Shown piece by piece: positions 1 through 64,000 of a stretch of 64,000 nt of DNA. A program made the translations under genes and the position numbers. Position 1 is the first letter of the stretch, and each line of letters begins with the position of its first letter. The stretch covers positions 336 through 64,335 of the forward strand of contig CAYYJX010000003.1 in NCBI GenBank assembly GCA_964471545.1, read 5' to 3'. The notes beneath the pieces are model-generated. The model did no database searches. It was given only the letters and a program-made list of their open reading frames with translations, and was not told where the DNA came from. The stretch comes from an uncultured Fimbriimonas sp. (GTDB lineage Bacteria; Armatimonadota; Fimbriimonadia; Fimbriimonadales; Fimbriimonadaceae).

Positions 1-610
1 GCGCGTCCAGAATCATCCGAGGGTTGGGCTTGCCCACGACGATCGGCTCTCGACCGATGCATGCCTTCAGGAGTTCGACAATCGAACCCGCACCGGGAGA
101 CAGTTTGCCCGCCTCCAGGGGAAACGTAAGATCGGCGTTGGTGGCAAGAAACTCCGCGCCTTTCAGCCCTACTTGCATCGCCGCGTCTAGAAGATCGTAG
201 GTCAGCGCGGTCTTGCATAGACCAACCACCAAGTATTCGGCGGCAGTCGACGAACCGGAGACCCGCCCCGCCTCATCGGCATTCACCACTCGCAGACCAT
301 GCTCGCGAAGCGTTTGAACGAGACCGGGTTCCCCTACTACGAAAACGCTTGCTTGCCCCTTCTTAGAAAGGTGCCGAGCAGTGGTGAAGCCGGAGCTCAA
401 AACGTCGTTGGTTTCCGCCGGAAAACCCATTCCGGTGAGCTTTTGCGCCACTTGTTGGCGGGTTTTAGAGGAGTTGTTCGTGGCATAAAACACTCGCGCC
501 CCCCGGTTCACGATCTTGCGAACGTAATCGGCGGCGCCTGGGACGGGTTCTTCTCCGCGATAAAGCGTTCCGTCCAAGTCAAAAATATAAGCGTGATATT
601 GGCCCTTCAT
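1..610 (-). CDS. HAD-IIA family hydrolase (NagD-like), runs off the window start
   Basis: Not in the ORF track. Manual minus-strand translation from ATG at 610 gives MKGQYHAYIFDLDGTLYRGEEPVPGA...YATNNSSKT...LATNADLTFP...PGAGS...VVGKPNP, the typical HAD-IIA motifs. Confidence 0.9.
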   Translation of the reverse strand, partial: MKGQYHAYIFDLDGTLYRGEEPVPGAADYVRKIVNRGARVFYATNNSSKTRQQVAQKLTGMGFPAETNDVLSSGFTTARHLSKKGQASVFVVGEPGLVQTLREHGLRVVNADEAGRVSGSSTAAEYLVVGLCKTALTYDLLDAAMQVGLKGAEFLATNADLTFPLEAGKLSPGAGSIVELLKACIGREPIVVGKPNPRMILDA

Positions 611-761
611 TTACCCTGTAACCCTTTCAGGTGACCCACACCCAAGAATATCGGCATTTACGCAACGAACGTACAGGAACAATCGCCACTCGGCGAGATT
701 TCAATGAATTTTGAAATTTCTGTCATTTCGAGAACGTAGCACGGTATAACGAGACAGGGAG

Positions 762-1532
762 ATGGCACCCGCAACCACCGACCATAAGGAAACTCTACCT
801 GTCGCAACAGCTGCGCAGGATGGTTCGACGGTCGCCATCTGGGAGACGTCTGGAGCTCAAAAGCGAGCCTCGGTACAGTCCATGTTCGCGGAGATCGCGC
901 CCACTTACGATCGACTCAACGGTCTTCTCAGCCTCAACTTGCACCGCAAGTGGCGCAGCGTTGCGGTGAAGGGTTTGCACCTTTCGAATGGTGGATCGGT
1001 AGCGGATATCTGCTGCGGATCGGGCGACTTCATGACTGAAATTCGCCATGTCGTTGGCACCGGTGGGACGGTGGTGGGAGTCGACTTTTGTCTTCCAATG
1101 CTCGAGCAAGCCGATGCCAAGCGCATTCCCGGAATCCACCTAGGAGACGCGCTTTCGCTTCCCCTTCAATCGGGCAAGTTCGACGCAGCAACCGTGGGGT
1201 GGGGTCTTAGAAACGTCCCCGATATCGATGTGGCTCACGCCGAGATCTTCCGGGTGCTAAGACCGGGGGGCCGATTTGCATCGATCGATATGGCAAAGCC
1301 CCGAAATCCAATGACACGGGCGATCTCCAAATTCTTCTTTAATACGTTTTCACCCCTTCTCGGAAAGTTATTCGGGTGTCCGACGGCGTACACCTACCTG
1401 CCTGAAAGCACCGAGCGATTCGCCTCTCGCGAGGACCTGATCGCTTCGATGCAACGAGCCGGATTTACCGACTGCACCTTCAAGGATCTGATGTTCGGAA
1501 ACATTTGCATCCACTGGGGCACCAAGCCATGA
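762..1532 (+). CDS. ubiE: UbiE/MenG demethylmenaquinone methyltransferase
   Basis: MFAEIAPTYDRLNGLLS, DICCGSGD SAM motif, GWGLRNV, TYLPES. Confidence 0.9.
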   Translation: MAPATTDHKETLPVATAAQDGSTVAIWETSGAQKRASVQSMFAEIAPTYDRLNGLLSLNLHRKWRSVAVKGLHLSNGGSVADICCGSGDFMTEIRHVVGTGGTVVGVDFCLPMLEQADAKRIPGIHLGDALSLPLQSGKFDAATVGWGLRNVPDIDVAHAEIFRVLRPGGRFASIDMAKPRNPMTRAISKFFFNTFSPLLGKLFGCPTAYTYLPESTERFASREDLIASMQRAGFTDCTFKDLMFGNICIHWGTKP

Positions 1533-2542
1533 CACCGGAAACACTGAATCTACTAGCCGATCCCCGCGCCCGAGCCGAACTGCTCTCGCGAGTCTCCGAT
1601 GAGGTCAACGAGATCGAATCGGTCATTCGAGACGCCTCCTCGAGCCGATCTGAAACCGTGGATCGGGTGATTCAACACACCCTCACCGCCGGTGGCAAAC
1701 GCCTTCGTCCCGCTTTCGTTTCGCTTTCTGCGAAGACCATCCGCGAGGATGTGGATATCGATCGTCTGCGGAAGCTGGGAGCTTGCATGGAGATGATCCA
1801 CATGGCAACTCTCATCCATGACGATGTCATCGACAACGCGGCGACTCGCCGGGGTCGGCCCACCGCCTCCGTTGAGTTTGGGAACACCGCCAGCATCCTT
1901 TCTGGAGACGTTCTTCTTGCCCGAGCGATGTCGATTCTTGCCGACGACGAGGATATTCCCGTCATTCGCGTAGTTGCCAATGCCGTTGCCGAGATGGCGG
2001 AGGGCGAGGTGGAAGAACTGGAAGTCCGAGGCGACTTCGACCTCGATACCGAGGCGCACTTTGGCATTTTGCAGAAGAAGACCGCAGGGTTTATTCGCTG
2101 CTGCTGCCAGATCGGAGCCATGGCGGCAGGAGGCACCAAGGAGCAGGTGGAAGCCCTTGCCGATTACGGCAACCACATTGGTCTTGCTTTCCAGATCGTA
2201 GACGACCTGCTGGACTATCGCGGCGACAAGGCGAAGACGGGCAAGCCGATCGCCACCGACTTCCGCGAGGGTCAAGCGACGCTCCCGCTGATTTATCTGC
2301 GCGAGAAGCTCTCTCCCGCCGAGTCTCAGATCGCCCGAAGGCGGTTCGGCGGCACCGTAAACGATGACGAGATTCGCATGATCTGCGACTGGATGGAGAC
2401 GCGCGGCGCCTTTGATCAGAGCATGAATCGTGCGATTCACCACGCAGAAGCGGCAAAGGAATCCTTGCGAGCCCTACCCGTAACCCTGGCTCGCGACATG
2501 CTGGAAGCCGTCGGCGACTACGTTCTTTCTCGACAGCATTAA
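1529..2542 (+). CDS. Polyprenyl (hepta/octaprenyl) diphosphate synthase
   Basis: GGKRLRP, LIHDDVID...RRG, GLAFQIVDDLLD, GKPIATDFREG. The ATG at 1529 overlaps the ubiE stop (ATGA). Confidence 0.92.
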   Translation: MTPETLNLLADPRARAELLSRVSDEVNEIESVIRDASSSRSETVDRVIQHTLTAGGKRLRPAFVSLSAKTIREDVDIDRLRKLGACMEMIHMATLIHDDVIDNAATRRGRPTASVEFGNTASILSGDVLLARAMSILADDEDIPVIRVVANAVAEMAEGEVEELEVRGDFDLDTEAHFGILQKKTAGFIRCCCQIGAMAAGGTKEQVEALADYGNHIGLAFQIVDDLLDYRGDKAKTGKPIATDFREGQATLPLIYLREKLSPAESQIARRRFGGTVNDDEIRMICDWMETRGAFDQSMNRAIHHAEAAKESLRALPVTLARDMLEAVGDYVLSRQH

Positions 2543-2565
2543 GGCTTGTCTGCGCGGTCCGACTG

Positions 2566-3327
2566 TTAGCCGACGTAGCGCAGCACTCGGACCGCGCCAA
2601 GGACCTCAAAGCCCATTTGTTCGTACCAACCCACCAAGCCAGGATTGCACTGCAACGTTAGTGTGGGGCTGTTCCCGGTTTCAATGAGCGCCCTCGTGAG
2701 ATGCTGACCATGGCCCATTCCGCGGTCGCGTAGATTGATGGCGATGTTGTAGAGCCCCATGGTGCCAGGCGTCGGATAGGTCATTCCTCCGCCCAGATAG
2801 CGGCCCGCTTTTTCAAATCGGAAGAGCTTCGCGTTCGGCGCGGCGGCGGTGACTCGGGCAAGACCTTCCAAGAAGCCCCTGTCCGCTCCGGAGAAGAACT
2901 GCCCGGCAAGGTGCAAAACCCAGTCTTGGCGAAATCGCAGTCCTTCCACAACTTCTAAGGCGGCATCCGGTTCTGCCATCGGTAACTTGCTTAGGACCAC
3001 TTCGCGTGGCGCCGACATCACCATCAGATCGTTGGTCGAGGCAAATCCGGCTCGCTGGAACACCTCCAAATCGGAGGCAAACTCGTCGGAGGGGAGAATG
3101 AAACCCGAAGCGACCCCAGAACGGCTGGCGGCTTCTTCGGCTCGAAGCACTCCGTTTCCATTGGTCCGGCAGGCAAAGAAGAAGTTGCTCGATGGGTGCC
3201 GATCCTCGGAAGAGCACATCACCAGGCCATCGCCCACCATTCTTTTTGCGCCCTTTGCCTGGAGTCCAAGCTCCAGATAGGCCTCGATCATGTTCCCTAC
3301 CGCGGCCTCAAGGCGATCGATGCTCAC
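2566..3327 (-). CDS. GNAT family N-acetyltransferase
   Basis: C-terminal GLYNIAINLRDRGMGHGQHL acetyl-CoA loop and WYEQMGF motif. Confidence 0.75.
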   Translation of the reverse strand: MSIDRLEAAVGNMIEAYLELGLQAKGAKRMVGDGLVMCSSEDRHPSSNFFFACRTNGNGVLRAEEAASRSGVASGFILPSDEFASDLEVFQRAGFASTNDLMVMSAPREVVLSKLPMAEPDAALEVVEGLRFRQDWVLHLAGQFFSGADRGFLEGLARVTAAAPNAKLFRFEKAGRYLGGGMTYPTPGTMGLYNIAINLRDRGMGHGQHLTRALIETGNSPTLTLQCNPGLVGWYEQMGFEVLGAVRVLRYVG

Positions 3328-4553
3328 AGAACGGTGCTCCAGAACAGACCGGGCGCGGTGCGCTTGGGGGTGGCTTGTAGTCCAAGGGATAGCCCTTTAC
3401 TCACCTCGACTCCCCAAAAAACGCTCGGGGTCCTTGGCGAAAGCAAGAACGAGATTGTGTGGCGCCCTTGCGGGTCGAACTTAACCAAGTCGATCCCTAG
3501 GACAACCTCCACGCCGTCCAATGCCGTGGCGGATAGACCTACCCGCGTTGTGGGCGCAAGCAGCTTTTCAGGAGGTGCATAACGCCGATCTCGCAGTTCG
3601 ACGTCAAAGAAGGTCGCAACCTCCCTGAACAACCTTCGCTGAACAAGAAATCCTCCGTAGTGCCCGGTGTCCAAAACGAGCACGGCTGGATCGTTTAGTC
3701 GTTCGATAAGTCGCTTCGAGTTTCCAGGCGGCACCACCGGGTCGTAAAGGCCATACACCACAAAGGCGCGACGATCGTCTTTGGTGGGATCCAGATAAGT
3801 CTCTGGCTCGATAGACTTGAGCGCCTCGCGCAGCGACTCTTCGGTCATCCCTTTCCGCCGCATCACGTCTCGCTGCGGAACCGTCCGGCTGGACTTCCAC
3901 AGGATGCCCGCGAGATCAGTCCCGCCTAACAAGAAGGCCCCCCGCTTGATGCGATCTTCCACCGCAAAAGAGAGCGAACTCACAATCGCCCCTAGGCTCA
4001 CCCCGCTGATGCCGATCTGGTCCGCATCGATCTCTTTTCGAGTTTGCAGGAAGTCGATGGCGCGTCGCACATCCATCACGGATTGCTCCGAAGTAGCGAT
4101 CAACTTGGCGGGTTCCGGCTGAATGGCGAGCTCCCCACTGGAGAGCCCTACAGGAGTCCGCTCCAGATGGTAGGGCAAGGTGAGAATCGCGGCCCCAACT
4201 CCTTTCGCCACCAATTGTGCCGCCAGGGATCGCTCCACCAAAAGGTCTTTGGCACCCCAGTAGTGGAGAATGAGCACCACCGGGACAGGTCTAGGAACCG
4301 ACCGTGGAAGAATCACGCGAAGAGTGACCGTATCGTTGATCGCTACTCCGGAAACAAAAGCGGAGGGAAACTTAGCCAGGAACTCTTCCGATTCATCGGT
4401 CCGCTCGGTTAGCCTCCAAGGGTCGAACGCAATCTGACCCGTTCGAAACCGATCTTGGTCCAACGAACCAAATGCAACGGGTGCAGCCGCAAGGAGTCCT
4501 AGCGCAAGAGCAGGGACGGTGCAAAGGCAAAATCTCATTTCCCTACTCTCCAA
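3324..4553 (-). CDS. Secreted alpha/beta hydrolase (esterase) with a C-terminal beta-rich extension
   Basis: Signal peptide, GVSLG nucleophile elbow, DPVV and TGHY triad residues. Start is TTG 4553 or ATG 4538. Confidence 0.75.
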   Translation of the reverse strand: MESREMRFCLCTVPALALGLLAAAPVAFGSLDQDRFRTGQIAFDPWRLTERTDESEEFLAKFPSAFVSGVAINDTVTLRVILPRSVPRPVPVVLILHYWGAKDLLVERSLAAQLVAKGVGAAILTLPYHLERTPVGLSSGELAIQPEPAKLIATSEQSVMDVRRAIDFLQTRKEIDADQIGISGVSLGAIVSSLSFAVEDRIKRGAFLLGGTDLAGILWKSSRTVPQRDVMRRKGMTEESLREALKSIEPETYLDPTKDDRRAFVVYGLYDPVVPPGNSKRLIERLNDPAVLVLDTGHYGGFLVQRRLFREVATFFDVELRDRRYAPPEKLLAPTTRVGLSATALDGVEVVLGIDLVKFDPQGRHTISFLLSPRTPSVFWGVEVSKGLSLGLQATPKRTAPGLFWSTVL

Positions 4554-4685
4554 ATCGTTCTAAGTCTTACCCAAGAACGCGGATTGAGATGACCTCTTTC
4601 GTTGGTTGCAGCAAGCGTCTTATCGGCCCTTCTTGATCGATTGGCTGCGGTCGTTCGTTTTGCGAATAAGCCACAATGAATCGGA

Positions 4686-6989
4686 ATGTTCTTCACTAAG
4701 TTTCCGCACCGAGCGAACATGACGTTCGCAGAAAAAGCCGACCAGCTAACCCTTCAGTGCGGAAAACGACTGCTTCAAATGCGCCTTCGCCACTTTGAAG
4801 GCGGCATCAGCCATTTGCAGATCTTCGATCAGGATCGGTTGGAGAATGGGTGCCTTGTCGACCTGATTCCGCCAGATAACGCCTCTGAAGGTCCCATCAC
4901 ATTCCACGAAGAAGGACATTTCTCGTTAAGCCTGGCAGGCGTAGATGCGGCGTTGGTCGGCCGGTTCGGAGTTTGCGAGCAAACCTCCATGTTCGCCTTT
5001 GAAGTGCCTCAAGACGCCCGTTTCTTTGGCATGGGTGAGAAGTACTTCGAGAGTCAGGAACGCAGCGGCCTTCGGAGCAAGTTCTACAACACCGACGTTT
5101 GGAGCGACTTTCACTTTGGGCAATGGGAAGAGCATCCGACCGACCCTCCCTACTACGCCGCCCCCTATCTTGCCGTAAAAGTAGGCGAATCGTTCTTTGG
5201 TCTGCTCCTTCATAACCCTTACCCCGCTTTCATCGAAACACCGGGCGTGGACGAATCGCGGGTGTTTGTAGAATGGCAGCGGACCGATCCGTTCCTGCTT
5301 ATGGGCAACGAGGGCGGTCAGCCCAATTTGTGGGTTATCGAAGGTCCCACTCTTGCCGACGTGACTCGCAAGATGCAGGCGCTCGTGGGCAAAACGCCTC
5401 GCCCCCCACTTTGGTCGCTTGGTTACCAGCAGTCGCGCTGGGGTTATCGCGGCGAGGCGGACCTGCTCGAGATCGACCGCCTGTTTACCGAGAACGATAT
5501 CCCCTGCTCCGGTCTTTGGATGGACCTGGACTACATGGATGAGTTCCGGATCTTTACGTTGAAGCCCGGTGCGTTCCCCAACGGCGTTCACTCGTGCGCT
5601 CAGAAGCTGTCTCAATCAGGCCGACGGATTGTCCCCATTATCGACCCCGGCGTGAAGCGAGACCCTGGCTATGCCGTTTTCGACGACGGAATCGCCAAGA
5701 ACGCCTTCTGCTTAACCCCTGAAGGACGTCCTTTCGTGGGACTGGTATGGCCGGGCGAGACCGTCTTCCCAGACTTCACGCTTGGTCGCATTCGAGACTG
5801 GTGGAAGGACTACGCAAAAGACTTCCGCCTCAGCGGATTTGGAGCCTGCTGGATCGATATGAACGATCCTTCGACGGGTCCCGTTGAACCCAAGCACATG
5901 CTCTTCAAAGAGGGCACTGAACCCCATTTCGCTCATCGTAATCAGTACGCCCTCGGCATGCAAATGGCAACGTTCGACGGGTTCCTGGCGGCCCATCCTG
6001 AGGAAAGACCGTTCATTCTCTCCCGCTCCGGTTTCTTCGGCTCCTCTCGGTACGCCGCCATTTGGGCGGGCGACAACCTTTCGAACTACTTCTATCTTGC
6101 GAACTCCATTCCCTGCGCGTTGGGTCTCTCCATCAGCGGGCAGCCCTTCAATGGCATGGATGTGGGTGGGTTCGGAAACGATGTCTCCGATGCATTGATG
6201 CTGGATTGGATGAAGCTTGCCTTCCTCTTCCCGTTCTGCCGAAACCACAGCAAAAAGGATTGTCGCCGCCAAGAGCCCTTCTACTTCCCCAAGTCGGTGA
6301 TGCTGATTCTCCGGAAGTACATCCGGCTCCGATACGCCCTGTTGCCGTACCTCTACAACGAGTTCATCAAGCACGAGGAAACCGGTGATCCGATTCTCCG
6401 CCCGGTGATGTACGAATTCCCTGGTAAGCCGAACGAGACGCTGGACGATCAATTCATGATCGGTTCGTCGGTCCTTCAGGCCCCGTTCGTCTCCGCCGAA
6501 ATGAAGCGAGCCGTTCGGCTACCGGGAAGAAGGCCGTGGTTTGATCTTTCCCAAGGAATTTGGACCAGCGAGCAGAAACTCGCCGCATTCCGATCACGCC
6601 AGGGAACGCCTATCTTCATTCGTTCTGGGGCGATCTTGCCGATGGCAACCGAGGTTCCTGCTGATGGCAACATCGATCTGAAGCAGGTGGAGTTCCACAT
6701 CTTCTTGGATGACAAATCGGTGCACTCCGAATACGTTTACACGGCCGATGACGGTCTCGGATACGGTTACCGAGAGGGTCAGGAATCGAAAGTGAAGCTC
6801 ACCGTCGCCGCTGTTTCCGGACACGTCGCCATTGCGTCGGAATGGCTGAATGAAACCTTCGGAAAGTTTGACCTCAAGTTCGTTCTGTACGGCGAAGTGA
6901 AGTCGCTCAAGGTCGATGGAGAAAATCGCGTCTTGGAATCGGTAAAGGTCTCCCCAATCGAGAAGACCTTCACCGTGAAGCGCGGCTAA
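4686..6989 (+). CDS. Glycoside hydrolase family 31 (alpha-glucosidase-like)
   Basis: GYQQSRWGY, WMDLDYM, IIDPG, WIDMNDP nucleophile motif, WAGDN, FPFCRNH, LRYALLPYLY. Confidence 0.9.
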   Translation: MFFTKFPHRANMTFAEKADQLTLQCGKRLLQMRLRHFEGGISHLQIFDQDRLENGCLVDLIPPDNASEGPITFHEEGHFSLSLAGVDAALVGRFGVCEQTSMFAFEVPQDARFFGMGEKYFESQERSGLRSKFYNTDVWSDFHFGQWEEHPTDPPYYAAPYLAVKVGESFFGLLLHNPYPAFIETPGVDESRVFVEWQRTDPFLLMGNEGGQPNLWVIEGPTLADVTRKMQALVGKTPRPPLWSLGYQQSRWGYRGEADLLEIDRLFTENDIPCSGLWMDLDYMDEFRIFTLKPGAFPNGVHSCAQKLSQSGRRIVPIIDPGVKRDPGYAVFDDGIAKNAFCLTPEGRPFVGLVWPGETVFPDFTLGRIRDWWKDYAKDFRLSGFGACWIDMNDPSTGPVEPKHMLFKEGTEPHFAHRNQYALGMQMATFDGFLAAHPEERPFILSRSGFFGSSRYAAIWAGDNLSNYFYLANSIPCALGLSISGQPFNGMDVGGFGNDVSDALMLDWMKLAFLFPFCRNHSKKDCRRQEPFYFPKSVMLILRKYIRLRYALLPYLYNEFIKHEETGDPILRPVMYEFPGKPNETLDDQFMIGSSVLQAPFVSAEMKRAVRLPGRRPWFDLSQGIWTSEQKLAAFRSRQGTPIFIRSGAILPMATEVPADGNIDLKQVEFHIFLDDKSVHSEYVYTADDGLGYGYREGQESKVKLTVAAVSGHVAIASEWLNETFGKFDLKFVLYGEVKSLKVDGENRVLESVKVSPIEKTFTVKRG

Positions 6990-7738
6990 AGCTGCTTGGA
7001 CTGCCCCAGCAGAAGCATCGCCTTCTGTTGGGCGCGGTTGATATGAAATCGCCCGGCGGCGATGAATCCCTTCCCTGCGTCGGTGTTCAAGTCCACCTTG
7101 GTACGTCGGTGGGCCTGGATCGCATCGACAAGGAGTTTCCCGAGCTCTTTATCCATCCCCTTCCCTTCGGCGGCAGGTACCAGTTCGTATAACGTCGCCG
7201 GGAGAATGGGAGCGGTGTCGGTGTCGGGAGCCGCCAAGGTTGTTCTCGCTAAGTCGAGGGCGCGCTTGACCTCTCCTTTCTTGGCGTAACACTGGGCGAG
7301 CCGGAGCGAATCGTTGACCCGACGATCCCAGTTGGGAGCCTTTTTGACCGCCTCTTCGTACACCGGAATCGCCGCCTCATATCGCCCCGTTGCCCGAAGC
7401 AGTTCGGCGTACTTCCATTTATCCTTTGGCAGGACACGATCTGGGTCGACGAACTTCAGCAGTCGCTCGGCTTCTTCGGCAATAAGCGAGAGTCTCTGTG
7501 AATCGGTCAGGGTTCGTTTTTGAACTTGGAAGTCCAAGATGTCACTGGCAGATTGCAGCAGGTTCCGAGCAACTTCGACCCGATCCGGCTCGATCGTGGT
7601 TTGGATATCGTTCGGGTCGGCATAGACACCGCACCCGAACAATAACCCCGCAATCGCGACTAGACCAAGATGTTGTAGCGCTCTTCGTTGAATAGCGCGT
7701 CTCGATACACTTCGCTGCCGCAGAAAGTGAGCATGCAC
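6986..7738 (-). CDS. TPR-containing predicted lipoprotein
   Basis: Lipobox-like LLFGC after a hydrophobic stretch; TPR-like helices (AELLRATGRYEAAIPVYEEAV; LAQCYAKKGEVKRAL). Start uncertain (GTG 7738 proposed). Confidence 0.6.
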   Translation of the reverse strand: MHAHFLRQRSVSRRAIQRRALQHLGLVAIAGLLFGCGVYADPNDIQTTIEPDRVEVARNLLQSASDILDFQVQKRTLTDSQRLSLIAEEAERLLKFVDPDRVLPKDKWKYAELLRATGRYEAAIPVYEEAVKKAPNWDRRVNDSLRLAQCYAKKGEVKRALDLARTTLAAPDTDTAPILPATLYELVPAAEGKGMDKELGKLLVDAIQAHRRTKVDLNTDAGKGFIAAGRFHINRAQQKAMLLLGQSKQL

Positions 7739-8982
7739 TTGCCCTTGAATGCCATTCGATGGAACGGCGTATTCTTGCTCTTGCTGAACGTCTTGTGCCT
7801 GTCGAAAGTCCATTCAATCTCCGGATCTACTACGGTGATTTGAGCCACGGGTGTTTCCCCAGGGCGCAAAGTCCCAGCATCCAGACCAAGAATCATGGCT
7901 GGATTGGTGCTCATTTTGCGAATCGTATCAAGCGGGCTTAGAACCCCACGGTGCGTCAGATACGTAAGCGTGGCTCCAAGCGTGCATTCAAGGGTAGCCG
8001 CACCGAACGGTGCATCCTCGAAGGGCACATCTACCTCGTGAGAAGCGTGCGGCGAGTGGTCGCTGGCGATGCAGTCGATGGTGCCGTCTTGCAGACCCTG
8101 GGTCAGCAATTCGATATCGATCTTCGTTCGCAACGGAGGCGTGATTTTGAATCGGGTATCGAACTCTCCGATGTTGTCTTCGGTGAAAACGAAGTGCATC
8201 GGAGTGACCTCGCAGGTCACGGGTGCGCCCAACGACTTCACCAGACGGATCATTTCCACCGCACCCCAGCTGCTCACTCGCATGATGTGGGTGGGACACC
8301 CGATATCGAGCGAAAGGATGCAGTTGCGCATCGTGGCGATCTCCTCGGCCGTTCGGGGAATTCCCTTTAAACCGAGCATCGCGCTCATGGCACCGTCGTT
8401 CATGGTGCCGCCTTTGCTCAGTCCCACGTCGTCGCAGTGAGCCATGATGGGGATGTCCAACTGCTTGCACATCTCCATGGCGCGCGCCATCATCAGCGAG
8501 TTCTGGATCGGAAATCCTTCGTCGCTGGCAGCAACGATTCCCGCCCGCTTCATCGCCGACAGGTTCGTGAGTTCGGTGCCTTCCAGACCCTTGGTGAGTG
8601 CGCCAACGGGTGCAACGAACACTCCACCTGCTTCCGGACTTGCCGCGCGGTCGAGGATGAAATCAACCAGCGCCGGGTTGTCCAACGGTGGGTTGGTGTT
8701 GGGCATGCAGCAAATCGTGGTGTAGCCACCTGCTGCGGCGGCTTGAGTGCCCGTGATAATCGTCTCTTTGTGCTCGTCGCCGGGCTCTCGCAGGTGAACG
8801 TGAGGGTCGACTAAGCCGGGACAGATCCAGAGACCCGTGCAGTCGTAAATCTCGTCTAAGTGCGACTGATCGACGTTCTCGCCCACCTCGATGATCTGAT
8901 CGTCCTCAATGAGGACCGACCCGATGATGTCGAGATTCTGAGAAGGGTCGAGAATTCGACCGTTGCGCAGGAGCGATCTCAC
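7660..8982 (-). CDS. pyrC: Dihydroorotase (type I, multifunctional-complex type)
   Basis: PGLVDPHVHLREPG, MPNT, SDHSPH, KSKNTPF; directly downstream of pyrB. Confidence 0.88.
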   Translation of the reverse strand: MRSLLRNGRILDPSQNLDIIGSVLIEDDQIIEVGENVDQSHLDEIYDCTGLWICPGLVDPHVHLREPGDEHKETIITGTQAAAAGGYTTICCMPNTNPPLDNPALVDFILDRAASPEAGGVFVAPVGALTKGLEGTELTNLSAMKRAGIVAASDEGFPIQNSLMMARAMEMCKQLDIPIMAHCDDVGLSKGGTMNDGAMSAMLGLKGIPRTAEEIATMRNCILSLDIGCPTHIMRVSSWGAVEMIRLVKSLGAPVTCEVTPMHFVFTEDNIGEFDTRFKITPPLRTKIDIELLTQGLQDGTIDCIASDHSPHASHEVDVPFEDAPFGAATLECTLGATLTYLTHRGVLSPLDTIRKMSTNPAMILGLDAGTLRPGETPVAQITVVDPEIEWTFDRHKTFSKSKNTPFHRMAFKGKCMLTFCGSEVYRDALFNEERYNILV

Positions 8983-9893
8983 GCTTCCCCTCCGCCGAAA
9001 CAGTGGTAAATGGCAGCCATTCGCACAAAGACTCCGTTCTCAATTTGGTGATGGATCACGGAGTGAGAACCATCTGCGGTGTGGTCGTCGAGTTCGATGC
9101 CCCGGTTGATAGGTCCCGGGTGCATCACGATGCAATCTCGCTTCGCGAACCGGAGAGACTCGGAGTTGACCTGGTACATCGAGGCGTACTCGCCTGCCGA
9201 ACTGACCATGCCCTCTTTCATTCGCTCCTTCTGGAGGCGAAGAGTGATGATGACGTCGGCTTGGTCGATCCCTTCCTCAAGATCGTAATAGAACGTCCCT
9301 GGCAGTCGAGCGGTTCGAGTGGGAATGAGCGTCTTCGGACCGACGAGTCGTACGTCCGCGCCGAGTTTGTCGAGCAGCCACGCGTTCGAACGAGCGACCC
9401 GGCTGTGCTCGACATCGCCGACGATCGCGACGGTTAACCCTTCGATCTGTCCCTTGGACTCGATGATCGTGAGGGCATCTGCAAGCGCCTGAGTAGGGTG
9501 TTCGTGTTGACCATCCCCCGCGTTGAGTACCGGCCCGCCAAAGTGTCGAGCGGCAAGAACCGGCGCACCTGAGGCTCGGTGTCGCATGACCAGCCCGTCC
9601 AGTCTCTCGTATCGAAGGGTGAGGATCGTGTCCTTCAGGGTTTCCCCTTTCGACATGCTGGATGAAGAGGTCGCAAAGTTGGACGATCGCATTCCAAGGT
9701 AGAAAGCGGCTTGCTCGAAACTCACTCGTGTCCGCGTCGAGTTTTCGAAGAAGAGCATGCCGATCACCTTGCGATCAAGGCGAGGAACCGCTTCACCCGC
9801 TCGAACGCGGGCTTTAAAGTCGGCACCCAGGGAAATGAGGTGGTTGATCTCCTCGTTCTCCAAGGTTCGTATGGCGATTAAGTTTCTGGACAT
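8979..9893 (-). CDS. pyrB: Aspartate carbamoyltransferase catalytic subunit
   Basis: FFENSTRTRVSFE, KGETLKDT, NAGDGQHEHPTQAL, GDVEHSRVARS, RLQKER, HPGPINRG. Confidence 0.96.
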   Translation of the reverse strand: MSRNLIAIRTLENEEINHLISLGADFKARVRAGEAVPRLDRKVIGMLFFENSTRTRVSFEQAAFYLGMRSSNFATSSSSMSKGETLKDTILTLRYERLDGLVMRHRASGAPVLAARHFGGPVLNAGDGQHEHPTQALADALTIIESKGQIEGLTVAIVGDVEHSRVARSNAWLLDKLGADVRLVGPKTLIPTRTARLPGTFYYDLEEGIDQADVIITLRLQKERMKEGMVSSAGEYASMYQVNSESLRFAKRDCIVMHPGPINRGIELDDHTADGSHSVIHHQIENGVFVRMAAIYHCFGGGEA

Positions 9894-9899
9894 CGTGGC

Positions 9900-10433
9900 T
9901 TATGCCTCCTCTCCGGCGGTCAGCACCACCGCATCCTCTCCATCGTATTCGTTTACTCGAACGATGATTCGATCGCTTTTCTCCGTCGGGATCGTTCGAC
10001 CGCAGTAGTTCGGCTGGATCGGCAATTCTCGGTGACCGCGGTCCACTAGAACGGCAAGCTTGACCTGTGAAGGTCGACCGTGTCGCATCAAACCGTCCAA
10101 AGCCGCACGAGTGGTCCGCCCCGTGAAAATGACTTCGTCTACGAGGATGACGTTCTTGCCGCTGACCTCAAACGGAATCTCGGAGTCATCGGCGGTGACC
10201 ACGGGCTTATCGTCTCGAAAAGCTCGCGGGTCGAGTTTGCCGCACGGAATGGTGGTCCCCTCGATCTGAGTCATAAGGAACGCCAGACGCTTTGCGATAG
10301 GCCAACCCCGCCGCATGATGCCAACCACCACAAGATCGTTGGCCCCTTGATTGTCTTCCAGAATCTCATGCGCCATTCGGCCTAGAGTTCTGCGCATGTC
10401 TCCTGAATCGAGAATGACCGCTCCCATGGTCAC
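9900..10433 (-). CDS. pyrR: PyrR bifunctional regulator / uracil phosphoribosyltransferase
   Basis: RMAHEILE, ILVDEVIFTGRTTRAAL, LAVLVDRGHRELPIQPNYCG. Confidence 0.94.
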   Translation of the reverse strand: MTMGAVILDSGDMRRTLGRMAHEILEDNQGANDLVVVGIMRRGWPIAKRLAFLMTQIEGTTIPCGKLDPRAFRDDKPVVTADDSEIPFEVSGKNVILVDEVIFTGRTTRAALDGLMRHGRPSQVKLAVLVDRGHRELPIQPNYCGRTIPTEKSDRIIVRVNEYDGEDAVVLTAGEEA

Positions 10434-10821
10434 CCGAATTATGACCGACAGAACCCCTCTTCCGGGGGCGTAAACGTACTAGAGCGGCGCGAACACCAGA
10501 TAAAGAGTCGCCGATAGGGATCGGGCAAGGAAAACAGGTTCGACTTCCGATGTTTCAAGGAACATCCTTTTAGCCTGTTGCGTAGCCTTTCGCGGGGATA
10601 TTGAATGAAATCCGCATGAAGTTCAGGACTTCAGCGGTAAACATTCATGTACGGTCAAAGTCGCCCAGCAGGCAATCCAAACGAACTATTCCAATTCGGA
10701 ACTGTTCAACTGTATGTAAGTTGCGATAGCGCAGCGAACATTAAGCGACTCTGTCCGTCTAGTCCTGACGATCCAACTCGTGATTCGTTTCCGAGTTGAA
10801 TCTAAGACAGATAAGGAAACC

Positions 10822-12387
10822 ATGAGTTCGATTCCGGCGAATAGCGACGCTTCCAGCAACCCTCCGCTGTACGACAGCGTGAATCTGGAGGTTGTCAAAC
10901 CAGATCCCGAACTCGCCAACCTTGTCCCGGGCGAGTATGCCCTTAAGAATCAAGTTTTGCCGATGCGGCGCGAAGGCGATTCTCTGGTGGTCGCAATCGG
11001 CTCGGTCGCCTCGCTACCCGCCATTGACGACCTGGGTGTTCTTCTGCAAACCGATATCGTGCCTGTGATGGCCGATGCGGCGATGCTAAGAGAGAAGATC
11101 GAAGAGGTCTTCCTAGAGCGCATTCTGAGCCAACTGCCCGGCTCCCAAGATAACGAGCCCACGAACGACGTTAACGAGAACACGGACCTTGCGGACCTCA
11201 CGAAGATGGCTTCGGAGACCGCCGTTGTTCAGATGGTGAACCTCATGTTCGCGCAGGCGGTACGAGACGGCGCTTCCGACATTCACATTGAGCCGTACGA
11301 GAAAGAAGTCAAGGTTCGATACCGAATCGACGGCATGCTCGGCGAGATGCTTCGTCCGCCGAAGCGGATGCACGCGGCCCTCATCTCGCGTCTGAAAATT
11401 CTTGGCGAAATGAACATCGCCGAGCGTCGACTTCCCCAAGACGGTCGCATTAAAATCACGATTGCGGGAAGGCAAATCGACGTTCGGGTTTCCATTCTCC
11501 CCACTGTCTTTGGCGAGCGCGCGGTTATGCGGATCCTCGATAAGGGCACCGCGATGTTGGGTCTTGAGGAACTCGGATTGGCTCCAGACCTCCTTGAGCG
11601 CTATCGCAAGGTCATCTCCCAGCCGTACGGAATCATTCTGGTAACGGGTCCGACGGGTGCGGGTAAATCCACGACGCTCTACGCCTCTTTGCAAGAGATT
11701 TGGTCTCCGCACACCAACATTCTCACAGTCGAAGATCCGGTCGAATACCAAGTTCCGGGCATCGGCCAGATTCAAGTTCGACCGAACATTGGGCTCACTT
11801 TCGCGGCGGGTCTTCGAAGCATCGTGCGACAAGACCCAGACGTGGTCATGGTGGGTGAAATCCGTGACCATGAAACGGCGGAAATCGCTATCCACGCGGC
11901 TCTTACGGGTCACTTGGTGTTCTCCACCCTGCACACCAACGACGCACCTGGCGCCATCACTCGATTGCTCGACATGGGTGTGGAGCCGTTCTTGGTCGCG
12001 TCATCGCTCATCGGCGTTGTTGCCCAACGTCTTATTCGCCGCAACTGTGCAAACTGCCGCGAGGAATACGAACCCGCGTGGGAGCACATTCAAGCGATTG
12101 GATTTACCGAAGAAGAGGCACGTCGCACGAAGTTCCTGCGTGGCAAAGGTTGCGAGAAGTGCCAAGGTTCCGGATTCAAGGGTCGGGTCGGCGTTTACGA
12201 ATTATTCGTGGTTGACGACCACATCAAGAAGATGGTCGTCGACCGTGCCTCGAGTAACGAGTTGAAAGGATACGCAGTTCGCGAATACGGCATGCGAACC
12301 CTGCTCGGCGATGGTAAGCGAGCGGTGATGGAGGGCCGGACCACCGCACAAGAAGTGTTGCGCGTGATTCAGCGGGAGGAGTTCTAA
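10822..12387 (+). CDS. gspE: Type II secretion ATPase GspE/PilB
   Basis: ASDIHIEP, RRLPQDGR, Walker A GPTGAGKSTT, RQDPDVVMVGEIRD, TGHLVFSTLHTND, tetracysteine CANC...CEKC. ATG 10822 follows AAGGA. Confidence 0.93.
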   Translation: MSSIPANSDASSNPPLYDSVNLEVVKPDPELANLVPGEYALKNQVLPMRREGDSLVVAIGSVASLPAIDDLGVLLQTDIVPVMADAAMLREKIEEVFLERILSQLPGSQDNEPTNDVNENTDLADLTKMASETAVVQMVNLMFAQAVRDGASDIHIEPYEKEVKVRYRIDGMLGEMLRPPKRMHAALISRLKILGEMNIAERRLPQDGRIKITIAGRQIDVRVSILPTVFGERAVMRILDKGTAMLGLEELGLAPDLLERYRKVISQPYGIILVTGPTGAGKSTTLYASLQEIWSPHTNILTVEDPVEYQVPGIGQIQVRPNIGLTFAAGLRSIVRQDPDVVMVGEIRDHETAEIAIHAALTGHLVFSTLHTNDAPGAITRLLDMGVEPFLVASSLIGVVAQRLIRRNCANCREEYEPAWEHIQAIGFTEEEARRTKFLRGKGCEKCQGSGFKGRVGVYELFVVDDHIKKMVVDRASSNELKGYAVREYGMRTLLGDGKRAVMEGRTTAQEVLRVIQREEF

Positions 12388-13608
12388 TTGGCAACCTTCG
12401 CCTACACTCTTCTCGATCCTAGCGGTCGAAAGACATCCGGCGTCACAGAAGCGGCTACGATTGAGGCCGCCAAGATGGCGCTTGAGTCGGACGGGCGATT
12501 CGTTTTGGACATCCACGTCCAAAAGGGCAATTCGGCCTTTGCGCCCAAGGGTGCAGAGAAGAAAAGAAAGGGCAAACCGAGCAAATCCGATGTTGCTCTT
12601 TTCACCCGTCGTCTCGCCGACCTCGCTCTCGCAGGTCTACCGCTCGACCGTGCACTTCAAGTCGTTGCCGAACAGTCGGAAAACGAATCTTTGACGATGG
12701 TCGCGGAGGCGGCCCTGGAAGACGTCAAAGGCGGCTCTCAGGTGAGCGATGCCCTTGGCAAGTATCCGAAGCTCTTCCCTGAGATTTTCACCTCGACGCT
12801 CAAAGCGGGTGAGCAGTCCGGCCAGTTCGGAGACGTTGCCGAAAAACTCGCGGAAGTTTTGGAGAAAGAGGTTGCTCGCAAAAGCCAAGTGATCTCCGCC
12901 CTGATCTACCCTGGCATCCTCTCCTTGACTTCGGTGGGCGTTGTCATCTTCCTTCTCACCTTCGTCGTCCCCCGGATGTCGGGAGTCTTCAAGGACCTTG
13001 GAAAGGACCTTCCGGTCACGACCCAGATTCTGCTGACAACCACCGACTTTCTCACCCAGCAGTGGATGATCGTGATCGGTGGAATCATCGGCATCTTCGT
13101 CCTGTATCGACTGTGGGTCGCGACTCCTGCCGGAGCCGAGATGCGCGATGCGATGCTGATGCGCCTGCCGATTGCCGGTCCCATCGTTCAAAAGTCGACA
13201 ATTTCACGGTTCGCACGGGTGTTGGGCACGCTGGTTTACGGTGGCGTTCCGATTCTGGACGCTCTCCAGCTCGCCGGAACCGCGGCCGGAAACCTGGTCT
13301 TCAAGAAGAACGCTTTGAAGGTTCAGGAAGAGGTGCGTGAAGGTCGTGCCATTGCCGATTCCATGCGAGACACGGGCGCATTTCCGCCCGTTCTCACTCA
13401 CATGGTCGCCATTGGCGAAGAAACGGGCGACATTCCTCGCATGCTCGGCCGGGTTTCCAACTCGCTCGACTTCGAGGTCGACACCGCCCTTCGCCGAGCG
13501 ATCTCGATTGCCGAACCCACGATTCTGGTCGTAATGGGCGGCTTCGTTGGCTTCGTCGTCCTCTCCATCGTTCTGCCGATTTTCCAAGCACAAGAATTGG
13601 TCAAATAG
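12388..13608 (+). CDS. gspF: Type II secretion inner-membrane platform protein GspF/PilC
   Basis: FTRRLADL, AGEQSG, ALIYP, MVAIGEETG, SIVLPIF. Confidence 0.92.
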   Translation: MATFAYTLLDPSGRKTSGVTEAATIEAAKMALESDGRFVLDIHVQKGNSAFAPKGAEKKRKGKPSKSDVALFTRRLADLALAGLPLDRALQVVAEQSENESLTMVAEAALEDVKGGSQVSDALGKYPKLFPEIFTSTLKAGEQSGQFGDVAEKLAEVLEKEVARKSQVISALIYPGILSLTSVGVVIFLLTFVVPRMSGVFKDLGKDLPVTTQILLTTTDFLTQQWMIVIGGIIGIFVLYRLWVATPAGAEMRDAMLMRLPIAGPIVQKSTISRFARVLGTLVYGGVPILDALQLAGTAAGNLVFKKNALKVQEEVREGRAIADSMRDTGAFPPVLTHMVAIGEETGDIPRMLGRVSNSLDFEVDTALRRAISIAEPTILVVMGGFVGFVVLSIVLPIFQAQELVK

Positions 13609-13619
13609 GAAAAAGCACT

Positions 13620-14048
13620 ATGCAACGCAAACAAAGAAAACTAGGCTTCACCCTTATCGAATTGCTCGTGGTGATCCTCATCCTTGCCGTTCTCGCCGCA
13701 CTGATCGTTCCCCGAGTCGTCGGTCGAACGGGTGAAGCGAAGAAAGCCAAGGCTGCGTCGGACATCGCTACCCTGAGCAACCTTCTGCAACAGTTCCGAA
13801 TCGACTGCGATCGGTACCCGACCAGCGAAGAAGGACTCTCAGCACTCCGCGTGGCGCCTGCAGACGTTCAAGGTTGGAAGGGACCGTACCTTCAAAAGGA
13901 ACTTCCTGCCGACCCTTGGAACAACGAGTACGTCTATGAGTTCCCTGGAGCAGGCGGCGGTGACTCGTTCGCATTGATGTCTTACGGTGCCGATGGAGCC
14001 CCGGGTGGCGAAGGCGACAACGCAGACATCGGCGAAGGCGATATGTAA
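13620..14048 (+). CDS. gspG: Major pseudopilin GspG
   Basis: [61 protein letters not shown]. Confidence 0.95.
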   Translation: MQRKQRKLGFTLIELLVVILILAVLAALIVPRVVGRTGEAKKAKAASDIATLSNLLQQFRIDCDRYPTSEEGLSALRVAPADVQGWKGPYLQKELPADPWNNEYVYEFPGAGGGDSFALMSYGADGAPGGEGDNADIGEGDM

Positions 14049-14070
14049 TTTGGCCGGCGCATAGAGTTCC

Positions 14071-14742
14071 ATGGACCAATTGGCGACGCCCCGGATGCAG
14101 AAGCTATCCGCTCGATCGAGCGGACGGCTTTCGGTCGCCCGGGGCTTCACCCTCATCGAAATGATGGTGGTGACCACCGTACTCGCCATGCTCGCCGCAG
14201 TCGCCCTTCCTTCGCTTCTGTCTCTGCAAAGAGCCCAAGAGTCTCGAAGGAGCCTTTCCGATCTAGTTGCAGTAGCGCGGCTCACCGCCGGACAAGCGCG
14301 GCAGTCGGGGCGCACTTTTGAGTTGGTGATCGACGAGAACAACTCCACCGTCATTGCGCGGCCCGAGGCCGTCGATCAAGATCGGTTCCCCGCTATTCCA
14401 CCCACCACAAGCAATGGCCTTGCTTCTACCGGGTCTCAAGAGGTCGCCGATACGGAAGAAGCGGACACGCAAGCCACCGTTACCAAAACGCTTTCATCCG
14501 GCATTAAGATTCAATCCGCCACGGTGGATGACGAGTCGGTCACGGGCGAAACAATCGTCAAGTTCTACTCGGATGGATCCGCCCAACGCGCCATTATTCA
14601 GCTAACCGAAGGCGATGTAGACCGAACCCTGGTCATTGATCGCCAAGGCACCATTCAACTGGTACGCGGTCAATCCGATCTTGCACAAGATCGCTGGCCT
14701 GCCGGTGATCTCGAGCAACGACAAGGGGGAACGACGCCATGA
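14071..14742 (+). CDS. gspH: Minor pseudopilin GspH-like
   Basis: RGFTLIEMMVV prepilin motif; KFYSDGS; position after gspG. Confidence 0.75.
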   Translation: MDQLATPRMQKLSARSSGRLSVARGFTLIEMMVVTTVLAMLAAVALPSLLSLQRAQESRRSLSDLVAVARLTAGQARQSGRTFELVIDENNSTVIARPEAVDQDRFPAIPPTTSNGLASTGSQEVADTEEADTQATVTKTLSSGIKIQSATVDDESVTGETIVKFYSDGSAQRAIIQLTEGDVDRTLVIDRQGTIQLVRGQSDLAQDRWPAGDLEQRQGGTTP

Positions 14743-15152
14743 TTCGTCGCTCAGCCACCCAAAAGAGACGAGCTTTTACGCTGGTGGAAGCCCTTGCCGC
14801 ATTGGTCCTGCTTGGAGTGGGAATCGCGGCAGTGGTCACCGCCCAAGGGTCCCTTGGTCGAACCGAATCTCGGATGCAGGAGCTTCAAGTCATGGCACGG
14901 CTCGCCGAGTCGAAGCTTGCCGAGTTGATGGCTACCGAAGCCGCAAGCGTTTCCGACTCTGGCGATTTCACACAAGAGGGCGACAACGATCATGAGTGGG
15001 AACTCGTGGTCGATCCAAGCGGGATTGAGAACGTCAACGCGCTCCGACTCATCGTGCGAAAGGCAAACGCGCGCGCCAACGATCCCGAATACGAACTCAA
15101 TACGCTTCAGTTCGTAGCTCCGGGCGGCGGAACCACGGGGGCAACGCAGTGA
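14739..15152 (+). CDS. gspI: Minor pseudopilin GspI-like
   Basis: RAFTLVEALAALVLLGVG; position in the operon. Confidence 0.75.
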   Translation: MIRRSATQKRRAFTLVEALAALVLLGVGIAAVVTAQGSLGRTESRMQELQVMARLAESKLAELMATEAASVSDSGDFTQEGDNDHEWELVVDPSGIENVNALRLIVRKANARANDPEYELNTLQFVAPGGGTTGATQ

Positions 15153-15919
15153 CGCTCTCTTCAACGAATTCGAAGCGATTCACCCGGCGGCGCACTCGAG
15201 GCATCACGTTGATCGAAATGGTCATCGTCGCCGTTTTGTTTGCCGTTCTCATCGTCAGTTCTTCGAACGCCTTTCTAGCCGCACTTTCCTACCCGCAGCG
15301 GCAATCGGCTGCGAGAGACTCTCGGCGACGAGGCATCGAGTTTGAGAATCGATTGCGGTCTTGGCTTGAGAACGCCTACCTATCAACTGTCAATACCGAC
15401 GCAAACAGCTTTTTCATCGGCGGAACGGTTTCGACCGAAACGACGGCGTCAGTGAACACCGATGGTTCGAGTCTGATCTTCACCGCCATGCGCCCTCGGC
15501 TCCCGAACGAGTTACTGGCTCAGGATCTCGATTTCGAATCTCTTAACGCGACGTATGGTCCAGAGACGGGAATGACCGAGGTTTCTTTCTCGTTGACACC
15601 GTTCCCAGATGCACCCACCGACACGGGACTGTTCGTGCGGCTCCAAACCCCGCCCGATGGAGACCCGACTCAGGGAGGTACCGAGTCACTGATCGATCCC
15701 GATATCACGTCGATTTCGTTCGAGTTCTGGGATGGTTCGACTTGGCAAACCGAGTGGAACACGCAGTCTCAGCAAGAGCCGAGGCTTCCGGCTGCGGTTC
15801 GAGTCACTTACCGACGCGAGCAAGACGATCAAGATCGTGTGCTGACAGTCAAGCTCCGATCTTCGGATGTCTCTTCGCTCAACCCTGTCTTTACCACCGG
15901 AGGCGATACCGGCCAATGA
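15149..15919 (+). CDS. gspJ: Minor pseudopilin GspJ-like
   Basis: RGITLIEMVIV; FEFWDGSTWQTEW and LPAAVRV typical of GspJ. Confidence 0.8.
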   Translation: MTLSSTNSKRFTRRRTRGITLIEMVIVAVLFAVLIVSSSNAFLAALSYPQRQSAARDSRRRGIEFENRLRSWLENAYLSTVNTDANSFFIGGTVSTETTASVNTDGSSLIFTAMRPRLPNELLAQDLDFESLNATYGPETGMTEVSFSLTPFPDAPTDTGLFVRLQTPPDGDPTQGGTESLIDPDITSISFEFWDGSTWQTEWNTQSQQEPRLPAAVRVTYRREQDDQDRVLTVKLRSSDVSSLNPVFTTGGDTGQ

Positions 15920-17196
15920 GACGAGATAGGGGTGTTGTTTTCGTCTTGACACTGGCGATTTTGGTTGCCGTTGTTAGCCTCTTGGCGATCGCTGCCGCGA
16001 ACCAACGCGGCGCCGTGCGCCAGGATCTCGGCGAGCTTGAGCAGCGTCGAGCAAAACTCGCCGCCGAGGCGGGTATTCAGCGCGCGATCGCCGAGTTGCA
16101 GTTGCTGATCGATACCCCGCCGGAAACGATGACCACTCAAGACGAGTGGGCGCTCTTGGGCAACAACGGCTCCGACATTTTCCGACTGGCGAAGTCCTCC
16201 TTCAGACTGCAAATTGCCGATAACTGTGGCTTCCTTGACGTCAATGCGCTGACGGAGGAACAACTGCAAACCCTTGGACTCAGCTTTGAGCAAATCGACT
16301 CTTTGCTCGACTGGCGAGAGGCCTCCGTCACGGAGCGTCCCCAGGGAGCCAAAGATGCCTACTACAACGGGCTCACCAACCCCTACAACGCTCGGTTGGG
16401 ACGTTTGCAGAGTCTGGACGAACTGCTTCTGGTGCGCGGATTTACACCTGCCACTCTCTATGGACCGCCGCCTTCGGCAAACTCCGGCAATGCGGGTCAG
16501 GCGGTTTCGAGCACGGCCATTCAGCTCACGCTCCCGCTGGCATCGATTCTCACAGTCGATGCATTCAGCTCCGTTAACGGACCGGGTGGAGACGCACGCA
16601 TCAACTTGAACGGTGGCGCGGTGACCGCACAGGCAATTGCAAATAGATTGCTAATCCCGCAAAACATCGCTCAACAGATCCTCGACCTACGAAACAATCG
16701 CCCGAACCAAGCGTTCACCAATCTCAGTGACGTTTTGCAGGTCCCAGGCATTCTCGGTAACCAGACCAACCTTCGCGCAATCATCGATGGCGCGACGATT
16801 TCTGCGACCGAGCGACAAGAGGGGCGAGTGAACATCAATACCGCTTCCCTGGATGTGATCTCCGCCATTCCCAACGTCACCCCGGAAATCGCCCAGCAGA
16901 TTGTCGATCGGCAAGCTCAAGGAGGCTTCGCGCTTCTTAGCGACATCCTGAGCATCTCTTCCGATCAGGCGCTCTTGCGAGCCACTCTAGACAGCTTTAC
17001 AACCCTGAGCAATACATTCCAGATCCGCGTTGAGGGGACCGCGGGTTCTGCCAAGGTGCGACTCGTTGCCATCGCCTCGATCGAGGCGGGTCAGGTACGC
17101 ATTCTTTCCGTCCAAGAGCCACCCTTTTCCGACATGCCCGCTCGATGGGGATGGACCGAAGGCGGCAACGAGATCATCCTCCAGGAGGGAGATTGA
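15916..17196 (+). CDS. gspK: Minor pseudopilin GspK
   Basis: RGVVFVLTLAIL, DSLLDWRE, SLDELLLVRG, RVNINTAS helix-hairpin-helix motifs. ATG 15916 overlaps the gspJ stop. Confidence 0.88.
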   Translation: MRRDRGVVFVLTLAILVAVVSLLAIAAANQRGAVRQDLGELEQRRAKLAAEAGIQRAIAELQLLIDTPPETMTTQDEWALLGNNGSDIFRLAKSSFRLQIADNCGFLDVNALTEEQLQTLGLSFEQIDSLLDWREASVTERPQGAKDAYYNGLTNPYNARLGRLQSLDELLLVRGFTPATLYGPPPSANSGNAGQAVSSTAIQLTLPLASILTVDAFSSVNGPGGDARINLNGGAVTAQAIANRLLIPQNIAQQILDLRNNRPNQAFTNLSDVLQVPGILGNQTNLRAIIDGATISATERQEGRVNINTASLDVISAIPNVTPEIAQQIVDRQAQGGFALLSDILSISSDQALLRATLDSFTTLSNTFQIRVEGTAGSAKVRLVAIASIEAGQVRILSVQEPPFSDMPARWGWTEGGNEIILQEGD

Positions 17197-18443
17197 AGAA
17201 AAACAACCGAACAATAGAAGGCATTCTTGAAATCGATCGCGGCGCGGTGAGGTTCTTTGCGCCCGGAAGCACGACCGGAACCACAGCTCGGAGCGTAGAG
17301 GAACTGGATCCGGGTCTCTTGCGAGGCAAAACGATTCATATCGTTTTGGGTCGGTCCTTGACGTTTGTTCGGTCGATCTCGCTTCCAGAAGCGAGCGCAG
17401 CCGATACCGCTATTCTGGTCCGCGGCAAGCTCGGAGACCTCTTCCCGGTTCCCCCAGCCGATCTTTCCCATGATCTCGAGCGCACGAATCAGCTAACCGG
17501 CGACGGGCGGATGGTGACGGTTTACGCCACACGCAACGAAGTCATCAACACCATTCTGACGGCTTCGAAAGAGGTGGGCTTTGAACTTGGGTGCATGACC
17601 CCGATCACTTCGCTTGCCGCCTCAGCCATCGGAGGAAAGCCGAACGCCATTGTGGTGGAGAGGCTTCCTGGTGGCTTCGGGTTAGACGTCATTCAAAACG
17701 GTGTGCTGACGATGTCTCGTGCGGTTGGCGAGAATCACAGCATCGAGTCTGAAGTGGCGCGACTCCAAAGTCTGTTTGGCGAATTCCCTGCCGAGGTCTT
17801 TGCATCGAGCGGGATTCTTGAAGGGTCGAGAGCGGGATCGGTTCCGCCGCTGGCCACAACAGTTCCCACGGTTCCCCTTATCGACCTGGAACCTGCTACG
17901 GTTCGCGAAGGACGCGAGGAAAAGACCCGTCAGTATCGCAAGCGAGTAGGGCTCCTCGTTTTCTTAGCCGGCTTCTCCACGCTTGCTCTTGCTCTGAACG
18001 ACTATTTCGATCAGTCCGACAAAGTCGAGCGAGCGCAAAAGAAGGCGAACACCGAGGTAAGCCGAATGACCAAGCTTCAAACCCTGGTTGAGGGCGAAGT
18101 CAACAAGCTGAACCCGCAGGCCGAGAAGTTGAATCGGGCTTTCCAGCCGGCGCAGCGTCTAAGCGACATCGCGAAGGTGATCTCTCAAATCACGCCTCAA
18201 GGTGCTTGGTTGAACGGAATCGTTCTTGAGCGAGGAAAGATGATCAGCATTCGCGGCACCGCAAAGGATCCTGAAGCGGTGGCGACCTTCGTGAAGTCCC
18301 TCGCCGAACAAAATCGGTTCCGAGACGTAAAGCTGCTGTTCGCCAACTCGGCTGAAATTGAGTCTGAACCGGTGGTTCAGTTCAGCGTCACCGCCATTGC
18401 CGTTGGCAACCTGCCCGTGATCGATGCGAGCAAGAAGAAATGA
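17193..18443 (+). CDS. GspL / PilM-PilN-like alignment protein
   Basis: Cytoplasmic actin-like N-terminal part, one TM helix, coiled coil, PilN-like C-terminus (AWLNGI...ISIRGTA...FVKSL). TTG 17193 overlaps the gspK stop. Confidence 0.7.
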   Translation: MKKNNRTIEGILEIDRGAVRFFAPGSTTGTTARSVEELDPGLLRGKTIHIVLGRSLTFVRSISLPEASAADTAILVRGKLGDLFPVPPADLSHDLERTNQLTGDGRMVTVYATRNEVINTILTASKEVGFELGCMTPITSLAASAIGGKPNAIVVERLPGGFGLDVIQNGVLTMSRAVGENHSIESEVARLQSLFGEFPAEVFASSGILEGSRAGSVPPLATTVPTVPLIDLEPATVREGREEKTRQYRKRVGLLVFLAGFSTLALALNDYFDQSDKVERAQKKANTEVSRMTKLQTLVEGEVNKLNPQAEKLNRAFQPAQRLSDIAKVISQITPQGAWLNGIVLERGKMISIRGTAKDPEAVATFVKSLAEQNRFRDVKLLFANSAEIESEPVVQFSVTAIAVGNLPVIDASKKK

Positions 18444-19249
18444 TCACTTTTAAGGACCCCCGAGACCAACTAGGATCCAGCTTGTTTGTTGGAGGCATCG
18501 TGTTGCTCACGACTTCTCTGGTCATGTTCTTGTTCGTGCATCCACCTAGCACCAAGGGTATCCAGGGCAAGAAACTCGCCAAGTTGAGACAGGCCTCGAT
18601 TGCGATTGACAACGCGAACGAGCGCATTGCGGTAATCGAACAAGTGTTCGAGAAAACGAAGTGGAAGGAGAAGCCCGATTTGATCACAGGTCAGGTTCTC
18701 TCGATCGTCCGAGCCGCAACGTCGAAGGCATCGGTGAAGATGATCAGTTTCCGACCGCAAAGAACGGTTGAAACCACCGACCTTTTACAGCTTCCTTACG
18801 TTCTAGCCGTAGACGGATCATTTCCGAATGTCGTGAAGTTCGTTCAGTCGATCGAAGAGAGTGACGCGAAACTCGCCGTGAGTTCGTTCCAACTTGCTTC
18901 CGCCGAGGGAACCAGCGATTTCGTTACCGCGAGTGTGGGTCTGGTGGCTTATCGCGATCCCTACACCCCAGGTTCTGATTCGTCCAAGGCGAAGGATTCA
19001 GTGCAGAGTTCTGAAGCAACCGCCGGAGCATCGGACACGGAATCGGAAAAACCGGAAAAGGGTCTCAATCCAGCGACTAAGTCAAGCAGTGTAGCAACGA
19101 AGTCTGAGCCGGAAAAGAGCGTTACCGGTGGGGCGAAGGACGCAAAAGAAACTAATGCCGAAGCGACTAACGTAGGGAAATTGGAATCGAAGAAGCAAAC
19201 AAAGAGCGAAAAGCCCAAAACGATTGATCCGGTCGCTCCCAAATCTTAA
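18440..19249 (+). CDS. GspM / PilO-like protein with a low-complexity Lys/Ser/Glu tail
   Basis: N-terminal TM; LAVDGSFPNVVKFVQSIE resembles PilO. Confidence 0.7.
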   Translation: MITFKDPRDQLGSSLFVGGIVLLTTSLVMFLFVHPPSTKGIQGKKLAKLRQASIAIDNANERIAVIEQVFEKTKWKEKPDLITGQVLSIVRAATSKASVKMISFRPQRTVETTDLLQLPYVLAVDGSFPNVVKFVQSIEESDAKLAVSSFQLASAEGTSDFVTASVGLVAYRDPYTPGSDSSKAKDSVQSSEATAGASDTESEKPEKGLNPATKSSSVATKSEPEKSVTGGAKDAKETNAEATNVGKLESKKQTKSEKPKTIDPVAPKS

Positions 19250-19269
19250 TTGAACCTAGCAGCAAGAAA

Positions 19270-20022
19270 ATGGCAGAGAAGAACGCACCTAAGAAGAATT
19301 CATCCCTGATCCCGATCCTTATCGGAGCAGTGGTCGTTGGCGCTGTTGGGCTCAAGTTGACCGAGCCGGAAGCTGCGCCTCCGCGCAAGCGCGCGCTGAC
19401 CCCAAAGACGTCGACCGCCAAGAAGTCGAAAGACAACTTTATTGAAGAGGACTACAAGGCAAAGTTTGAAGTGATTTCGGCTCCGATCAAGAACAGCTTT
19501 GTCCCGGAAGTCGCAAAGGCTTCCCTTAAGAACGCCTTTACCGCCGATGTGCCCAACGGCATTCCCGCAGCGTTTGCAGGCGGAGAGACGACTTGGCTTT
19601 ACACGGGACACGCGGAAATCGACGGACGACGAGTCGCCCTACTTGAGAACACCGCTACGGGAGCAACCGAGTTCTTGCGACTGAATCAAAAGTGGCGAAG
19701 CCTAACCGTAACCGACATCGGCGAAGAGTCGATCACGGTTGAAAGCCGAGGAACCTCTAAGGTGATTTCCCTTCCGACCACGGCAAGCTACGCCGGGACT
19801 GGTCAGCTCTCTCCGCTTCCGGTCGTCGTGCCGAACGGTGGACGAGCCCTTCGAGGCCCGATCGCAGGTGGTCCGGCGATGGATCAAGGCATGAGCGCAC
19901 CCGCTCCGGCCCGATCTCAGCCCGCAAACACTTTCGCTGAAACCACTCCAACTGACGGACAATTTATGATGGACCCGAACGCCCAAGGCGGAAATCGGGG
20001 ACGACGAGGACGACGAGGTTAA
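19270..20022 (+). CDS. GspC/PilP-position membrane-anchored protein
   Basis: Single TM, beta-rich middle, located just before the secretin. Confidence 0.5.
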   Translation: MAEKNAPKKNSSLIPILIGAVVVGAVGLKLTEPEAAPPRKRALTPKTSTAKKSKDNFIEEDYKAKFEVISAPIKNSFVPEVAKASLKNAFTADVPNGIPAAFAGGETTWLYTGHAEIDGRRVALLENTATGATEFLRLNQKWRSLTVTDIGEESITVESRGTSKVISLPTTASYAGTGQLSPLPVVVPNGGRALRGPIAGGPAMDQGMSAPAPARSQPANTFAETTPTDGQFMMDPNAQGGNRGRRGRRG

Positions 20023-20025
20023 TCC

Positions 20026-22506
20026 ATGAAATCGAACCAACTACTCTCACTCAAATCGCTCGCACTGGCGGCGGTCGTCGGTGGCGTCTTAGTCGCCCCG
20101 GTAACGGCCCTCGCTCAGTTCGACTTTGGCGGAGGACAAACCTCGGATAAGCCTTGGGATGACTTCAAGTTCAACAAGAGCACGAAGATCAAGCTCGATT
20201 TTCGCAACGCCAACATCGATGCTGTTCTCTCGCTGTTCCAGAAAACGAGCGGCATCACGATCGTCAAAGATCCTAGCCTGACGGGTCCGATCACGTTGAC
20301 CAGCGCAGGCGCCATCACCCTTTCTGAAGCCTTCCAAATTCTGAAAACTACGCTCGACCTGAAGAAGTACGAGATGGTCAAAGAAGGTGGTCTGCTGGTC
20401 ATTCGGCAGAAGCAGCAGCGCGATGACCGAAGTCGCGGCGGATTCGATCCTTCGATGATGGCCGGAATGTTCGAGCAACCGAAGCCCGTTCTGAAGATCT
20501 ATCAGATCAAGTATGCGAACGCAACGCAAGTCGCGCGGACGCTTAACGAGGTCTTCGCAACTTCTGGGCAGCCGACCAACCCGTTCGCTCAATTCTTCCA
20601 ACAGGGCGGATTTGGTCAGAACAACAACAACCGCGGTGGCGGTCGATTCGGCGGCGGCAACCAGGGTCGATTCGGTGGCGGAGGTGGCGGATTCACCGGC
20701 TTTGGTGGCGGTCAATCTTCCTCCACGGTTCGCGCCAGTTCGGACGACTTCTCCAACTCGGTCATCGTCAACGCTTCAGACAGCGAGCATCGGCAAGTTG
20801 CCGACATTCTGAAGCAGATCGACAAGGAAACCGATCAGCCACAGAAGACCAAGGTCTTTAAGATCAACTACGCTTCCGCGCAAGACATCGCACCTGTCGT
20901 GCAAAACGTGTTGACGAACAACGCTCCTCGCGGTCGAGGTGGAATCACCAACTCGAGCACCAACGTGGGCGATCGATTCCAGCAAGCCCTCCGATTCGGA
21001 TCGGCGCAGGCCTCCTTCGGTACGGTTGCCGTTGAAGCGCGTTCGAACTCTCTGGTTGTCACTGCGACCGAGGAGAGCTTGAAGATTACGGAGGACGTGA
21101 TTAAGGAACTCGATCAGAACATTCCGATCGAGAACACCACGTTCGTGTTCCCGCTTCAGAACGCTCGTGCGGAAGACGTTTCCAACCTGATGAACCAGGC
21201 TTTCGGTCAACGCCAAGGTCTGCGAAACACGGGTACCGGACGACTCAACACGCCGGCTCAGAACCGAAACACGCAAACCCAGAACCGACAGCAAACTCAA
21301 AACCGAGCCCAAACGACCGAGGATCCAAACTCGTTGCTGCTTGATCTCGAGAATCCTGAGAACGGGTTCGGAGACCTTGCGACAAACGTTTTGGTTGCTC
21401 AAGGCGGAGGATTCGGCGCACTGTTCGGTGGTCAGCAAAACCGAGCCGGGCAAACCCAACAGCAGACCGCTCGGACCGCCGACGGACGATTGGTTCCGGT
21501 GCGAGACCTGACGGGTCAGATCACTGCGATCCCGGACAACAATACGAACTCCATCATCGTGGTCACCACACCGGACAACGTCGAGTTGTTGAAGAGCGTT
21601 CTTAACCAGCTAGACCGGATTCCCGAGCAAGTGATGATTGAGACAGTGATCGTCGAGGCGTCGCTTGATGAATCTTCTCGATTGGGAGTTGAGTTTGGTT
21701 GGCGCGTGGGCAAGGCTCTCGGCGAGCAGAACTCGGTCGGAAACGGTAGCACGGGCTTCGGCTTGAACGCGGCCTCCACCGCAACGGGTGCTTTGCCCGG
21801 ATTCCGATACACGCTCTCGGGTGGAAACCTTACTGGCCTGATCAACGCGATCCAGACGAATAGCAAGTTCAAGGTTCTGTCCACACCGCGAATCTTCACG
21901 TCCAACAACGTGCAGGCTCAGATCAACATCAGCCAACGGGTTCCCTACATCACCAACACCCGTCAGGACATCAACGGCGGACAGCTGTTCACCTACGCGT
22001 TTGAAGATGTTGGAATCGTTCTTACCGTCACGCCGCGAATTACGAGCAACGGAATGGTGGCGCTGGACGTGAACCAAACCGCCAACGAACTTCAGGGCTT
22101 TACCGACTTCCAAGCACCGATCATCAACCAGCGAGAAGCCGATACGATTGTTTCGGTGAAGGATGGAGAGACGATTATCTTGGGTGGAATCATCCGAAAC
22201 ACGGTTCAGACCACCACTAACAAGGTGCCTCTCTTGGGCGATATTCCCATCTTGGGCAACTTGTTTAAGAGCCGAAGCAAGACGGGCAACCAAACCGAGC
22301 TGATCGTTCTGCTGACCCCGCGCATCGTTCGAGATCCGGATGAGGCTCGAAAGCTTCGCGATGATCAGGTGAAGAAGCTTAGTAAAGAGAGCCAGGATGC
22401 CATCGGCACCATTGTTCCGCCAGAGAACAAGAAGGTTGATGACAAAAAGGCAGACGATAAGAAAGGCACGGTTCCCCCGCCCGACAAGAAGGGTGGCAGC
22501 CGCTAA
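20026..22506 (+). CDS. gspD: Secretin GspD
   Basis: LDFRNANI, repeated N3 domains (KYANAT, NYASAQ, QNARAE), QVMIETVIVE, KVLSTPRI, GETIILGGII, VPLLGDIPILGNLFK, ELIVLLTPRIV. Confidence 0.94.
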   Translation: MKSNQLLSLKSLALAAVVGGVLVAPVTALAQFDFGGGQTSDKPWDDFKFNKSTKIKLDFRNANIDAVLSLFQKTSGITIVKDPSLTGPITLTSAGAITLSEAFQILKTTLDLKKYEMVKEGGLLVIRQKQQRDDRSRGGFDPSMMAGMFEQPKPVLKIYQIKYANATQVARTLNEVFATSGQPTNPFAQFFQQGGFGQNNNNRGGGRFGGGNQGRFGGGGGGFTGFGGGQSSSTVRASSDDFSNSVIVNASDSEHRQVADILKQIDKETDQPQKTKVFKINYASAQDIAPVVQNVLTNNAPRGRGGITNSSTNVGDRFQQALRFGSAQASFGTVAVEARSNSLVVTATEESLKITEDVIKELDQNIPIENTTFVFPLQNARAEDVSNLMNQAFGQRQGLRNTGTGRLNTPAQNRNTQTQNRQQTQNRAQTTEDPNSLLLDLENPENGFGDLATNVLVAQGGGFGALFGGQQNRAGQTQQQTARTADGRLVPVRDLTGQITAIPDNNTNSIIVVTTPDNVELLKSVLNQLDRIPEQVMIETVIVEASLDESSRLGVEFGWRVGKALGEQNSVGNGSTGFGLNAASTATGALPGFRYTLSGGNLTGLINAIQTNSKFKVLSTPRIFTSNNVQAQINISQRVPYITNTRQDINGGQLFTYAFEDVGIVLTVTPRITSNGMVALDVNQTANELQGFTDFQAPIINQREADTIVSVKDGETIILGGIIRNTVQTTTNKVPLLGDIPILGNLFKSRSKTGNQTELIVLLTPRIVRDPDEARKLRDDQVKKLSKESQDAIGTIVPPENKKVDDKKADDKKGTVPPPDKKGGSR

Positions 22507-22539
22507 TCAACCGTCTTAGACTGATAACGTAAGGAATCA

Positions 22540-23211
22540 ATGATGAAACTATCTCGTGCAGTAATCAGTGTTGGGCTTGCGGTTCTTGCCGCAATGTCCA
22601 TGGCTCAAGGCTTTGGCGGTGGCGGCGGCGGTCGTCAGGGCATGGGCATGCGAATGATGGGCAACTCCAAAGCAGGTCTTCTTCTTCGAGAAGACGTGAA
22701 GGAAGAGTTGAAGATCACCTCAGAGCAGGATGCGAAGTTCCAAGCCAACCAGCAGTCGATGATGGAGAAATTCCGTCAGCAAATGCAGAACGCTCAAGGA
22801 TCCGGCATGTCTCGAGAGGAGATGATGGCCCAGGGTCAGAAGATGATGGCGGAAGGGGAGAAAATGACGATGGACGTCCTTACTCCCGAGCAAAAGGTGC
22901 GACTGAAGGAACTGCATGTGCAGTACCTGAAGGAGCGGGCCCTCACCATCGCCGAATATCAAAAGGAAATTGGCCTGACTGCCGACCAAGTCTCCAAGAT
23001 CGACGAACTCAACAAGAAGCTTGAGCAAGCAAACCGAGCGCTTTGGGGCGGTATGCGAGACAGCGGACTTTCTCCCCAGGAGATCATGGGACGAGTCGAG
23101 AACAACAACAAGGTTCTCGGAACGGAAATTCAAAAGCTTCTGACGGGCGAACAAAAGACCAAGCTGACCGCGATGGGCGGCAAGCCGTTTACGTTTAAAG
23201 AATCAAACTAA
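22540..23211 (+). CDS. Periplasmic Spy/CpxP-like (LTXXQ repeat) protein
   Basis: Signal peptide; ITSEQ, LTPEQ, LTADQ and LTGEQ repeats; Met-rich. Confidence 0.7.
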   Translation: MMKLSRAVISVGLAVLAAMSMAQGFGGGGGGRQGMGMRMMGNSKAGLLLREDVKEELKITSEQDAKFQANQQSMMEKFRQQMQNAQGSGMSREEMMAQGQKMMAEGEKMTMDVLTPEQKVRLKELHVQYLKERALTIAEYQKEIGLTADQVSKIDELNKKLEQANRALWGGMRDSGLSPQEIMGRVENNNKVLGTEIQKLLTGEQKTKLTAMGGKPFTFKESN

Positions 23212-23251
23212 CTTTTTTAATCTGCCTTTCCGAGGTTAGATTAGAAGGTTC

Positions 23252-23284
23252 AAGAGGGGCGACTGAGGTCGGCCCTCTTTTTTT
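23252..23284 (+). terminator. Rho-independent terminator ending the T2SS operon
   Basis: AAGAGGGGCGAC-TGAG-GTCGGCCCTCTT followed by a T-run. Confidence 0.75.
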
Positions 23285-23400
23285 GTTCAATTCAGACGTA
23301 TAATGAAGGAGTCTCCTTGCAAAGTACGCAGCGCGCCTTTGAATCGATGACACAGGCGTGTGCAACCTGCCTCGAACGGTTGCATCAGGTACTTGCAACA

Positions 23401-23829
<429 letters not shown>

Positions 23830-23945
23830 GCGCTCACCTCAACAATCCAATCGCCTCGTGCAGTTTGCCAAGCGCAAGTTGCACGGGGCGATTTCATTTG
23901 GGTATCATTAACTTTCGTCGGATTCTATTCGGCAAAGGTGTAGCG

Positions 23946-24218
23946 ATGGCAAAGGTCTGTCAGGTAAGTGGTAAGTCGGGAAATACGAAAGCGAAGTTCA
24001 TTCGCAACCGACACTCGCAAGGTTGGAAGTACAAGGCTCCTCACAAGAACCGAACCCAACGCGCTAACCTTCAGTCGGTCCGAGTCAACACTCCGAACGG
24101 CAAGGTCACCCTTGTGATCGCCACGTCCGTCCTCAAGAGTCCAGAGTTCGCCGCAGTCGCATGCGGTCTCAAGCCGATTCCGAAGGCGTGGTTGAAGAAG
24201 CCTTCCTACAACCTCTAA
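23946..24218 (+). CDS. rpmB: 50S ribosomal protein bL28 (divergent)
   Basis: MAKVCQVSGK...R...ANLQSVRV...VTLVIATSVLKS. Confidence 0.75.
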   Translation: MAKVCQVSGKSGNTKAKFIRNRHSQGWKYKAPHKNRTQRANLQSVRVNTPNGKVTLVIATSVLKSPEFAAVACGLKPIPKAWLKKPSYNL

Positions 24219-24237
24219 GCTTCAAGCCAGAACGAGT

Positions 24238-24270
24238 CAATGCCCTCTACTCGGAGAGTAGAGGGCATTG
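24238..24270. terminator. Perfect 14-bp-arm hairpin after rpmB
   Basis: CAATGCCCTCTACT-CGGAG-AGTAGAGGGCATTG. Confidence 0.75.
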
Positions 24271-24486
24271 CTGCTTTTGAGCGTTCGCGATTCGGATTTC
24301 AACCGAATCTTGCTCAAAGGCGTTGAAGCACCCTCTCGGCTGCGTCTCAGAGCGAGATCGTCTAAGCTGTTCCCGGCGCGAATGTCCCGATCGAGTCAAC
24401 CGAGGTGAGAAATTGCCCCCCCTGTGAGACACCGCCATCTCGCATTGGAACGACTTACATCCGCGATTGGGCGGTATTCTGCACGC

Positions 24487-26022
24487 GTGGATCAGCCCCT
24501 TCCTTTGATCGGTCAAAGCCCAGTCGATGAAGACCAACCGACCATCATTCACGATCTTGGTGAGGTTGAGGATCGACCCAAGGAAGAGTGTGGCGTTGTC
24601 GGCGTTTACTCGCCGGAAGAAGACGTGGCTGTCTCGGCATTCTTTGGTCTTTTCGCCCTTCAGCACCGCGGACAGGAGTCTGCCGGCATTGCCGTAAGCG
24701 ATGGCGAAAAGGTGCGAATGCACAAAGACATGGGGCTCGTGAACCAGGTTTTCACCCCCGAAGTTCTCGCCACACTCCCGGGTCGCATGGCGGTGGGACA
24801 CACGCGCTACTCCACCACCGGCGCTTCCCTTCTCCGTAACGCCCAACCCATCTATTGCCAAAGCCTCGTGGGCGAAATCGCCGTTGCGCACAACGGAAAC
24901 CTCATCAACACCGCCGAGCTTCGAGCCGAGATGGAGGCCGAAGGCGAGCATTTTGACTCCACCTCAGACAGCGAAATCTTGGCGCGCATCTTGGTGCGGA
25001 ACTTCGACAAGGGTCCCGAAGCCGCGGTTTCCGAAGTCATGCGTCGCTGCAAAGGCGCGTTTTCGGTCACCGTTCTCACGCCGAAGATGATCATTGGCTT
25101 CCGAGACCCCAACGGTATTCGACCGCTGATCACGGGTCGTTTGGGAGACGGATACATTGTTGCCAGCGAATCGTGTGCTTTCGGACCGCTCGGCGCAAGT
25201 GTGGAACGCGAACTCACCCCCGGCGAGATGGTCATCATCGACGACGCGGGAATCCGGTACGCCCAGGGCCATAAAAACGAAGGCGAGGCGATGTGCCTCT
25301 TCGAATTCATCTACTTTGCAAGACCCGATTCGGTGATGCAAGGCACCTCTCTGTATGGAGCGCGTGAGCGGATGGGCGCGCAACTGGCGGCCGAACATCC
25401 TTGCGAGGCGGACATCGTGGTTCCCGTGCCCGATAGTGGCATTCCCGCCGCCCTCGGATATTCGGAAGCGTCCGGCATTCCTTTCCGAGAAGGGATGATG
25501 AAGAGTCGGTACATCCACCGAACTTTTATCCAGCCCGACCAACGGATGCGCGAACTCGGCGTGCGCATGAAGCTCACCCCGCTGGTGGATCACCTCAAGG
25601 GGATGAGAGTGGTTCTCGTCGATGACTCGATCGTTCGGGGCACCACCACCAAGCAGATCGTCAAGTTGCTGTTCGATTCCGGCGCAGCGGAGGTGCATGT
25701 TCGCATCACGGCCCCCCCGATCAAATTCCCGTGCTTCTATGGCATCGACATGGCGAGCAAAGGCGAACTCGCTTCTGCAGTCATGGATGTCGACGCTCTG
25801 TGCAAACACGTGGGCGCAACCACTCTCGGGTTCCTCAGCGTCGAAGGTGCTCAGCGAGCCGTCCGCGGTTTGGACGCGGGTTTCTGCAACGCCTGTTTCA
25901 CGGGCAAATATCCTATCGCCGTGCCGGAAGGGCTCCGGAAGAATGCGTTCGAGGCGCCTCCCAAGATCGGGGAAATGGCAACCGTTTCCTCAGGACAACT
26001 TTCGCTTCTAGACTCCGAATAA
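24487..26022 (+). CDS. purF: Amidophosphoribosyltransferase
   Basis: EECGVVG propeptide junction, LQHRGQES, GHTRYST, AHNGN, VVPVPDSG, VLVDDSIVRGTT. GTG 24487 lies 6 nt after TATTCT. Confidence 0.96.
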   Translation: MDQPLPLIGQSPVDEDQPTIIHDLGEVEDRPKEECGVVGVYSPEEDVAVSAFFGLFALQHRGQESAGIAVSDGEKVRMHKDMGLVNQVFTPEVLATLPGRMAVGHTRYSTTGASLLRNAQPIYCQSLVGEIAVAHNGNLINTAELRAEMEAEGEHFDSTSDSEILARILVRNFDKGPEAAVSEVMRRCKGAFSVTVLTPKMIIGFRDPNGIRPLITGRLGDGYIVASESCAFGPLGASVERELTPGEMVIIDDAGIRYAQGHKNEGEAMCLFEFIYFARPDSVMQGTSLYGARERMGAQLAAEHPCEADIVVPVPDSGIPAALGYSEASGIPFREGMMKSRYIHRTFIQPDQRMRELGVRMKLTPLVDHLKGMRVVLVDDSIVRGTTTKQIVKLLFDSGAAEVHVRITAPPIKFPCFYGIDMASKGELASAVMDVDALCKHVGATTLGFLSVEGAQRAVRGLDAGFCNACFTGKYPIAVPEGLRKNAFEAPPKIGEMATVSSGQLSLLDSE

Positions 26023-26050
26023 CTCAGCGGCAACGTATCGCCATCAGACA

Positions 26051-27193
26051 ATGCGGAACGTCGTTCTCATTCTCGAAGGTCTCCTCGGCTCAGAGTCTGA
26101 GCCATCGGTTTTGCGCGAGCGGACGGGGTTCATTCGCCGATTGCCCGAGACGGCAGACATATTTCGGGGCGTTCTTCCAACAGACGTGGAGACACCCGAA
26201 GCCGCCTTCCTGGGGATGAGCCCCCGTGAGGTCCGGTTGGCACAAGGCCCCCTTACCGTCGCCGCCTTCGGCGCGGAGCCGCCCGAAAGGTCGACCCACT
26301 TTCATCTCTCAGTCATGTCTGTAGAGGGTGGAATCATTCACGAGCCCGATTCAGAGCGCCCTTCCGCCGATCTTCAAAAGCGACTCTCAACCACTTTCGA
26401 ATCACTGAAGTCCAAGTTGCTCACCGTGGTACCGGGCAGAGAATGGGATCACGGCTTGGTCTGGGAAAAATGGGGCGATCATCTTTTGCAGGGTCCCACT
26501 CTAGCCACGGGAAAGCCTTTGGAAACGGTGTTGCCGGAAGGGGACGCCGAACGTGATCTGCGCCGATTCATCGACGACTCCATCAACATCCTCACCGAAT
26601 GCGAGGAAAACCGTCGGAGAATCGATGACGGCCTGAGGCCGATCAATCTTTTGTGGCCCTGGGGAGCGGGTATCCGAGAGCGCGTACCCAAAATGGCGCT
26701 TCGATTCGGCTCTCCGGTTCGAGTATTTACCGACTCGCTGAGGCTGGAGGGGTTGGCAAAACTCGCCGGACTTCGCGTCGATGGAAAGCCGATAATCGGC
26801 ACCGGACTCCGCACTCAATGGTCCACGCTGAAAACCCGAATCCTTTCCGAAGACGATTCGATTGTCGTTCTTACCGGTGCGAAAGACCTCCGACGACTCG
26901 GAGACTACGACGCACTGGACTACTTTGCTCGCGAAGTGGAGGTGAACCTTCTCGAACCACTGGAAGATGCGTGGCGGGTCGAACGGTCGAAAGGAGGTTT
27001 GCCAAGCTTGGTCGTCATCGCCACCGGTCAGGAACAGTCTGATCGAGCTGAGTCAACCTACGCGCTAGTCGCCGACGTTGGGGGAACGGCCCAACAAACC
27101 GTTCCATTTGATGAACGCATTCTGGGGGAGCCAAGACTCCGACGCTCGGACGTTTCTCAAACCGTCCTCACAACGTTTAGAGGGATATCATAG
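26051..27193 (+). CDS. ApgM-like (cofactor-independent phosphoglycerate mutase fold), apparently degenerate
   Basis: MRNVVLILEG, FIDDSINIL..CEENRRRIDDGLRPINLLWPWGAG match ApgM; metal-ligand motifs not found. Confidence 0.65.
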   Translation: MRNVVLILEGLLGSESEPSVLRERTGFIRRLPETADIFRGVLPTDVETPEAAFLGMSPREVRLAQGPLTVAAFGAEPPERSTHFHLSVMSVEGGIIHEPDSERPSADLQKRLSTTFESLKSKLLTVVPGREWDHGLVWEKWGDHLLQGPTLATGKPLETVLPEGDAERDLRRFIDDSINILTECEENRRRIDDGLRPINLLWPWGAGIRERVPKMALRFGSPVRVFTDSLRLEGLAKLAGLRVDGKPIIGTGLRTQWSTLKTRILSEDDSIVVLTGAKDLRRLGDYDALDYFAREVEVNLLEPLEDAWRVERSKGGLPSLVVIATGQEQSDRAESTYALVADVGGTAQQTVPFDERILGEPRLRRSDVSQTVLTTFRGIS

Positions 27194-27249
27194 GTCCGTA
27201 CCGTCGGACCGACTGACTATTCGGTCCGCTCACATCAGGGATTGAAGGG

Positions 27250-29937
27250 ATGAAGCAGAAAGGGATTTCAACACTCGGTTCGGTTCTCTTTGCCACCGGT
27301 CTTGCTTGCGCTGCCGCCCTCTCATCGGCGCAGTTGCGCCCCGATGAACGCGCCGGATGGGAGCGGACTCTTCGAGTAGCCGTTCTTACCGATGTCACCG
27401 CAAACGTCCCAAAGCGCACCGGGTTCTTCGCCAACTCTCTTCCGCTCGCCGACAAACTTTTGGATCGACCGACCGACTCGCTGGAAAATCTGATCGGTCT
27501 GCATCGAACGGCTGAATCCGGGCTCGTAGAGATTTTGAAAGCAGCCCTCGATGCGGGTTACGGGGAGAACGTCACCGAACCAGAGCGAATCGTCGCCCCA
27601 GATTTGGCTTTGCCCAAAGATGTCCCTGCCGACGCGTCACGATCCATCTCTCGACTGGTTCAGGCGATCGTAACCACCAATACGCAGATCAAGCAAGCGC
27701 TCGCGAAACTCTCACCGGAAGAGCGACGAGAACTGATCGAATCGCTTCCCATGCTTGGTTTGGGCAAAGCAAACTTCAAAGTGGAGTTCGTCACACGAGT
27801 GCCTTCCACGCCGTCTCGGGTGTTCTCGCTCCTTTCCAAGGTCGATCTCTCCAAAATTCGATCTGCGGCTGTTTCGCTAGCGGGCAAGGTAGAAGTCGAA
27901 CTACCCATTCTGCGAAAGGTCGCCCGAAGTGGGGCGAAGATCAAGTCGACTACGCTGCTTGCTGGGGGAATCAAGGTCGCCATCGGCGGCACGGGCGATG
28001 ATGTTCACGCCCAGCGCGACGTGCACCTTTGCGTCGATTTCGGAGGAGCCAACAGATACACCGGTCGATACGGAGCCGGTATCGGATACACGGGTCTTCT
28101 CTTAGACTTCGGAAACGGAACACGCGCCGATGCGGGCGATGCGACTCTCGGAGCCGGAATCCTTGGGGTCGGTATTGCGAGGTTCGATGGCGCCCAAAAC
28201 GTCCTGCGAGCGGGTTCGGTTTCGCTTGGCTGCGGCTTGGCGGGTGTGGGAATCCTAAAGTTCGAACGGGCAACCTCGATCGAGGGCAGGGCGCTCACGC
28301 TCGGAACCGGTTTGGCTGGGGTGGGGCTCGTGGTCGCGGGTAAAGAGAGCGACCGCCTCCGCTGTGCCTACCGTGGGCTTGGAGTTGGACTGCCCCTGGG
28401 CATCGGTTGGGTGGTGAATCCGGGCGGAGACGACTCCTACTTCGGAACGTCCTCCCAATCTCTCAAAGGCGCCTCCGGAAAGGTTCGGAGCGACGCCATC
28501 GGGTTCGCTTCGGGAATTAGCCGGGTCGGATCACCATTTGCAGGCGGCATCGGACTGTTGACCGACCTCGCCGGAGACGACAAATACGAATCCGGTGACC
28601 GATCCATTTCTTATGCCGAGTTCGGCGGCGCAACCTCCATCTTTGACGAGAGCGGTGACGACAACTACCAGGCAGGCGAAAGCGCAATCGTCACCGCCAA
28701 CGAGGAAGCGTCGGCGTATCTTCACGACCTCGGGGGATCCGACCTGTACCTCGCTCCAAGCGGCAACTCCATCGTGAGCGCCGGAGAGTCCAGCAATGCG
28801 ATTCTGTTTGATCGCGCCGGCGACGACCGCTACATCGGCTCTCCGAGCGTGGTGAAAACCGTCTCCCCCACTGCCACCGAGATCCTTTTCGACTCGAAGG
28901 GTTCCAACCTGCTCACCTTCCCTTTTCCGGAAACCTCGTTCGGTGTACTGCCCGGACTCTCCCTTTGGCACCTGCCCGGTGGACCTAACCTCTTCGGCTC
29001 CGGAATCTCGGAAGCCCTAGAAGTAAGGACTTCCGATGGATCGATCACCGCGATCACCGGCGATGGCTCTTCGGACGCAGGGGCTGCAGAAACCGCCCCC
29101 CTCGCGGGATCGACGGAAGAACTTTGGGAGACGGCTCTCGACCCATTCTCCTCACAAGCCGCAAGAGCGACACGGGGCCTGATTGCCGTTGGAAAGGGCA
29201 CCCTGAACTACTGGAACGCCGATCGGCTCTCTCGCCTCACCCTAGAGGATGCTTCTGTTGTGGCGCTGGTTGCCCGGCAGACGCAGGGCTCTCTACCCGC
29301 TCTTGCAGAAGCCGCCCCGTCGGAAGCCAAGCGGGCATGGGTTTACGCCATGGGAACCGCCCAACAGGAATCCGAAGCGGTGTCTAAGGCTCTCAGCGAC
29401 CTTCAGGCGAATGATCTAGACATTCCTCTGGTGTTGCGAGCCGTGGTCGCACTTGGCAAGCCTCGCAGTAGCGAGAGCATCGCTCCCCTCGCGATTCAGC
29501 CTAATCCGGCGATCAGTCGGTGGGCGGCTCGCGGGCTTTTTGCGGGTCTCCAAAGACAGACCGATTCCGGAACCCTTGCCACCTTCGAGGCGCTCCTTAA
29601 GTCGCCCGACTTGCTGACTCGAAGAATCGCTTGCCGCTATTTCAGCGTGGCGCCAACCAAAGGAATCGAGATCGGTAAGCGGATGATCTCCAGCAATTCG
29701 GTCCAAGAGTCCACCACCGGCATCGAACTCCTCAGTGCGATCGGCAACCCAGAAGCACTCCGATTTGCCGCGACGGGTCTGAACCTCACCGACCCATCGG
29801 CAAAGATCACCGCCTTACACGCCATTCGCGGTCGGGTTCCGGAAGCGTATCGGTCCCGCGTCCTAGAACTTGCTCGTGATCAGGACCCGGTGATCTCTTC
29901 GGTGGCAAAGTCGCTCACTTGGAATGGAAAAGAGTAA
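27250..29937 (+). CDS. Large exported protein with DxxGxDxY repeats and C-terminal HEAT-like repeats
   Basis: Signal peptide; repeats such as DLAGDDKY, DESGDDNY, DLGGSDLY, DRAGDDRY; helical repeats (DPSAKITALHAI, DPVISSVA). Confidence 0.65.
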   Translation: MKQKGISTLGSVLFATGLACAAALSSAQLRPDERAGWERTLRVAVLTDVTANVPKRTGFFANSLPLADKLLDRPTDSLENLIGLHRTAESGLVEILKAALDAGYGENVTEPERIVAPDLALPKDVPADASRSISRLVQAIVTTNTQIKQALAKLSPEERRELIESLPMLGLGKANFKVEFVTRVPSTPSRVFSLLSKVDLSKIRSAAVSLAGKVEVELPILRKVARSGAKIKSTTLLAGGIKVAIGGTGDDVHAQRDVHLCVDFGGANRYTGRYGAGIGYTGLLLDFGNGTRADAGDATLGAGILGVGIARFDGAQNVLRAGSVSLGCGLAGVGILKFERATSIEGRALTLGTGLAGVGLVVAGKESDRLRCAYRGLGVGLPLGIGWVVNPGGDDSYFGTSSQSLKGASGKVRSDAIGFASGISRVGSPFAGGIGLLTDLAGDDKYESGDRSISYAEFGGATSIFDESGDDNYQAGESAIVTANEEASAYLHDLGGSDLYLAPSGNSIVSAGESSNAILFDRAGDDRYIGSPSVVKTVSPTATEILFDSKGSNLLTFPFPETSFGVLPGLSLWHLPGGPNLFGSGISEALEVRTSDGSITAITGDGSSDAGAAETAPLAGSTEELWETALDPFSSQAARATRGLIAVGKGTLNYWNADRLSRLTLEDASVVALVARQTQGSLPALAEAAPSEAKRAWVYAMGTAQQESEAVSKALSDLQANDLDIPLVLRAVVALGKPRSSESIAPLAIQPNPAISRWAARGLFAGLQRQTDSGTLATFEALLKSPDLLTRRIACRYFSVAPTKGIEIGKRMISSNSVQESTTGIELLSAIGNPEALRFAATGLNLTDPSAKITALHAIRGRVPEAYRSRVLELARDQDPVISSVAKSLTWNGKE

Positions 29938-29976
29938 CTAGGGCAGGGGTTTCTAGCGGTATTCTCTTTTTTTGAA

Positions 29977-31074
29977 TTGAAACGCTATCTGGTTCTCGGC
30001 GATGGACAAGTGATCGAAGGCACTGCGCTGGGAGCATCCGGCGTTACGGTAGGCGAAGTCGTCTTCAATACGGGGATGACGGGCTACCAGGAGATCCTTA
30101 CCGATCCTTCCTATTCGGGTCAAATTGTGACCCTCACCTATCCCCTCATCGGCAACTACGGCATCAACGAGGACGACTTCGAGTCGGACCGCATCCAAGC
30201 CTCGGGCCTGATTGTCAAAGAAGCGTGCGACGAGCCGAGTAACTGGCGAAGCACGAAGTCGATCGACAAGCTTTTGAACGAGCGGAACATCGTTGGCATT
30301 CAAGGTCTCGATACCCGGATGCTCACCAAGCGAATCCGTTCTGCCGGTGTAACGATGGGCGCCCTCTGCGACAGTATCGAGCAGGGCCGTCAGGCGCTGG
30401 AGTCTCACCCTGGCTACGGCGAGTCCGACTTTGTTTTCTCTGTCACCACCTCCGCCGCCTACAAGTGGGGTCCCAGTGGCAAGGAAGCAGTTTCCGAGCC
30501 CGATCCAGCGGGTCGACCTCGCCTGGTCGTTCTGGACTGCGGTCTCAAGTTCAACATTCTTCGGCGCTTCTGGAAGGCGGGTTGCCGTCCGATCGTCGTC
30601 CCGGCGACGGCAAGTGTCGATGAGATCATGAGTTGGAAACCGGATGGCATCTTGCTCAGCCCTGGTCCGGGAGATCCTCAACGCCTTGGGCCCGTGATCG
30701 AAACGGTGAAGGGACTCATTGGTCGACGTCCGATTTTCGGTATCTGTCTCGGCAACCAACTTCTCTGCCATGCGGTTGGAGGCGAGACGTTCAAACTCAA
30801 GTTTGGACACCGCGGCAGCAACCATGCGGTGAAGGACCTAGAGACTGGAAAGGTCACCATCACCTCGCAAAACCACGGCTATGCGGTGGATCCAGAATCG
30901 CTCACAGGCACCGCCGCCAAGGTTACGCAGATCAACGTGAACGATGGAACGGTCGAAGGAATTGCTATTCCCGATGCCGACGCCTATAGTATTCAGTACC
31001 ACCCTGAAGCAGCACCCGGCCCGTGGGATAGCCGGCCCTACTTCACTCGGTTTGTGGAATCCATCAGCAAGTAA
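29977..31074 (+). CDS. carA: Carbamoyl-phosphate synthase small subunit
   Basis: GEVVFNTGMTGYQEILTDPSY, DCGLK, LSPGPGDP, FGICLGNQ, FGHRG, SQNHGYAV, QYHPEAAPGP. Confidence 0.96.
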   Translation: MKRYLVLGDGQVIEGTALGASGVTVGEVVFNTGMTGYQEILTDPSYSGQIVTLTYPLIGNYGINEDDFESDRIQASGLIVKEACDEPSNWRSTKSIDKLLNERNIVGIQGLDTRMLTKRIRSAGVTMGALCDSIEQGRQALESHPGYGESDFVFSVTTSAAYKWGPSGKEAVSEPDPAGRPRLVVLDCGLKFNILRRFWKAGCRPIVVPATASVDEIMSWKPDGILLSPGPGDPQRLGPVIETVKGLIGRRPIFGICLGNQLLCHAVGGETFKLKFGHRGSNHAVKDLETGKVTITSQNHGYAVDPESLTGTAAKVTQINVNDGTVEGIAIPDADAYSIQYHPEAAPGPWDSRPYFTRFVESISK

Positions 31075-31101
31075 GCGCGCTAACCGTACACAGGAGTCGG
31101 C

Positions 31102-31449
31102 ATGGCAGGCCCAGAGTTAATTGATAACCCGCTGATTACTTCCCTCGAGGAAGATCTTCTTGGGTCTTTCGGGATGTTCCCGGAGACGATCTACCTTATT
31201 GCCGTAGGCGATGGGAAATATGCGGCGAACAATGCAACTCTGCCAGATGGCCAGTCGGTCAACGGGCTGGCATGCTTCCCCTCTCCAGACGATGCGACCA
31301 CCTACATGGGGATGCTCGCCGGATTAGGGGGCGAGATCCAAAAGAGCACGTTCGAAAAGGCAAGAGAAATTGCCCAGTCCAAGCCTGTGCTGGATGCACT
31401 CTTTCTCTTCGAGGGTGGACGGATTATCGAAGTCCACTTCGTTCGATAA
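31102..31449 (+). CDS. Hypothetical acidic cytoplasmic protein
   Basis: ORF with an AGGAG RBS between carA and a terminator. Confidence 0.65.
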   Translation: MAGPELIDNPLITSLEEDLLGSFGMFPETIYLIAVGDGKYAANNATLPDGQSVNGLACFPSPDDATTYMGMLAGLGGEIQKSTFEKAREIAQSKPVLDALFLFEGGRIIEVHFVR

Positions 31450-31474
31450 CCGTTCCGAGAGCGAAGGCAAAAAC

Positions 31475-31516
31475 AAACAAAGACCCCCAACCGATTCCGG
31501 TTGGGGGTCTTTGTTT
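31475..31516. terminator. Bidirectional terminator
   Basis: AAACAAAGACCCCCAACCG-ATTC-CGGTTGGGGGTCTTTGTTT between convergent genes. Confidence 0.85.
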
Positions 31517-31522
31517 TCTGGG

Positions 31523-31708
31523 TCAGTTGACGTCGCGAGAGTCGCCGGGAGCCTTTGCACCCGGGGGTGCATCTTGCGCCTTGGGCGCCGGAGTGTTCAA
31601 CTCCACCTTCCCATCGTCACCGCCACCGGAGCATCCTGCAACAACCCCACCTGCCAACACAGCAAGCGCAAGCGCCAGGAACCGGGCGTTCTTACAAACC
31701 AGGGACAT
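31523..31708 (-). CDS. Small lipoprotein partner of prepilin cassette 1 (61 aa)
   Basis: [30 protein letters not shown]: lipobox VAGC and a Pro/Lys-rich tail; overlaps the prepilin stop. Confidence 0.7.
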
Positions 31709-32639
31709 CGACGCCTCCGTCAAAGTAGGTCGGGATCTCGAACGTCGCTTGAACGTTGATGTCCGGTCGGAACATGTACGGGTAGCAGCTTTGGCTATCC
31801 CAGTATCGGCCGGCGGCAAAGTTGTCCACGTATCGAGCGAACGGATCGGTTCGAGCGTCGGTTCGCTGGGCAACGTTTCGAGGACCGACACCGATTCGGC
31901 GGAACTTCGTCGAGGTGTCAGCCATGGCGATCACGGTGCCTTGAGCGAAGACCGAGATGCCGCGTCGGCTGGTGTTGGTGGTGTAACCACCCGTTTGACC
32001 GTTCACTGCGCCCGAGCATCCTGCGCGGGTGCCTTGGTATCGGCAGCTGACGACGTTTTGGCTACAAACCAACCAGGGGCTGGCATAGCCTGCGCCGTAG
32101 ATGGAGCGTCGACCATGGCCGTGCCAGTACACGGGCACCGTCGAGGGGCTCTCCATAGCGGTGCCGCTGTACTCGTTCAGAAGACCGTTAATGGTGTAGG
32201 TGACGTTTGCCAATCCAACAGGCTGACCCAAAGAGCCGAAGTAGCCACCCGTGGTGCGAAGTTCGGTACCGGATGGGCACGTGAGAATCTGGATGTTCTT
32301 CACGTACGGCTGGATCGAGTTGTACCAAAACGACTGGACGCCTGCGACTCGCCATGCCGGGTCGGTCACGGGCACTTGCTGAGCAGGCACAGGGATGAAT
32401 CGGTTCCAGTTGTATCCACCGAGCGGATCGCCAAAGACGTGTGCAAGCGGATACACGTCATCGGTGTCTGCCATGTAGATCTGGGTGGCGGTTCCAAGGT
32501 TTTTGAGGTTGGAAATCGATTGGGTCTTCTTGGCTGCATCCTTCGCTTGGGCAAATACCGGGAAAAGGATGGCGGCCAAGATCGCGATGATCGCGATCAC
32601 GACAAGGAGTTCGATGAGAGTAAACGCACGTCGTAACAT
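31692..32639 (-). CDS. Prepilin-type N-terminal cleavage/methylation protein (DUF1559-like) 1
   Basis: [31 protein letters not shown]...SNLKNLG; C-terminal AMADTSTKF. Confidence 0.9.
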
Positions 32640-32863
32640 GGTCGTCCAAAACATCCGGCCTTGCCGGAATTGCATCAAAGATACGAAAGCAAAAGGGGGT
32701 TTCGGAGGGGGTCTAGGCGGTCGTTAAGCAAAGGATGTTAACGAACCCCGTTCGTTTAGCATTTCCTCTCAATAAAAATCTCGTTACGCTTGCAAAAAAC
32801 TTCCCGTATCATTAACAGATCGTTAGGAGTTTTAGCAAAACGACTCAACGAATTGAAGTTGAA

Positions 32864-33856
32864 ATGAAACCAAGACGCGCATTCACGCTCATCGAGTTGC
32901 TGGTCGTTATTGCCATCATCGCGATCCTCGCCGCCATTCTCTTCCCTGTCTTCGCCCAAGCAAAGACTGCGGCAAAAAAGACCTCCGCTCTTTCGAATAT
33001 CAAACAGACGGCCACCTCGATCGCTATTTACAGTGCCGATCAGGACGACAATCTACCGTCCGCCTACGCTTTCGATCAAAACGGAACAATGTTGATGGGT
33101 CCGACCGGTCCCGATCCGTATCACCTCGCCTCGGTTCCCGCCGGTTGGGGCGTCAACGCACCGTGGGCATCGGCAGATGCGGTGCACTGGGTGAACAGCA
33201 CGTTTCCGTACATGAAGAACTACGATCTTCATAACAACGCGTTCACGACTCTCTACACGTCTGGCTTCAACTACGCGACCGCCCCGGCGAATCTCCCGGT
33301 GATCAGCCACTCGATGAACGGGCTGTTGAGCAACTACAGCGGCACTGCGATCACGGCTCCGTCTCGAACCCCACTCATCGTCATGGGCAATGGGCGCGAG
33401 GCCTACCGAGGTTATGCATACACCAACCCAATCATGAGGTGCGACGCTCAAGGTGCCGTAGGCGCTCCAGCGGCTCCTTGTCGGTTCAACCCTGGCGGCG
33501 TTCCCCAGGCCGGAATGACTCGAGCCCTTTCCTTGAGAATGGACACCTACGAGTTCACGTTCAATGCCGGTCTTGATACGACTTGGGTAACGGGTGACGG
33601 TTGGATCGTTGGCTTCGCGGATACGTCGGCGAAGTTTGTCAAACAGCCTCAGCAAGGAACGAACACCGGCAACTACTCCCAGCCCGGCTACATCTACACC
33701 CTCGGACGAAACGGAAATACCACCGGCGGATACCTCGACACTCCCTTGCGATGTCGATTTGGAACCGGAGCGTTCTATCAAAGCTACTTCCGACCAGACG
33801 TAGACGCGAACTACGCTTTCGGCTCGACGGGAATGGCCGTTCAGTGCGGGCAATAA
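32864..33856 (+). CDS. Prepilin-type N-terminal cleavage/methylation protein (DUF1559-like) 2
   Basis: [31 protein letters not shown]...SNIKQ; C-terminal GFADTSAKF. Confidence 0.9.
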
Positions 33857-33861
33857 CGACC

Positions 33862-34044
33862 ATGCGAGAACTGAAAACCCTCTTGATCCTGGTTGGTCTT
33901 TGCTTTGCAGGCGCTCTGTTGGCGGGATGCGGAAGCGATACGCCTCCGCCGAACGCGGCAGGACCGGAAGCAAACACAAACAAGGAATACACGAAAGAAG
34001 ACGCAGCGGCGGCAAAGCCGAAGCGAAACGGTAGCGGCGAGTAA
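33862..34044 (+). CDS. Small lipoprotein partner of prepilin cassette 2 (60 aa)
   Basis: [25 protein letters not shown]: lipobox LAGC; ATG 5 nt after the prepilin stop. Confidence 0.72.
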
Positions 34045-34059
34045 TTCGCCCGTTCTCCG

Positions 34060-34094
34060 AAGCCTCCCGATTTCGATGATCGGGGGGCTTTTTT
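34060..34094 (+). terminator. Rho-independent terminator of cassette 2
   Basis: AAGCCTCCCGAT-TTCGATG-ATCGGGGGGCTT plus TTTT. Confidence 0.8.
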
Positions 34095-34144
34095 GTTCGT
34101 GCCCCGGAATCGTCTCTACTCACCCGGTAGACTGCTTTTTTAGA

Positions 34145-35824
<1,680 letters not shown>

Positions 35825-35839
35825 CGGAAGGAGGCCTTT

Positions 35840-36937
35840 TTGAGCAACCCTGCGCTGGATCGAAGTGAGGTCCGAGCCGACTACCATCGGCTCCTCCTTG
35901 CTTGGTTCGATAAGCATCAGCGCGATCTTCCCTGGCGCAAAACGAAGGATCCCTACGCCATTTGGGTGAGCGAGATCATGCTTCAGCAAACTCAGGTCGC
36001 AACCGTGATTCCCTACTATGAACGGTGGCTTGCCGCCTTCCCCACCGTTTCCGACCTTGCTCATGCCGATGAGCAACACGTGCTCGCCCTCTGGCAGGGT
36101 CTCGGCTACTATCGACGAGCAAAACTGCTGCATGCTGGAGCGAAACAAGTCGCGGAAACGGGCATTCCCGCCGATGCCCCCGGGTGGCGAGGAGTACCGG
36201 GAGTGGGTCGGTATACTGCCGGGGCGATCACCTCGATCGCGTTGAATCTACAGGAGCCGTTGGTAGACGGCAACGTGGAACGCGTTTACGCCCGCCTCAC
36301 CGGAGACGGGTCACCTGCCAAGGAACTCACCGCCGCCGCTTGGAAATGGGCGGGGAAACTGGTTCCCTCCGATCGTCCTGGAGATTGGAATCAGGCACTC
36401 ATGGAGCTTGGCGCAACCGTTTGCAAGCCCGACCGCGCCGACTGCGATCGATGTCCACTCGTTTCTAAATGTGTCGCGCATGCTCGAAACGAAACGACAC
36501 GATTCCCGACACCCAAGCCCAAGGCGAAGACGGTGAAATTGGAACACGAGTTTTGGGTTGTTCGCCGGTGGGAGGCCGGAGCCGCACGGTACGCCATCGA
36601 ACAGATCGGACCCGATACCTATCAAAGCGACTCTAGCGAAGAAAAAGGACGCTGGTGGGAAGGTATGTGGCAGTTCCTGCGGGTCGGTCCCGAGGGTGCT
36701 CCGGAAAGACTTTTGCCTTTCAAGGACGAGCTTTGGCCCGTTGCCTTAGGTTCGTTTACCCACGCGGTGACTCACCATCGGATCACCGTGAGCGCCATGC
36801 TGGTAGACCTCCCGGATGCTTTCGCCCTCGAACCTCTCGCTTCTGTCCGCTGGATTTCCCCAGCGGAGATCGATGGGGTCGCGCTCCCGGCGCCCCAGCG
36901 AAAGATCCTTTCTCTGCTCGACCGCTCCCGTTCGTAG
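35840..36937 (+). CDS. mutY: A/G-specific adenine glycosylase
   Basis: RDLPWR, WVSEIMLQQTQV, WQGLGYY, GVGRYTA, VDGNVERV, NQALMELGA, CKPDRADCDRCPLVSKC Fe-S motif. Confidence 0.95.
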   Translation: MSNPALDRSEVRADYHRLLLAWFDKHQRDLPWRKTKDPYAIWVSEIMLQQTQVATVIPYYERWLAAFPTVSDLAHADEQHVLALWQGLGYYRRAKLLHAGAKQVAETGIPADAPGWRGVPGVGRYTAGAITSIALNLQEPLVDGNVERVYARLTGDGSPAKELTAAAWKWAGKLVPSDRPGDWNQALMELGATVCKPDRADCDRCPLVSKCVAHARNETTRFPTPKPKAKTVKLEHEFWVVRRWEAGAARYAIEQIGPDTYQSDSSEEKGRWWEGMWQFLRVGPEGAPERLLPFKDELWPVALGSFTHAVTHHRITVSAMLVDLPDAFALEPLASVRWISPAEIDGVALPAPQRKILSLLDRSRS

Positions 36938-36971
36938 GTCCTCTTCGGCACATCAGCCAAAATAAGAGGTC

Positions 36972-38234
36972 ATGAAATTTCAAGCTCCACGAGGCACCGA
37001 GGACATCCTGCCCTCTCAGTCCGCCATTTGGCAGACGCTGGAGCATCATTTTCAGACCCTGGTCGAAAAGTTTGGCTACGCCGAGATTCGCACCCCTGCC
37101 TTTGAAGACTCCGACCTTTTCCGCCGAACGGCGGGTGAAGCCAGCGACATCGTCACCAAGGAGATGTACGACTTCAAGGATAAGGGGGATCGAAACGTCA
37201 CTTTGAAGCCAGAAGGAACGGCTCCGGCAATGCGTGCCGTGATCCAATACGCACTTTGCCCTCCAGGCAACCACCTGCGCCTTTGGTATCTCACCCCGTT
37301 CTTCCGATACGGCCGACCCGCACGGGGTCGATGGCGACAAGCCCACCAGCTCGGCTGCGAACTGCTCGGCTCCAGCAACGCCCAAGCCGATGCGGAAGTC
37401 TTGGAGATTGCCATGACGTTCATGGCGCAAATCGGCCTGGGCGACGAGCCCGTGATGATCAATTCGATCGGTCGTGAAGAGTGTCGCGCCAAATATCGAG
37501 AGGTTGTTCTCGAACACATGGCGTCCTACCTTGCCGACCAAGAGGCAGACGCACGCGCGCTTGCGGAGAAGAACCCGCTCGGACTGCTGGACAGCAAAGA
37601 CCCCAAAGCGAAGGAAGCCTTGGTGGGCCTCGCTCCGATCACCGACTTTCTGGAAGACGACTCCAAAGCGCGATTCGAGAGCCTGCAAGAGCTGCTCACC
37701 GAAGCTGAGGTTCCTTACAAGGTGGCTCCGTACGTGGTGCGTGGTTTGGACTATTACACCGAAACGGTGTTCGAGTTCGAATCCAAACATCTGGAAGGGC
37801 TCAGCCTGTTTGGTGGCGGTCGGTACGACAATCTTGTGAAGGAAATCGGCGGCCCGGCGACTCCATGCGTAGGATTCGGGATCGGCGTTGAGCGCGTCAT
37901 CCTAGCGTTGGAAGCATTGAACAAGCTCCCGAAAACCAAGGGTCCGGACGTGTTCGTGGTGGCAGCCACCGGCGATGCGGGCGACTACTGCCGGAAGTTG
38001 GTTCGAGACCTTCGCGCCCAAGGTTTTCGAGTGGATTGGGACGTCGACAACCGCAGTTTCAAATCTCAGCTAAGGCAAGCGGATAAAAGCACCGCGCCGT
38101 TTGCCGTTCTTGTCGGCACCGAGGAGATCGAAACCGAAACACTGAAGGTGCGTCATCTGAATAAAGGTGAGCAGCGCGAGATTCCGCAACACGAATTGAG
38201 CGCAGTTTTGCGCACGTGGGATTCTGCAGAGTAG
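36972..38234 (+). CDS. hisS: Histidine--tRNA ligase
   Basis: PRGTEDILP, KEMY, LKPEGTA, RGLDYY, GGGRYD, GFGIGVER, C-terminal anticodon-binding domain. Confidence 0.9.
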   Translation: MKFQAPRGTEDILPSQSAIWQTLEHHFQTLVEKFGYAEIRTPAFEDSDLFRRTAGEASDIVTKEMYDFKDKGDRNVTLKPEGTAPAMRAVIQYALCPPGNHLRLWYLTPFFRYGRPARGRWRQAHQLGCELLGSSNAQADAEVLEIAMTFMAQIGLGDEPVMINSIGREECRAKYREVVLEHMASYLADQEADARALAEKNPLGLLDSKDPKAKEALVGLAPITDFLEDDSKARFESLQELLTEAEVPYKVAPYVVRGLDYYTETVFEFESKHLEGLSLFGGGRYDNLVKEIGGPATPCVGFGIGVERVILALEALNKLPKTKGPDVFVVAATGDAGDYCRKLVRDLRAQGFRVDWDVDNRSFKSQLRQADKSTAPFAVLVGTEEIETETLKVRHLNKGEQREIPQHELSAVLRTWDSAE

Positions 38235-38236
38235 AG

Positions 38237-39118
38237 ATGACGAAGGTCGCCTTAGGAACCGTGTTGGCATTGGGCCTTGGCACCTTGAGTGCCGCGCAAA
38301 GCGCGGATGTCCAGTTCAAAGGCGACCTCACCCTCTCTTTTCTCTCTCAGGCGAAGACTTCTCCGAACGTGGTTTCCTACCACCCGCTCGGACGTTACTC
38401 GCTGTTTGGGCTCAAGATTCTTACCGAGCCTGGGTTCACCGCAACGCTCACGCAGCGCGTTCAGCGCTTTGAGAACGACGCGGATCCGGATAGCTTCGAC
38501 GAAGCCTACATTGAAGACGAGGGGATCTGGAGGATCGGTAAACAGTACCTACCGTTCGGCGCAAAGACTCTTTTTCGTGAAACCGCTCTGGCCATTCGGG
38601 GCGATAACGACTTGCTGCTGGAAGGGATTCCCATTGCCGTTGCTTTCGTTGGAAATGGAACCGATCGACAAAGTGGAGTGGTCGGGCGCCTGGGTCGCCC
38701 CGAGTTCGGGTTTAGCGTCGCCATCGGTCGCCACTTTGGCATCAACGGAACGGCCCTAACGCCTATTCGCCGGGTCTCGGACTCTCCAGGTAGAGGACGT
38801 GGCTGGAGAGAGGCGTACGCGTTGGACGGGCGATGGAGAGCGGGCAATTTCGGCGGCAGGTTTGAAGGGCTCGTCCTTCGCAGGCCGGAATCGGACCTTG
38901 ACGATGAACTCAGTATCATCGACCTTCAATCCGACTTCGACCTGGATCGTAAGGCGACGGTGAGCCTGGGATTCACAAGAGTTTTTGAATCAACGGACTT
39001 CATCACCCGAGTCTCGTTTCTTTACCGACTGTCTCGCGGCTTTACCTTGGAAGGAATGGTCCGGGAGAACGATGGTAGGTTCGTGGATCTCTCCTTCGGG
39101 ATTCGAGTGAAGTTCTAA
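38237..39118 (+). CDS. Predicted outer-membrane beta-barrel protein
   Basis: Signal peptide, alternating amphipathic strands, C-terminal GIRVKF ending in Phe. Confidence 0.6.
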   Translation: MTKVALGTVLALGLGTLSAAQSADVQFKGDLTLSFLSQAKTSPNVVSYHPLGRYSLFGLKILTEPGFTATLTQRVQRFENDADPDSFDEAYIEDEGIWRIGKQYLPFGAKTLFRETALAIRGDNDLLLEGIPIAVAFVGNGTDRQSGVVGRLGRPEFGFSVAIGRHFGINGTALTPIRRVSDSPGRGRGWREAYALDGRWRAGNFGGRFEGLVLRRPESDLDDELSIIDLQSDFDLDRKATVSLGFTRVFESTDFITRVSFLYRLSRGFTLEGMVRENDGRFVDLSFGIRVKF

Positions 39119-39170
39119 ACGCACTCGCTCGTAAGAACGTACAATTCAGTCAGCCCGGGATGCCTAAACG

Positions 39171-39806
39171 ATGATCTCTTTTGCCCTTCTGTTGATCGTG
39201 GTGATATTGGTCGCCCTAGGAATCGCGTTCTTTGCTACGACAGGAATCCTGAGCCGGACGAGCAAGAAGGGTCAGACCCCTCTCTCATCGGATGGCTTGA
39301 GTGTCGATTCGGTCGCGCTGTTCCGCCCTATCCAGCGTCTGGGACGCGAGATTGAAGAGGTTGTCAGCTCAGACGGCTCTCTTGCCGCAGTCCGATCCAT
39401 GGCACAAACGGAGGTGCGTCGCATTGAAGAGCAGGTGTTGAAAGCGCTCAACAACCGAGATCATCTCCGGTCCAGTATTCGAGATCAAGCTTCCGCAGAA
39501 GCGGACATGGAGCGACTGGAGAAACTTCTGCAAGGCGATCTTTCGCCGTCTGAACGGTCCTCTTACGAGAGCGCACTCGCGGCACGAAAGACGGAGGTCC
39601 AACACTATCACAAAGCCCGTGAAGCGATGGGATCCATTGAGGACTCCGTTCGCCACGCCCAGGCGGCACTTTCCGAACTGAAGGCCAAACTCACCGCGGC
39701 CAAGTTGGAGCCCGCTACAGGCGCGGCGGATAACGATCTGCGAGAAACGTTGGGGCAGCTTCAATCGTTCTCGGTGACCGTTGACGAGGTTAAGAACCTC
39801 CTCTGA
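39171..39806 (+). CDS. Membrane-anchored coiled-coil hypothetical protein
   Basis: N-terminal TM helix followed by long helical heptad-like segments. Confidence 0.65.
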   Translation: MISFALLLIVVILVALGIAFFATTGILSRTSKKGQTPLSSDGLSVDSVALFRPIQRLGREIEEVVSSDGSLAAVRSMAQTEVRRIEEQVLKALNNRDHLRSSIRDQASAEADMERLEKLLQGDLSPSERSSYESALAARKTEVQHYHKAREAMGSIEDSVRHAQAALSELKAKLTAAKLEPATGAADNDLRETLGQLQSFSVTVDEVKNLL

Positions 39807-39847
39807 TCTTGTCCACCTGCCTTCTTGAGGGATACTGAGAGAATCCA

Positions 39848-40282
39848 ATGAGTGAAGTAAAGCGAGCAATCAACTACGGACGAGCCATGGTCGGTCATTT
39901 CAAACAGGAATGGGACCGGATCTCCGCCGTCGATGCGATTGACGCCGAGCGGGAGCTGAATGAGGCCCTAGAGGGTCCGGTTGCGACTAAAACTCCCACC
40001 GCAACCCCGGCAACCCCTGCCCCTTCCCAGCCCGATGCTCAACTACCGCCTATCGACCAGGCACGCAAAATTTTGGGCGTCACCGCGGAGACGGGCTTCT
40101 CTGAAACGAAAAAGATTTACGAGCGCATTCTTAAGCGCGCCGATCCAACTCGGTTTCCAGAGGGATCGTTGGAAGCGGCTCAAGCGGCAACCTTGCGGCG
40201 TCGCGTGGAGTGGGCCTATCACGTCATCGCGGAATCCGTCGATGCAACCGAGCGACGTTTCGGATCGCTCGAAATCGACTAA
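39848..40282 (+). CDS. J-domain-like protein lacking HPD
   Basis: ARKILGV...TKKIYERILKRADPTRF...RRVEWAYHVI aligns with the J-domain helices. Confidence 0.6.
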   Translation: MSEVKRAINYGRAMVGHFKQEWDRISAVDAIDAERELNEALEGPVATKTPTATPATPAPSQPDAQLPPIDQARKILGVTAETGFSETKKIYERILKRADPTRFPEGSLEAAQAATLRRRVEWAYHVIAESVDATERRFGSLEID

Positions 40283-40331
40283 AAGCCCGCGGACGGGTGC
40301 AGGTTTTCCCTACCCGGCGTAGACTGATTCC

Positions 40332-41336
40332 ATGGAATTCCGCACGCTAGGACGGACGGGCATTCAGGTGTCCGTGAGCTGCATGGGCACCATGACCTAC
40401 GGCTGGGAACCTCAAGATTGGGGTTCGGAAGAGGAAGCCGCGATCAAAATCACCCATCGGGCACTCGATCTGGGGATCAACTTCTTCGATACCGCCGACG
40501 TGTACGCTCGGGGCGTTAGCGAGACCATTCTAGGGAAAGCCCTGAAAGGCATTCAACGGTCTTCGTACGTGCTGGCGACCAAAGCCCACGGCAAGATGCA
40601 CGATACCGACGTGAATGCTTGGGGCAATACCCGCAAGCACATCATGGAGGCGTGCGACGCTTCCCTTCAGCGCCTCGGGGTCGACTACATCGACTTGTAT
40701 CAAATTCATCGCCCACAACCGGAAGTAGGCATCGACGAGACCCTTCGCGCGCTGGAAGATCTGATTCGCGCGGGAAAGATTCATTACGCGGGTTGCTCCA
40801 CCTTCGCCGCGTGGCAAGTTTGTGAAGCCCACTACGTGGCTAAAGAGCTAGGAGCCCGTGGGTTTGTGACCGAGCAACCTCCGTACAACCTCTTGGATCG
40901 CCGGATTGAGCGAGAACTCCTTCCGTTTCTCAAGAGCTACAACTACGGCGTCATTCCTTGGTCGCCCCTTGCAGGAGGCATCCTCAGCGGAAAGTATTTG
41001 GACAGCGACGCAAAGGGTTCCCGATACGCTTCTAGCGACCCCATGGGCAGGTTGAAGAACGCTCCCGTTCCTAAGCTACGAAAGCTGAAAGCTCTTGCTG
41101 AGAAGAACGGAATGTCGATGGCGACCCTCTCCCTCGCTTGGGTTGCCAACCAACCGGGCATCACGTCACCGATCATCGGCGCACGCTCGGTCGAGCAACT
41201 GGAAGAATCGGTGAAGGCGACGATGGTGAAGCTGGAGCCACGAATCTTGAACAAGATCGACGAAATCTTCGAGCCGGGTTCGCACCATGTCGAATACTAC
41301 CGGGCAAACTTCGGTCCGAACGCTCGGCCCAACTAA
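40332..41336 (+). CDS. Aldo/keto reductase
   Basis: MGTMTYG, FFDTADVY, LATK, DYIDLYQIH, EQPPYNLL, WSPLAGG, PIIGA. Confidence 0.93.
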   Translation: MEFRTLGRTGIQVSVSCMGTMTYGWEPQDWGSEEEAAIKITHRALDLGINFFDTADVYARGVSETILGKALKGIQRSSYVLATKAHGKMHDTDVNAWGNTRKHIMEACDASLQRLGVDYIDLYQIHRPQPEVGIDETLRALEDLIRAGKIHYAGCSTFAAWQVCEAHYVAKELGARGFVTEQPPYNLLDRRIERELLPFLKSYNYGVIPWSPLAGGILSGKYLDSDAKGSRYASSDPMGRLKNAPVPKLRKLKALAEKNGMSMATLSLAWVANQPGITSPIIGARSVEQLEESVKATMVKLEPRILNKIDEIFEPGSHHVEYYRANFGPNARPN

Positions 41337-41361
41337 CCATGCGCCCAATCGCCCCGAGACG

Positions 41362-41388
41362 CCCCGAGTGAAATCACTCGGGGTTTTT
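41362..41388 (+). terminator. Rho-independent terminator
   Basis: CCCCGAGTGA-AA-TCACTCGGGG plus TTTTT. Confidence 0.8.
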
Positions 41389-41431
41389 CGTTGTATCTTC
41401 CCATCCCCAACCTCGGTAAAGTGAGAGCAGG

Positions 41432-42412
41432 ATGAACTATCGCAAGCTCGGAAAATCGAATCTGGAAGTTTCAGAAATCAGCTTTGGCTGCTGGACCATG
41501 GGTGGCCTGAACTGGGTCAATGGTGTTCCGAACGGCTGGGCGAATGTGGACGAAGATGAAGTGACCGAGGCGATCAAGATCGCCATCGATGCGGGCGTGA
41601 ATCACTTTGACAACGCGGACGTCTACGGAAACGGAAAGGCCGAGCAAATGCTCGCTCGAGTCTTTGACCGACTCGGGGTGAAATCCACCGACTACGTGGT
41701 TGCCACCAAAATTGGGCACTTCCCCGGCACGGCGGCTCACGCCTATGAGCCCGCTCACATTCGCCACCAGTGCGAGCAGTCGTTGATCAACCTCAAGCGC
41801 GATTACATCGACGTTTACTACTTCCACCACGGCAACTTCGGCCCGAACGACTTCTATCTGGACGATGCGGTCGAGGTGATGAACCGACTGGTCGAGGAAG
41901 GCAAAGTCCGAGTGAAGGGACAAAGCGCGTACAGCGCCGACGATTTTGAGCGTGTCGTGCCCAAGGTCGACCCGGCGGTTCTTCAGAGCTGGGGTCACGC
42001 CATGGACGATCAGTTCATGCGTCCAGGGTCTCGAGTCGCAAACCTCATGGAGGCTCGGGGAATGAGCTTCGTGGCGTTCAGCCCGCTTGCACAAGGGCTA
42101 CTTCTCGATAAGTACAACCCGGAGAACCCGCCTGCCTTCGAAGCAGGCGATAACCGACAAGGCAAAGCCGGATTCTCGGCAGAGTCGATTTCGAAGCTCA
42201 AGCCCAAGCTAGAGAAGCTCAAGGCTCGGTTTGGCGGAACCACCGAGGATCTTGCCGCCGTCGCTCTGAACTATGTGTTGGCCATGCCGAATGTTGCGTG
42301 CGCGATTCCGGGCTTCCGAAACCCGCGACAAGCCAAGTGCAACATCCAAGCAGCTGGCAGGTACCTGAGCGCAGAGGACGTAAAGTTCGTTCAAGAAGCC
42401 CTTCAAGGTTAA
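41432..42412 (+). CDS. Aldo/keto reductase
   Basis: HFDNADVYG, VATK, DYIDVYYFH, FSPLAQG, AIPG. Confidence 0.92.
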   Translation: MNYRKLGKSNLEVSEISFGCWTMGGLNWVNGVPNGWANVDEDEVTEAIKIAIDAGVNHFDNADVYGNGKAEQMLARVFDRLGVKSTDYVVATKIGHFPGTAAHAYEPAHIRHQCEQSLINLKRDYIDVYYFHHGNFGPNDFYLDDAVEVMNRLVEEGKVRVKGQSAYSADDFERVVPKVDPAVLQSWGHAMDDQFMRPGSRVANLMEARGMSFVAFSPLAQGLLLDKYNPENPPAFEAGDNRQGKAGFSAESISKLKPKLEKLKARFGGTTEDLAAVALNYVLAMPNVACAIPGFRNPRQAKCNIQAAGRYLSAEDVKFVQEALQG

Positions 42413-42421
42413 GCTCCGTTA

Positions 42422-42455
42422 AGGTCCTTTGGGCAATATTGTGCCCAAAGGACCT
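42422..42455. terminator. Hairpin after the second AKR gene
   Basis: AGGTCCTTTGGGCA-ATATTG-TGCCCAAAGGACCT, perfect 14-bp arms. Confidence 0.7.
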
Positions 42456-42518
42456 AGTTTTCAAATTGAAACTGTTTTGTGGAAACCACTCCTCAAGGCG
42501 TGAAGTAATACTCTCACG

Positions 42519-42968
42519 ATGAGTCGTGGAAAGGAATCCTTGTTCGGTGCGATTGCGCAGGTAAACGACGTGATCTCCACTCATGTCCGGTTGCGATTGG
42601 ACCTGATCGGCGTGAGTTCCGCGACCTTTGATCTCCTAAGCGCTATTCACGCCGCCGATGGTCGTGAGACCCAAGCACAGATCGGTCAGCGCCTTGGACT
42701 CAGCCGGGCAACCATCTCCGAGGCAATCACAGTTGCGGAGAAATCGGGCTACGTCGAGAGAGTGGCCTCCTCCACCGATCGCCGAGCAAACACGGTTCGA
42801 CTTTCGGCAGCAGGTCACCGCATCATTCAAGACGTCATGTCTGGGCTTTCCGAACTTGAAGAGGCCGTTGTCGCCAAGCTAAGGTCCAAAGAAGCCTCGA
42901 CTACAGTGGACAGCCTTCGTAAGCTCACCACCGAGATTGAGCGGTTTGCAGGCGCAGGAAAAAATTAA
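42519..42968 (+). CDS. MarR family transcriptional regulator
   Basis: ETQAQIGQRLGLSRATISEAI HTH; DRRANTVRLS wing. Confidence 0.88.
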   Translation: MSRGKESLFGAIAQVNDVISTHVRLRLDLIGVSSATFDLLSAIHAADGRETQAQIGQRLGLSRATISEAITVAEKSGYVERVASSTDRRANTVRLSAAGHRIIQDVMSGLSELEEAVVAKLRSKEASTTVDSLRKLTTEIERFAGAGKN

Positions 42969-43058
42969 TCGATAAAAATCTGCGCCTAATCGCGCAAATT
43001 CTGCGTCCCTACGATAACACCTAGTCCGTTAGACTAACGGCATGGTCGCCAAGGAAAG

Positions 43059-43469
43059 GTGAAGGGTGTGCTAAGGATAGTCGGAGTTCAAAAATCTTCC
43101 CAACCAAACCGAGAGTTTGTTCTGCTTCAGAACCACGGTCACCTTCGCGTGAACCTGCGCGGCTACGGGCTGATCGCCGAGTCTGCGATTGAAGGACATA
43201 CCCCTGCCGCCTTCCACATCTTCCAAGAGGAAGAGTCGATCCACGCGTCCACTTACGTGATGCTCATCAGCGGTTCAGGAGTTTCTCAGTGGGGCAGGTC
43301 CAAAGACGGCTCGCTGGTGTTCTACTGCTACATGAACCGTGCAGTCTCCGCTTGGAACGATTCTGAAGGGCCTATCTCCGTACTGGCGCCGCAACACCGG
43401 TACTGCCCTCGAGCGCAAGAATCCGCCCCCGCGACCTACGGCAACTCGTCGGTAGCGAAGGTCCTTTAG
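43059..43469 (+). CDS. Hypothetical protein, lamin-tail-domain-like
   Basis: EFVLLQNHG..RVNLRGY resembles the LTD E-x-V-x-L-x-N...L-x-G-(W/Y) pattern. Confidence 0.5.
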   Translation: MKGVLRIVGVQKSSQPNREFVLLQNHGHLRVNLRGYGLIAESAIEGHTPAAFHIFQEEESIHASTYVMLISGSGVSQWGRSKDGSLVFYCYMNRAVSAWNDSEGPISVLAPQHRYCPRAQESAPATYGNSSVAKVL

Positions 43470-44056
43470 ACGTTCACTTTGTTCAGGGCGGCTTCTAGTC
43501 CGTCCTGAACAAGAACCTCAATCCCATCCGCGCCCTTCCGGATCGCCTTTTCAATCTCGACCCGCTCTTCGGGCGTGAACTTCCCAAGAACGTGGTCGAT
43601 GGTCTCGTCGTCGCCCTTTCCAATGCCGATTTTGAGTCTCGGATACTCCTGGGTGCCTAACGAGTGAATGAGGCTTTTATGGCCGTTATGGCCTCCGGCG
43701 CCTCCCTTTGGCTTCAACCGCGTTCGCCCAACTTCTAGATCCAAATCGTCGGCGATCACAACAATCTTTTCTGGCTTCACTCCGTACGACTTGGCCAATG
43801 GAGCGACCGATTGCCCACTCAGGTTCATGTAGGTCATCGGCTTCACCAGGGCTACGCCGATGCCACCGATGGTGCCAACTCCGAACCTAGCCTTGTGCTG
43901 CGCGGTGCCTAGCTTGATGCCATGGCGATCGGCTAATTCGTCGATGAGATCGAAGCCGACGTTGTGTCTGGTCCGGGCGTACTCGGGACCGGGGTTGCCG
44001 AGGCCAACCACCAGCCATTCCACCTGCACGACGGGCTTACTTTGTCTGCGAAACAT
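43466..44056 (-). CDS. pth: Peptidyl-tRNA hydrolase
   Basis: VVGLGNPGPEYARTRHNVGF, TYMNLSG, DDLDL, GGHNGHKS, RLKIGIG. Confidence 0.96.
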   Translation of the reverse strand: MFRRQSKPVVQVEWLVVGLGNPGPEYARTRHNVGFDLIDELADRHGIKLGTAQHKARFGVGTIGGIGVALVKPMTYMNLSGQSVAPLAKSYGVKPEKIVVIADDLDLEVGRTRLKPKGGAGGHNGHKSLIHSLGTQEYPRLKIGIGKGDDETIDHVLGKFTPEERVEIEKAIRKGADGIEVLVQDGLEAALNKVNV

Positions 44057-44900
44057 TTGCCTCTTCGGGTGCGATGCCCGCGTTCGGATCGAGTTTGCCC
44101 GTTGCGCAGAGTGCGATGAGCACCACGCCGAGCAACACGCGATAGCCAATAAACACGCCGATGCCTCGTTGCTGAATGAATCCGAGCAACCACTTAATCG
44201 CGGCCCAACCAACCACAAAGCTCACGACCGTTGCGACCAGGATGGGCGTTTGGAGCGGGCCGGTGAGAAACTCTCGCTCCTTGACCGCTTCGTAAATCCC
44301 TGCCGCCGTGATGGAAGGAACCGACATGAGGAACGAGAAACGAGCCGCCGCTTTTCGATCGAATCCGGCGAAGTACGCGCCCGTAATGGTCGACCCGCTT
44401 CGGCTCATTCCCGGGATCAGAGCGATGCACTGCCAAAGCCCAACGATGAGACCGTCTTTGATCGTCACCGCTTCGATTTCTCGGGACTTCTTGCCGTACT
44501 TCTCAGCCACACCCATCAGAACACCCATGAAAATGAGCGAACCGGAGATGACATAGAGCGACCGGAAAACGGTCTCGATCTGCTTGTGAAGCAACAGGCC
44601 AACCACCACGATTGGAATCGTCGCAATAAAGACACCCCAACCAACCTTGGCGTCGTAGCTACTCACGTCCCGGGTTGAGAGAGACTTGCCCCACGCAAGG
44701 AAGGCTCTCCAGAGATCGCCCCCGAATACGACCAACATCGCCAAGACAGTACCGATCTGAATGATCGCGGTAAACGCGGCTCCCGGGTCTTCCCATCCGA
44801 GCAGAGCGGGCACGACACGCAAGTGAGCCGTGCTGCTGATCGGAAGAAATTCTGTGATGCCTTGAACGACGCCGTAAACGATGGCTTGAAGGATGGTCAT
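44037..44900 (-). CDS. uppP: Undecaprenyl-diphosphate phosphatase
   Basis: QGITEFLPISSTAHL, ALIPGMSRSGSTI, AARFSFLMSVP. Confidence 0.96.
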   Translation of the reverse strand: MTILQAIVYGVVQGITEFLPISSTAHLRVVPALLGWEDPGAAFTAIIQIGTVLAMLVVFGGDLWRAFLAWGKSLSTRDVSSYDAKVGWGVFIATIPIVVVGLLLHKQIETVFRSLYVISGSLIFMGVLMGVAEKYGKKSREIEAVTIKDGLIVGLWQCIALIPGMSRSGSTITGAYFAGFDRKAAARFSFLMSVPSITAAGIYEAVKEREFLTGPLQTPILVATVVSFVVGWAAIKWLLGFIQQRGIGVFIGYRVLLGVVLIALCATGKLDPNAGIAPEEANVSQTK

Positions 44901-44918
44901 GATGATTGAGAGGCAGGT

Positions 44919-46010
44919 CTATTGCCCGAAGACCTTGATGATCGCCAGACCAATCGCGCTCAGAGCGGCGGCGGCAATGTACAGAATCCAGACGGTTTGT
45001 CTTTGGGTGAACCCCTTCCCAAGGAGAGTGTGGTGAAGGTGTCGCTTATCCGGCGCAGTAATCGGCGAGCCACTCAGGATGCGTCGGCAGATCACCCAGA
45101 ACGCGTCCAGGATTGGAAGCGCGAACACGAGCATCGGCATGAAGATCGAAACCGCAGCGGCTGTTTTGACCTTACCAACCACCGAGAGCGAGGCCAAGAA
45201 GAATCCAAGGATGTAGGCACCGCCTGTCCCCATGAAGATCTTCGCAGGGTTGTAGTTGTGCCGAAGGAATCCGAGCGCGGCTCCACCTGTTGCGGCCGTG
45301 ATCAATGCCACTCTCGGCTGTCCCTCGTAGACCGCGATCATCGTCAACGTGATGGCGGCGATGGTAGCCACGCCCGCGCAGAGACCGTCGATGCCGTCGA
45401 TGGTATCCATCGTCTTCGTCACTACAAAGATGTAGATGGCAGTGATGATCACTGCGGCGATCGGCGGAAACACCACATAGTGCTGCCCATTTGTAAACGG
45501 CATGAGGAAGCCGGCAATCTGCACCCGAGCCTTCGTGTCCGTGTAAAAGAACTGAATGAGGACGCCCGCCCCCAGCAGGATGAGAAGTTGAACCTTCGCC
45601 GCGTATTGGTACAGATCGTCAAGCGCCCCCGCGACCACCAATAACCCGCCGACCACGAGCAGACCCCATACGTACGGCGGGAAGCCTTGTTGGGCAAACG
45701 GGAGGACCGCAAGAACCGCTATGACAATGCCGCCAAAAATCGCCAAGCCTCCCCAACGGGGAATCGGCTCGGAGTGGACGCGGCGATCGTCACGCTTGGG
45801 GTCATCGACGACTCCCTTTTCAATGGCGATTTTTCTAACGAGCGGCGTCAGGGTGTAACTGACCACCAGCGCGATCAGGCCGGCCAAAAGCGGATAACGA
45901 AAGCCTTTTAGAAGACCATCGGTGGCAGCGTAGGCAGACTCGAAGAGCCCGTACGCCCGGGATGGAATCGATGTCCAATCCATCCACTTCATAAATACCG
46001 CTAAATCCAT
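44919..46010 (-). CDS. Undecaprenyl-phosphate GlcNAc-1-P transferase (MraY/WecA/TagO family)
   Basis: HSEPIPRWGG, GALDD, DGIDGL, YNPAKIFMG, PDKRHLHH. Confidence 0.92.
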   Translation of the reverse strand: MDLAVFMKWMDWTSIPSRAYGLFESAYAATDGLLKGFRYPLLAGLIALVVSYTLTPLVRKIAIEKGVVDDPKRDDRRVHSEPIPRWGGLAIFGGIVIAVLAVLPFAQQGFPPYVWGLLVVGGLLVVAGALDDLYQYAAKVQLLILLGAGVLIQFFYTDTKARVQIAGFLMPFTNGQHYVVFPPIAAVIITAIYIFVVTKTMDTIDGIDGLCAGVATIAAITLTMIAVYEGQPRVALITAATGGAALGFLRHNYNPAKIFMGTGGAYILGFFLASLSVVGKVKTAAAVSIFMPMLVFALPILDAFWVICRRILSGSPITAPDKRHLHHTLLGKGFTQRQTVWILYIAAAALSAIGLAIIKVFGQ

Positions 46011-46039
46011 GGCTTCGATTTCCTGCCGCCGAGAGGTCC

Positions 46040-46549
46040 CTAAAGACCGAGATCCACCGGAATCAACTCGCCGTCAACGTAACGCATCACATCCATGTGC
46101 GCCTCTCTGAACAATTCTAGCGAAAATGGGTCCGGATAATCCCCTTCATAAATGACGCGCACGATGCCCGCATTGATGATCATTTTTGCGCAGGTGTTGC
46201 AAGGTTGGCACGTGACGTAGATCGTTGCCCCATCACAAGGCGTCCCAATCATCGCCGCTTGAAGCAGCGCGTTCTGCTCGGCATGGAGAGCACGGATGCA
46301 GTGCCCTGCCTTCAAACAGCCTTCCGGCCAATCCCGCTCGTGTCCGTGGTCTGGACAGTGAGAGATTCCGCGAGGGGCACCGTTGTAGCCCGTGGCGAGG
46401 ATCCTACGATCACGGACGAGCACCGCTCCAACCGACCGGCGAGGACACGTCGCACGGGTGGCAACCAGATGGGCGATCTGCATGAAATAGGCGTCCCACG
46501 AAGGGCGGTTATCGGAGACCGCAGGGCTCGTCGGCAGATCGATGGACAT
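46040..46549 (-). CDS. dCMP deaminase (ComEB family)
   Basis: RPSWDAYF, RATC, TGYNG, HAEQNA, PCNTC. Confidence 0.93.
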   Translation of the reverse strand: MSIDLPTSPAVSDNRPSWDAYFMQIAHLVATRATCPRRSVGAVLVRDRRILATGYNGAPRGISHCPDHGHERDWPEGCLKAGHCIRALHAEQNALLQAAMIGTPCDGATIYVTCQPCNTCAKMIINAGIVRVIYEGDYPDPFSLELFREAHMDVMRYVDGELIPVDLGL

Positions 46550-46623
46550 TACAAAAAATTATGAACTGCAAAAAAACCAGTCACCGAAACAAAAAGTTCT
46601 GCGTAGAATATCAATGTCGGCTT

Positions 46624-46637
46624 GCGAAACGTTTCGC
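46624..46637. promoter_or_regulatory. Perfect palindrome resembling a LacI-family operator
   Basis: GCGAAACGTTTCGC (14 bp, central AAACGTTT) in the divergent intergenic region. Confidence 0.55.
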
Positions 46638-46786
46638 GAACCGATTCTGATCGAAGGCGACCAGCTAAAAATGCGATTTTCCTGCATTTTCGCGCGAATA
46701 TCGATGTCTCAGAATCCGGAAGTTGCAATAAGACTTCCAGTTCTCAGCGGGTTGAGATCGCCAAGCCCAATGGAGGGCGACCTTCC

Positions 46787-47623
46787 ATGAAAAGAAATTC
46801 TGCGTTCACACTCATCGAACTTCTCGTAGTCATCGCGATCATCGCGATTTTGGCGGCGATTCTCTTCCCCGTCTTCGCTCAGGCCAAGGCCGCTGCAAAG
46901 CACGCAAAGACGGTTTCCAACGTCAAGCAACTCGGCACCACCTTTGCCCTTTACATGGCAGATTCGGACGACGTCTATCCTCGACGAACGACCGTCAACT
47001 GGAACGGCTGGGCGACCGGCGAGTGCAACGGCACGTTTGGCTGCGAGAGCTGGGACAAGTTGATTCTTCCGTACATGAAGAACGTCGACATCTTCGCGTC
47101 GGATATCGACCGATCGCCTTACGTTCCCTACTGGAACGGCAACATGCGCGGTCAAATCAAGCGCAGCTACGACGTCACTAAGTACCTCTTCCCCACCCAC
47201 GGCGGCATGGGTTGGATGCCGAACGGATCGTTCGCAATCGCGCCGATCAACGGCACGGCGGTTCCGGCTCCGGCAAGCACCATCATGATCACCGAGAAGC
47301 GAAACTGGGCGCAAACCTGTTCGCCTTGGTGGGAGTTCAGCTCCTACTGGGAGTGCTGGAACTGGGGCACCGGAACGGCTAACACCGAGTCCAATACCCC
47401 GGCCGATTACTACGCGGGTATCGACTACTCCAACGCGAACAAGGCCGCATTCACCTTTGCCGACGGCCACGTGACTTCGCGACCTCGCGGATTTCTCTTC
47501 CCGGGTCACGATCGACGCCTGACCGCGGGCGCACCGCTCAACTCGGCACCGGGTGCATCGTGCACCGATGCGGACGAGTGGAATGCCGCTGGAAACGTTC
47601 GCTGCGCGTTCCCTGAGTTCTAA
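46787..47623 (+). CDS. Prepilin-type N-terminal cleavage/methylation protein (DUF1559-like) 3
   Basis: [30 protein letters not shown]...SNVKQLG; C-terminal ANKAAFTFADGHV (H-X9-DG-type motif region). ATG 46787 follows GGAGG. Confidence 0.9.
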   Translation: MKRNSAFTLIELLVVIAIIAILAAILFPVFAQAKAAAKHAKTVSNVKQLGTTFALYMADSDDVYPRRTTVNWNGWATGECNGTFGCESWDKLILPYMKNVDIFASDIDRSPYVPYWNGNMRGQIKRSYDVTKYLFPTHGGMGWMPNGSFAIAPINGTAVPAPASTIMITEKRNWAQTCSPWWEFSSYWECWNWGTGTANTESNTPADYYAGIDYSNANKAAFTFADGHVTSRPRGFLFPGHDRRLTAGAPLNSAPGASCTDADEWNAAGNVRCAFPEF

Positions 47624-47680
47624 GGTCGCTCCCTTTGCCGCCCGGGATTTCCCCCGGGCGGTTTGTCCATTTAAGAGCCA

Positions 47681-47953
47681 ATGAAAAAACAACTGCCAAC
47701 TCCAGTCGTCGTGGGTGTCGCCGCTGTCGCGATCGCCATCGTGATCGGTCTATTCGTCAAGGGCACATCCGGACCACCTCCCATCCCTGCTCCGAAGCGT
47801 GCGCCGAACTACCAAGAGGGCATTCCCGACTATGTGAAGAACGCGGGCAAGCCGGGCAATAAGCCGGCTGGCGGCCCTCAGCCCGGAGAGATTCCAACGG
47901 GCGCGGGCGGTTCCACCCCTCCGGGCGCACCTGCCATGCCGAGCAATCCTTAA
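47681..47953 (+). CDS. Small Pro-rich membrane-anchored partner of cassette 3 (90 aa)
   Basis: One N-terminal TM (VVVGVAAVAIAIVIGLFV) then a Pro/Gly-rich tail. Confidence 0.72.
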   Translation: MKKQLPTPVVVGVAAVAIAIVIGLFVKGTSGPPPIPAPKRAPNYQEGIPDYVKNAGKPGNKPAGGPQPGEIPTGAGGSTPPGAPAMPSNP

Positions 47954-48017
47954 TCCACGACTTGAAAGCCGATGAGGGGTTGACCTCCATCGGCTCCATC
48001 CCTGAATCTAAAGACTA

Positions 48018-49277
48018 ATGATCACCGCTCTCTCCCTTCTTGCCACGCTGCTCCCTGGCGCTGGGCCCATTCTTCAAGGAAATGCTCCCATCCCGGTCAA
48101 GGTGGTTCGAGCCGGCTCTCAATGGCAGTTGCTACGCGCGGGCAAGCCGTTCGAGATCAAAGGGGTCGGCGGAACGGGCCGAATGGATCTGCTGTTCGAG
48201 AACGGCGGAAACGCAATGCGCACCTGGGGCACCGACCGCGCCGCCTTTGAACTGGATGCGATTCACGCCCGTGGAGGTGCATTGATGCTGGGGATTTGGC
48301 TTGGGCACAAGAGCTACTTCGACTACGCCAACAAGGAGCAAACCGCCAAGCAAGCGGCGATGGTACGGGGCGAAGTTCAGAAGTTCAAGGATCACCCTGG
48401 CCTGTTAATGTGGGGCCTTGGCAACGAGATGGAGATCAACAACGATACTCCCGAGTTGTGGCAGCACATTGAAGAACTGTGCAAGATCGTGAAGTCGATC
48501 GATCCTAACCACCCAACAGTTACAGTGGTCGCCGACATCACCGATCAGAAGATTGCGAACATCAACAAATACTGCCCAAGCCTCGATATCCTTGGGATCA
48601 ACTCCTACGGTGGGCTGAACAGTCTTCCGGACCGTTTGAAGAAAGCGGGCTGGACGCGCCCGTACGTAATCACCGAGTTTGGTCCTACGGGTCCTTGGGA
48701 GAACCCCAAATCGGAGTGGAATGCGGCTCTAGAACCCACTTCCTCCGTGAAGGCTGCCAAGTATGCCGCCGACTACGACAAGTCGATTGCGGGTCAAAAG
48801 GGCTGGTGCCTTGGCTCGTTCGCTTTTCTTTGGGGTGATAAGCAAGAGGAAACGCCGACCTGGTTCGGAATGTTCTTGCCTACCGGAGAAAAAACCGAAG
48901 CGGTTGACGTGATTCGGCAGCGATGGACCGGAAAACCCAGCCCCAATCTGTCCCCACGGATCCTTTCCGAGAAGTGTTCGGTAAGCAGAAAAGATGCCGT
49001 TGCCGGCGCAACTGCCGACATCGAAGTTCAGGCGAGTGATCCAGAGGGCGACACGCTCCAGTACTGGTATGAACTCCGGTGGGAGACCGGGTACAAGACC
49101 TACGCAGGCGAAAATGAGCAGAAGCCCGATGTGGTTCCGGGATACGACTGGAAGATGCTCGGTCCGAAGACCTCGATGAAACTCCCGACCCGTCCTGGCG
49201 CTTACCGCATTTATCTGAGAGTCACCGACGGCAAAGGTTCAGCCGCAACGGTCAACTGGCCCTTCCGAATTCGATAG
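48018..49277 (+). CDS. Secreted GH2-like TIM-barrel glycoside hydrolase with a C-terminal Ig-like domain
   Basis: Signal peptide, GNAMRTW, GLGNE (acid/base), ITEFG (nucleophile), DPEGDTL...VTDG. Confidence 0.75.
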   Translation: MITALSLLATLLPGAGPILQGNAPIPVKVVRAGSQWQLLRAGKPFEIKGVGGTGRMDLLFENGGNAMRTWGTDRAAFELDAIHARGGALMLGIWLGHKSYFDYANKEQTAKQAAMVRGEVQKFKDHPGLLMWGLGNEMEINNDTPELWQHIEELCKIVKSIDPNHPTVTVVADITDQKIANINKYCPSLDILGINSYGGLNSLPDRLKKAGWTRPYVITEFGPTGPWENPKSEWNAALEPTSSVKAAKYAADYDKSIAGQKGWCLGSFAFLWGDKQEETPTWFGMFLPTGEKTEAVDVIRQRWTGKPSPNLSPRILSEKCSVSRKDAVAGATADIEVQASDPEGDTLQYWYELRWETGYKTYAGENEQKPDVVPGYDWKMLGPKTSMKLPTRPGAYRIYLRVTDGKGSAATVNWPFRIR

Positions 49278-49348
49278 TTCCTTCGCGAACCTGCCGACTT
49301 TCCCCCTTGGCAGGTTCGTAGAAACTCGGTGAGAGGTAACCTAAACGA

Positions 49349-49981
49349 GTGAGCGAACTGCTTCAAATTGGGAGTCCCAACGAGCGACCGCGGCCGCCTA
49401 AGGCAGACGAATTGAACCTGAAGTTCAGCGATCAAGCGGTGAAAGAGCTTGAGGGTCTGAAAACGCACTACCCAACCCTTAAGGCTTGTATTCTTCCCGC
49501 CCTTTGGATTGCCCAGCGCGAGTACGGCGGATTCCTTAGCGGCGAGGCCATTGCAGAAGTTGCTCACCGACTGAAGCGATCGTACGCCGAGGTAGAAGGC
49601 GTGGCGACGTTCTACACCATGTACAACTCGGTTCACAAACCGGGCAAGCACAAGATTGAGGTCTGCACCTGCCTTTCGTGCCACTTCAACGGCGCTTTCC
49701 GAGTGCGCGACTACGTGGTGAACAAGCTTGGCATTCGACACGGAGAAACCACCGAAGACGGCATGTTCATGCTTGAAGAAGTGGAGTGCTTGAACGCTTG
49801 CGATCGAGCCCCGGTGGTTCAGGTCGGCGACAAGTACCACGGACCCGTTGACGAGGCGTACATCGACAACCTCCTGAACGATCTTCGCAACCGCGAAGAG
49901 TCGACCGTTGTTCGCATGGCCGACCAGATTGTGCAGTGTCACCTAGAAACCTCCGAGCGAGTCGGACAGGTTCTCGACTAA
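49349..49981 (+). CDS. nuoE: NADH-quinone oxidoreductase subunit E
   Basis: EGVATFYTMY, CTCLSC, ECLNAC [2Fe-2S] ligands. Confidence 0.9.
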   Translation: MSELLQIGSPNERPRPPKADELNLKFSDQAVKELEGLKTHYPTLKACILPALWIAQREYGGFLSGEAIAEVAHRLKRSYAEVEGVATFYTMYNSVHKPGKHKIEVCTCLSCHFNGAFRVRDYVVNKLGIRHGETTEDGMFMLEEVECLNACDRAPVVQVGDKYHGPVDEAYIDNLLNDLRNREESTVVRMADQIVQCHLETSERVGQVLD

Positions 49982-49993
49982 TCCAAGACCAAC

Positions 49994-51298
49994 ATGGCGG
50001 AATACAAACTCCTTCTTAAGCATTCGGACAACCCCGACTTCAAGACGTTCAAGGGTTACGTTGCCAATGGCGGTTACGAGGGCCTGAAGAAAGCGGTTGG
50101 CATGGAGCGCCAGGCCGTCATCGACGAGGTCAAGGCTTCCGGACTGCGCGGTCGAGGCGGCGCGGGCTTCCCTTCTTGGATCAAGTGGAACGGTCTTCCC
50201 AAAGAAAAGAAGGTTCCTCACTACGTTCTGTGCAACGCAGACGAAGGCGAGCCGGGAACATTTAAGGACAAGCAGCTCATGGAGACCTGCCCGTTCCAGC
50301 TGATCGAGGGCATGACCATTGCAGGCTATGCCGTTCAAGCAGAGCGGGGCTTCATTTACATCCGTGGCGAGTTCATCGATGCTGCCAAGTCTCTGCGACG
50401 AGCCATCGACGAAGCCTACGCCAACGGTTACCTGGGCAAGAATGTGCTGGGCAAAGGGTTCGATTTCGATCTCCACCTCCACTTGGGCGCAGGTTCCTAT
50501 GAGTGCGGCGAAGAGTCGGCGCTCATGTCGAGTCTGATGGGCGAGCGCGGCATGCCGCGACTCAAGTTCCCTCACGCTCCGCTTCCGACCGTGAGCGGCG
50601 TTTGGGAGAAGCCAACCCTCATTAACAACGTTGAAACTTACTCTTGCGCGCCGCACATCGTGGCTCGCGGAGGCGAGTGGTACGCCTCGCTCGGCGCTTC
50701 CACCAAGAACAGCCGCGGTACCAAGATCTTCTCCGTTTCTGGACACGTCAACAACCCCGGCAACTTTGAGATCGAATTCGGCACCCCGCTCAAAGAGCTT
50801 CTCGAGATGGCGGGGGGCGTGAAGGGCGGAGCGCTCAAAGCGTGTATCCCCGGCGGATCGTCGATGCCGATCATCACCGCTGAAGAGGTGGATCGAGCCA
50901 TCATCGGCTACGAAGAGATGCAAGAGGTCAAGTCCATGGTCGGATCGGGCGGTTGCATGTTCTTCAACGAGCACACCGACATCGTTATGCTGGCATGGCG
51001 AACGGCCTTGTTCTATGCCAACGAGTCGTGCGGAAAGTGCACGCCGTGCCGTGAGGGCACGAAGTGGATGCTCCAGATTCTGGAGCGGATCATCGAAGGC
51101 AAGGGCAAGCCGGGCGACATCGATCTGTTGAAGGATGTTGCCGGACAAATCGAAGGTCGATCCTTCTGTGCTCTCGGAGACGCTGCTGCATGGCCCGTTC
51201 AAGGCATGATCCGCCAGTTCCGACACGAGTTCGAGTACTACATCGAACACGGCAAGAGCATGGTCACCAGCGAGCGCGCCATGGCGCTCCGACCGTAA
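49994..51298 (+). CDS. nuoF: NADH-quinone oxidoreductase subunit F
   Basis: SGLRGRGGAGFP, NADEGEPGTFKD, GAGSYECGEE, ESCGKCTPCREG, CALGD. Confidence 0.96.
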   Translation: MAEYKLLLKHSDNPDFKTFKGYVANGGYEGLKKAVGMERQAVIDEVKASGLRGRGGAGFPSWIKWNGLPKEKKVPHYVLCNADEGEPGTFKDKQLMETCPFQLIEGMTIAGYAVQAERGFIYIRGEFIDAAKSLRRAIDEAYANGYLGKNVLGKGFDFDLHLHLGAGSYECGEESALMSSLMGERGMPRLKFPHAPLPTVSGVWEKPTLINNVETYSCAPHIVARGGEWYASLGASTKNSRGTKIFSVSGHVNNPGNFEIEFGTPLKELLEMAGGVKGGALKACIPGGSSMPIITAEEVDRAIIGYEEMQEVKSMVGSGGCMFFNEHTDIVMLAWRTALFYANESCGKCTPCREGTKWMLQILERIIEGKGKPGDIDLLKDVAGQIEGRSFCALGDAAAWPVQGMIRQFRHEFEYYIEHGKSMVTSERAMALRP

Positions 51299-51321
51299 GG
51301 GGCAACGTCACATTCAATGGG

Positions 51322-51358
51322 ACACCTAGAGACGCGCAACGCGTCTTTAGGTGTTTTT
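51322..51358. terminator. Terminator between the convergent nuoF and anti-sigma genes
   Basis: ACACCTAGAGACGCG-CAA-CGCGTCTTTAGGTGT plus TTTT. Confidence 0.8.
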
Positions 51359-51628
51359 ATTTGGATCGGTCTCGGATTCCGCCAGTTTGGAGACTTGATG
51401 ACGGAGTCGAACCAAGGCGTCCTCGTCGACGCTTGCTTCCTTCGCGACGCGCAAAGCGAGAATGGCTGCCTCTAGTCGCTGGAGGAACGCACGGCAGCCA
51501 GAACAACGGTGAATATGCGCCCACGCATACCAACGCGCAATTCCCCTGAGCTCACCTTTTGCTGCCCCTTGAACCAGGCCCTCCATGTGTCGACAGGGCG
51601 TCACATTCTCAGTTGGTGGTTGTTTCAT
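51347..51628 (-). CDS. Zinc-finger (zf-HC2/ZAS) anti-sigma factor
   Basis: C...AHIHRCSGC (HxxxCxxC); immediately downstream of the ECF sigma; no TM. Confidence 0.8.
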   Translation of the reverse strand: MKQPPTENVTPCRHMEGLVQGAAKGELRGIARWYAWAHIHRCSGCRAFLQRLEAAILALRVAKEASVDEDALVRLRHQVSKLAESETDPNKNT

Positions 51629-51631
51629 AGT

Positions 51632-52114
51632 TCACTCGTACGCAAGTGCCGCGATCAGCAGCTTTCTTCCTCGTGCCAAGCGCGACTTCACCGTGCCGAT
51701 AGGAACTTCCAGAACGACAGCAACTTCTTTATAAGAGATCTCTTCGATATCACAGAGAATCACGGCTTCTCGATACTCCCAGGGCAGGTCTTCAAGTGCC
51801 CGAGTGATGTCAACTTGATGGACGCAATTCATAAACTTGTCATGAATAGAAGGGTCGACCACGGAGTCCAAAAGAGATAGGTCGCCGTTTCGTTTGTCGT
51901 TGCGATAAGTTCGCTTAGCGTGATTGAGCATTATCTTCACAAGCCACGCCACGGGAAACTCTCCATCGCACCGGTCATAAAGCTGAAACCCGGTGGTAAG
52001 CGTTGCTCCCACCAGGTCTTCCGCTTCTACCGGATTAGAGACCATGCGCTTGGCAACCCGGTACAGCTTCTCCAGGTTGGCAAGAACAACAGTCTCTAAC
52101 TCGGACTTCGTCAT
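51632..52114 (-). CDS. ECF RNA polymerase sigma factor
   Basis: LYRVAKRM...EAEDLV...AWL..I; SYKEVAVVLEVPIGTVKSRLARGR. Confidence 0.88.
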   Translation of the reverse strand: MTKSELETVVLANLEKLYRVAKRMVSNPVEAEDLVGATLTTGFQLYDRCDGEFPVAWLVKIMLNHAKRTYRNDKRNGDLSLLDSVVDPSIHDKFMNCVHQVDITRALEDLPWEYREAVILCDIEEISYKEVAVVLEVPIGTVKSRLARGRKLLIAALAYE

Positions 52115-52117
52115 GGC

Positions 52118-52858
52118 TTAGGCGTTCGTCTGCTTTTTACGCTTTTTAAGGGCAAGCAGGCCGATGAGAAGCGCACTCATGGTAGCAGGCTCTGGCACCG
52201 GCTCGACAGAGATTCGTGCAAGTTCGGTCGTTTGCTCCCAGTCGGGCATCTGCTCCCACCGATCGCCCACGTTAGGAATGATTGTTTCGTGGACCCGAAT
52301 AGCAGAGTTTGAATCGGCCGGATTTCCCGATCCGCCGAATGCGGGCACATCCGAGGAGCTCTGGGTATTTAACTCAGTACCCGCATCCCATGCTCTCGAA
52401 CCTCGGATCACGATCGAGAATCCTTGGGGCGTGCTGCCAGAGAACAGGCTCAGACCCATGCTCGAGACGCCCTCACCGATGAAACCATCGTTGGTGCGTC
52501 CCAGCATCGAAGCGAAGCTGAAGTAGCTGTGCGAAGACGTTGTCGTGAACGTCCCCATTCGCATTTGGCCAGGCGCAATCGACCCTCCAGCAAGGACGCC
52601 ATACGAGGAAACATCCGCTCCGGCTGCAGCGGCGATCCCGAGCATTGCCGTGGTGTTTCCACCCTCCGCGATGTTTTTGATTCCTTGCGAGGCCGTTCCA
52701 CCTATGGAGAAGATGTCGAAGGACGAGTTCCCTACCGACCAAAAGACGGGACTTAGACCTTGAGGGCCAAGATTTTCAACCTTTACTCGGAAGGTGGTTT
52801 GGGCAAAACCCGCAGTGACGATGCCAAGAGCTAGTGTGGAGAAAGCAATTCGTTTCAT
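52118..52858 (-). CDS. PEP-CTERM protein with a spondin-like domain
   Basis: Signal peptide; LSPVF, IAEGGN, FASMLGRTNDGF, WDAGTE (Spondin_N motifs); C-terminal VPEPATMSALLIGLLALKKRKK. Confidence 0.85.
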   Translation of the reverse strand: MKRIAFSTLALGIVTAGFAQTTFRVKVENLGPQGLSPVFWSVGNSSFDIFSIGGTASQGIKNIAEGGNTTAMLGIAAAAGADVSSYGVLAGGSIAPGQMRMGTFTTTSSHSYFSFASMLGRTNDGFIGEGVSSMGLSLFSGSTPQGFSIVIRGSRAWDAGTELNTQSSSDVPAFGGSGNPADSNSAIRVHETIIPNVGDRWEQMPDWEQTTELARISVEPVPEPATMSALLIGLLALKKRKKQTNA

Positions 52859-52903
52859 AAGAAACCTCGTTCCGGGTGGAACGCTTTCTCATGCCAACAG
52901 AGC

Positions 52904-52928
52904 GACGATTTGTTCCAGACTTTTTTCC
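52904..52928 (-). promoter_or_regulatory. Possible ECF-type promoter for the PEP-CTERM/sigma operon
   Basis: Minus strand GGAAA-N16-CGTC about 45 nt upstream of the ATG. Confidence 0.3.
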
Positions 52929-53041
52929 AATCTTCAAAAATCGTTGAGGGGCAAGCCGCTCGCCGTTCTTCTCAATGAAGAATCCCCCGGGCGCGTCGCA
53001 CCACGGGGGATCCTTGGAGTGAACTCGAAGTTCAGTTCAGG

Positions 53042-54460
53042 TCAGTCTTCTTTCTTCTTCTTAGCCGGAGCCTTCTTCGGCTTAGCCTCAGCGGCGGCTT
53101 CTGCAGGTGCCTCTTCCGCTTCAGCCTTAGCAGCCTTCTTCTTAGCGGCAGGCTTTGCAGGTGCTGCAGCAGCATCACCGGAGACTTCGGTGACCTTTGC
53201 GTTCTCTACCAAGAAGTCGGTGACCTTTCGGCTGATGGCTCGGAACTGCAGCTCGACGAGGGTGTCGTTCTGTCGAAGAATCTCGAGAAGCTGCGCGGGC
53301 TCCAGATTGAACTCAGATGCCATCGAGAACAACTCTCGGTTCAGCTCTTCGTTGGAGATTTGAAGCTTTTCAGCAGCGAAGATCTCTCGAACGATCATGG
53401 CTCGCTCCACGTGGATCTTGGCTTGCTCGTGCCATGCGTCCACGAGTTGGTCGAGGGACATACCGTTCTCGGCAGCGTACTGCTCCATGGTTCGACCCTT
53501 CTGACCTTGCTCTTGGGCGATCTCGCGCAGTCGTTGGTTGGCAAGAGCCTCCCACATGTTGTCCGAGACGTGGATGGTGCTGGAGGCGCGAAGCTTCTCC
53601 AGAATCTGGTCTTGGACCAGATCGTTCGCCATGTTGGTCTTGGCTTCGATGATGCTTTGCTTCATCTTCGCCTTCAGATCGTCGACCGAATCGGTTTGAA
53701 GCGACTTTGCGAACTCCTCGTCCAAGTCTGCCATCTGAACGGCACTCACCGAGTTCAAAGTGATTTGAGCCTTTACGGACTTCCCTGCCAAAGCCGGATC
53801 TTGGAAGTTTGCCGGGAAGTCGAGTTCAACCGACTTCATTTCTTCGCCGGACATTCCCAGAAGGGCCTTGTCGAGCGATTCAAAGGTTTGACCGACGACG
53901 GTCATGAAGTTCTTGCCTTCGCCTGCGTCGCCCTCAACCTTCAGGTTCACGACAGCGATGTCACCCTCGACGGCACCTCGATCGGTTACGGCTTCGCGGG
54001 TTCCGCGTCGCTTTCGAAGTTCATCGATCTGGTACGTGACCTCGTCATCAGTAACATCGATGGACGGTCGCTCAACTTCAACGCCCTTGTACTCGGCGAG
54101 CTCGATCTTGGCGGGAAGCGGCACCTTTGCGGTGTACTCGGCAACTCCCTTGTCCTTGTCGAGTTCTTTCAGTTCGACGGACGGGCGAACGCCGCCATCT
54201 GGCTCGAGACCAAGTTCCTTAACCGCCTTCTCAAAGGTGGATCGGACGATCTCGTCGGCTGCGACTTCGTAAAGCTCGCGCGGGTCGACAACCTTTTCGA
54301 CCATCGACTTCGGCGCGTGGCCGGGTCGGAAGCCGGGAAGGCGGACTTTCTTAGAAATCTGCTTCAGCGCCTTATCGAAGGCGTCTTTAACCTGGGGTGC
54401 GTCTAGGACAACGTTCAGGCGCACCGTGCAAGGATTCAAATCTTCTCGAGTGACGGTCAT
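53042..54460 (-). CDS. tig: Trigger factor
   Basis: LPGFRPGHAP ribosome-binding loop, FKBP-like middle (ELDFPANF), C-terminal domain. Confidence 0.95.
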   Translation of the reverse strand: MTVTREDLNPCTVRLNVVLDAPQVKDAFDKALKQISKKVRLPGFRPGHAPKSMVEKVVDPRELYEVAADEIVRSTFEKAVKELGLEPDGGVRPSVELKELDKDKGVAEYTAKVPLPAKIELAEYKGVEVERPSIDVTDDEVTYQIDELRKRRGTREAVTDRGAVEGDIAVVNLKVEGDAGEGKNFMTVVGQTFESLDKALLGMSGEEMKSVELDFPANFQDPALAGKSVKAQITLNSVSAVQMADLDEEFAKSLQTDSVDDLKAKMKQSIIEAKTNMANDLVQDQILEKLRASSTIHVSDNMWEALANQRLREIAQEQGQKGRTMEQYAAENGMSLDQLVDAWHEQAKIHVERAMIVREIFAAEKLQISNEELNRELFSMASEFNLEPAQLLEILRQNDTLVELQFRAISRKVTDFLVENAKVTEVSGDAAAAPAKPAAKKKAAKAEAEEAPAEAAAEAKPKKAPAKKKKED

Positions 54461-54515
54461 GACAGGACTCAACCTTTGAGTGAACGGTAAAGGGTACCCG
54501 TCCGGCGAGTCTGGA

Positions 54516-54539
54516 TTCCACCGCAGGAGTGCGGTGGAA
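54516..54539. terminator. Hairpin downstream of the TIGR01777-type gene
   Basis: TTCCACCGCA-GGAG-TGCGGTGGAA. Confidence 0.55.
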
Positions 54540-54556
54540 CCGTCCTAATTGCCCAG

Positions 54557-55477
54557 TTAGGACTTCTTGTAGAGGTCGATCAGTGCCGATCGCGCTTCTT
54601 CCTCGTTATTCAGATAGAACGGGAATTCAAACGAGAAACCGGCTTCCTGAACCTTTCGAGGATAAACGTAAGCGCCATCGAGCACCAGAGACGAATCCGG
54701 ACCGATGATCTTGCCCATTAACCTCATCAGAAACCCAGGAGTGTTCGGCGGTTGGGGGCGTCCAAACACCCATCGCAGCCCCTCCATAAGGGCATCGTTA
54801 GAGATAGGGTTTGGAGCCGTTCCGTTGATGGGTCCGCTCAGTTTTGGATTCTCGATCACGAAGACCATGAGGCGAGCAAGGTCGTGTTCGTGAATCCAGG
54901 AAACGCCCTGGCGGCCGCTTCCCACCGCTCCGCCTAAGAACAACTTCACCACCGTCTCGAGCGGCTTGAGGGCCCCGCCCTTTCTGGAGAGGACAATGCC
55001 GATTCGAATAGCCGCTTTTCGAATTTGAGCCGGATGATCAAAGAAAACGCGCTCCCAGGCAGAACAGGTGTCGGCAAGGAACCCGGTGCCCGCAGGGCTG
55101 TTTTCGTCGAGCGGTTCGTTTTTACGATGACCGTAGTATCCGACGGCCGAAGCATTCAGCCAGAGTTTCGGCGGCGTTTCACATTTGAGAATGGCGTCAC
55201 CGATCAGCCGGGTGGTTCGGCTTCGAGACTCGATGATCAGCCTTCGATTGGCATCGTTGAACTTTACGTTGATCGAAGAACCGGAGAGGTTCACCACCGC
55301 CTCGGCGCCATCGAGTTCCTTCACCCAATCGCCCATGCCGATGCCGTCCCAAACGACGTTCCGAAGACCTTCCTTGCGGCTTAACAAGACGGGGTCATAG
55401 CCGTTGTCCACAAGTACGCCTGTGAGCGCAGTTCCAACAAGCCCGGTTCCACCGGCAATCACAACGCGTTTGCTCAC
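54557..55477 (-). CDS. TIGR01777/YfcH-like NAD-dependent epimerase family protein
   Basis: AGGTGLVG, VNLSG, ASAVGYYG, RIGIVL, SWIH, GPINGTAP. Confidence 0.9.
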   Translation of the reverse strand: MSKRVVIAGGTGLVGTALTGVLVDNGYDPVLLSRKEGLRNVVWDGIGMGDWVKELDGAEAVVNLSGSSINVKFNDANRRLIIESRSRTTRLIGDAILKCETPPKLWLNASAVGYYGHRKNEPLDENSPAGTGFLADTCSAWERVFFDHPAQIRKAAIRIGIVLSRKGGALKPLETVVKLFLGGAVGSGRQGVSWIHEHDLARLMVFVIENPKLSGPINGTAPNPISNDALMEGLRWVFGRPQPPNTPGFLMRLMGKIIGPDSSLVLDGAYVYPRKVQEAGFSFEFPFYLNNEEEARSALIDLYKKS

Positions 55478-56073
55478 TCTTCAACCATCCATTGCTTCTG
55501 GATTTTCTGTTCGACACCCAGGTTTTGCAGGATACGCGCGACTACGGAATCGGCAAGCTCTTCCAACGAAGTCGGGTTGTGATACCAAGCCGGGCAGGCG
55601 GGCAGGATCGTCGCCCCTGCTTCTGCGGCGGCGGTTGCGTTCCTCAACATGATGAGGTTCCACGGCATTTCTCGCGGCACCAAGATTAACTTGCGACCTT
55701 CCTTGAGGCAAACATCGGCGGAACGAGTGACGAGGTCGTTCGAAATCCCATTGGCGATTCTTCCGAGAGTGCCCATTGAGCAGGGGACGATCACCATTCC
55801 GTCGTGTCGAAAAGAGCCCGATGCGGGTGGGGTGAAGTAGTCCTTCTCGTTGAGAATCTTGACCTGAGGGAAGGGTCCGCCCAGCCACTTCTCCATCGTA
55901 AGCGACGCTCGATTGAGACTGATCCCAAGCTCTGTCGCCGCAACCTGGATCGCCTGTTCGGAGAGGGTGACGTAGATCTCCGAATAATGTTCGCTGGCGG
56001 CGCGAAGGAACCTTTGCGCGTAAATGGCGCCGCTTGCGCCTGTGATCCCAACGACTATTTTTCCGGTGCTCAT
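55474..56073 (-). CDS. ubiX: Flavin prenyltransferase UbiX
   Basis: GITGASG, PASGS, VPCSMGTL, KEGRKLILVPRE. Confidence 0.95.
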   Translation of the reverse strand: MSTGKIVVGITGASGAIYAQRFLRAASEHYSEIYVTLSEQAIQVAATELGISLNRASLTMEKWLGGPFPQVKILNEKDYFTPPASGSFRHDGMVIVPCSMGTLGRIANGISNDLVTRSADVCLKEGRKLILVPREMPWNLIMLRNATAAAEAGATILPACPAWYHNPTSLEELADSVVARILQNLGVEQKIQKQWMVEE

Positions 56074-56140
56074 TCCCTGAACTCAGCCCATTCTACTGAG
56101 TCCAGAGAAAGAACATTCGCCGCCTTTACTCCGGTAAGGA

Positions 56141-56413
56141 CTAGAACCAGTCTTTGTTGCCGTAAACGTAATCGCTCCGGAACTGAGCATCGGTTTTGGT
56201 GAGGTAGATGATGCCCTCGATGATGGAAATCGCAGTGATGACCACTCCTCCGAATCCGCAAGTGAACAGCGTCACCAATAGGCAGATCACACCTTGTTTG
56301 GTTCGCCCCATGAGGAACTTGTGAATACCAAACGCACCTAACCCCAACGCACCTAAGATCAGTGCCACCAACCCCATTCCGAGTCGGTCGAAGTCTCTTG
56401 TGATGTTGCTCAT
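56141..56413 (-). CDS. TM2/NINE domain membrane protein
   Basis: LGAFGIHKFLMG, two TM helices, IEGIIYL. Confidence 0.85.
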   Translation of the reverse strand: MSNITRDFDRLGMGLVALILGALGLGAFGIHKFLMGRTKQGVICLLVTLFTCGFGGVVITAISIIEGIIYLTKTDAQFRSDYVYGNKDWF

Positions 56414-56432
56414 TTTTTGTTGTTCTCAAAGC

Positions 56433-56615
56433 GAATTCTCTGTTCGGGATTTGAACCTTGGTCCTCGCTGTGTTTGTAGGTTACGCTCCCGGCGTATGAA
56501 GGGTTGACCCTGTTGTGACTTTGGACCCCTTGAACCTCATGCGCTACGGGGTGCCGATACGGAAGAATCCCCCGCCCTGTTCGCCTTAACAGGTAGAATG
56601 AAGGTTCAAACAGGT
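56433..56615. ncRNA. Candidate structured RNA (6S-like features), unverified
   Basis: Ends can pair (GAATTCTCTGTTCGG with CCGATACGGAAGAATC); TTGAACC/GGTTCAA motifs; nested hairpins. Confidence 0.25.
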
Positions 56616-56649
56616 GCCTTTGTGCGTCTGACACCCTTGGAAACTCACC

Positions 56650-59151
56650 GTGGCCGATCAAGACGACTTGAACCTAACTAGCGTGAATGTTGATGAGGAA
56701 CTTGGCCGTTCCTATGTCAACTACGCAATGTCCGTTATCATCTCCCGCGCGCTGCCCGATGCTCGCGATGGAATGAAGCCCGTTCAGCGACGCATCCTCT
56801 ATGCGATGCGGCGGTTGAACCTCACCCCAGACAACGCTCACACCAAGTGTGCGAAAGTCGCGGGTGAGACTCAGGCGAACTACCACCCTCACGGACAAGA
56901 AGTCATCTATCCGACCATGGTCCGAATGGCTCAGTCCTGGTCGCTGCGGTATCCGCTCGTCGATGGTCAAGGCAACTTCGGCTCCGTGGACGGAGACGGC
57001 GCGGCCGCGATGCGATACACGGAATGCCGACTTACGCCGCTGGCCATGGAAATGCTCGAAGACCTCGACCGAGAGACGGTCGACTTCATGCTCAACTACC
57101 TGCAGAGCGACAACGAACCGATCGTTCTTCCGGGCAAGTTTCCGAACCTTTTATGCAACGGTTCTCAAGGCATTGCGGTTGGAATGGCCACCAACCTGCC
57201 CCCGCACAACCTCACCGAGGTTTGCGACGCCCTGCTTTATCGCATCGACAACCCTGCCAGTTCTCTGGACGAAGTCATGGAGTTCATTCCTGGGCCGGAC
57301 TTCCCCACCTACGGCATCATCATGGGCACCAAGGGCATTCGGTCCGCCTACGAGACGGGTCGCGGTTCCATCGTTCTTCAAGCGAAAACCATGATCGAAC
57401 CCGGTGAAGCGGGCAAGTCGGTTATCGTCGTCACTGAGATTCCGTACCAAGTCAACAAAAAGACGTTGGTCGAAGCGATCGCACGCATCGCCAAGGATAA
57501 GAAGTTCGACGGCATTGTCAGCGTCCAGGACTATTCAGACAAGCGCGGTATGCGGATCGAAATCGAAATCCGCCGCGACGTCAACCCGAACAAGGCGCTG
57601 AACTATCTACTGAAGCACACCAATCTTCGCACCACTTTCGGTGCGATCATGCTTTCGCTGATCGATAACGCTCCTCGAACCGCTCCGCTACTGGTTCTGC
57701 TCGACGAATACATTCGACACCGCCGAAGCGTGATCGAGCGCCGAACCAAGTACGAGCTGTACAAGACGCTCGAAGAGGTTCACCTCAACGAGGGCTATCA
57801 GATTGCTCGGCGATTCTTGGACGAGGTTATTCGGATCATCCGAAACAGCCCCGATCCTGGAACGGCTCGTGTGGAGTTGGTCCGAGAGTTCGAGATGTCG
57901 CCGTTCCAAGCCAACGCGATTCTCAATATGCAGCTCCGCCGCTTGACGCAGCTGGAGCAGCAAAAGCTAGAGGACGATTATAAGGCTGCATTGCGACGAG
58001 TCCATGACCTCATGGACATCCTCAACAACGAGGCACGCCTTACCGCTGTTCTGAAGGAAGAAATCACCATCCTTCGAGACAAGCACGGCGACGAGCGACG
58101 CACCAAGATTCAAGCCCGAGAGGCAGGCGAGTTCACCGAGGAGGATCTGATCCCGGATGAGGAAGCCATCATCAGCATCTCTCGAGACGGCTATATCAAG
58201 CGGGTGTCTATCGATGCTTACCGCCAGCAAAAGCGCGGCGGCAAGGGCGTTAACAACACCCTGAAGGCAGACGACGAACCGGCGCACCTCTTCCAAGTAA
58301 GCACGCACCACACCATCCTGTTCTTCACCGATCGTGGTCGGGTGTACAAGCTAAAGGGATACGAAATTCCGGAATCCGGTCGGTACGCCCGGGGCATGCC
58401 CGTCATCAACTACATCAACATTCTTGGTGGAGAGCGGGTTACGGCGACCGTTAGCGTGAAGGACCTTAACTCCGACGGCTTCCTCGCGATGATCACCAAG
58501 GGAACCGGACCCAAGCGCGTTTCGGAGATCAAGCGAACTCCGCTTTCCGCATTTGCCAATATCCGAAACAACGGTCTCATCGCGTTCGACATCGAAGAGG
58601 GCGACGAGTTGGCATGGGCGCTTCGAACTCGCGGAAACGATGAGATCATCCTTGTCACTCGTGAAGGTCAAAGCATTCGGTTCTCCGAAGGTGACGCGAC
58701 CTCGCGAAGCCGGGCCGCAGGTGGTGTTCGAGCCATCGCGTTCAAGGAAGGCAAAGAAGACGATGTCGTGGTTTCGGCATTCGTTGCCGACGACGCGCAG
58801 TCGGTCTTGGTTGTTAGCGAAAACGGTTTCGGCAAGCGAACGCCCGTCTCCGACTACCGCATCCAGGGTCGGGGTGGCAGCGGAACCCTTACGATGAATT
58901 GCACCGAAAAGACGGGCAAGATCGTTGGGGCCGAAGCGGTTGAGATCGATGATAAGCTCCTGCTCATGACCATCAAGGGCAAGGGCATCCGAATCCGGGT
59001 CAAGGAGATTCGCGAGACGGGTCGTGTCGCTCAAGGCGTGAAGCTCGTCAATCTTGGAAACGGAGACCAAGTGGCCTCTATTGCCCGAATCGTGAAGGGC
59101 ACCGATGACGGTGACATTGAAGACGAAGGCGGCGAGGGCGGCGAAGAATAG
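56650..59151 (+). CDS. gyrA: DNA gyrase subunit A
   Basis: RALPDARDGMKP, YHPHG, DGQGNFGS, AAAMRYTE catalytic Tyr, GyrA-box QKRGGKG. Confidence 0.97.
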   Translation: MADQDDLNLTSVNVDEELGRSYVNYAMSVIISRALPDARDGMKPVQRRILYAMRRLNLTPDNAHTKCAKVAGETQANYHPHGQEVIYPTMVRMAQSWSLRYPLVDGQGNFGSVDGDGAAAMRYTECRLTPLAMEMLEDLDRETVDFMLNYLQSDNEPIVLPGKFPNLLCNGSQGIAVGMATNLPPHNLTEVCDALLYRIDNPASSLDEVMEFIPGPDFPTYGIIMGTKGIRSAYETGRGSIVLQAKTMIEPGEAGKSVIVVTEIPYQVNKKTLVEAIARIAKDKKFDGIVSVQDYSDKRGMRIEIEIRRDVNPNKALNYLLKHTNLRTTFGAIMLSLIDNAPRTAPLLVLLDEYIRHRRSVIERRTKYELYKTLEEVHLNEGYQIARRFLDEVIRIIRNSPDPGTARVELVREFEMSPFQANAILNMQLRRLTQLEQQKLEDDYKAALRRVHDLMDILNNEARLTAVLKEEITILRDKHGDERRTKIQAREAGEFTEEDLIPDEEAIISISRDGYIKRVSIDAYRQQKRGGKGVNNTLKADDEPAHLFQVSTHHTILFFTDRGRVYKLKGYEIPESGRYARGMPVINYINILGGERVTATVSVKDLNSDGFLAMITKGTGPKRVSEIKRTPLSAFANIRNNGLIAFDIEEGDELAWALRTRGNDEIILVTREGQSIRFSEGDATSRSRAAGGVRAIAFKEGKEDDVVVSAFVADDAQSVLVVSENGFGKRTPVSDYRIQGRGGSGTLTMNCTEKTGKIVGAEAVEIDDKLLLMTIKGKGIRIRVKEIRETGRVAQGVKLVNLGNGDQVASIARIVKGTDDGDIEDEGGEGGEE

Positions 59152-59172
59152 CCCTGCGGACGGCTCAACCAG

Positions 59173-59205
59173 AAAGACCCTTGGCGATACGCCAAGGGTC
59201 TTTTC
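59173..59205. terminator. Terminator after gyrA
   Basis: AAAGACCCTTGGCG-ATA-CGCCAAGGGTCTTT. Confidence 0.85.
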
Positions 59206-59226
59206 ATTTATCTTCGGTCCGCCGAC

Positions 59227-59862
59227 TTAGGCGGCGCGGTTCATTGGCAAGAAGCGCGTGATCATGGGATACAGCGTGACGTTGACGTCCTCATGACTCT
59301 CGATGGTGACGATATCCAATGGATCGGCATCGCGTGCAGCCTGCAGCGAAATCGGGTTGTCGACCACGATGACGCAGCTAGAAATATCGACCCCCATAGC
59401 GGTTGCACAGGTGAGATACGGCTCACAGTGGGGCTTGGAGTGCGTGACCTGCTCCTGACCGATTACTGCATCCAAGTACTCGAAAACTCCAACGGCTTTC
59501 AACAAAGAGTTCAGCGGTTCGTACGCCATGTTCGAGGCGACGCCCAGAAACAATCCGTCTTGTTTGAGAAGATCGAGGAGAGCGAGTTTGGACTCATCGG
59601 GCCGAAGGAACTCTCGGATAACTTCCTTCGTGATCTGCTGCTTCACGTTCAAAACGTGCTCGTGCCATTCTAGCGGAAACCCCTTTTCAGCGGTGAGTCG
59701 CAACAGCTTTTGTCGCGTGGGGAGTCCGTTGTATTCGTTCTCGTGATCGCGCCGGCTGATGCACCAACCCTTTGTTGCTAGGGCGCGATTAAGCGCGTGA
59801 AAGTGCAGTTCCGACGCGTTCACTAAAACGCCATCGGCATCAAAAATCACCGCTTGTACCAT
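59227..59862 (-). CDS. HAD family phosphatase
   Basis: IFDADGVL (DxD), VASN, HSKPHCEPY. Confidence 0.8.
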   Translation of the reverse strand: MVQAVIFDADGVLVNASELHFHALNRALATKGWCISRRDHENEYNGLPTRQKLLRLTAEKGFPLEWHEHVLNVKQQITKEVIREFLRPDESKLALLDLLKQDGLFLGVASNMAYEPLNSLLKAVGVFEYLDAVIGQEQVTHSKPHCEPYLTCATAMGVDISSCVIVVDNPISLQAARDADPLDIVTIESHEDVNVTLYPMITRFLPMNRAA

Positions 59863-60070
59863 GCTTTCTTCGAACCCTTCCCTTTCTGGATTGTCCGCCG
59901 CGGGTTGCGTCGATGGGCGACTCACCCGGCCAAGCTCCTCTCCCCAGAAGTGCTGATTTTTCGACGGACACGAAGATTTTCGGAGGGAATCGACCCGTTT
60001 CTTAGCTTTTTTGAATGACAAATGACCCACGACTGAAGCCGATTTCTTTGGGTTGCGTATCCTTCCATTG

Positions 60071-60562
60071 ATGGAAGTAGTGCGCTACCAACCGGGCGAA
60101 GCGATTCGCTGGCTAGAAACAGAAGCCGATCGCATGCGTCGTGAGGCCACCCAAAAGGGCAAAACGGCGGTCCAGGGTGGCGACATGGAAGGCGGGATCA
60201 AGCAGTCCGTGGCGAATGTTGCTTCCGCCATCTTCGACTTTGGGAAGAGCGCCTACGCCGAGATTGCGCATTTGCGGGCGAAAGCGGGCGAGTACGTGCT
60301 GCTGGCCGAACAACTGGACGTAGTGTCCGGCAGTAGCATCAAATCCATACGGTACGCCGATGTTAAGAAGATCGTAGTGGCTAAAGACAAAGCCACCATC
60401 CACTTTGGCGGACACACCGTTTCCATTAAGCCTTATGCCTATCTCAGCGCAGGTCCTCTCAAGGTTCCCGTCGGTTGGACGCGCAACGGCATGGAAGTAC
60501 CCTACTACCTCTTGCTCGAAGAACTCGCTGCAAGATGCGGAGTGGACCTAGAGATCGCTTAA
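60071..60562 (+). CDS. Hypothetical protein
   Basis: Clean ORF; TATCCT 7 nt before the ATG; beta-rich (PH-like?) C-terminal half. Confidence 0.65.
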   Translation: MEVVRYQPGEAIRWLETEADRMRREATQKGKTAVQGGDMEGGIKQSVANVASAIFDFGKSAYAEIAHLRAKAGEYVLLAEQLDVVSGSSIKSIRYADVKKIVVAKDKATIHFGGHTVSIKPYAYLSAGPLKVPVGWTRNGMEVPYYLLLEELAARCGVDLEIA

Positions 60563-61732
60563 CACTCGGGTGGATCGAAGGCCCAGTTCTAACCCGCGCA
60601 GTTCGGCCAACCCGCGCAATCGACCAACATACGAGTAGCCCGGATACGCCCTCTCGGAGTTTGAATCTCCCTCCATCGCATGCCCGTGGTCCGGTCTCAT
60701 CGGGACGGAAAGGTTGCGGTGCTCACAGACCGCGATCGCCTCGCGCATAACATCGACCATGCTGGAGCTCCCCGCGAGATGGTCGTCTTCGAAGAAACTC
60801 CCATCCTCTTCTCGGAAAACGCTGCGTAGGTGGAAGAAGTGAATTCGATCTGCATATTTCCGCACCAAGTTCGGGAGGTGATTTCGCGGATGCGCACCAA
60901 GAGACCCCGTGCAGAATGTGAGTCCGTTTGCCACCGAAGGAACCGCCGCGAAGAGTCGGTCTAGGTCTTCCTCGGTTCCAGCAATTCGGGGGAGCCCGAA
61001 CACCGGAAAAGGCGGATCATCCGGGTGCAACGCCATCACAACCCCCGCTTCCTCAGCCACCGGAATAACCTCTCTAAGGAACTCGATGACATTCTTGAGG
61101 AGTGCCTCAGAGTCGATCGAGTCATACTCGGCAAGCCGCTCCAGAAACTCGCTCGGAGTCAGGTCTTTGACAGTTCCGGGAAGGCCAAGCAAGATTGTTT
61201 TGGTGAGGTCTTCCCTCTCCGACTCGGTCAAAGAAGACCACCGGTCTTCAGCGCTCGCCTGCACGGCAGGCGAATACTGATCGCGAGCACCTGGACGCCT
61301 GAGTACGAACAAATCGAAGGCGGCGGCTTCGATGGCATCGAATCGCAGGGCTAAGGCGCCCGTGGGCATTGGCATTCTCAGATTAGTCCGTGTCCAATCC
61401 GTCACCGCCATGAAGTTGTAACAGACGACCTTGATCCCGCAACGCCCAAGATTCCGCAGACTTTGCTTGTAGGCCTCGACGTAGCGCTCGAACTCGCCAG
61501 AGCGCTGCTTGATCGATTCATGGACAGGAACGCTCTCGACGACCGACCATCGCAAACCTTCGGCTTCGATGAGCGCCTTGTGAGCCTGGATCTCATCGAC
61601 CGACCAGACATCGCCAGGTGATCGATGATGGAGCGCAGACACAATGCCCGTGGCCCCCGCTTGACGGATTTGACGTAGCGTTACGACGTCGCGAGGCCCA
61701 AACCATCGCATGGTTTGTTCTAGAAACGGCAT
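60548..61732 (-). CDS. uxuA: Mannonate dehydratase
   Basis: MRWFGP, SVVESVPVHE, CYNFM, LHPDDPP, FCTGSLG, RPDHGH, PGYSYVGRLRG. Confidence 0.96.
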   Translation of the reverse strand: MPFLEQTMRWFGPRDVVTLRQIRQAGATGIVSALHHRSPGDVWSVDEIQAHKALIEAEGLRWSVVESVPVHESIKQRSGEFERYVEAYKQSLRNLGRCGIKVVCYNFMAVTDWTRTNLRMPMPTGALALRFDAIEAAAFDLFVLRRPGARDQYSPAVQASAEDRWSSLTESEREDLTKTILLGLPGTVKDLTPSEFLERLAEYDSIDSEALLKNVIEFLREVIPVAEEAGVVMALHPDDPPFPVFGLPRIAGTEEDLDRLFAAVPSVANGLTFCTGSLGAHPRNHLPNLVRKYADRIHFFHLRSVFREEDGSFFEDDHLAGSSSMVDVMREAIAVCEHRNLSVPMRPDHGHAMEGDSNSERAYPGYSYVGRLRGLAELRGLELGLRSTRVLSDL

Positions 61733-61734
61733 GG

Positions 61735-62679
61735 CTATCTTCCCGCTCCGGTAGTTCGGTTGATGAACAATTCGAGGGTCTTGCGATCCGGGGCTCCTTC
61801 CCAGTCACCTGCGCATTGACAACTGATGGCACCAAGGGCGTTGCCCCTGCGTAGCGATTCCTCCCACGTCAGGTTTTCCAAGAATCCGGAGACAACGCCG
61901 GCACCAAACGCATCTCCCGCGCCCACCGGATCAACGACCTGCTTGACCGCGTATGCAGGAACCTGGGCGGTCTTATCGACTCCGTGGTACCAGCTACCGT
62001 TTTCGCCGTCCTTAATCACGGCATGCTGAACACCCGCCCCGTGTAACCGTTCGGCAAGTTCAGACCCAGACGCACCGGATTGAAGCAGCATTTCTGCCTC
62101 ATCCTTCCCTGCCAACACTCCGGTAAATCGGGGTAACAGCGGAACTAGAAGCTCTCGTGCTTGCTCATCGGACCATAGCTTTCGTCGGTGATTGGGATCG
62201 AACCAAATGGGTACTCCAAGACGTTCGGCGGTATCGATCCAATGCACGAATGCTTTCCGGCAAGAAGGGCTTAAGGCAGGCGTGATGCCCGTCAGATAGA
62301 GGATCGAGGCCCCTTCTAGGGCTGCTTGCGCATGATCGCTTAGATCGGACTGCGCCATGATCGAATGACTCCGGTAGTAAATCACTTCGGGTTCGAGCCC
62401 TGGTCTGGGTGCCTTTACCATGAGCGCGGTCGACCCTGAACTCTGCTGAATGAAGCGCGTATCCACGCCTTCGGAGTTCAAGCCTTTGCGCACCATCTCC
62501 CCAAGCGGATCGTCTCCCAGAGCGCTTACCCAACGTGTGGAGTGCCCTAGACGAGCCAGGCCAATCGCCACATTTACTTCTGCTCCGGCAAACGAAAGAT
62601 CGAGTTGTCCGCCCTTTGCCAGCGGTCTCCCTCGACTTTCATTGAGGTTGACGAGCGCTTCACCCAGTAGAACAATCAT
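61735..62679 (-). CDS. kdgK: 2-keto-3-deoxygluconate kinase (PfkB family)
   Basis: AGAEVNVAIGLARLG, FDPNHR, DPVGAGDAF; located between eda and uxuA. Confidence 0.88.
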   Translation of the reverse strand: MIVLLGEALVNLNESRGRPLAKGGQLDLSFAGAEVNVAIGLARLGHSTRWVSALGDDPLGEMVRKGLNSEGVDTRFIQQSSGSTALMVKAPRPGLEPEVIYYRSHSIMAQSDLSDHAQAALEGASILYLTGITPALSPSCRKAFVHWIDTAERLGVPIWFDPNHRRKLWSDEQARELLVPLLPRFTGVLAGKDEAEMLLQSGASGSELAERLHGAGVQHAVIKDGENGSWYHGVDKTAQVPAYAVKQVVDPVGAGDAFGAGVVSGFLENLTWEESLRRGNALGAISCQCAGDWEGAPDRKTLELFINRTTGAGR

Positions 62680-62687
62680 TCGGCGTC

Positions 62688-63290
62688 CTAACCTTTTGCC
62701 GCCTCAGCAACGTACTGTTGGGCAAGTGCGGAAAGCGCTCGCCAGTCTGATTGCCGAACCAAGTTTAAGTCGACTAGGTTGCTGCCTACGCCTACCGCTG
62801 GACACACCTTTAGGAACAAGCTCATGTTCTCAAGAGTCACGCCACCGGTTGGAACAATCTTGACCATAGGAAGGGGTCCAAGAACGTTTTTGATGTAATC
62901 GAGGCCGAGCGATCCGGCTGGAAAAAGCTTGACGTAATCGGCACCGCTATTGTGCGCTTGTTGGATTTCGGTAGGAGTCATCGCTCCGCAAAGCACCGGA
63001 ATCCCTTCTTTACGACAGACTTCCACCGAATCGGGCTGCAACGTGGGGGTGACAACGAACTGCGATCCGGCACTGATGGCCCTCAATGCATCGGCAGGAC
63101 GAAGGATTGTCCCCGCACCCACTTGAGCCCGGTCGCCCAATGCCGAGCGCAAAGACTCGATTCCGTCGAGTGCGTCGGGAGTATTCAGTGTCACTTCCAC
63201 GTACCGAATTCCACCCTCTACCAAAGCCAAACCCGTTTGAAGAATATCGATGGGCTCTGGGGAACGGATGATGGCGACCACGCCTTGCAT
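62688..63290 (-). CDS. eda: KDPG/KHG aldolase
   Basis: EVTLNTP, GAGT, GAMTPTE, VKLFPA, PTGGV. Confidence 0.94.
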   Translation of the reverse strand: MQGVVAIIRSPEPIDILQTGLALVEGGIRYVEVTLNTPDALDGIESLRSALGDRAQVGAGTILRPADALRAISAGSQFVVTPTLQPDSVEVCRKEGIPVLCGAMTPTEIQQAHNSGADYVKLFPAGSLGLDYIKNVLGPLPMVKIVPTGGVTLENMSLFLKVCPAVGVGSNLVDLNLVRQSDWRALSALAQQYVAEAAKG

Positions 63291-63434
63291 GGTTGAACGT
63301 TACACCTTTTGGGTGTAGATTCGCCTTCCTGGTAGTGCCATTCGTTGCCACTTTTTGGCACCGATTGAGACCTTTTGAAGGTCCATGGCACTTGATACAT
63401 CGTTTGTTCCGCCCATCTCTGGCATAGTGAACAC

Positions 63435-64000
63435 ATGACCCCGCAGTTAGAGAGCAATCTTCCACCGAGCGCTTTCAACCTTCGAACGGACGTAGACAGC
63501 GCGATCCGCAACGGCCCCATCGTCGATCTGCACACTCACCTGTTCGCGCCCGAGTTTGGAAAGATGAACCTTTGGGGGATTGATGAGTTACTGACCTACC
63601 ACTATCTCATCGCTGAATCGCTACGCGCCGACCCCTCCGTTTCTCCGGAGGAGTTCTTTGGGTTGCCCAAGTCCGGCCAGGCAGATTTTGTTTGGAGAAC
63701 GTTGTTTGTGGACCGAGCTCCCCTGAGCGAAGCCACCTCGGGCGTGCTCACGGTTCTCGAGGCATTTGGTCTGGATCCCGAATCATCGAACCTCACCCAG
63801 GCGCGCGAGTTCTTTGCCGACCAAAACCCGCACGCGCACCTCGATCGAGTCTTGGAGCTGGCGGGAGTCGAGTCTCTAGTGATGACCAATGATCCGACCG
63901 ATCCCGAAGAGCGTGCTCTGTGGGAGAGCGGTGTCGAGCCCGATCCTCGCTTTCACACGGCGCTCCGAGTGGACCGAATGACCGATGCGGACGAAGCGAC
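63435..64000 (+). CDS. uxaC: Uronate isomerase (Bh0493-like), truncated by the window end
   Basis: Manual translation from ATG 63435: ...DLHTHLF...LWGIDELLTYHYLIAE...VWRTLFVDRAPLSEA...MTNDP; divergent from eda-kdgK-uxuA. Confidence 0.82.
   Translation, partial: MTPQLESNLPPSAFNLRTDVDSAIRNGPIVDLHTHLFAPEFGKMNLWGIDELLTYHYLIAESLRADPSVSPEEFFGLPKSGQADFVWRTLFVDRAPLSEATSGVLTVLEAFGLDPESSNLTQAREFFADQNPHAHLDRVLELAGVESLVMTNDPTDPEERALWESGVEPDPRFHTALRVDRMTDADEA

Follow-up and report, generated by a model that had tools for sequence, protein, structure and literature searches.

Large prepilins paired with small membrane-anchored partner genes form a conserved, recurrent cassette in Fimbriimonadales

Three large prepilin genes in an uncultured Fimbriimonas sp., each followed by a gene for a small membrane-anchored protein, raise the question of whether this pairing is genuine and, if so, what the small protein does for the large one. 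The pairs lie in the 64,000-nt stretch of DNA analysed here (the window), and the original prediction read them as interchangeable pilin-like receptors with cognate partners, a modular surface system possibly used for glycan capture. We note that the span assigned to that system (31523-47953) also takes in ~12.7 kb of unrelated genes that separate pair 2 from pair 3, and that pairs 1 and 2 form an insertion between carA and carB.

Pairs 1 and 2 diverge from an A/T-rich intergenic region (32640-32863) that is presumed to hold the promoters of both cassettes and in which no shared motif was found. The prepilin P1 (315 aa; 31692-32639, minus strand) starts with MLRRA followed by FTLIE and has a Cys-containing body; P2 (330 aa; 32864-33856, plus strand) has conserved Cys pairs, and the shorter P3 (278 aa; 46787-47623, plus strand) a Trp/Cys-rich head. 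As predicted, each is followed by a gene of 60-90 codons, two encoding lipoproteins and one a TM-anchored Pro-rich protein. S1 (61 aa; 31523-31708, minus strand) has the lipobox VAGC and a 35-residue low-complexity mature tail, and its first 17 nt, from the ATG on, overlap the 3' end of P1, with a GGAGG Shine-Dalgarno sequence 5 nt upstream. S2 (60 aa; 33862-34044, plus strand; lipobox LAGC) begins 5 nt past the P2 stop, and S3 (90 aa; 47681-47953, plus strand) is a bitopic protein with an N-in TM helix and a Pro/Gly-rich tail. Strong intrinsic terminators follow S1 (31475-31516, minus strand; a 19-bp stem then a T-run, -35.3 kcal/mol) and S2 (34059-34091, plus strand; -25.4 kcal/mol). The hairpin past S3 (47967-47995, plus strand; -19 kcal/mol) has no T-run and probably does not end transcription. 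Another hairpin, with a GC-rich 10-bp stem and a weak T-run, lies between P3 and S3 (47637-47662, plus strand; -26 kcal/mol) and is possibly an attenuator; hairpins like it occur in 7 of the 15 pairs with a gap of at least 25 nt.

Are the small open reading frames genes at all? Being short and low-complexity, matching nothing in Pfam or NCBIfam, and overlooked by gene callers in some contigs, they might be chance ORFs or remnants of a larger ancestral partner. Against this stands, first of all, their frequency. Across 1.4 Mb of DNA from related Fimbriimonadales, a small partner accompanies 72% of 144 prepilins and is missing from 28%, and by a stricter count a lipobox ORF follows 63 of 103 large prepilins (61%) as compared to 9 of 784 control genes (1.1%; Fisher p 1.2e-58), which bears out the predicted enrichment of small lipoprotein genes after such prepilins. 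The lipobox and anchor are conserved and substitutions are biased to the third codon position: between S1 and its L083 orthologue there are 11, 5 and 32 differences at codon positions 1, 2 and 3, and of the changed codons 23 are synonymous and 15 non-synonymous. S2 orthologues (L080-L085 and L001) retain C-x-DTPPPN, K-x-Y-T-K-E-D-A and P-x-R-x-G-x-G beside prepilins that are 55-73% identical to the window P2, and the S3 motif too is conserved over this range of prepilin identity, with S3 orthologues in L166, L168, L169 and L170. Most small partner genes were called by independent gene callers, S1 in L080 among them, and the prepilin/small-gene junctions of pairs 1 and 2, two of the three, are crossed by metatranscriptome contigs (X12, 31657-31831, across P1/S1; X17, 33579-33913, across P2/S2 with 0 differences). 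Together with the Shine-Dalgarno sequence and start-stop overlap of S1, this essentially refutes the non-functional reading, to which we attach next to no probability; S1, S2 and S3 are real small genes, conserved in relatives.

The pairs are likewise recurrent and self-contained, as the original prediction had it. The gap between prepilin and partner has a median of 2 nt, the two genes overlap in 31 of 67 pairs, and a terminator-like site comes after 61 of 103 partners (59%) as compared to 35 of 200 controls. P1 orthologues occupy the corresponding position in L080, L082 and L083, and the P2 orthologues occur in three different genomic contexts. The prepilin-partner cassette is real, conserved and under selection, and it duplicates as one unit. 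That partners are cognate gains ground from this co-inheritance and from subfamily-specific motifs, which lie within ~35 residues of the membrane anchor, with a disordered tail beyond; in S3 the conserved motif adjoining the helix is P-A/G-K-K/R-x-P-x-Y-Q-E-G-I-P-D-Y-V-K-N-A. The mature partner has a median of 47 residues and is usually a lipoprotein, occasionally a bitopic TM protein. Tail similarity follows body similarity (Spearman 0.25; permutation maximum 0.14), part of which could be compositional since the tails are fast-evolving and low-complexity. Overall, each locus is best read as a bicistronic cassette with its own promoter region that supplies a large pilin-class protein and its cognate membrane-anchored peptide from coupled or closely spaced genes, usually closed by the cassette's own terminator.

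The large proteins are best described, as their sequences support, as a constant stalk bearing a variable, disulfide-containing head. P1, P2 and P3 all pass Pfam N_methyl and TIGR02532, and after a short basic leader they share an identical 28-residue mature N-terminus (alpha1N). Among 146 distinct prepilins this 28-mer, with Phe1 and Glu5, is invariant at most positions and kept in at least 139 of 146 at every position, while its synonymous codons vary freely, which indicates selection on the protein and not gene conversion. The -1 residue of the stalk is Ala or Gly, with Ala in 134 of 146 where Gly is canonical. A proximal motif follows alpha1N (N-x-K-Q-x-G...Y-x-x-D-x-D-D-x-x-P...W...P-Y-x-K-N), common to planctomycete DUF1559 proteins. 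The D-[GT]-[SH] motif is present in all three, as MADTS in P1, FADTS in P2 and FADGH in P3, although it is not C-terminal as described but lies 50-80 residues ahead of the C-terminus; D253, S255 and A256 are almost invariant in 101 relatives. Beyond the stalk, the P1 and P2 bodies are 33% identical (E 4e-24), P3 matches P2 just in the stalk and over the proximal ~87 residues, and P3 itself has 14 relatives at 61-95% identity. An AF2 model of P2 (pLDDT 94.5) predicts a pilin-type alpha1 at residues 9-59 and a head that is mostly beta/coil; that of P3 is unreliable (pLDDT 38). PDB profile matches of the window prepilins are confined to alpha1 of T4P pilins and GspG, the best sequence match of alpha1 being Geobacter PilA-N (E 7e-14), and a structure search with P2 returned no PDB fold match, so a binding function is not readable from the fold of the head.

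There are ~100 such paralogues per genome, and the family forms 4,488 clusters at 50% identity with E<=1e-30. Constant stalks, highly divergent heads, this cluster count and the relocation of cassettes between genomes would also fit a repertoire of interchangeable heads on one fibre, varying adhesion or evading phages or predators, in which the partners have no ligand-related role. We consider this quite improbable: every paralogue comes with a promoter region and terminator of its own, unlike silent cassettes feeding one expression site, orthologues remain 55-90% identical across genera, as expected of purifying and not diversifying selection, and the linkage to LacI and glycoside hydrolase (GH) genes points to nutrient-responsive use.

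The linkage to GH genes is seen at cassette 3, which is followed by a gene for a GH2 TIM-barrel-like glycosidase (48018-49277, plus strand) with a signal peptide and a Glyco_hydro_2_C match in Pfam (29.1 bits, cutoff 21). Its counterpart downstream of the P3-S3 orthologues in L166 is 57% identical, and the same trio recurs in L167 and L170; in relatives the cassette comes under a LacI repressor. Nine of 14 LacI-family genes in the loci analysed directly precede a prepilin, and downstream of LacI-led cassettes lie GH5, GH44, GH2-like or sugar-isomerase-like genes, with a GH30 gene nearby. A subset of cassettes thus sits in sugar-regulated operons with glycoside hydrolases. The suggestion of glycan capture gains contextual support here, but most cassettes, pairs 1 and 2 included, are not beside carbohydrate genes.

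The window also contains a T2SS-type operon (10780-22506, plus strand) in which Pfam identifies GspE, GspF, GspG, two more pseudopilins, GspK, PilN-like and PilO-like proteins and a secretin. Its GspG alpha1 has a 10-residue stretch common to the cassette prepilins, and this T2SS is a candidate for their shared assembly machine; the operon stands alone ~9 kb from the cassettes, and what links the two is co-occurrence in the same 64 kb window only. Alternatively, each large prepilin might be a private, cargo-specific pseudopilus-tip subunit that loads an exoprotein, for instance the adjoining glycosidase, onto the T2SS piston, with the small partner holding the adaptor until cargo comes. The complete T2SS operon, the conserved trio P3-S3-GH2-like, the operons LacI-prepilin-GH5 and LacI-prepilin-lipoprotein-GH44, and the larger secreted proteins encoded directly after some partner-less prepilins are all in keeping with this idea. 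We nevertheless regard it as improbable, as most cassettes are stand-alone, terminator-closed and without a cargo gene, pairs 1 and 2 are located between carA and carB, and ~100 adaptors per genome would far exceed the adjacent cargo seen.

A somewhat stronger, though still unlikely, alternative is suggested by the Sulfolobus bindosome, in which sugar-binding proteins with class III (pilin-type) signal peptides serve nutrient capture. Here the prepilin signal would be a cleavable inner-membrane anchor for unpolymerised (pseudo-)periplasmic binding proteins, the small partner a co-anchor or co-receptor, and uptake would proceed via ordinary transporters. The membrane-proximal partner motif, the inner-membrane location of S3 and the 2 of 6 ABC-ATPase-like ORFs that lie <500 nt from a prepilin are consistent with this. 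The Pfam name for DUF1559 is SBP_bac_10, a Rhodopirellula baltica paper treats it as a solute-binding family (PMC2754498), and members in Tuwongella immobilis fractionate with membranes, the two-domain proteins mostly in detergent-soluble (Triton X-100 and SDS) fractions (PMC8567305). On the other hand, a 28-residue alpha1N with Glu5 kept in nearly all 146 paralogues exceeds what a membrane anchor needs and is typical of filament-core packing or assembly-platform docking, no periplasmic-binding-protein fold matches the P2 model, and ABC gene adjacency is rare. The Bacteroidetes SusC/SusD systems, too, comprise numerous paralogous receptor pairs, each encoded by two genes, in sugar-regulated loci that include glycoside hydrolases. 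The window cassettes differ from both bindosome and SusCD in lacking an ABC or TonB-dependent transporter as partner and any similarity of fold, and, unlike SusCD, only a minority of such cassettes are in sugar-regulated GH loci.

Returning to the bicistronic cassette, we tentatively favour, at a little under an even chance, the following mechanism. Translational coupling would give ~1:1 amounts of prepilin and partner, both inserted at the periplasmic face of the inner membrane. The leader would then be removed by prepilin peptidase, to judge from its motif, although the prevalence of Ala over the canonical Gly at -1 counts against this. The anchor-proximal motif of the partner may bind its own pilin while this is still membrane-embedded, serving its paralogue specifically as a holding, maturation or gating factor. 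The invariant alpha1N could let ~100 paralogues per genome use one shared type-IV-filament machine, either the T2SS of the window or a T4P elsewhere, which would display the head on a short fibre or at its tip, and the heads may be ligand-binding modules, at least a subset, going by genomic context, for glycan use. A surface system is at most putative: a TM-type partner, which must sit in the inner membrane, and the membrane-proximal partner motifs point away from the cell surface, to action on the membrane-embedded pilin.

Parts of such an arrangement have precedents. In Streptococcus sanguinis PilB and PilC a canonical pilin stalk carries an adhesive or lectin-type module and is displayed as a minor subunit by the T4P machine, a stalk-plus-module design like that of the window prepilins; to our knowledge these modular pilins number only a few, are encoded within the pil operon and have neither a dedicated small partner nor hundred-fold paralogy. 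Geobacter PilA-N/PilA-C likewise joins a pilin gene to a directly following gene whose exported product associates with the pilin, but there the first gene encodes only the helix and the second the globular head, whereas in the window the first product is already large-headed and the other a short peptide with a lipid anchor. LptM/YifL and the Rz1 o-spanin are mature lipoproteins of ~40-50 residues, rich in Pro/Ala, that bind a specific larger envelope protein; for the spanins this is the i-spanin Rz, whose N-terminus anchors it in the inner membrane, and the Rz/Rz1 genes overlap or abut. The window partners have no sequence relationship to these and no phage or LPS context, come one per paralogue at ~100 per genome, and include TM proteins, unlike outer-membrane lipoprotein spanins.

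A further close comparison is with the planctomycete DUF1559 (N_methyl + SBP_bac_10; PF07596) family, with 68-91 paralogues per genome. The label 'DUF1559-like' suits three prepilins with an identical 28-mer only loosely, as DUF1559 scores are sub-threshold for two of them (21.4 and 18.3 bits, cutoff 23.3), a Pfam search found no match in P2, and none reaches the TIGR04294 threshold. The two groups have in common a prepilin leader, an FTL[IV]ELLVVIAII alpha1, the proximal motif (N-L-K-Q-I-G...Y-H-D...F-P...W...L-P-Y in Planctomycetes) and a D-G-S-V-x-F-type motif, and their bodies without alpha1 match (hhalign 97.2%, E 4e-11), with no homology detectable past the proximal ~58 columns. The planctomycete alpha1 continues with LLPAVQAAREAARR and that of the window with 13 other letters, and -1 is Gly in the former and Ala in the latter. 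A lipoprotein gene follows 20 of 41 planctomycete DUF1559 genes (49%) as compared to 9 of 178 controls (5%), there encoding a 120-190 aa CarboxypepD_reg-like beta-sandwich lipoprotein in place of the ~47-residue disordered lipopeptide of the window type. In T. immobilis, 25 of 91 N_methyl+SBP_bac_10 proteins were detected by MS (PMC8567305).

Expansion of the prepilin family is already published, and the partner gene was only hinted at before. The genome of Fimbriimonas ginsengisoli encodes T4P as well as T2SS machinery and contains 79 'PulG-like' (COG2165) genes, 65 with N_methyl, evidently the same gene family in the same lineage; these were taken as pilus or T2SS pseudopilins for fimbriae or attachment, with no description of large variable heads, an invariant 28-mer or small partner genes (PMC4072686). 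The pairing, found repeatedly in the family and, in Planctomycetes, with a partner of larger size, offers a concrete way into a very large group of proteins without known function.

The three large prepilins of the window, P1 (31692-32639, minus strand), P2 (32864-33856, plus strand) and P3 (46787-47623, plus strand), each have a small partner gene immediately downstream on the same strand, as the original prediction had stated. S1 (31523-31708, 61 aa, lipobox VAGC) begins with an ATG that overlaps the end of P1 by 17 nt and has GGAGG 5 nt upstream; S2 (33862-34044, 60 aa, lipobox LAGC within ...GALLAGC) starts 5 nt after the P2 stop; and S3 (47681-47953, 90 aa) encodes an N-in transmembrane (TM) helix followed by a Pro/Gly-rich tail. 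The terminators or hairpins proposed for each pair were also found: pairs 1 and 2 each end in a strong intrinsic terminator, and pair 3 has a GC hairpin between P3 and S3 and a second hairpin, lacking a T-run, ahead of the next gene, a GH2 TIM-barrel-like glycosidase (48018-49277). The genome is Fimbriimonadaceae-like (Armatimonadota), and the best related loci all came from Fimbriimonas or Fimbriimonadaceae MAGs. We note that a 454-aa ORF antisense to P1 (31272-32636, plus strand), which exceeds P1 in length and misled the longest-ORF gene map, is almost certainly an artefact of GC-rich sequence and no gene.

P1-P3 have the features of type IV pilins and pseudopilins with a class III signal peptide, namely a basic leader (predicted as MLRRA, MKPRRA and MKRNSA, respectively, each followed by F), a small residue at -1, Phe at +1, Glu at +5 and about 20 hydrophobic residues, and they match both PF07963 (N_methyl; 29.6-36.6 bits, cutoff 21.2) and TIGR02532 (29-31.6 bits, cutoff 16.3). 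Their mature N-termini are identical across 28 residues, so the near-invariance originally claimed holds, and it extends well beyond the window: at every position of this segment, the invariant start of the N-terminal pilin helix (alpha1N and alpha1, respectively), the consensus residue is kept in at least 139 of 146 distinct relatives, and most positions are invariant. Synonymous codons at these positions vary freely among the 146 relatives, which come from many genomes; the invariance thus reflects selection at the protein level, and gene conversion is ruled out as its cause. The ubiquitous N-terminus was removed from the query when homologues of P2 were searched for.

Of the 146 large prepilins, 134 carry Ala and 12 carry Gly at -1 (codons at 32625-32627, 32879-32881 and 46802-46804 in P1, P2 and P3); the window's own GspG and GspH show the canonical Gly there. 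Judged from sequence, Ala at this position may mean slower or separate processing of the large prepilins. We infer that they are processed by a prepilin peptidase, a gene for which was not seen in the window, and the invariant alpha1N with its Glu5 suggests that one shared type-IV-filament machine would handle all paralogues. P1-P3 are not themselves the T2SS pseudopilins GspG-K, since they score 32-35 bits against the GspG model (cutoff 88.85) with matches confined to alpha1 and their genes sit outside the gsp operon. Alternatively, they might act as cargo-specific T2SS adaptors; the window does hold a complete T2SS-type operon (10780-22506), comprising GspE, F, G, two further pseudopilins, K, PilN-like and PilO-like proteins and a secretin, and the large prepilins are encoded apart from it. 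In this operon PilN-like and PilO-like proteins and a 250-aa protein are found where GspL/M would be expected (17145-19249 and 19270-20022), and its GspK bears an HHH motif.

Beyond alpha1 the prepilins combine a constant stalk with a variable head, as the bodies of P1 and P2 are paralogues of each other (33% identity, E 4e-24) and the similarity of P3 to P2 is confined to the proximal ~87 residues. Alpha1 and the motifs N-x-K-Q-x-G...Y-x-x-D-x-D-D-x-x-P...W...P-Y-x-K-N make up the stalk. The AF2 model of P2 (pLDDT 94.5) has a helix at residues 9-59 and then a head of beta strands and coil, that is, the long alpha1 bearing a globular head that is typical of the pilin class; the P3 model, built on an alignment of 17 sequences, is unreliable (pLDDT 38).

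The description of these proteins as DUF1559-like stood in part. Against PF07596 (DUF1559, SBP_bac_10; gathering cutoff 23.3) P1 and P3 reach only 21.4 and 18.3 bits, over the N-terminal part of the model, and P2 has no match, while a few relatives (P0055, P0079, P0126 and P0132) do carry the domain. No NCBIfam match to TIGR04294 (H-X9-DG) was obtained for P1-P3 at E<=0.01; by eye, the His is missing and DG is changed to DT in P1 and P2, with P3 retaining FADGH, and some relatives have been given the H-X9-DG name by JGI. What does align is the proximal region: hhalign of 146 Fimbriimonadales bodies against 72 planctomycete-type bodies, both without alpha1, gave a probability of 97.2% (E 3.8e-11) over the first ~58 columns after alpha1 and nothing beyond. 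The D-[GT]-[SH] of the window prepilins also corresponds, matched by eye, to the D-G-S-V-x-F of planctomycete-type DUF1559 proteins. The window prepilins thus appear to be remote relatives of these proteins within one superfamily, and non-members by curated thresholds.

To count the pairing, we applied one ORF procedure to prepilins and controls in 1.41 Mb of sequence, made up of the window and 79 related genome loci, taking as a partner any ORF of 35-150 aa with a hydrophobic N-terminus lying -40 to +150 nt after the prepilin. Such an ORF follows 75 of 103 large prepilins (73%) as compared to 9.3% of 784 control genes of at least 200 aa (Fisher p 1e-43). When a lipobox is also required the figures are 63/103 (61%) and 1.1% of the same 784 (Fisher p 1e-58), which bears out the expectation that small lipoprotein genes are enriched behind these prepilins. 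A second pass yielded 103 pairs among 144 distinct prepilins (72%); among the 41 without a partner, about nine are followed by a tandem prepilin and about ten by larger secreted proteins or lipoproteins. The median gap between prepilin and partner is 2 nt, with overlap in 31 of 67 pairs, and terminator-like sites follow 61/103 partners versus 35/200 control genes. Taken together, these counts show that the cassette is a bicistronic unit, self-contained and recurrent. When the upstream regions were searched by k-mers for a common promoter or regulatory motif, A/T-richness was all that emerged.

Pairing of this kind is also seen in planctomycete-type loci, which were gathered by a metagenome scan with a consensus sequence as query (real sequences matched it at up to 94% identity). 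In 80 such loci, a lipoprotein of 120-190 aa follows 20 of 41 DUF1559 genes versus 9 of 178 controls (p 9e-11), so the arrangement of a large prepilin with a downstream lipoprotein is common to two phyla. The planctomycete-type partners (loci L086-L165) share the pattern ...GC...V-x-V-S-G-x-V-T-x-D-G-K-P..., and may constitute an uncurated family of their own; their sub-threshold matches to CarboxypepD_reg, DUF6795 and Big_1 are consistent with a small beta-sandwich, and DUF4198 is matched below threshold as well. In Fimbriimonadales the partner would have been reduced to a lipopeptide.

The original prediction treated the small ORFs as genuine genes, and several lines of evidence agree. Between S1 and its orthologue in locus L083, differences at codon positions 1/2/3 number 11/5/32, and 23 codon changes are synonymous and 15 non-synonymous. 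S2 orthologues retain C-x-DTPPPN, K-x-Y-T-K-E-D-A and P-x-R-x-G-x-G when the matching P2 orthologues are just 55-73% identical to P2, and S3 orthologues retain P-A/G-K-K-L-P-G-Y-Q-E-G-I-P-D-Y-V-K-N-A beside P3 orthologues that are 61-63% identical to P3. Metatranscriptome contigs cross the P1/S1 junction (31657-31831) and, with no differences, the P2/S2 junction (33579-33913), these being assembled contigs in which DNA carry-over is possible; for cassette 3 a search for RNA evidence was negative, the contigs matching just the conserved N-terminal stretch and the glycosidase gene. S1, S2 and S3 are real genes, and the cassette as a whole is real, conserved and under selection. On public contigs most of the small genes are called by independent gene callers and some are missed. 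For instance, intact S1/S2 orthologue ORFs are unannotated at 2270-2552 of L082 and at 1520-1790 and 3957-4239 of L083, and micro-lipoprotein genes are probably under-annotated genome-wide. A homologue search with S3 found 2 proteins only, an indication that the partners evolve too fast for family-level searches.

S1 and S2 are predicted lipoproteins with a positively charged n-region, a hydrophobic h-region and a lipobox [LVI][ASTVI][GAS]C, and a relaxed lipobox pattern is present in 93 of 103 partners in relatives. The mature lipoprotein partners are 20-63 residues long (median 47), with a composition of A 14%, G 13%, P 12%, E 9%, S 9% and aromatics 1%, and would be disordered tails apart from short motifs. 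Within orthologous groups these motifs (e.g., DTPPPN / KEYTKEDA; PGYQEGIPDYVKNA) are conserved and lie no more than about 35 residues from the membrane anchor, and the distal part is indel-prone. Bitopic TM partners like S3 are rare (about 5 of 103) and accompany shorter prepilins of 236-307 aa, mostly 236-272 aa. Tail similarity correlates with body similarity (Spearman 0.25, permutation maximum 0.14) and averages 0.31 where body similarity is 0.5-0.8, over a background of 0.11-0.12; the cassette duplicates as a unit, with the tail diverging faster than the body. Translational coupling, the anchor-proximal, subfamily-specific motifs and the TM-type partners all suggest that each partner binds its own pilin 1:1 at the inner membrane. 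We considered the possibility that the partners are secretin pilotins of the GspS or PilF/Tgl type, and rejected it: a pilotin is a folded secretin-binding lipoprotein, one per machine and encoded with the machine, whereas the partners lack a folded domain and are found once per prepilin rather than per secretin.

The ends of the tails show a bias of their own. Among 95 non-redundant tails from L001-L085 and the window (S2 being one example), the penultimate residue is Gly in 41, as compared to a background of 13.7% (p 2.5e-12), and neighbouring positions are unenriched; the final position is usually K, R, N, E or P, and the tails end most often in GK, GN, GG and GR. No system for recognising a C-terminal G-x is known to us.

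The divergently oriented pairs 1 and 2 separate carA (29977-31074), with a conserved 115-aa ORF behind it (31102-31449), from a carB that is split, as indicated by an N-terminal half (34146-35824) of about 559 aa and by the CPSase_L_D1-D3 content of the L083 orthologue. The arrangement is common to L080 and L083; L082 has the same divergent pair followed by a large gene, L085 has P2-S2 alone at the carA/carB site, and the P2 orthologues of L081 and L084 lie in unrelated contexts. The 115-aa ORF follows carA in the window, L080, L083 and L085. Upstream of carA in the window, L080 and L085 there is a conserved 895-aa secreted protein (27250-29937, plus strand) that contains Gly-rich repeats and weakly matches HEAT at its C-terminus.

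Neither a LacI-family gene nor a glycoside hydrolase accompanies pairs 1 and 2. A subset of the cassettes appears to belong to sugar-regulated operons with glycoside hydrolases. The P3-S3-GH2-like trio is conserved in the window, L166, L167 and L170 (the window glycosidase is 57% identical to that of L166), and it may form part of a polysaccharide-utilisation-type operon, with the order LacI-P3-S3-GH2_C in relatives and P3-S3 followed by a GH2_C-like gene in the window, where LacI is absent. In L166 (1977-3837), L167 and L168 (41-1905) a gap of 2-3 nt separates the end of a LacI-family gene from the start of the prepilin, and LacI genes likewise end a few nt before a large prepilin in L069, L071, L073, L052 and L067. 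Of the 14 LacI-family ORFs in the Fimbriimonadales loci, 9 lie directly ahead of a prepilin, a proportion biased by the prepilin-centred choice of loci; the start-stop abutment is not attributable to that sampling. The genes after LacI-led cassettes encode GH5 (L073), GH44 (L069), GH2-like (L166) and xylose-isomerase-like (L071) proteins, and a GH30 gene is nearby in L168. On this basis the heads would bind ligands, partly glycans. Alternatively, the variable heads might form a surface-variation repertoire.

In Planctopirus limnophila DUF1559 is the largest paralogue group, with 68 genes, two of them essential, and of unknown function (PMC10632474), and the F. ginsengisoli genome has 79 'PulG' genes, with T4P (PilB, C, D, M, Q, T) and T2SS genes listed (PMC4072686). 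Tuwongella immobilis has 91 N_methyl+SBP_bac_10 proteins, 25 of them detected by MS, and those with both domains were found mostly in detergent-soluble (Triton X-100, SDS) fractions (PMC8567305). The P1/P2-type family comprises 4,488 clusters at 50% identity (E<=1e-30). Another alternative is that the large prepilins are non-polymerising, membrane-anchored binding proteins, to be set beside the detergent solubility in T. immobilis and, on the other side, the pilin-type alpha1N with Glu5. In an adjacency check for the bindosome idea, six ABC-ATPase-like ORFs were found and two were near prepilins, numbers too small to interpret. In the literature that we searched on this prepilin family, the partner as a conserved cognate gene, its micro-lipoprotein form and the LacI/glycoside hydrolase linkage are all undescribed, the sole hint of a partner being one sentence (PMC8567305).

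Few paralogous families of Planctomycetes and Fimbriimonadia are larger than this prepilin superfamily, for which the cited papers give 68-91 genes per genome. The dedicated, co-inherited membrane-anchored partner of most members, together with the LacI/glycoside hydrolase subset, turns a 'DUF' into a source of testable hypotheses. The analysis also draws attention to dozens of real genes of 40-90 aa in each genome that automated annotation sometimes overlooks. This leads us to speculate, as a bold reading that we hold to be rather improbable, that the pair is the basic unit of a phylum-spanning form of type-IV-filament nutrient capture. Each genome would supply some 100 interchangeable receptor heads to a single machine, all of them on the same invariant stalk and each licensed by a membrane-anchored partner of its own. 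Armatimonadota and Planctomycetes would possess the system, as probably would further lineages in which the prepilin family occurs. If this were so, the nutrient-capture pairs would correspond in function to the SusC/SusD pairs of Bacteroidetes, and would offer a candidate explanation of how these bacteria take up polymers.
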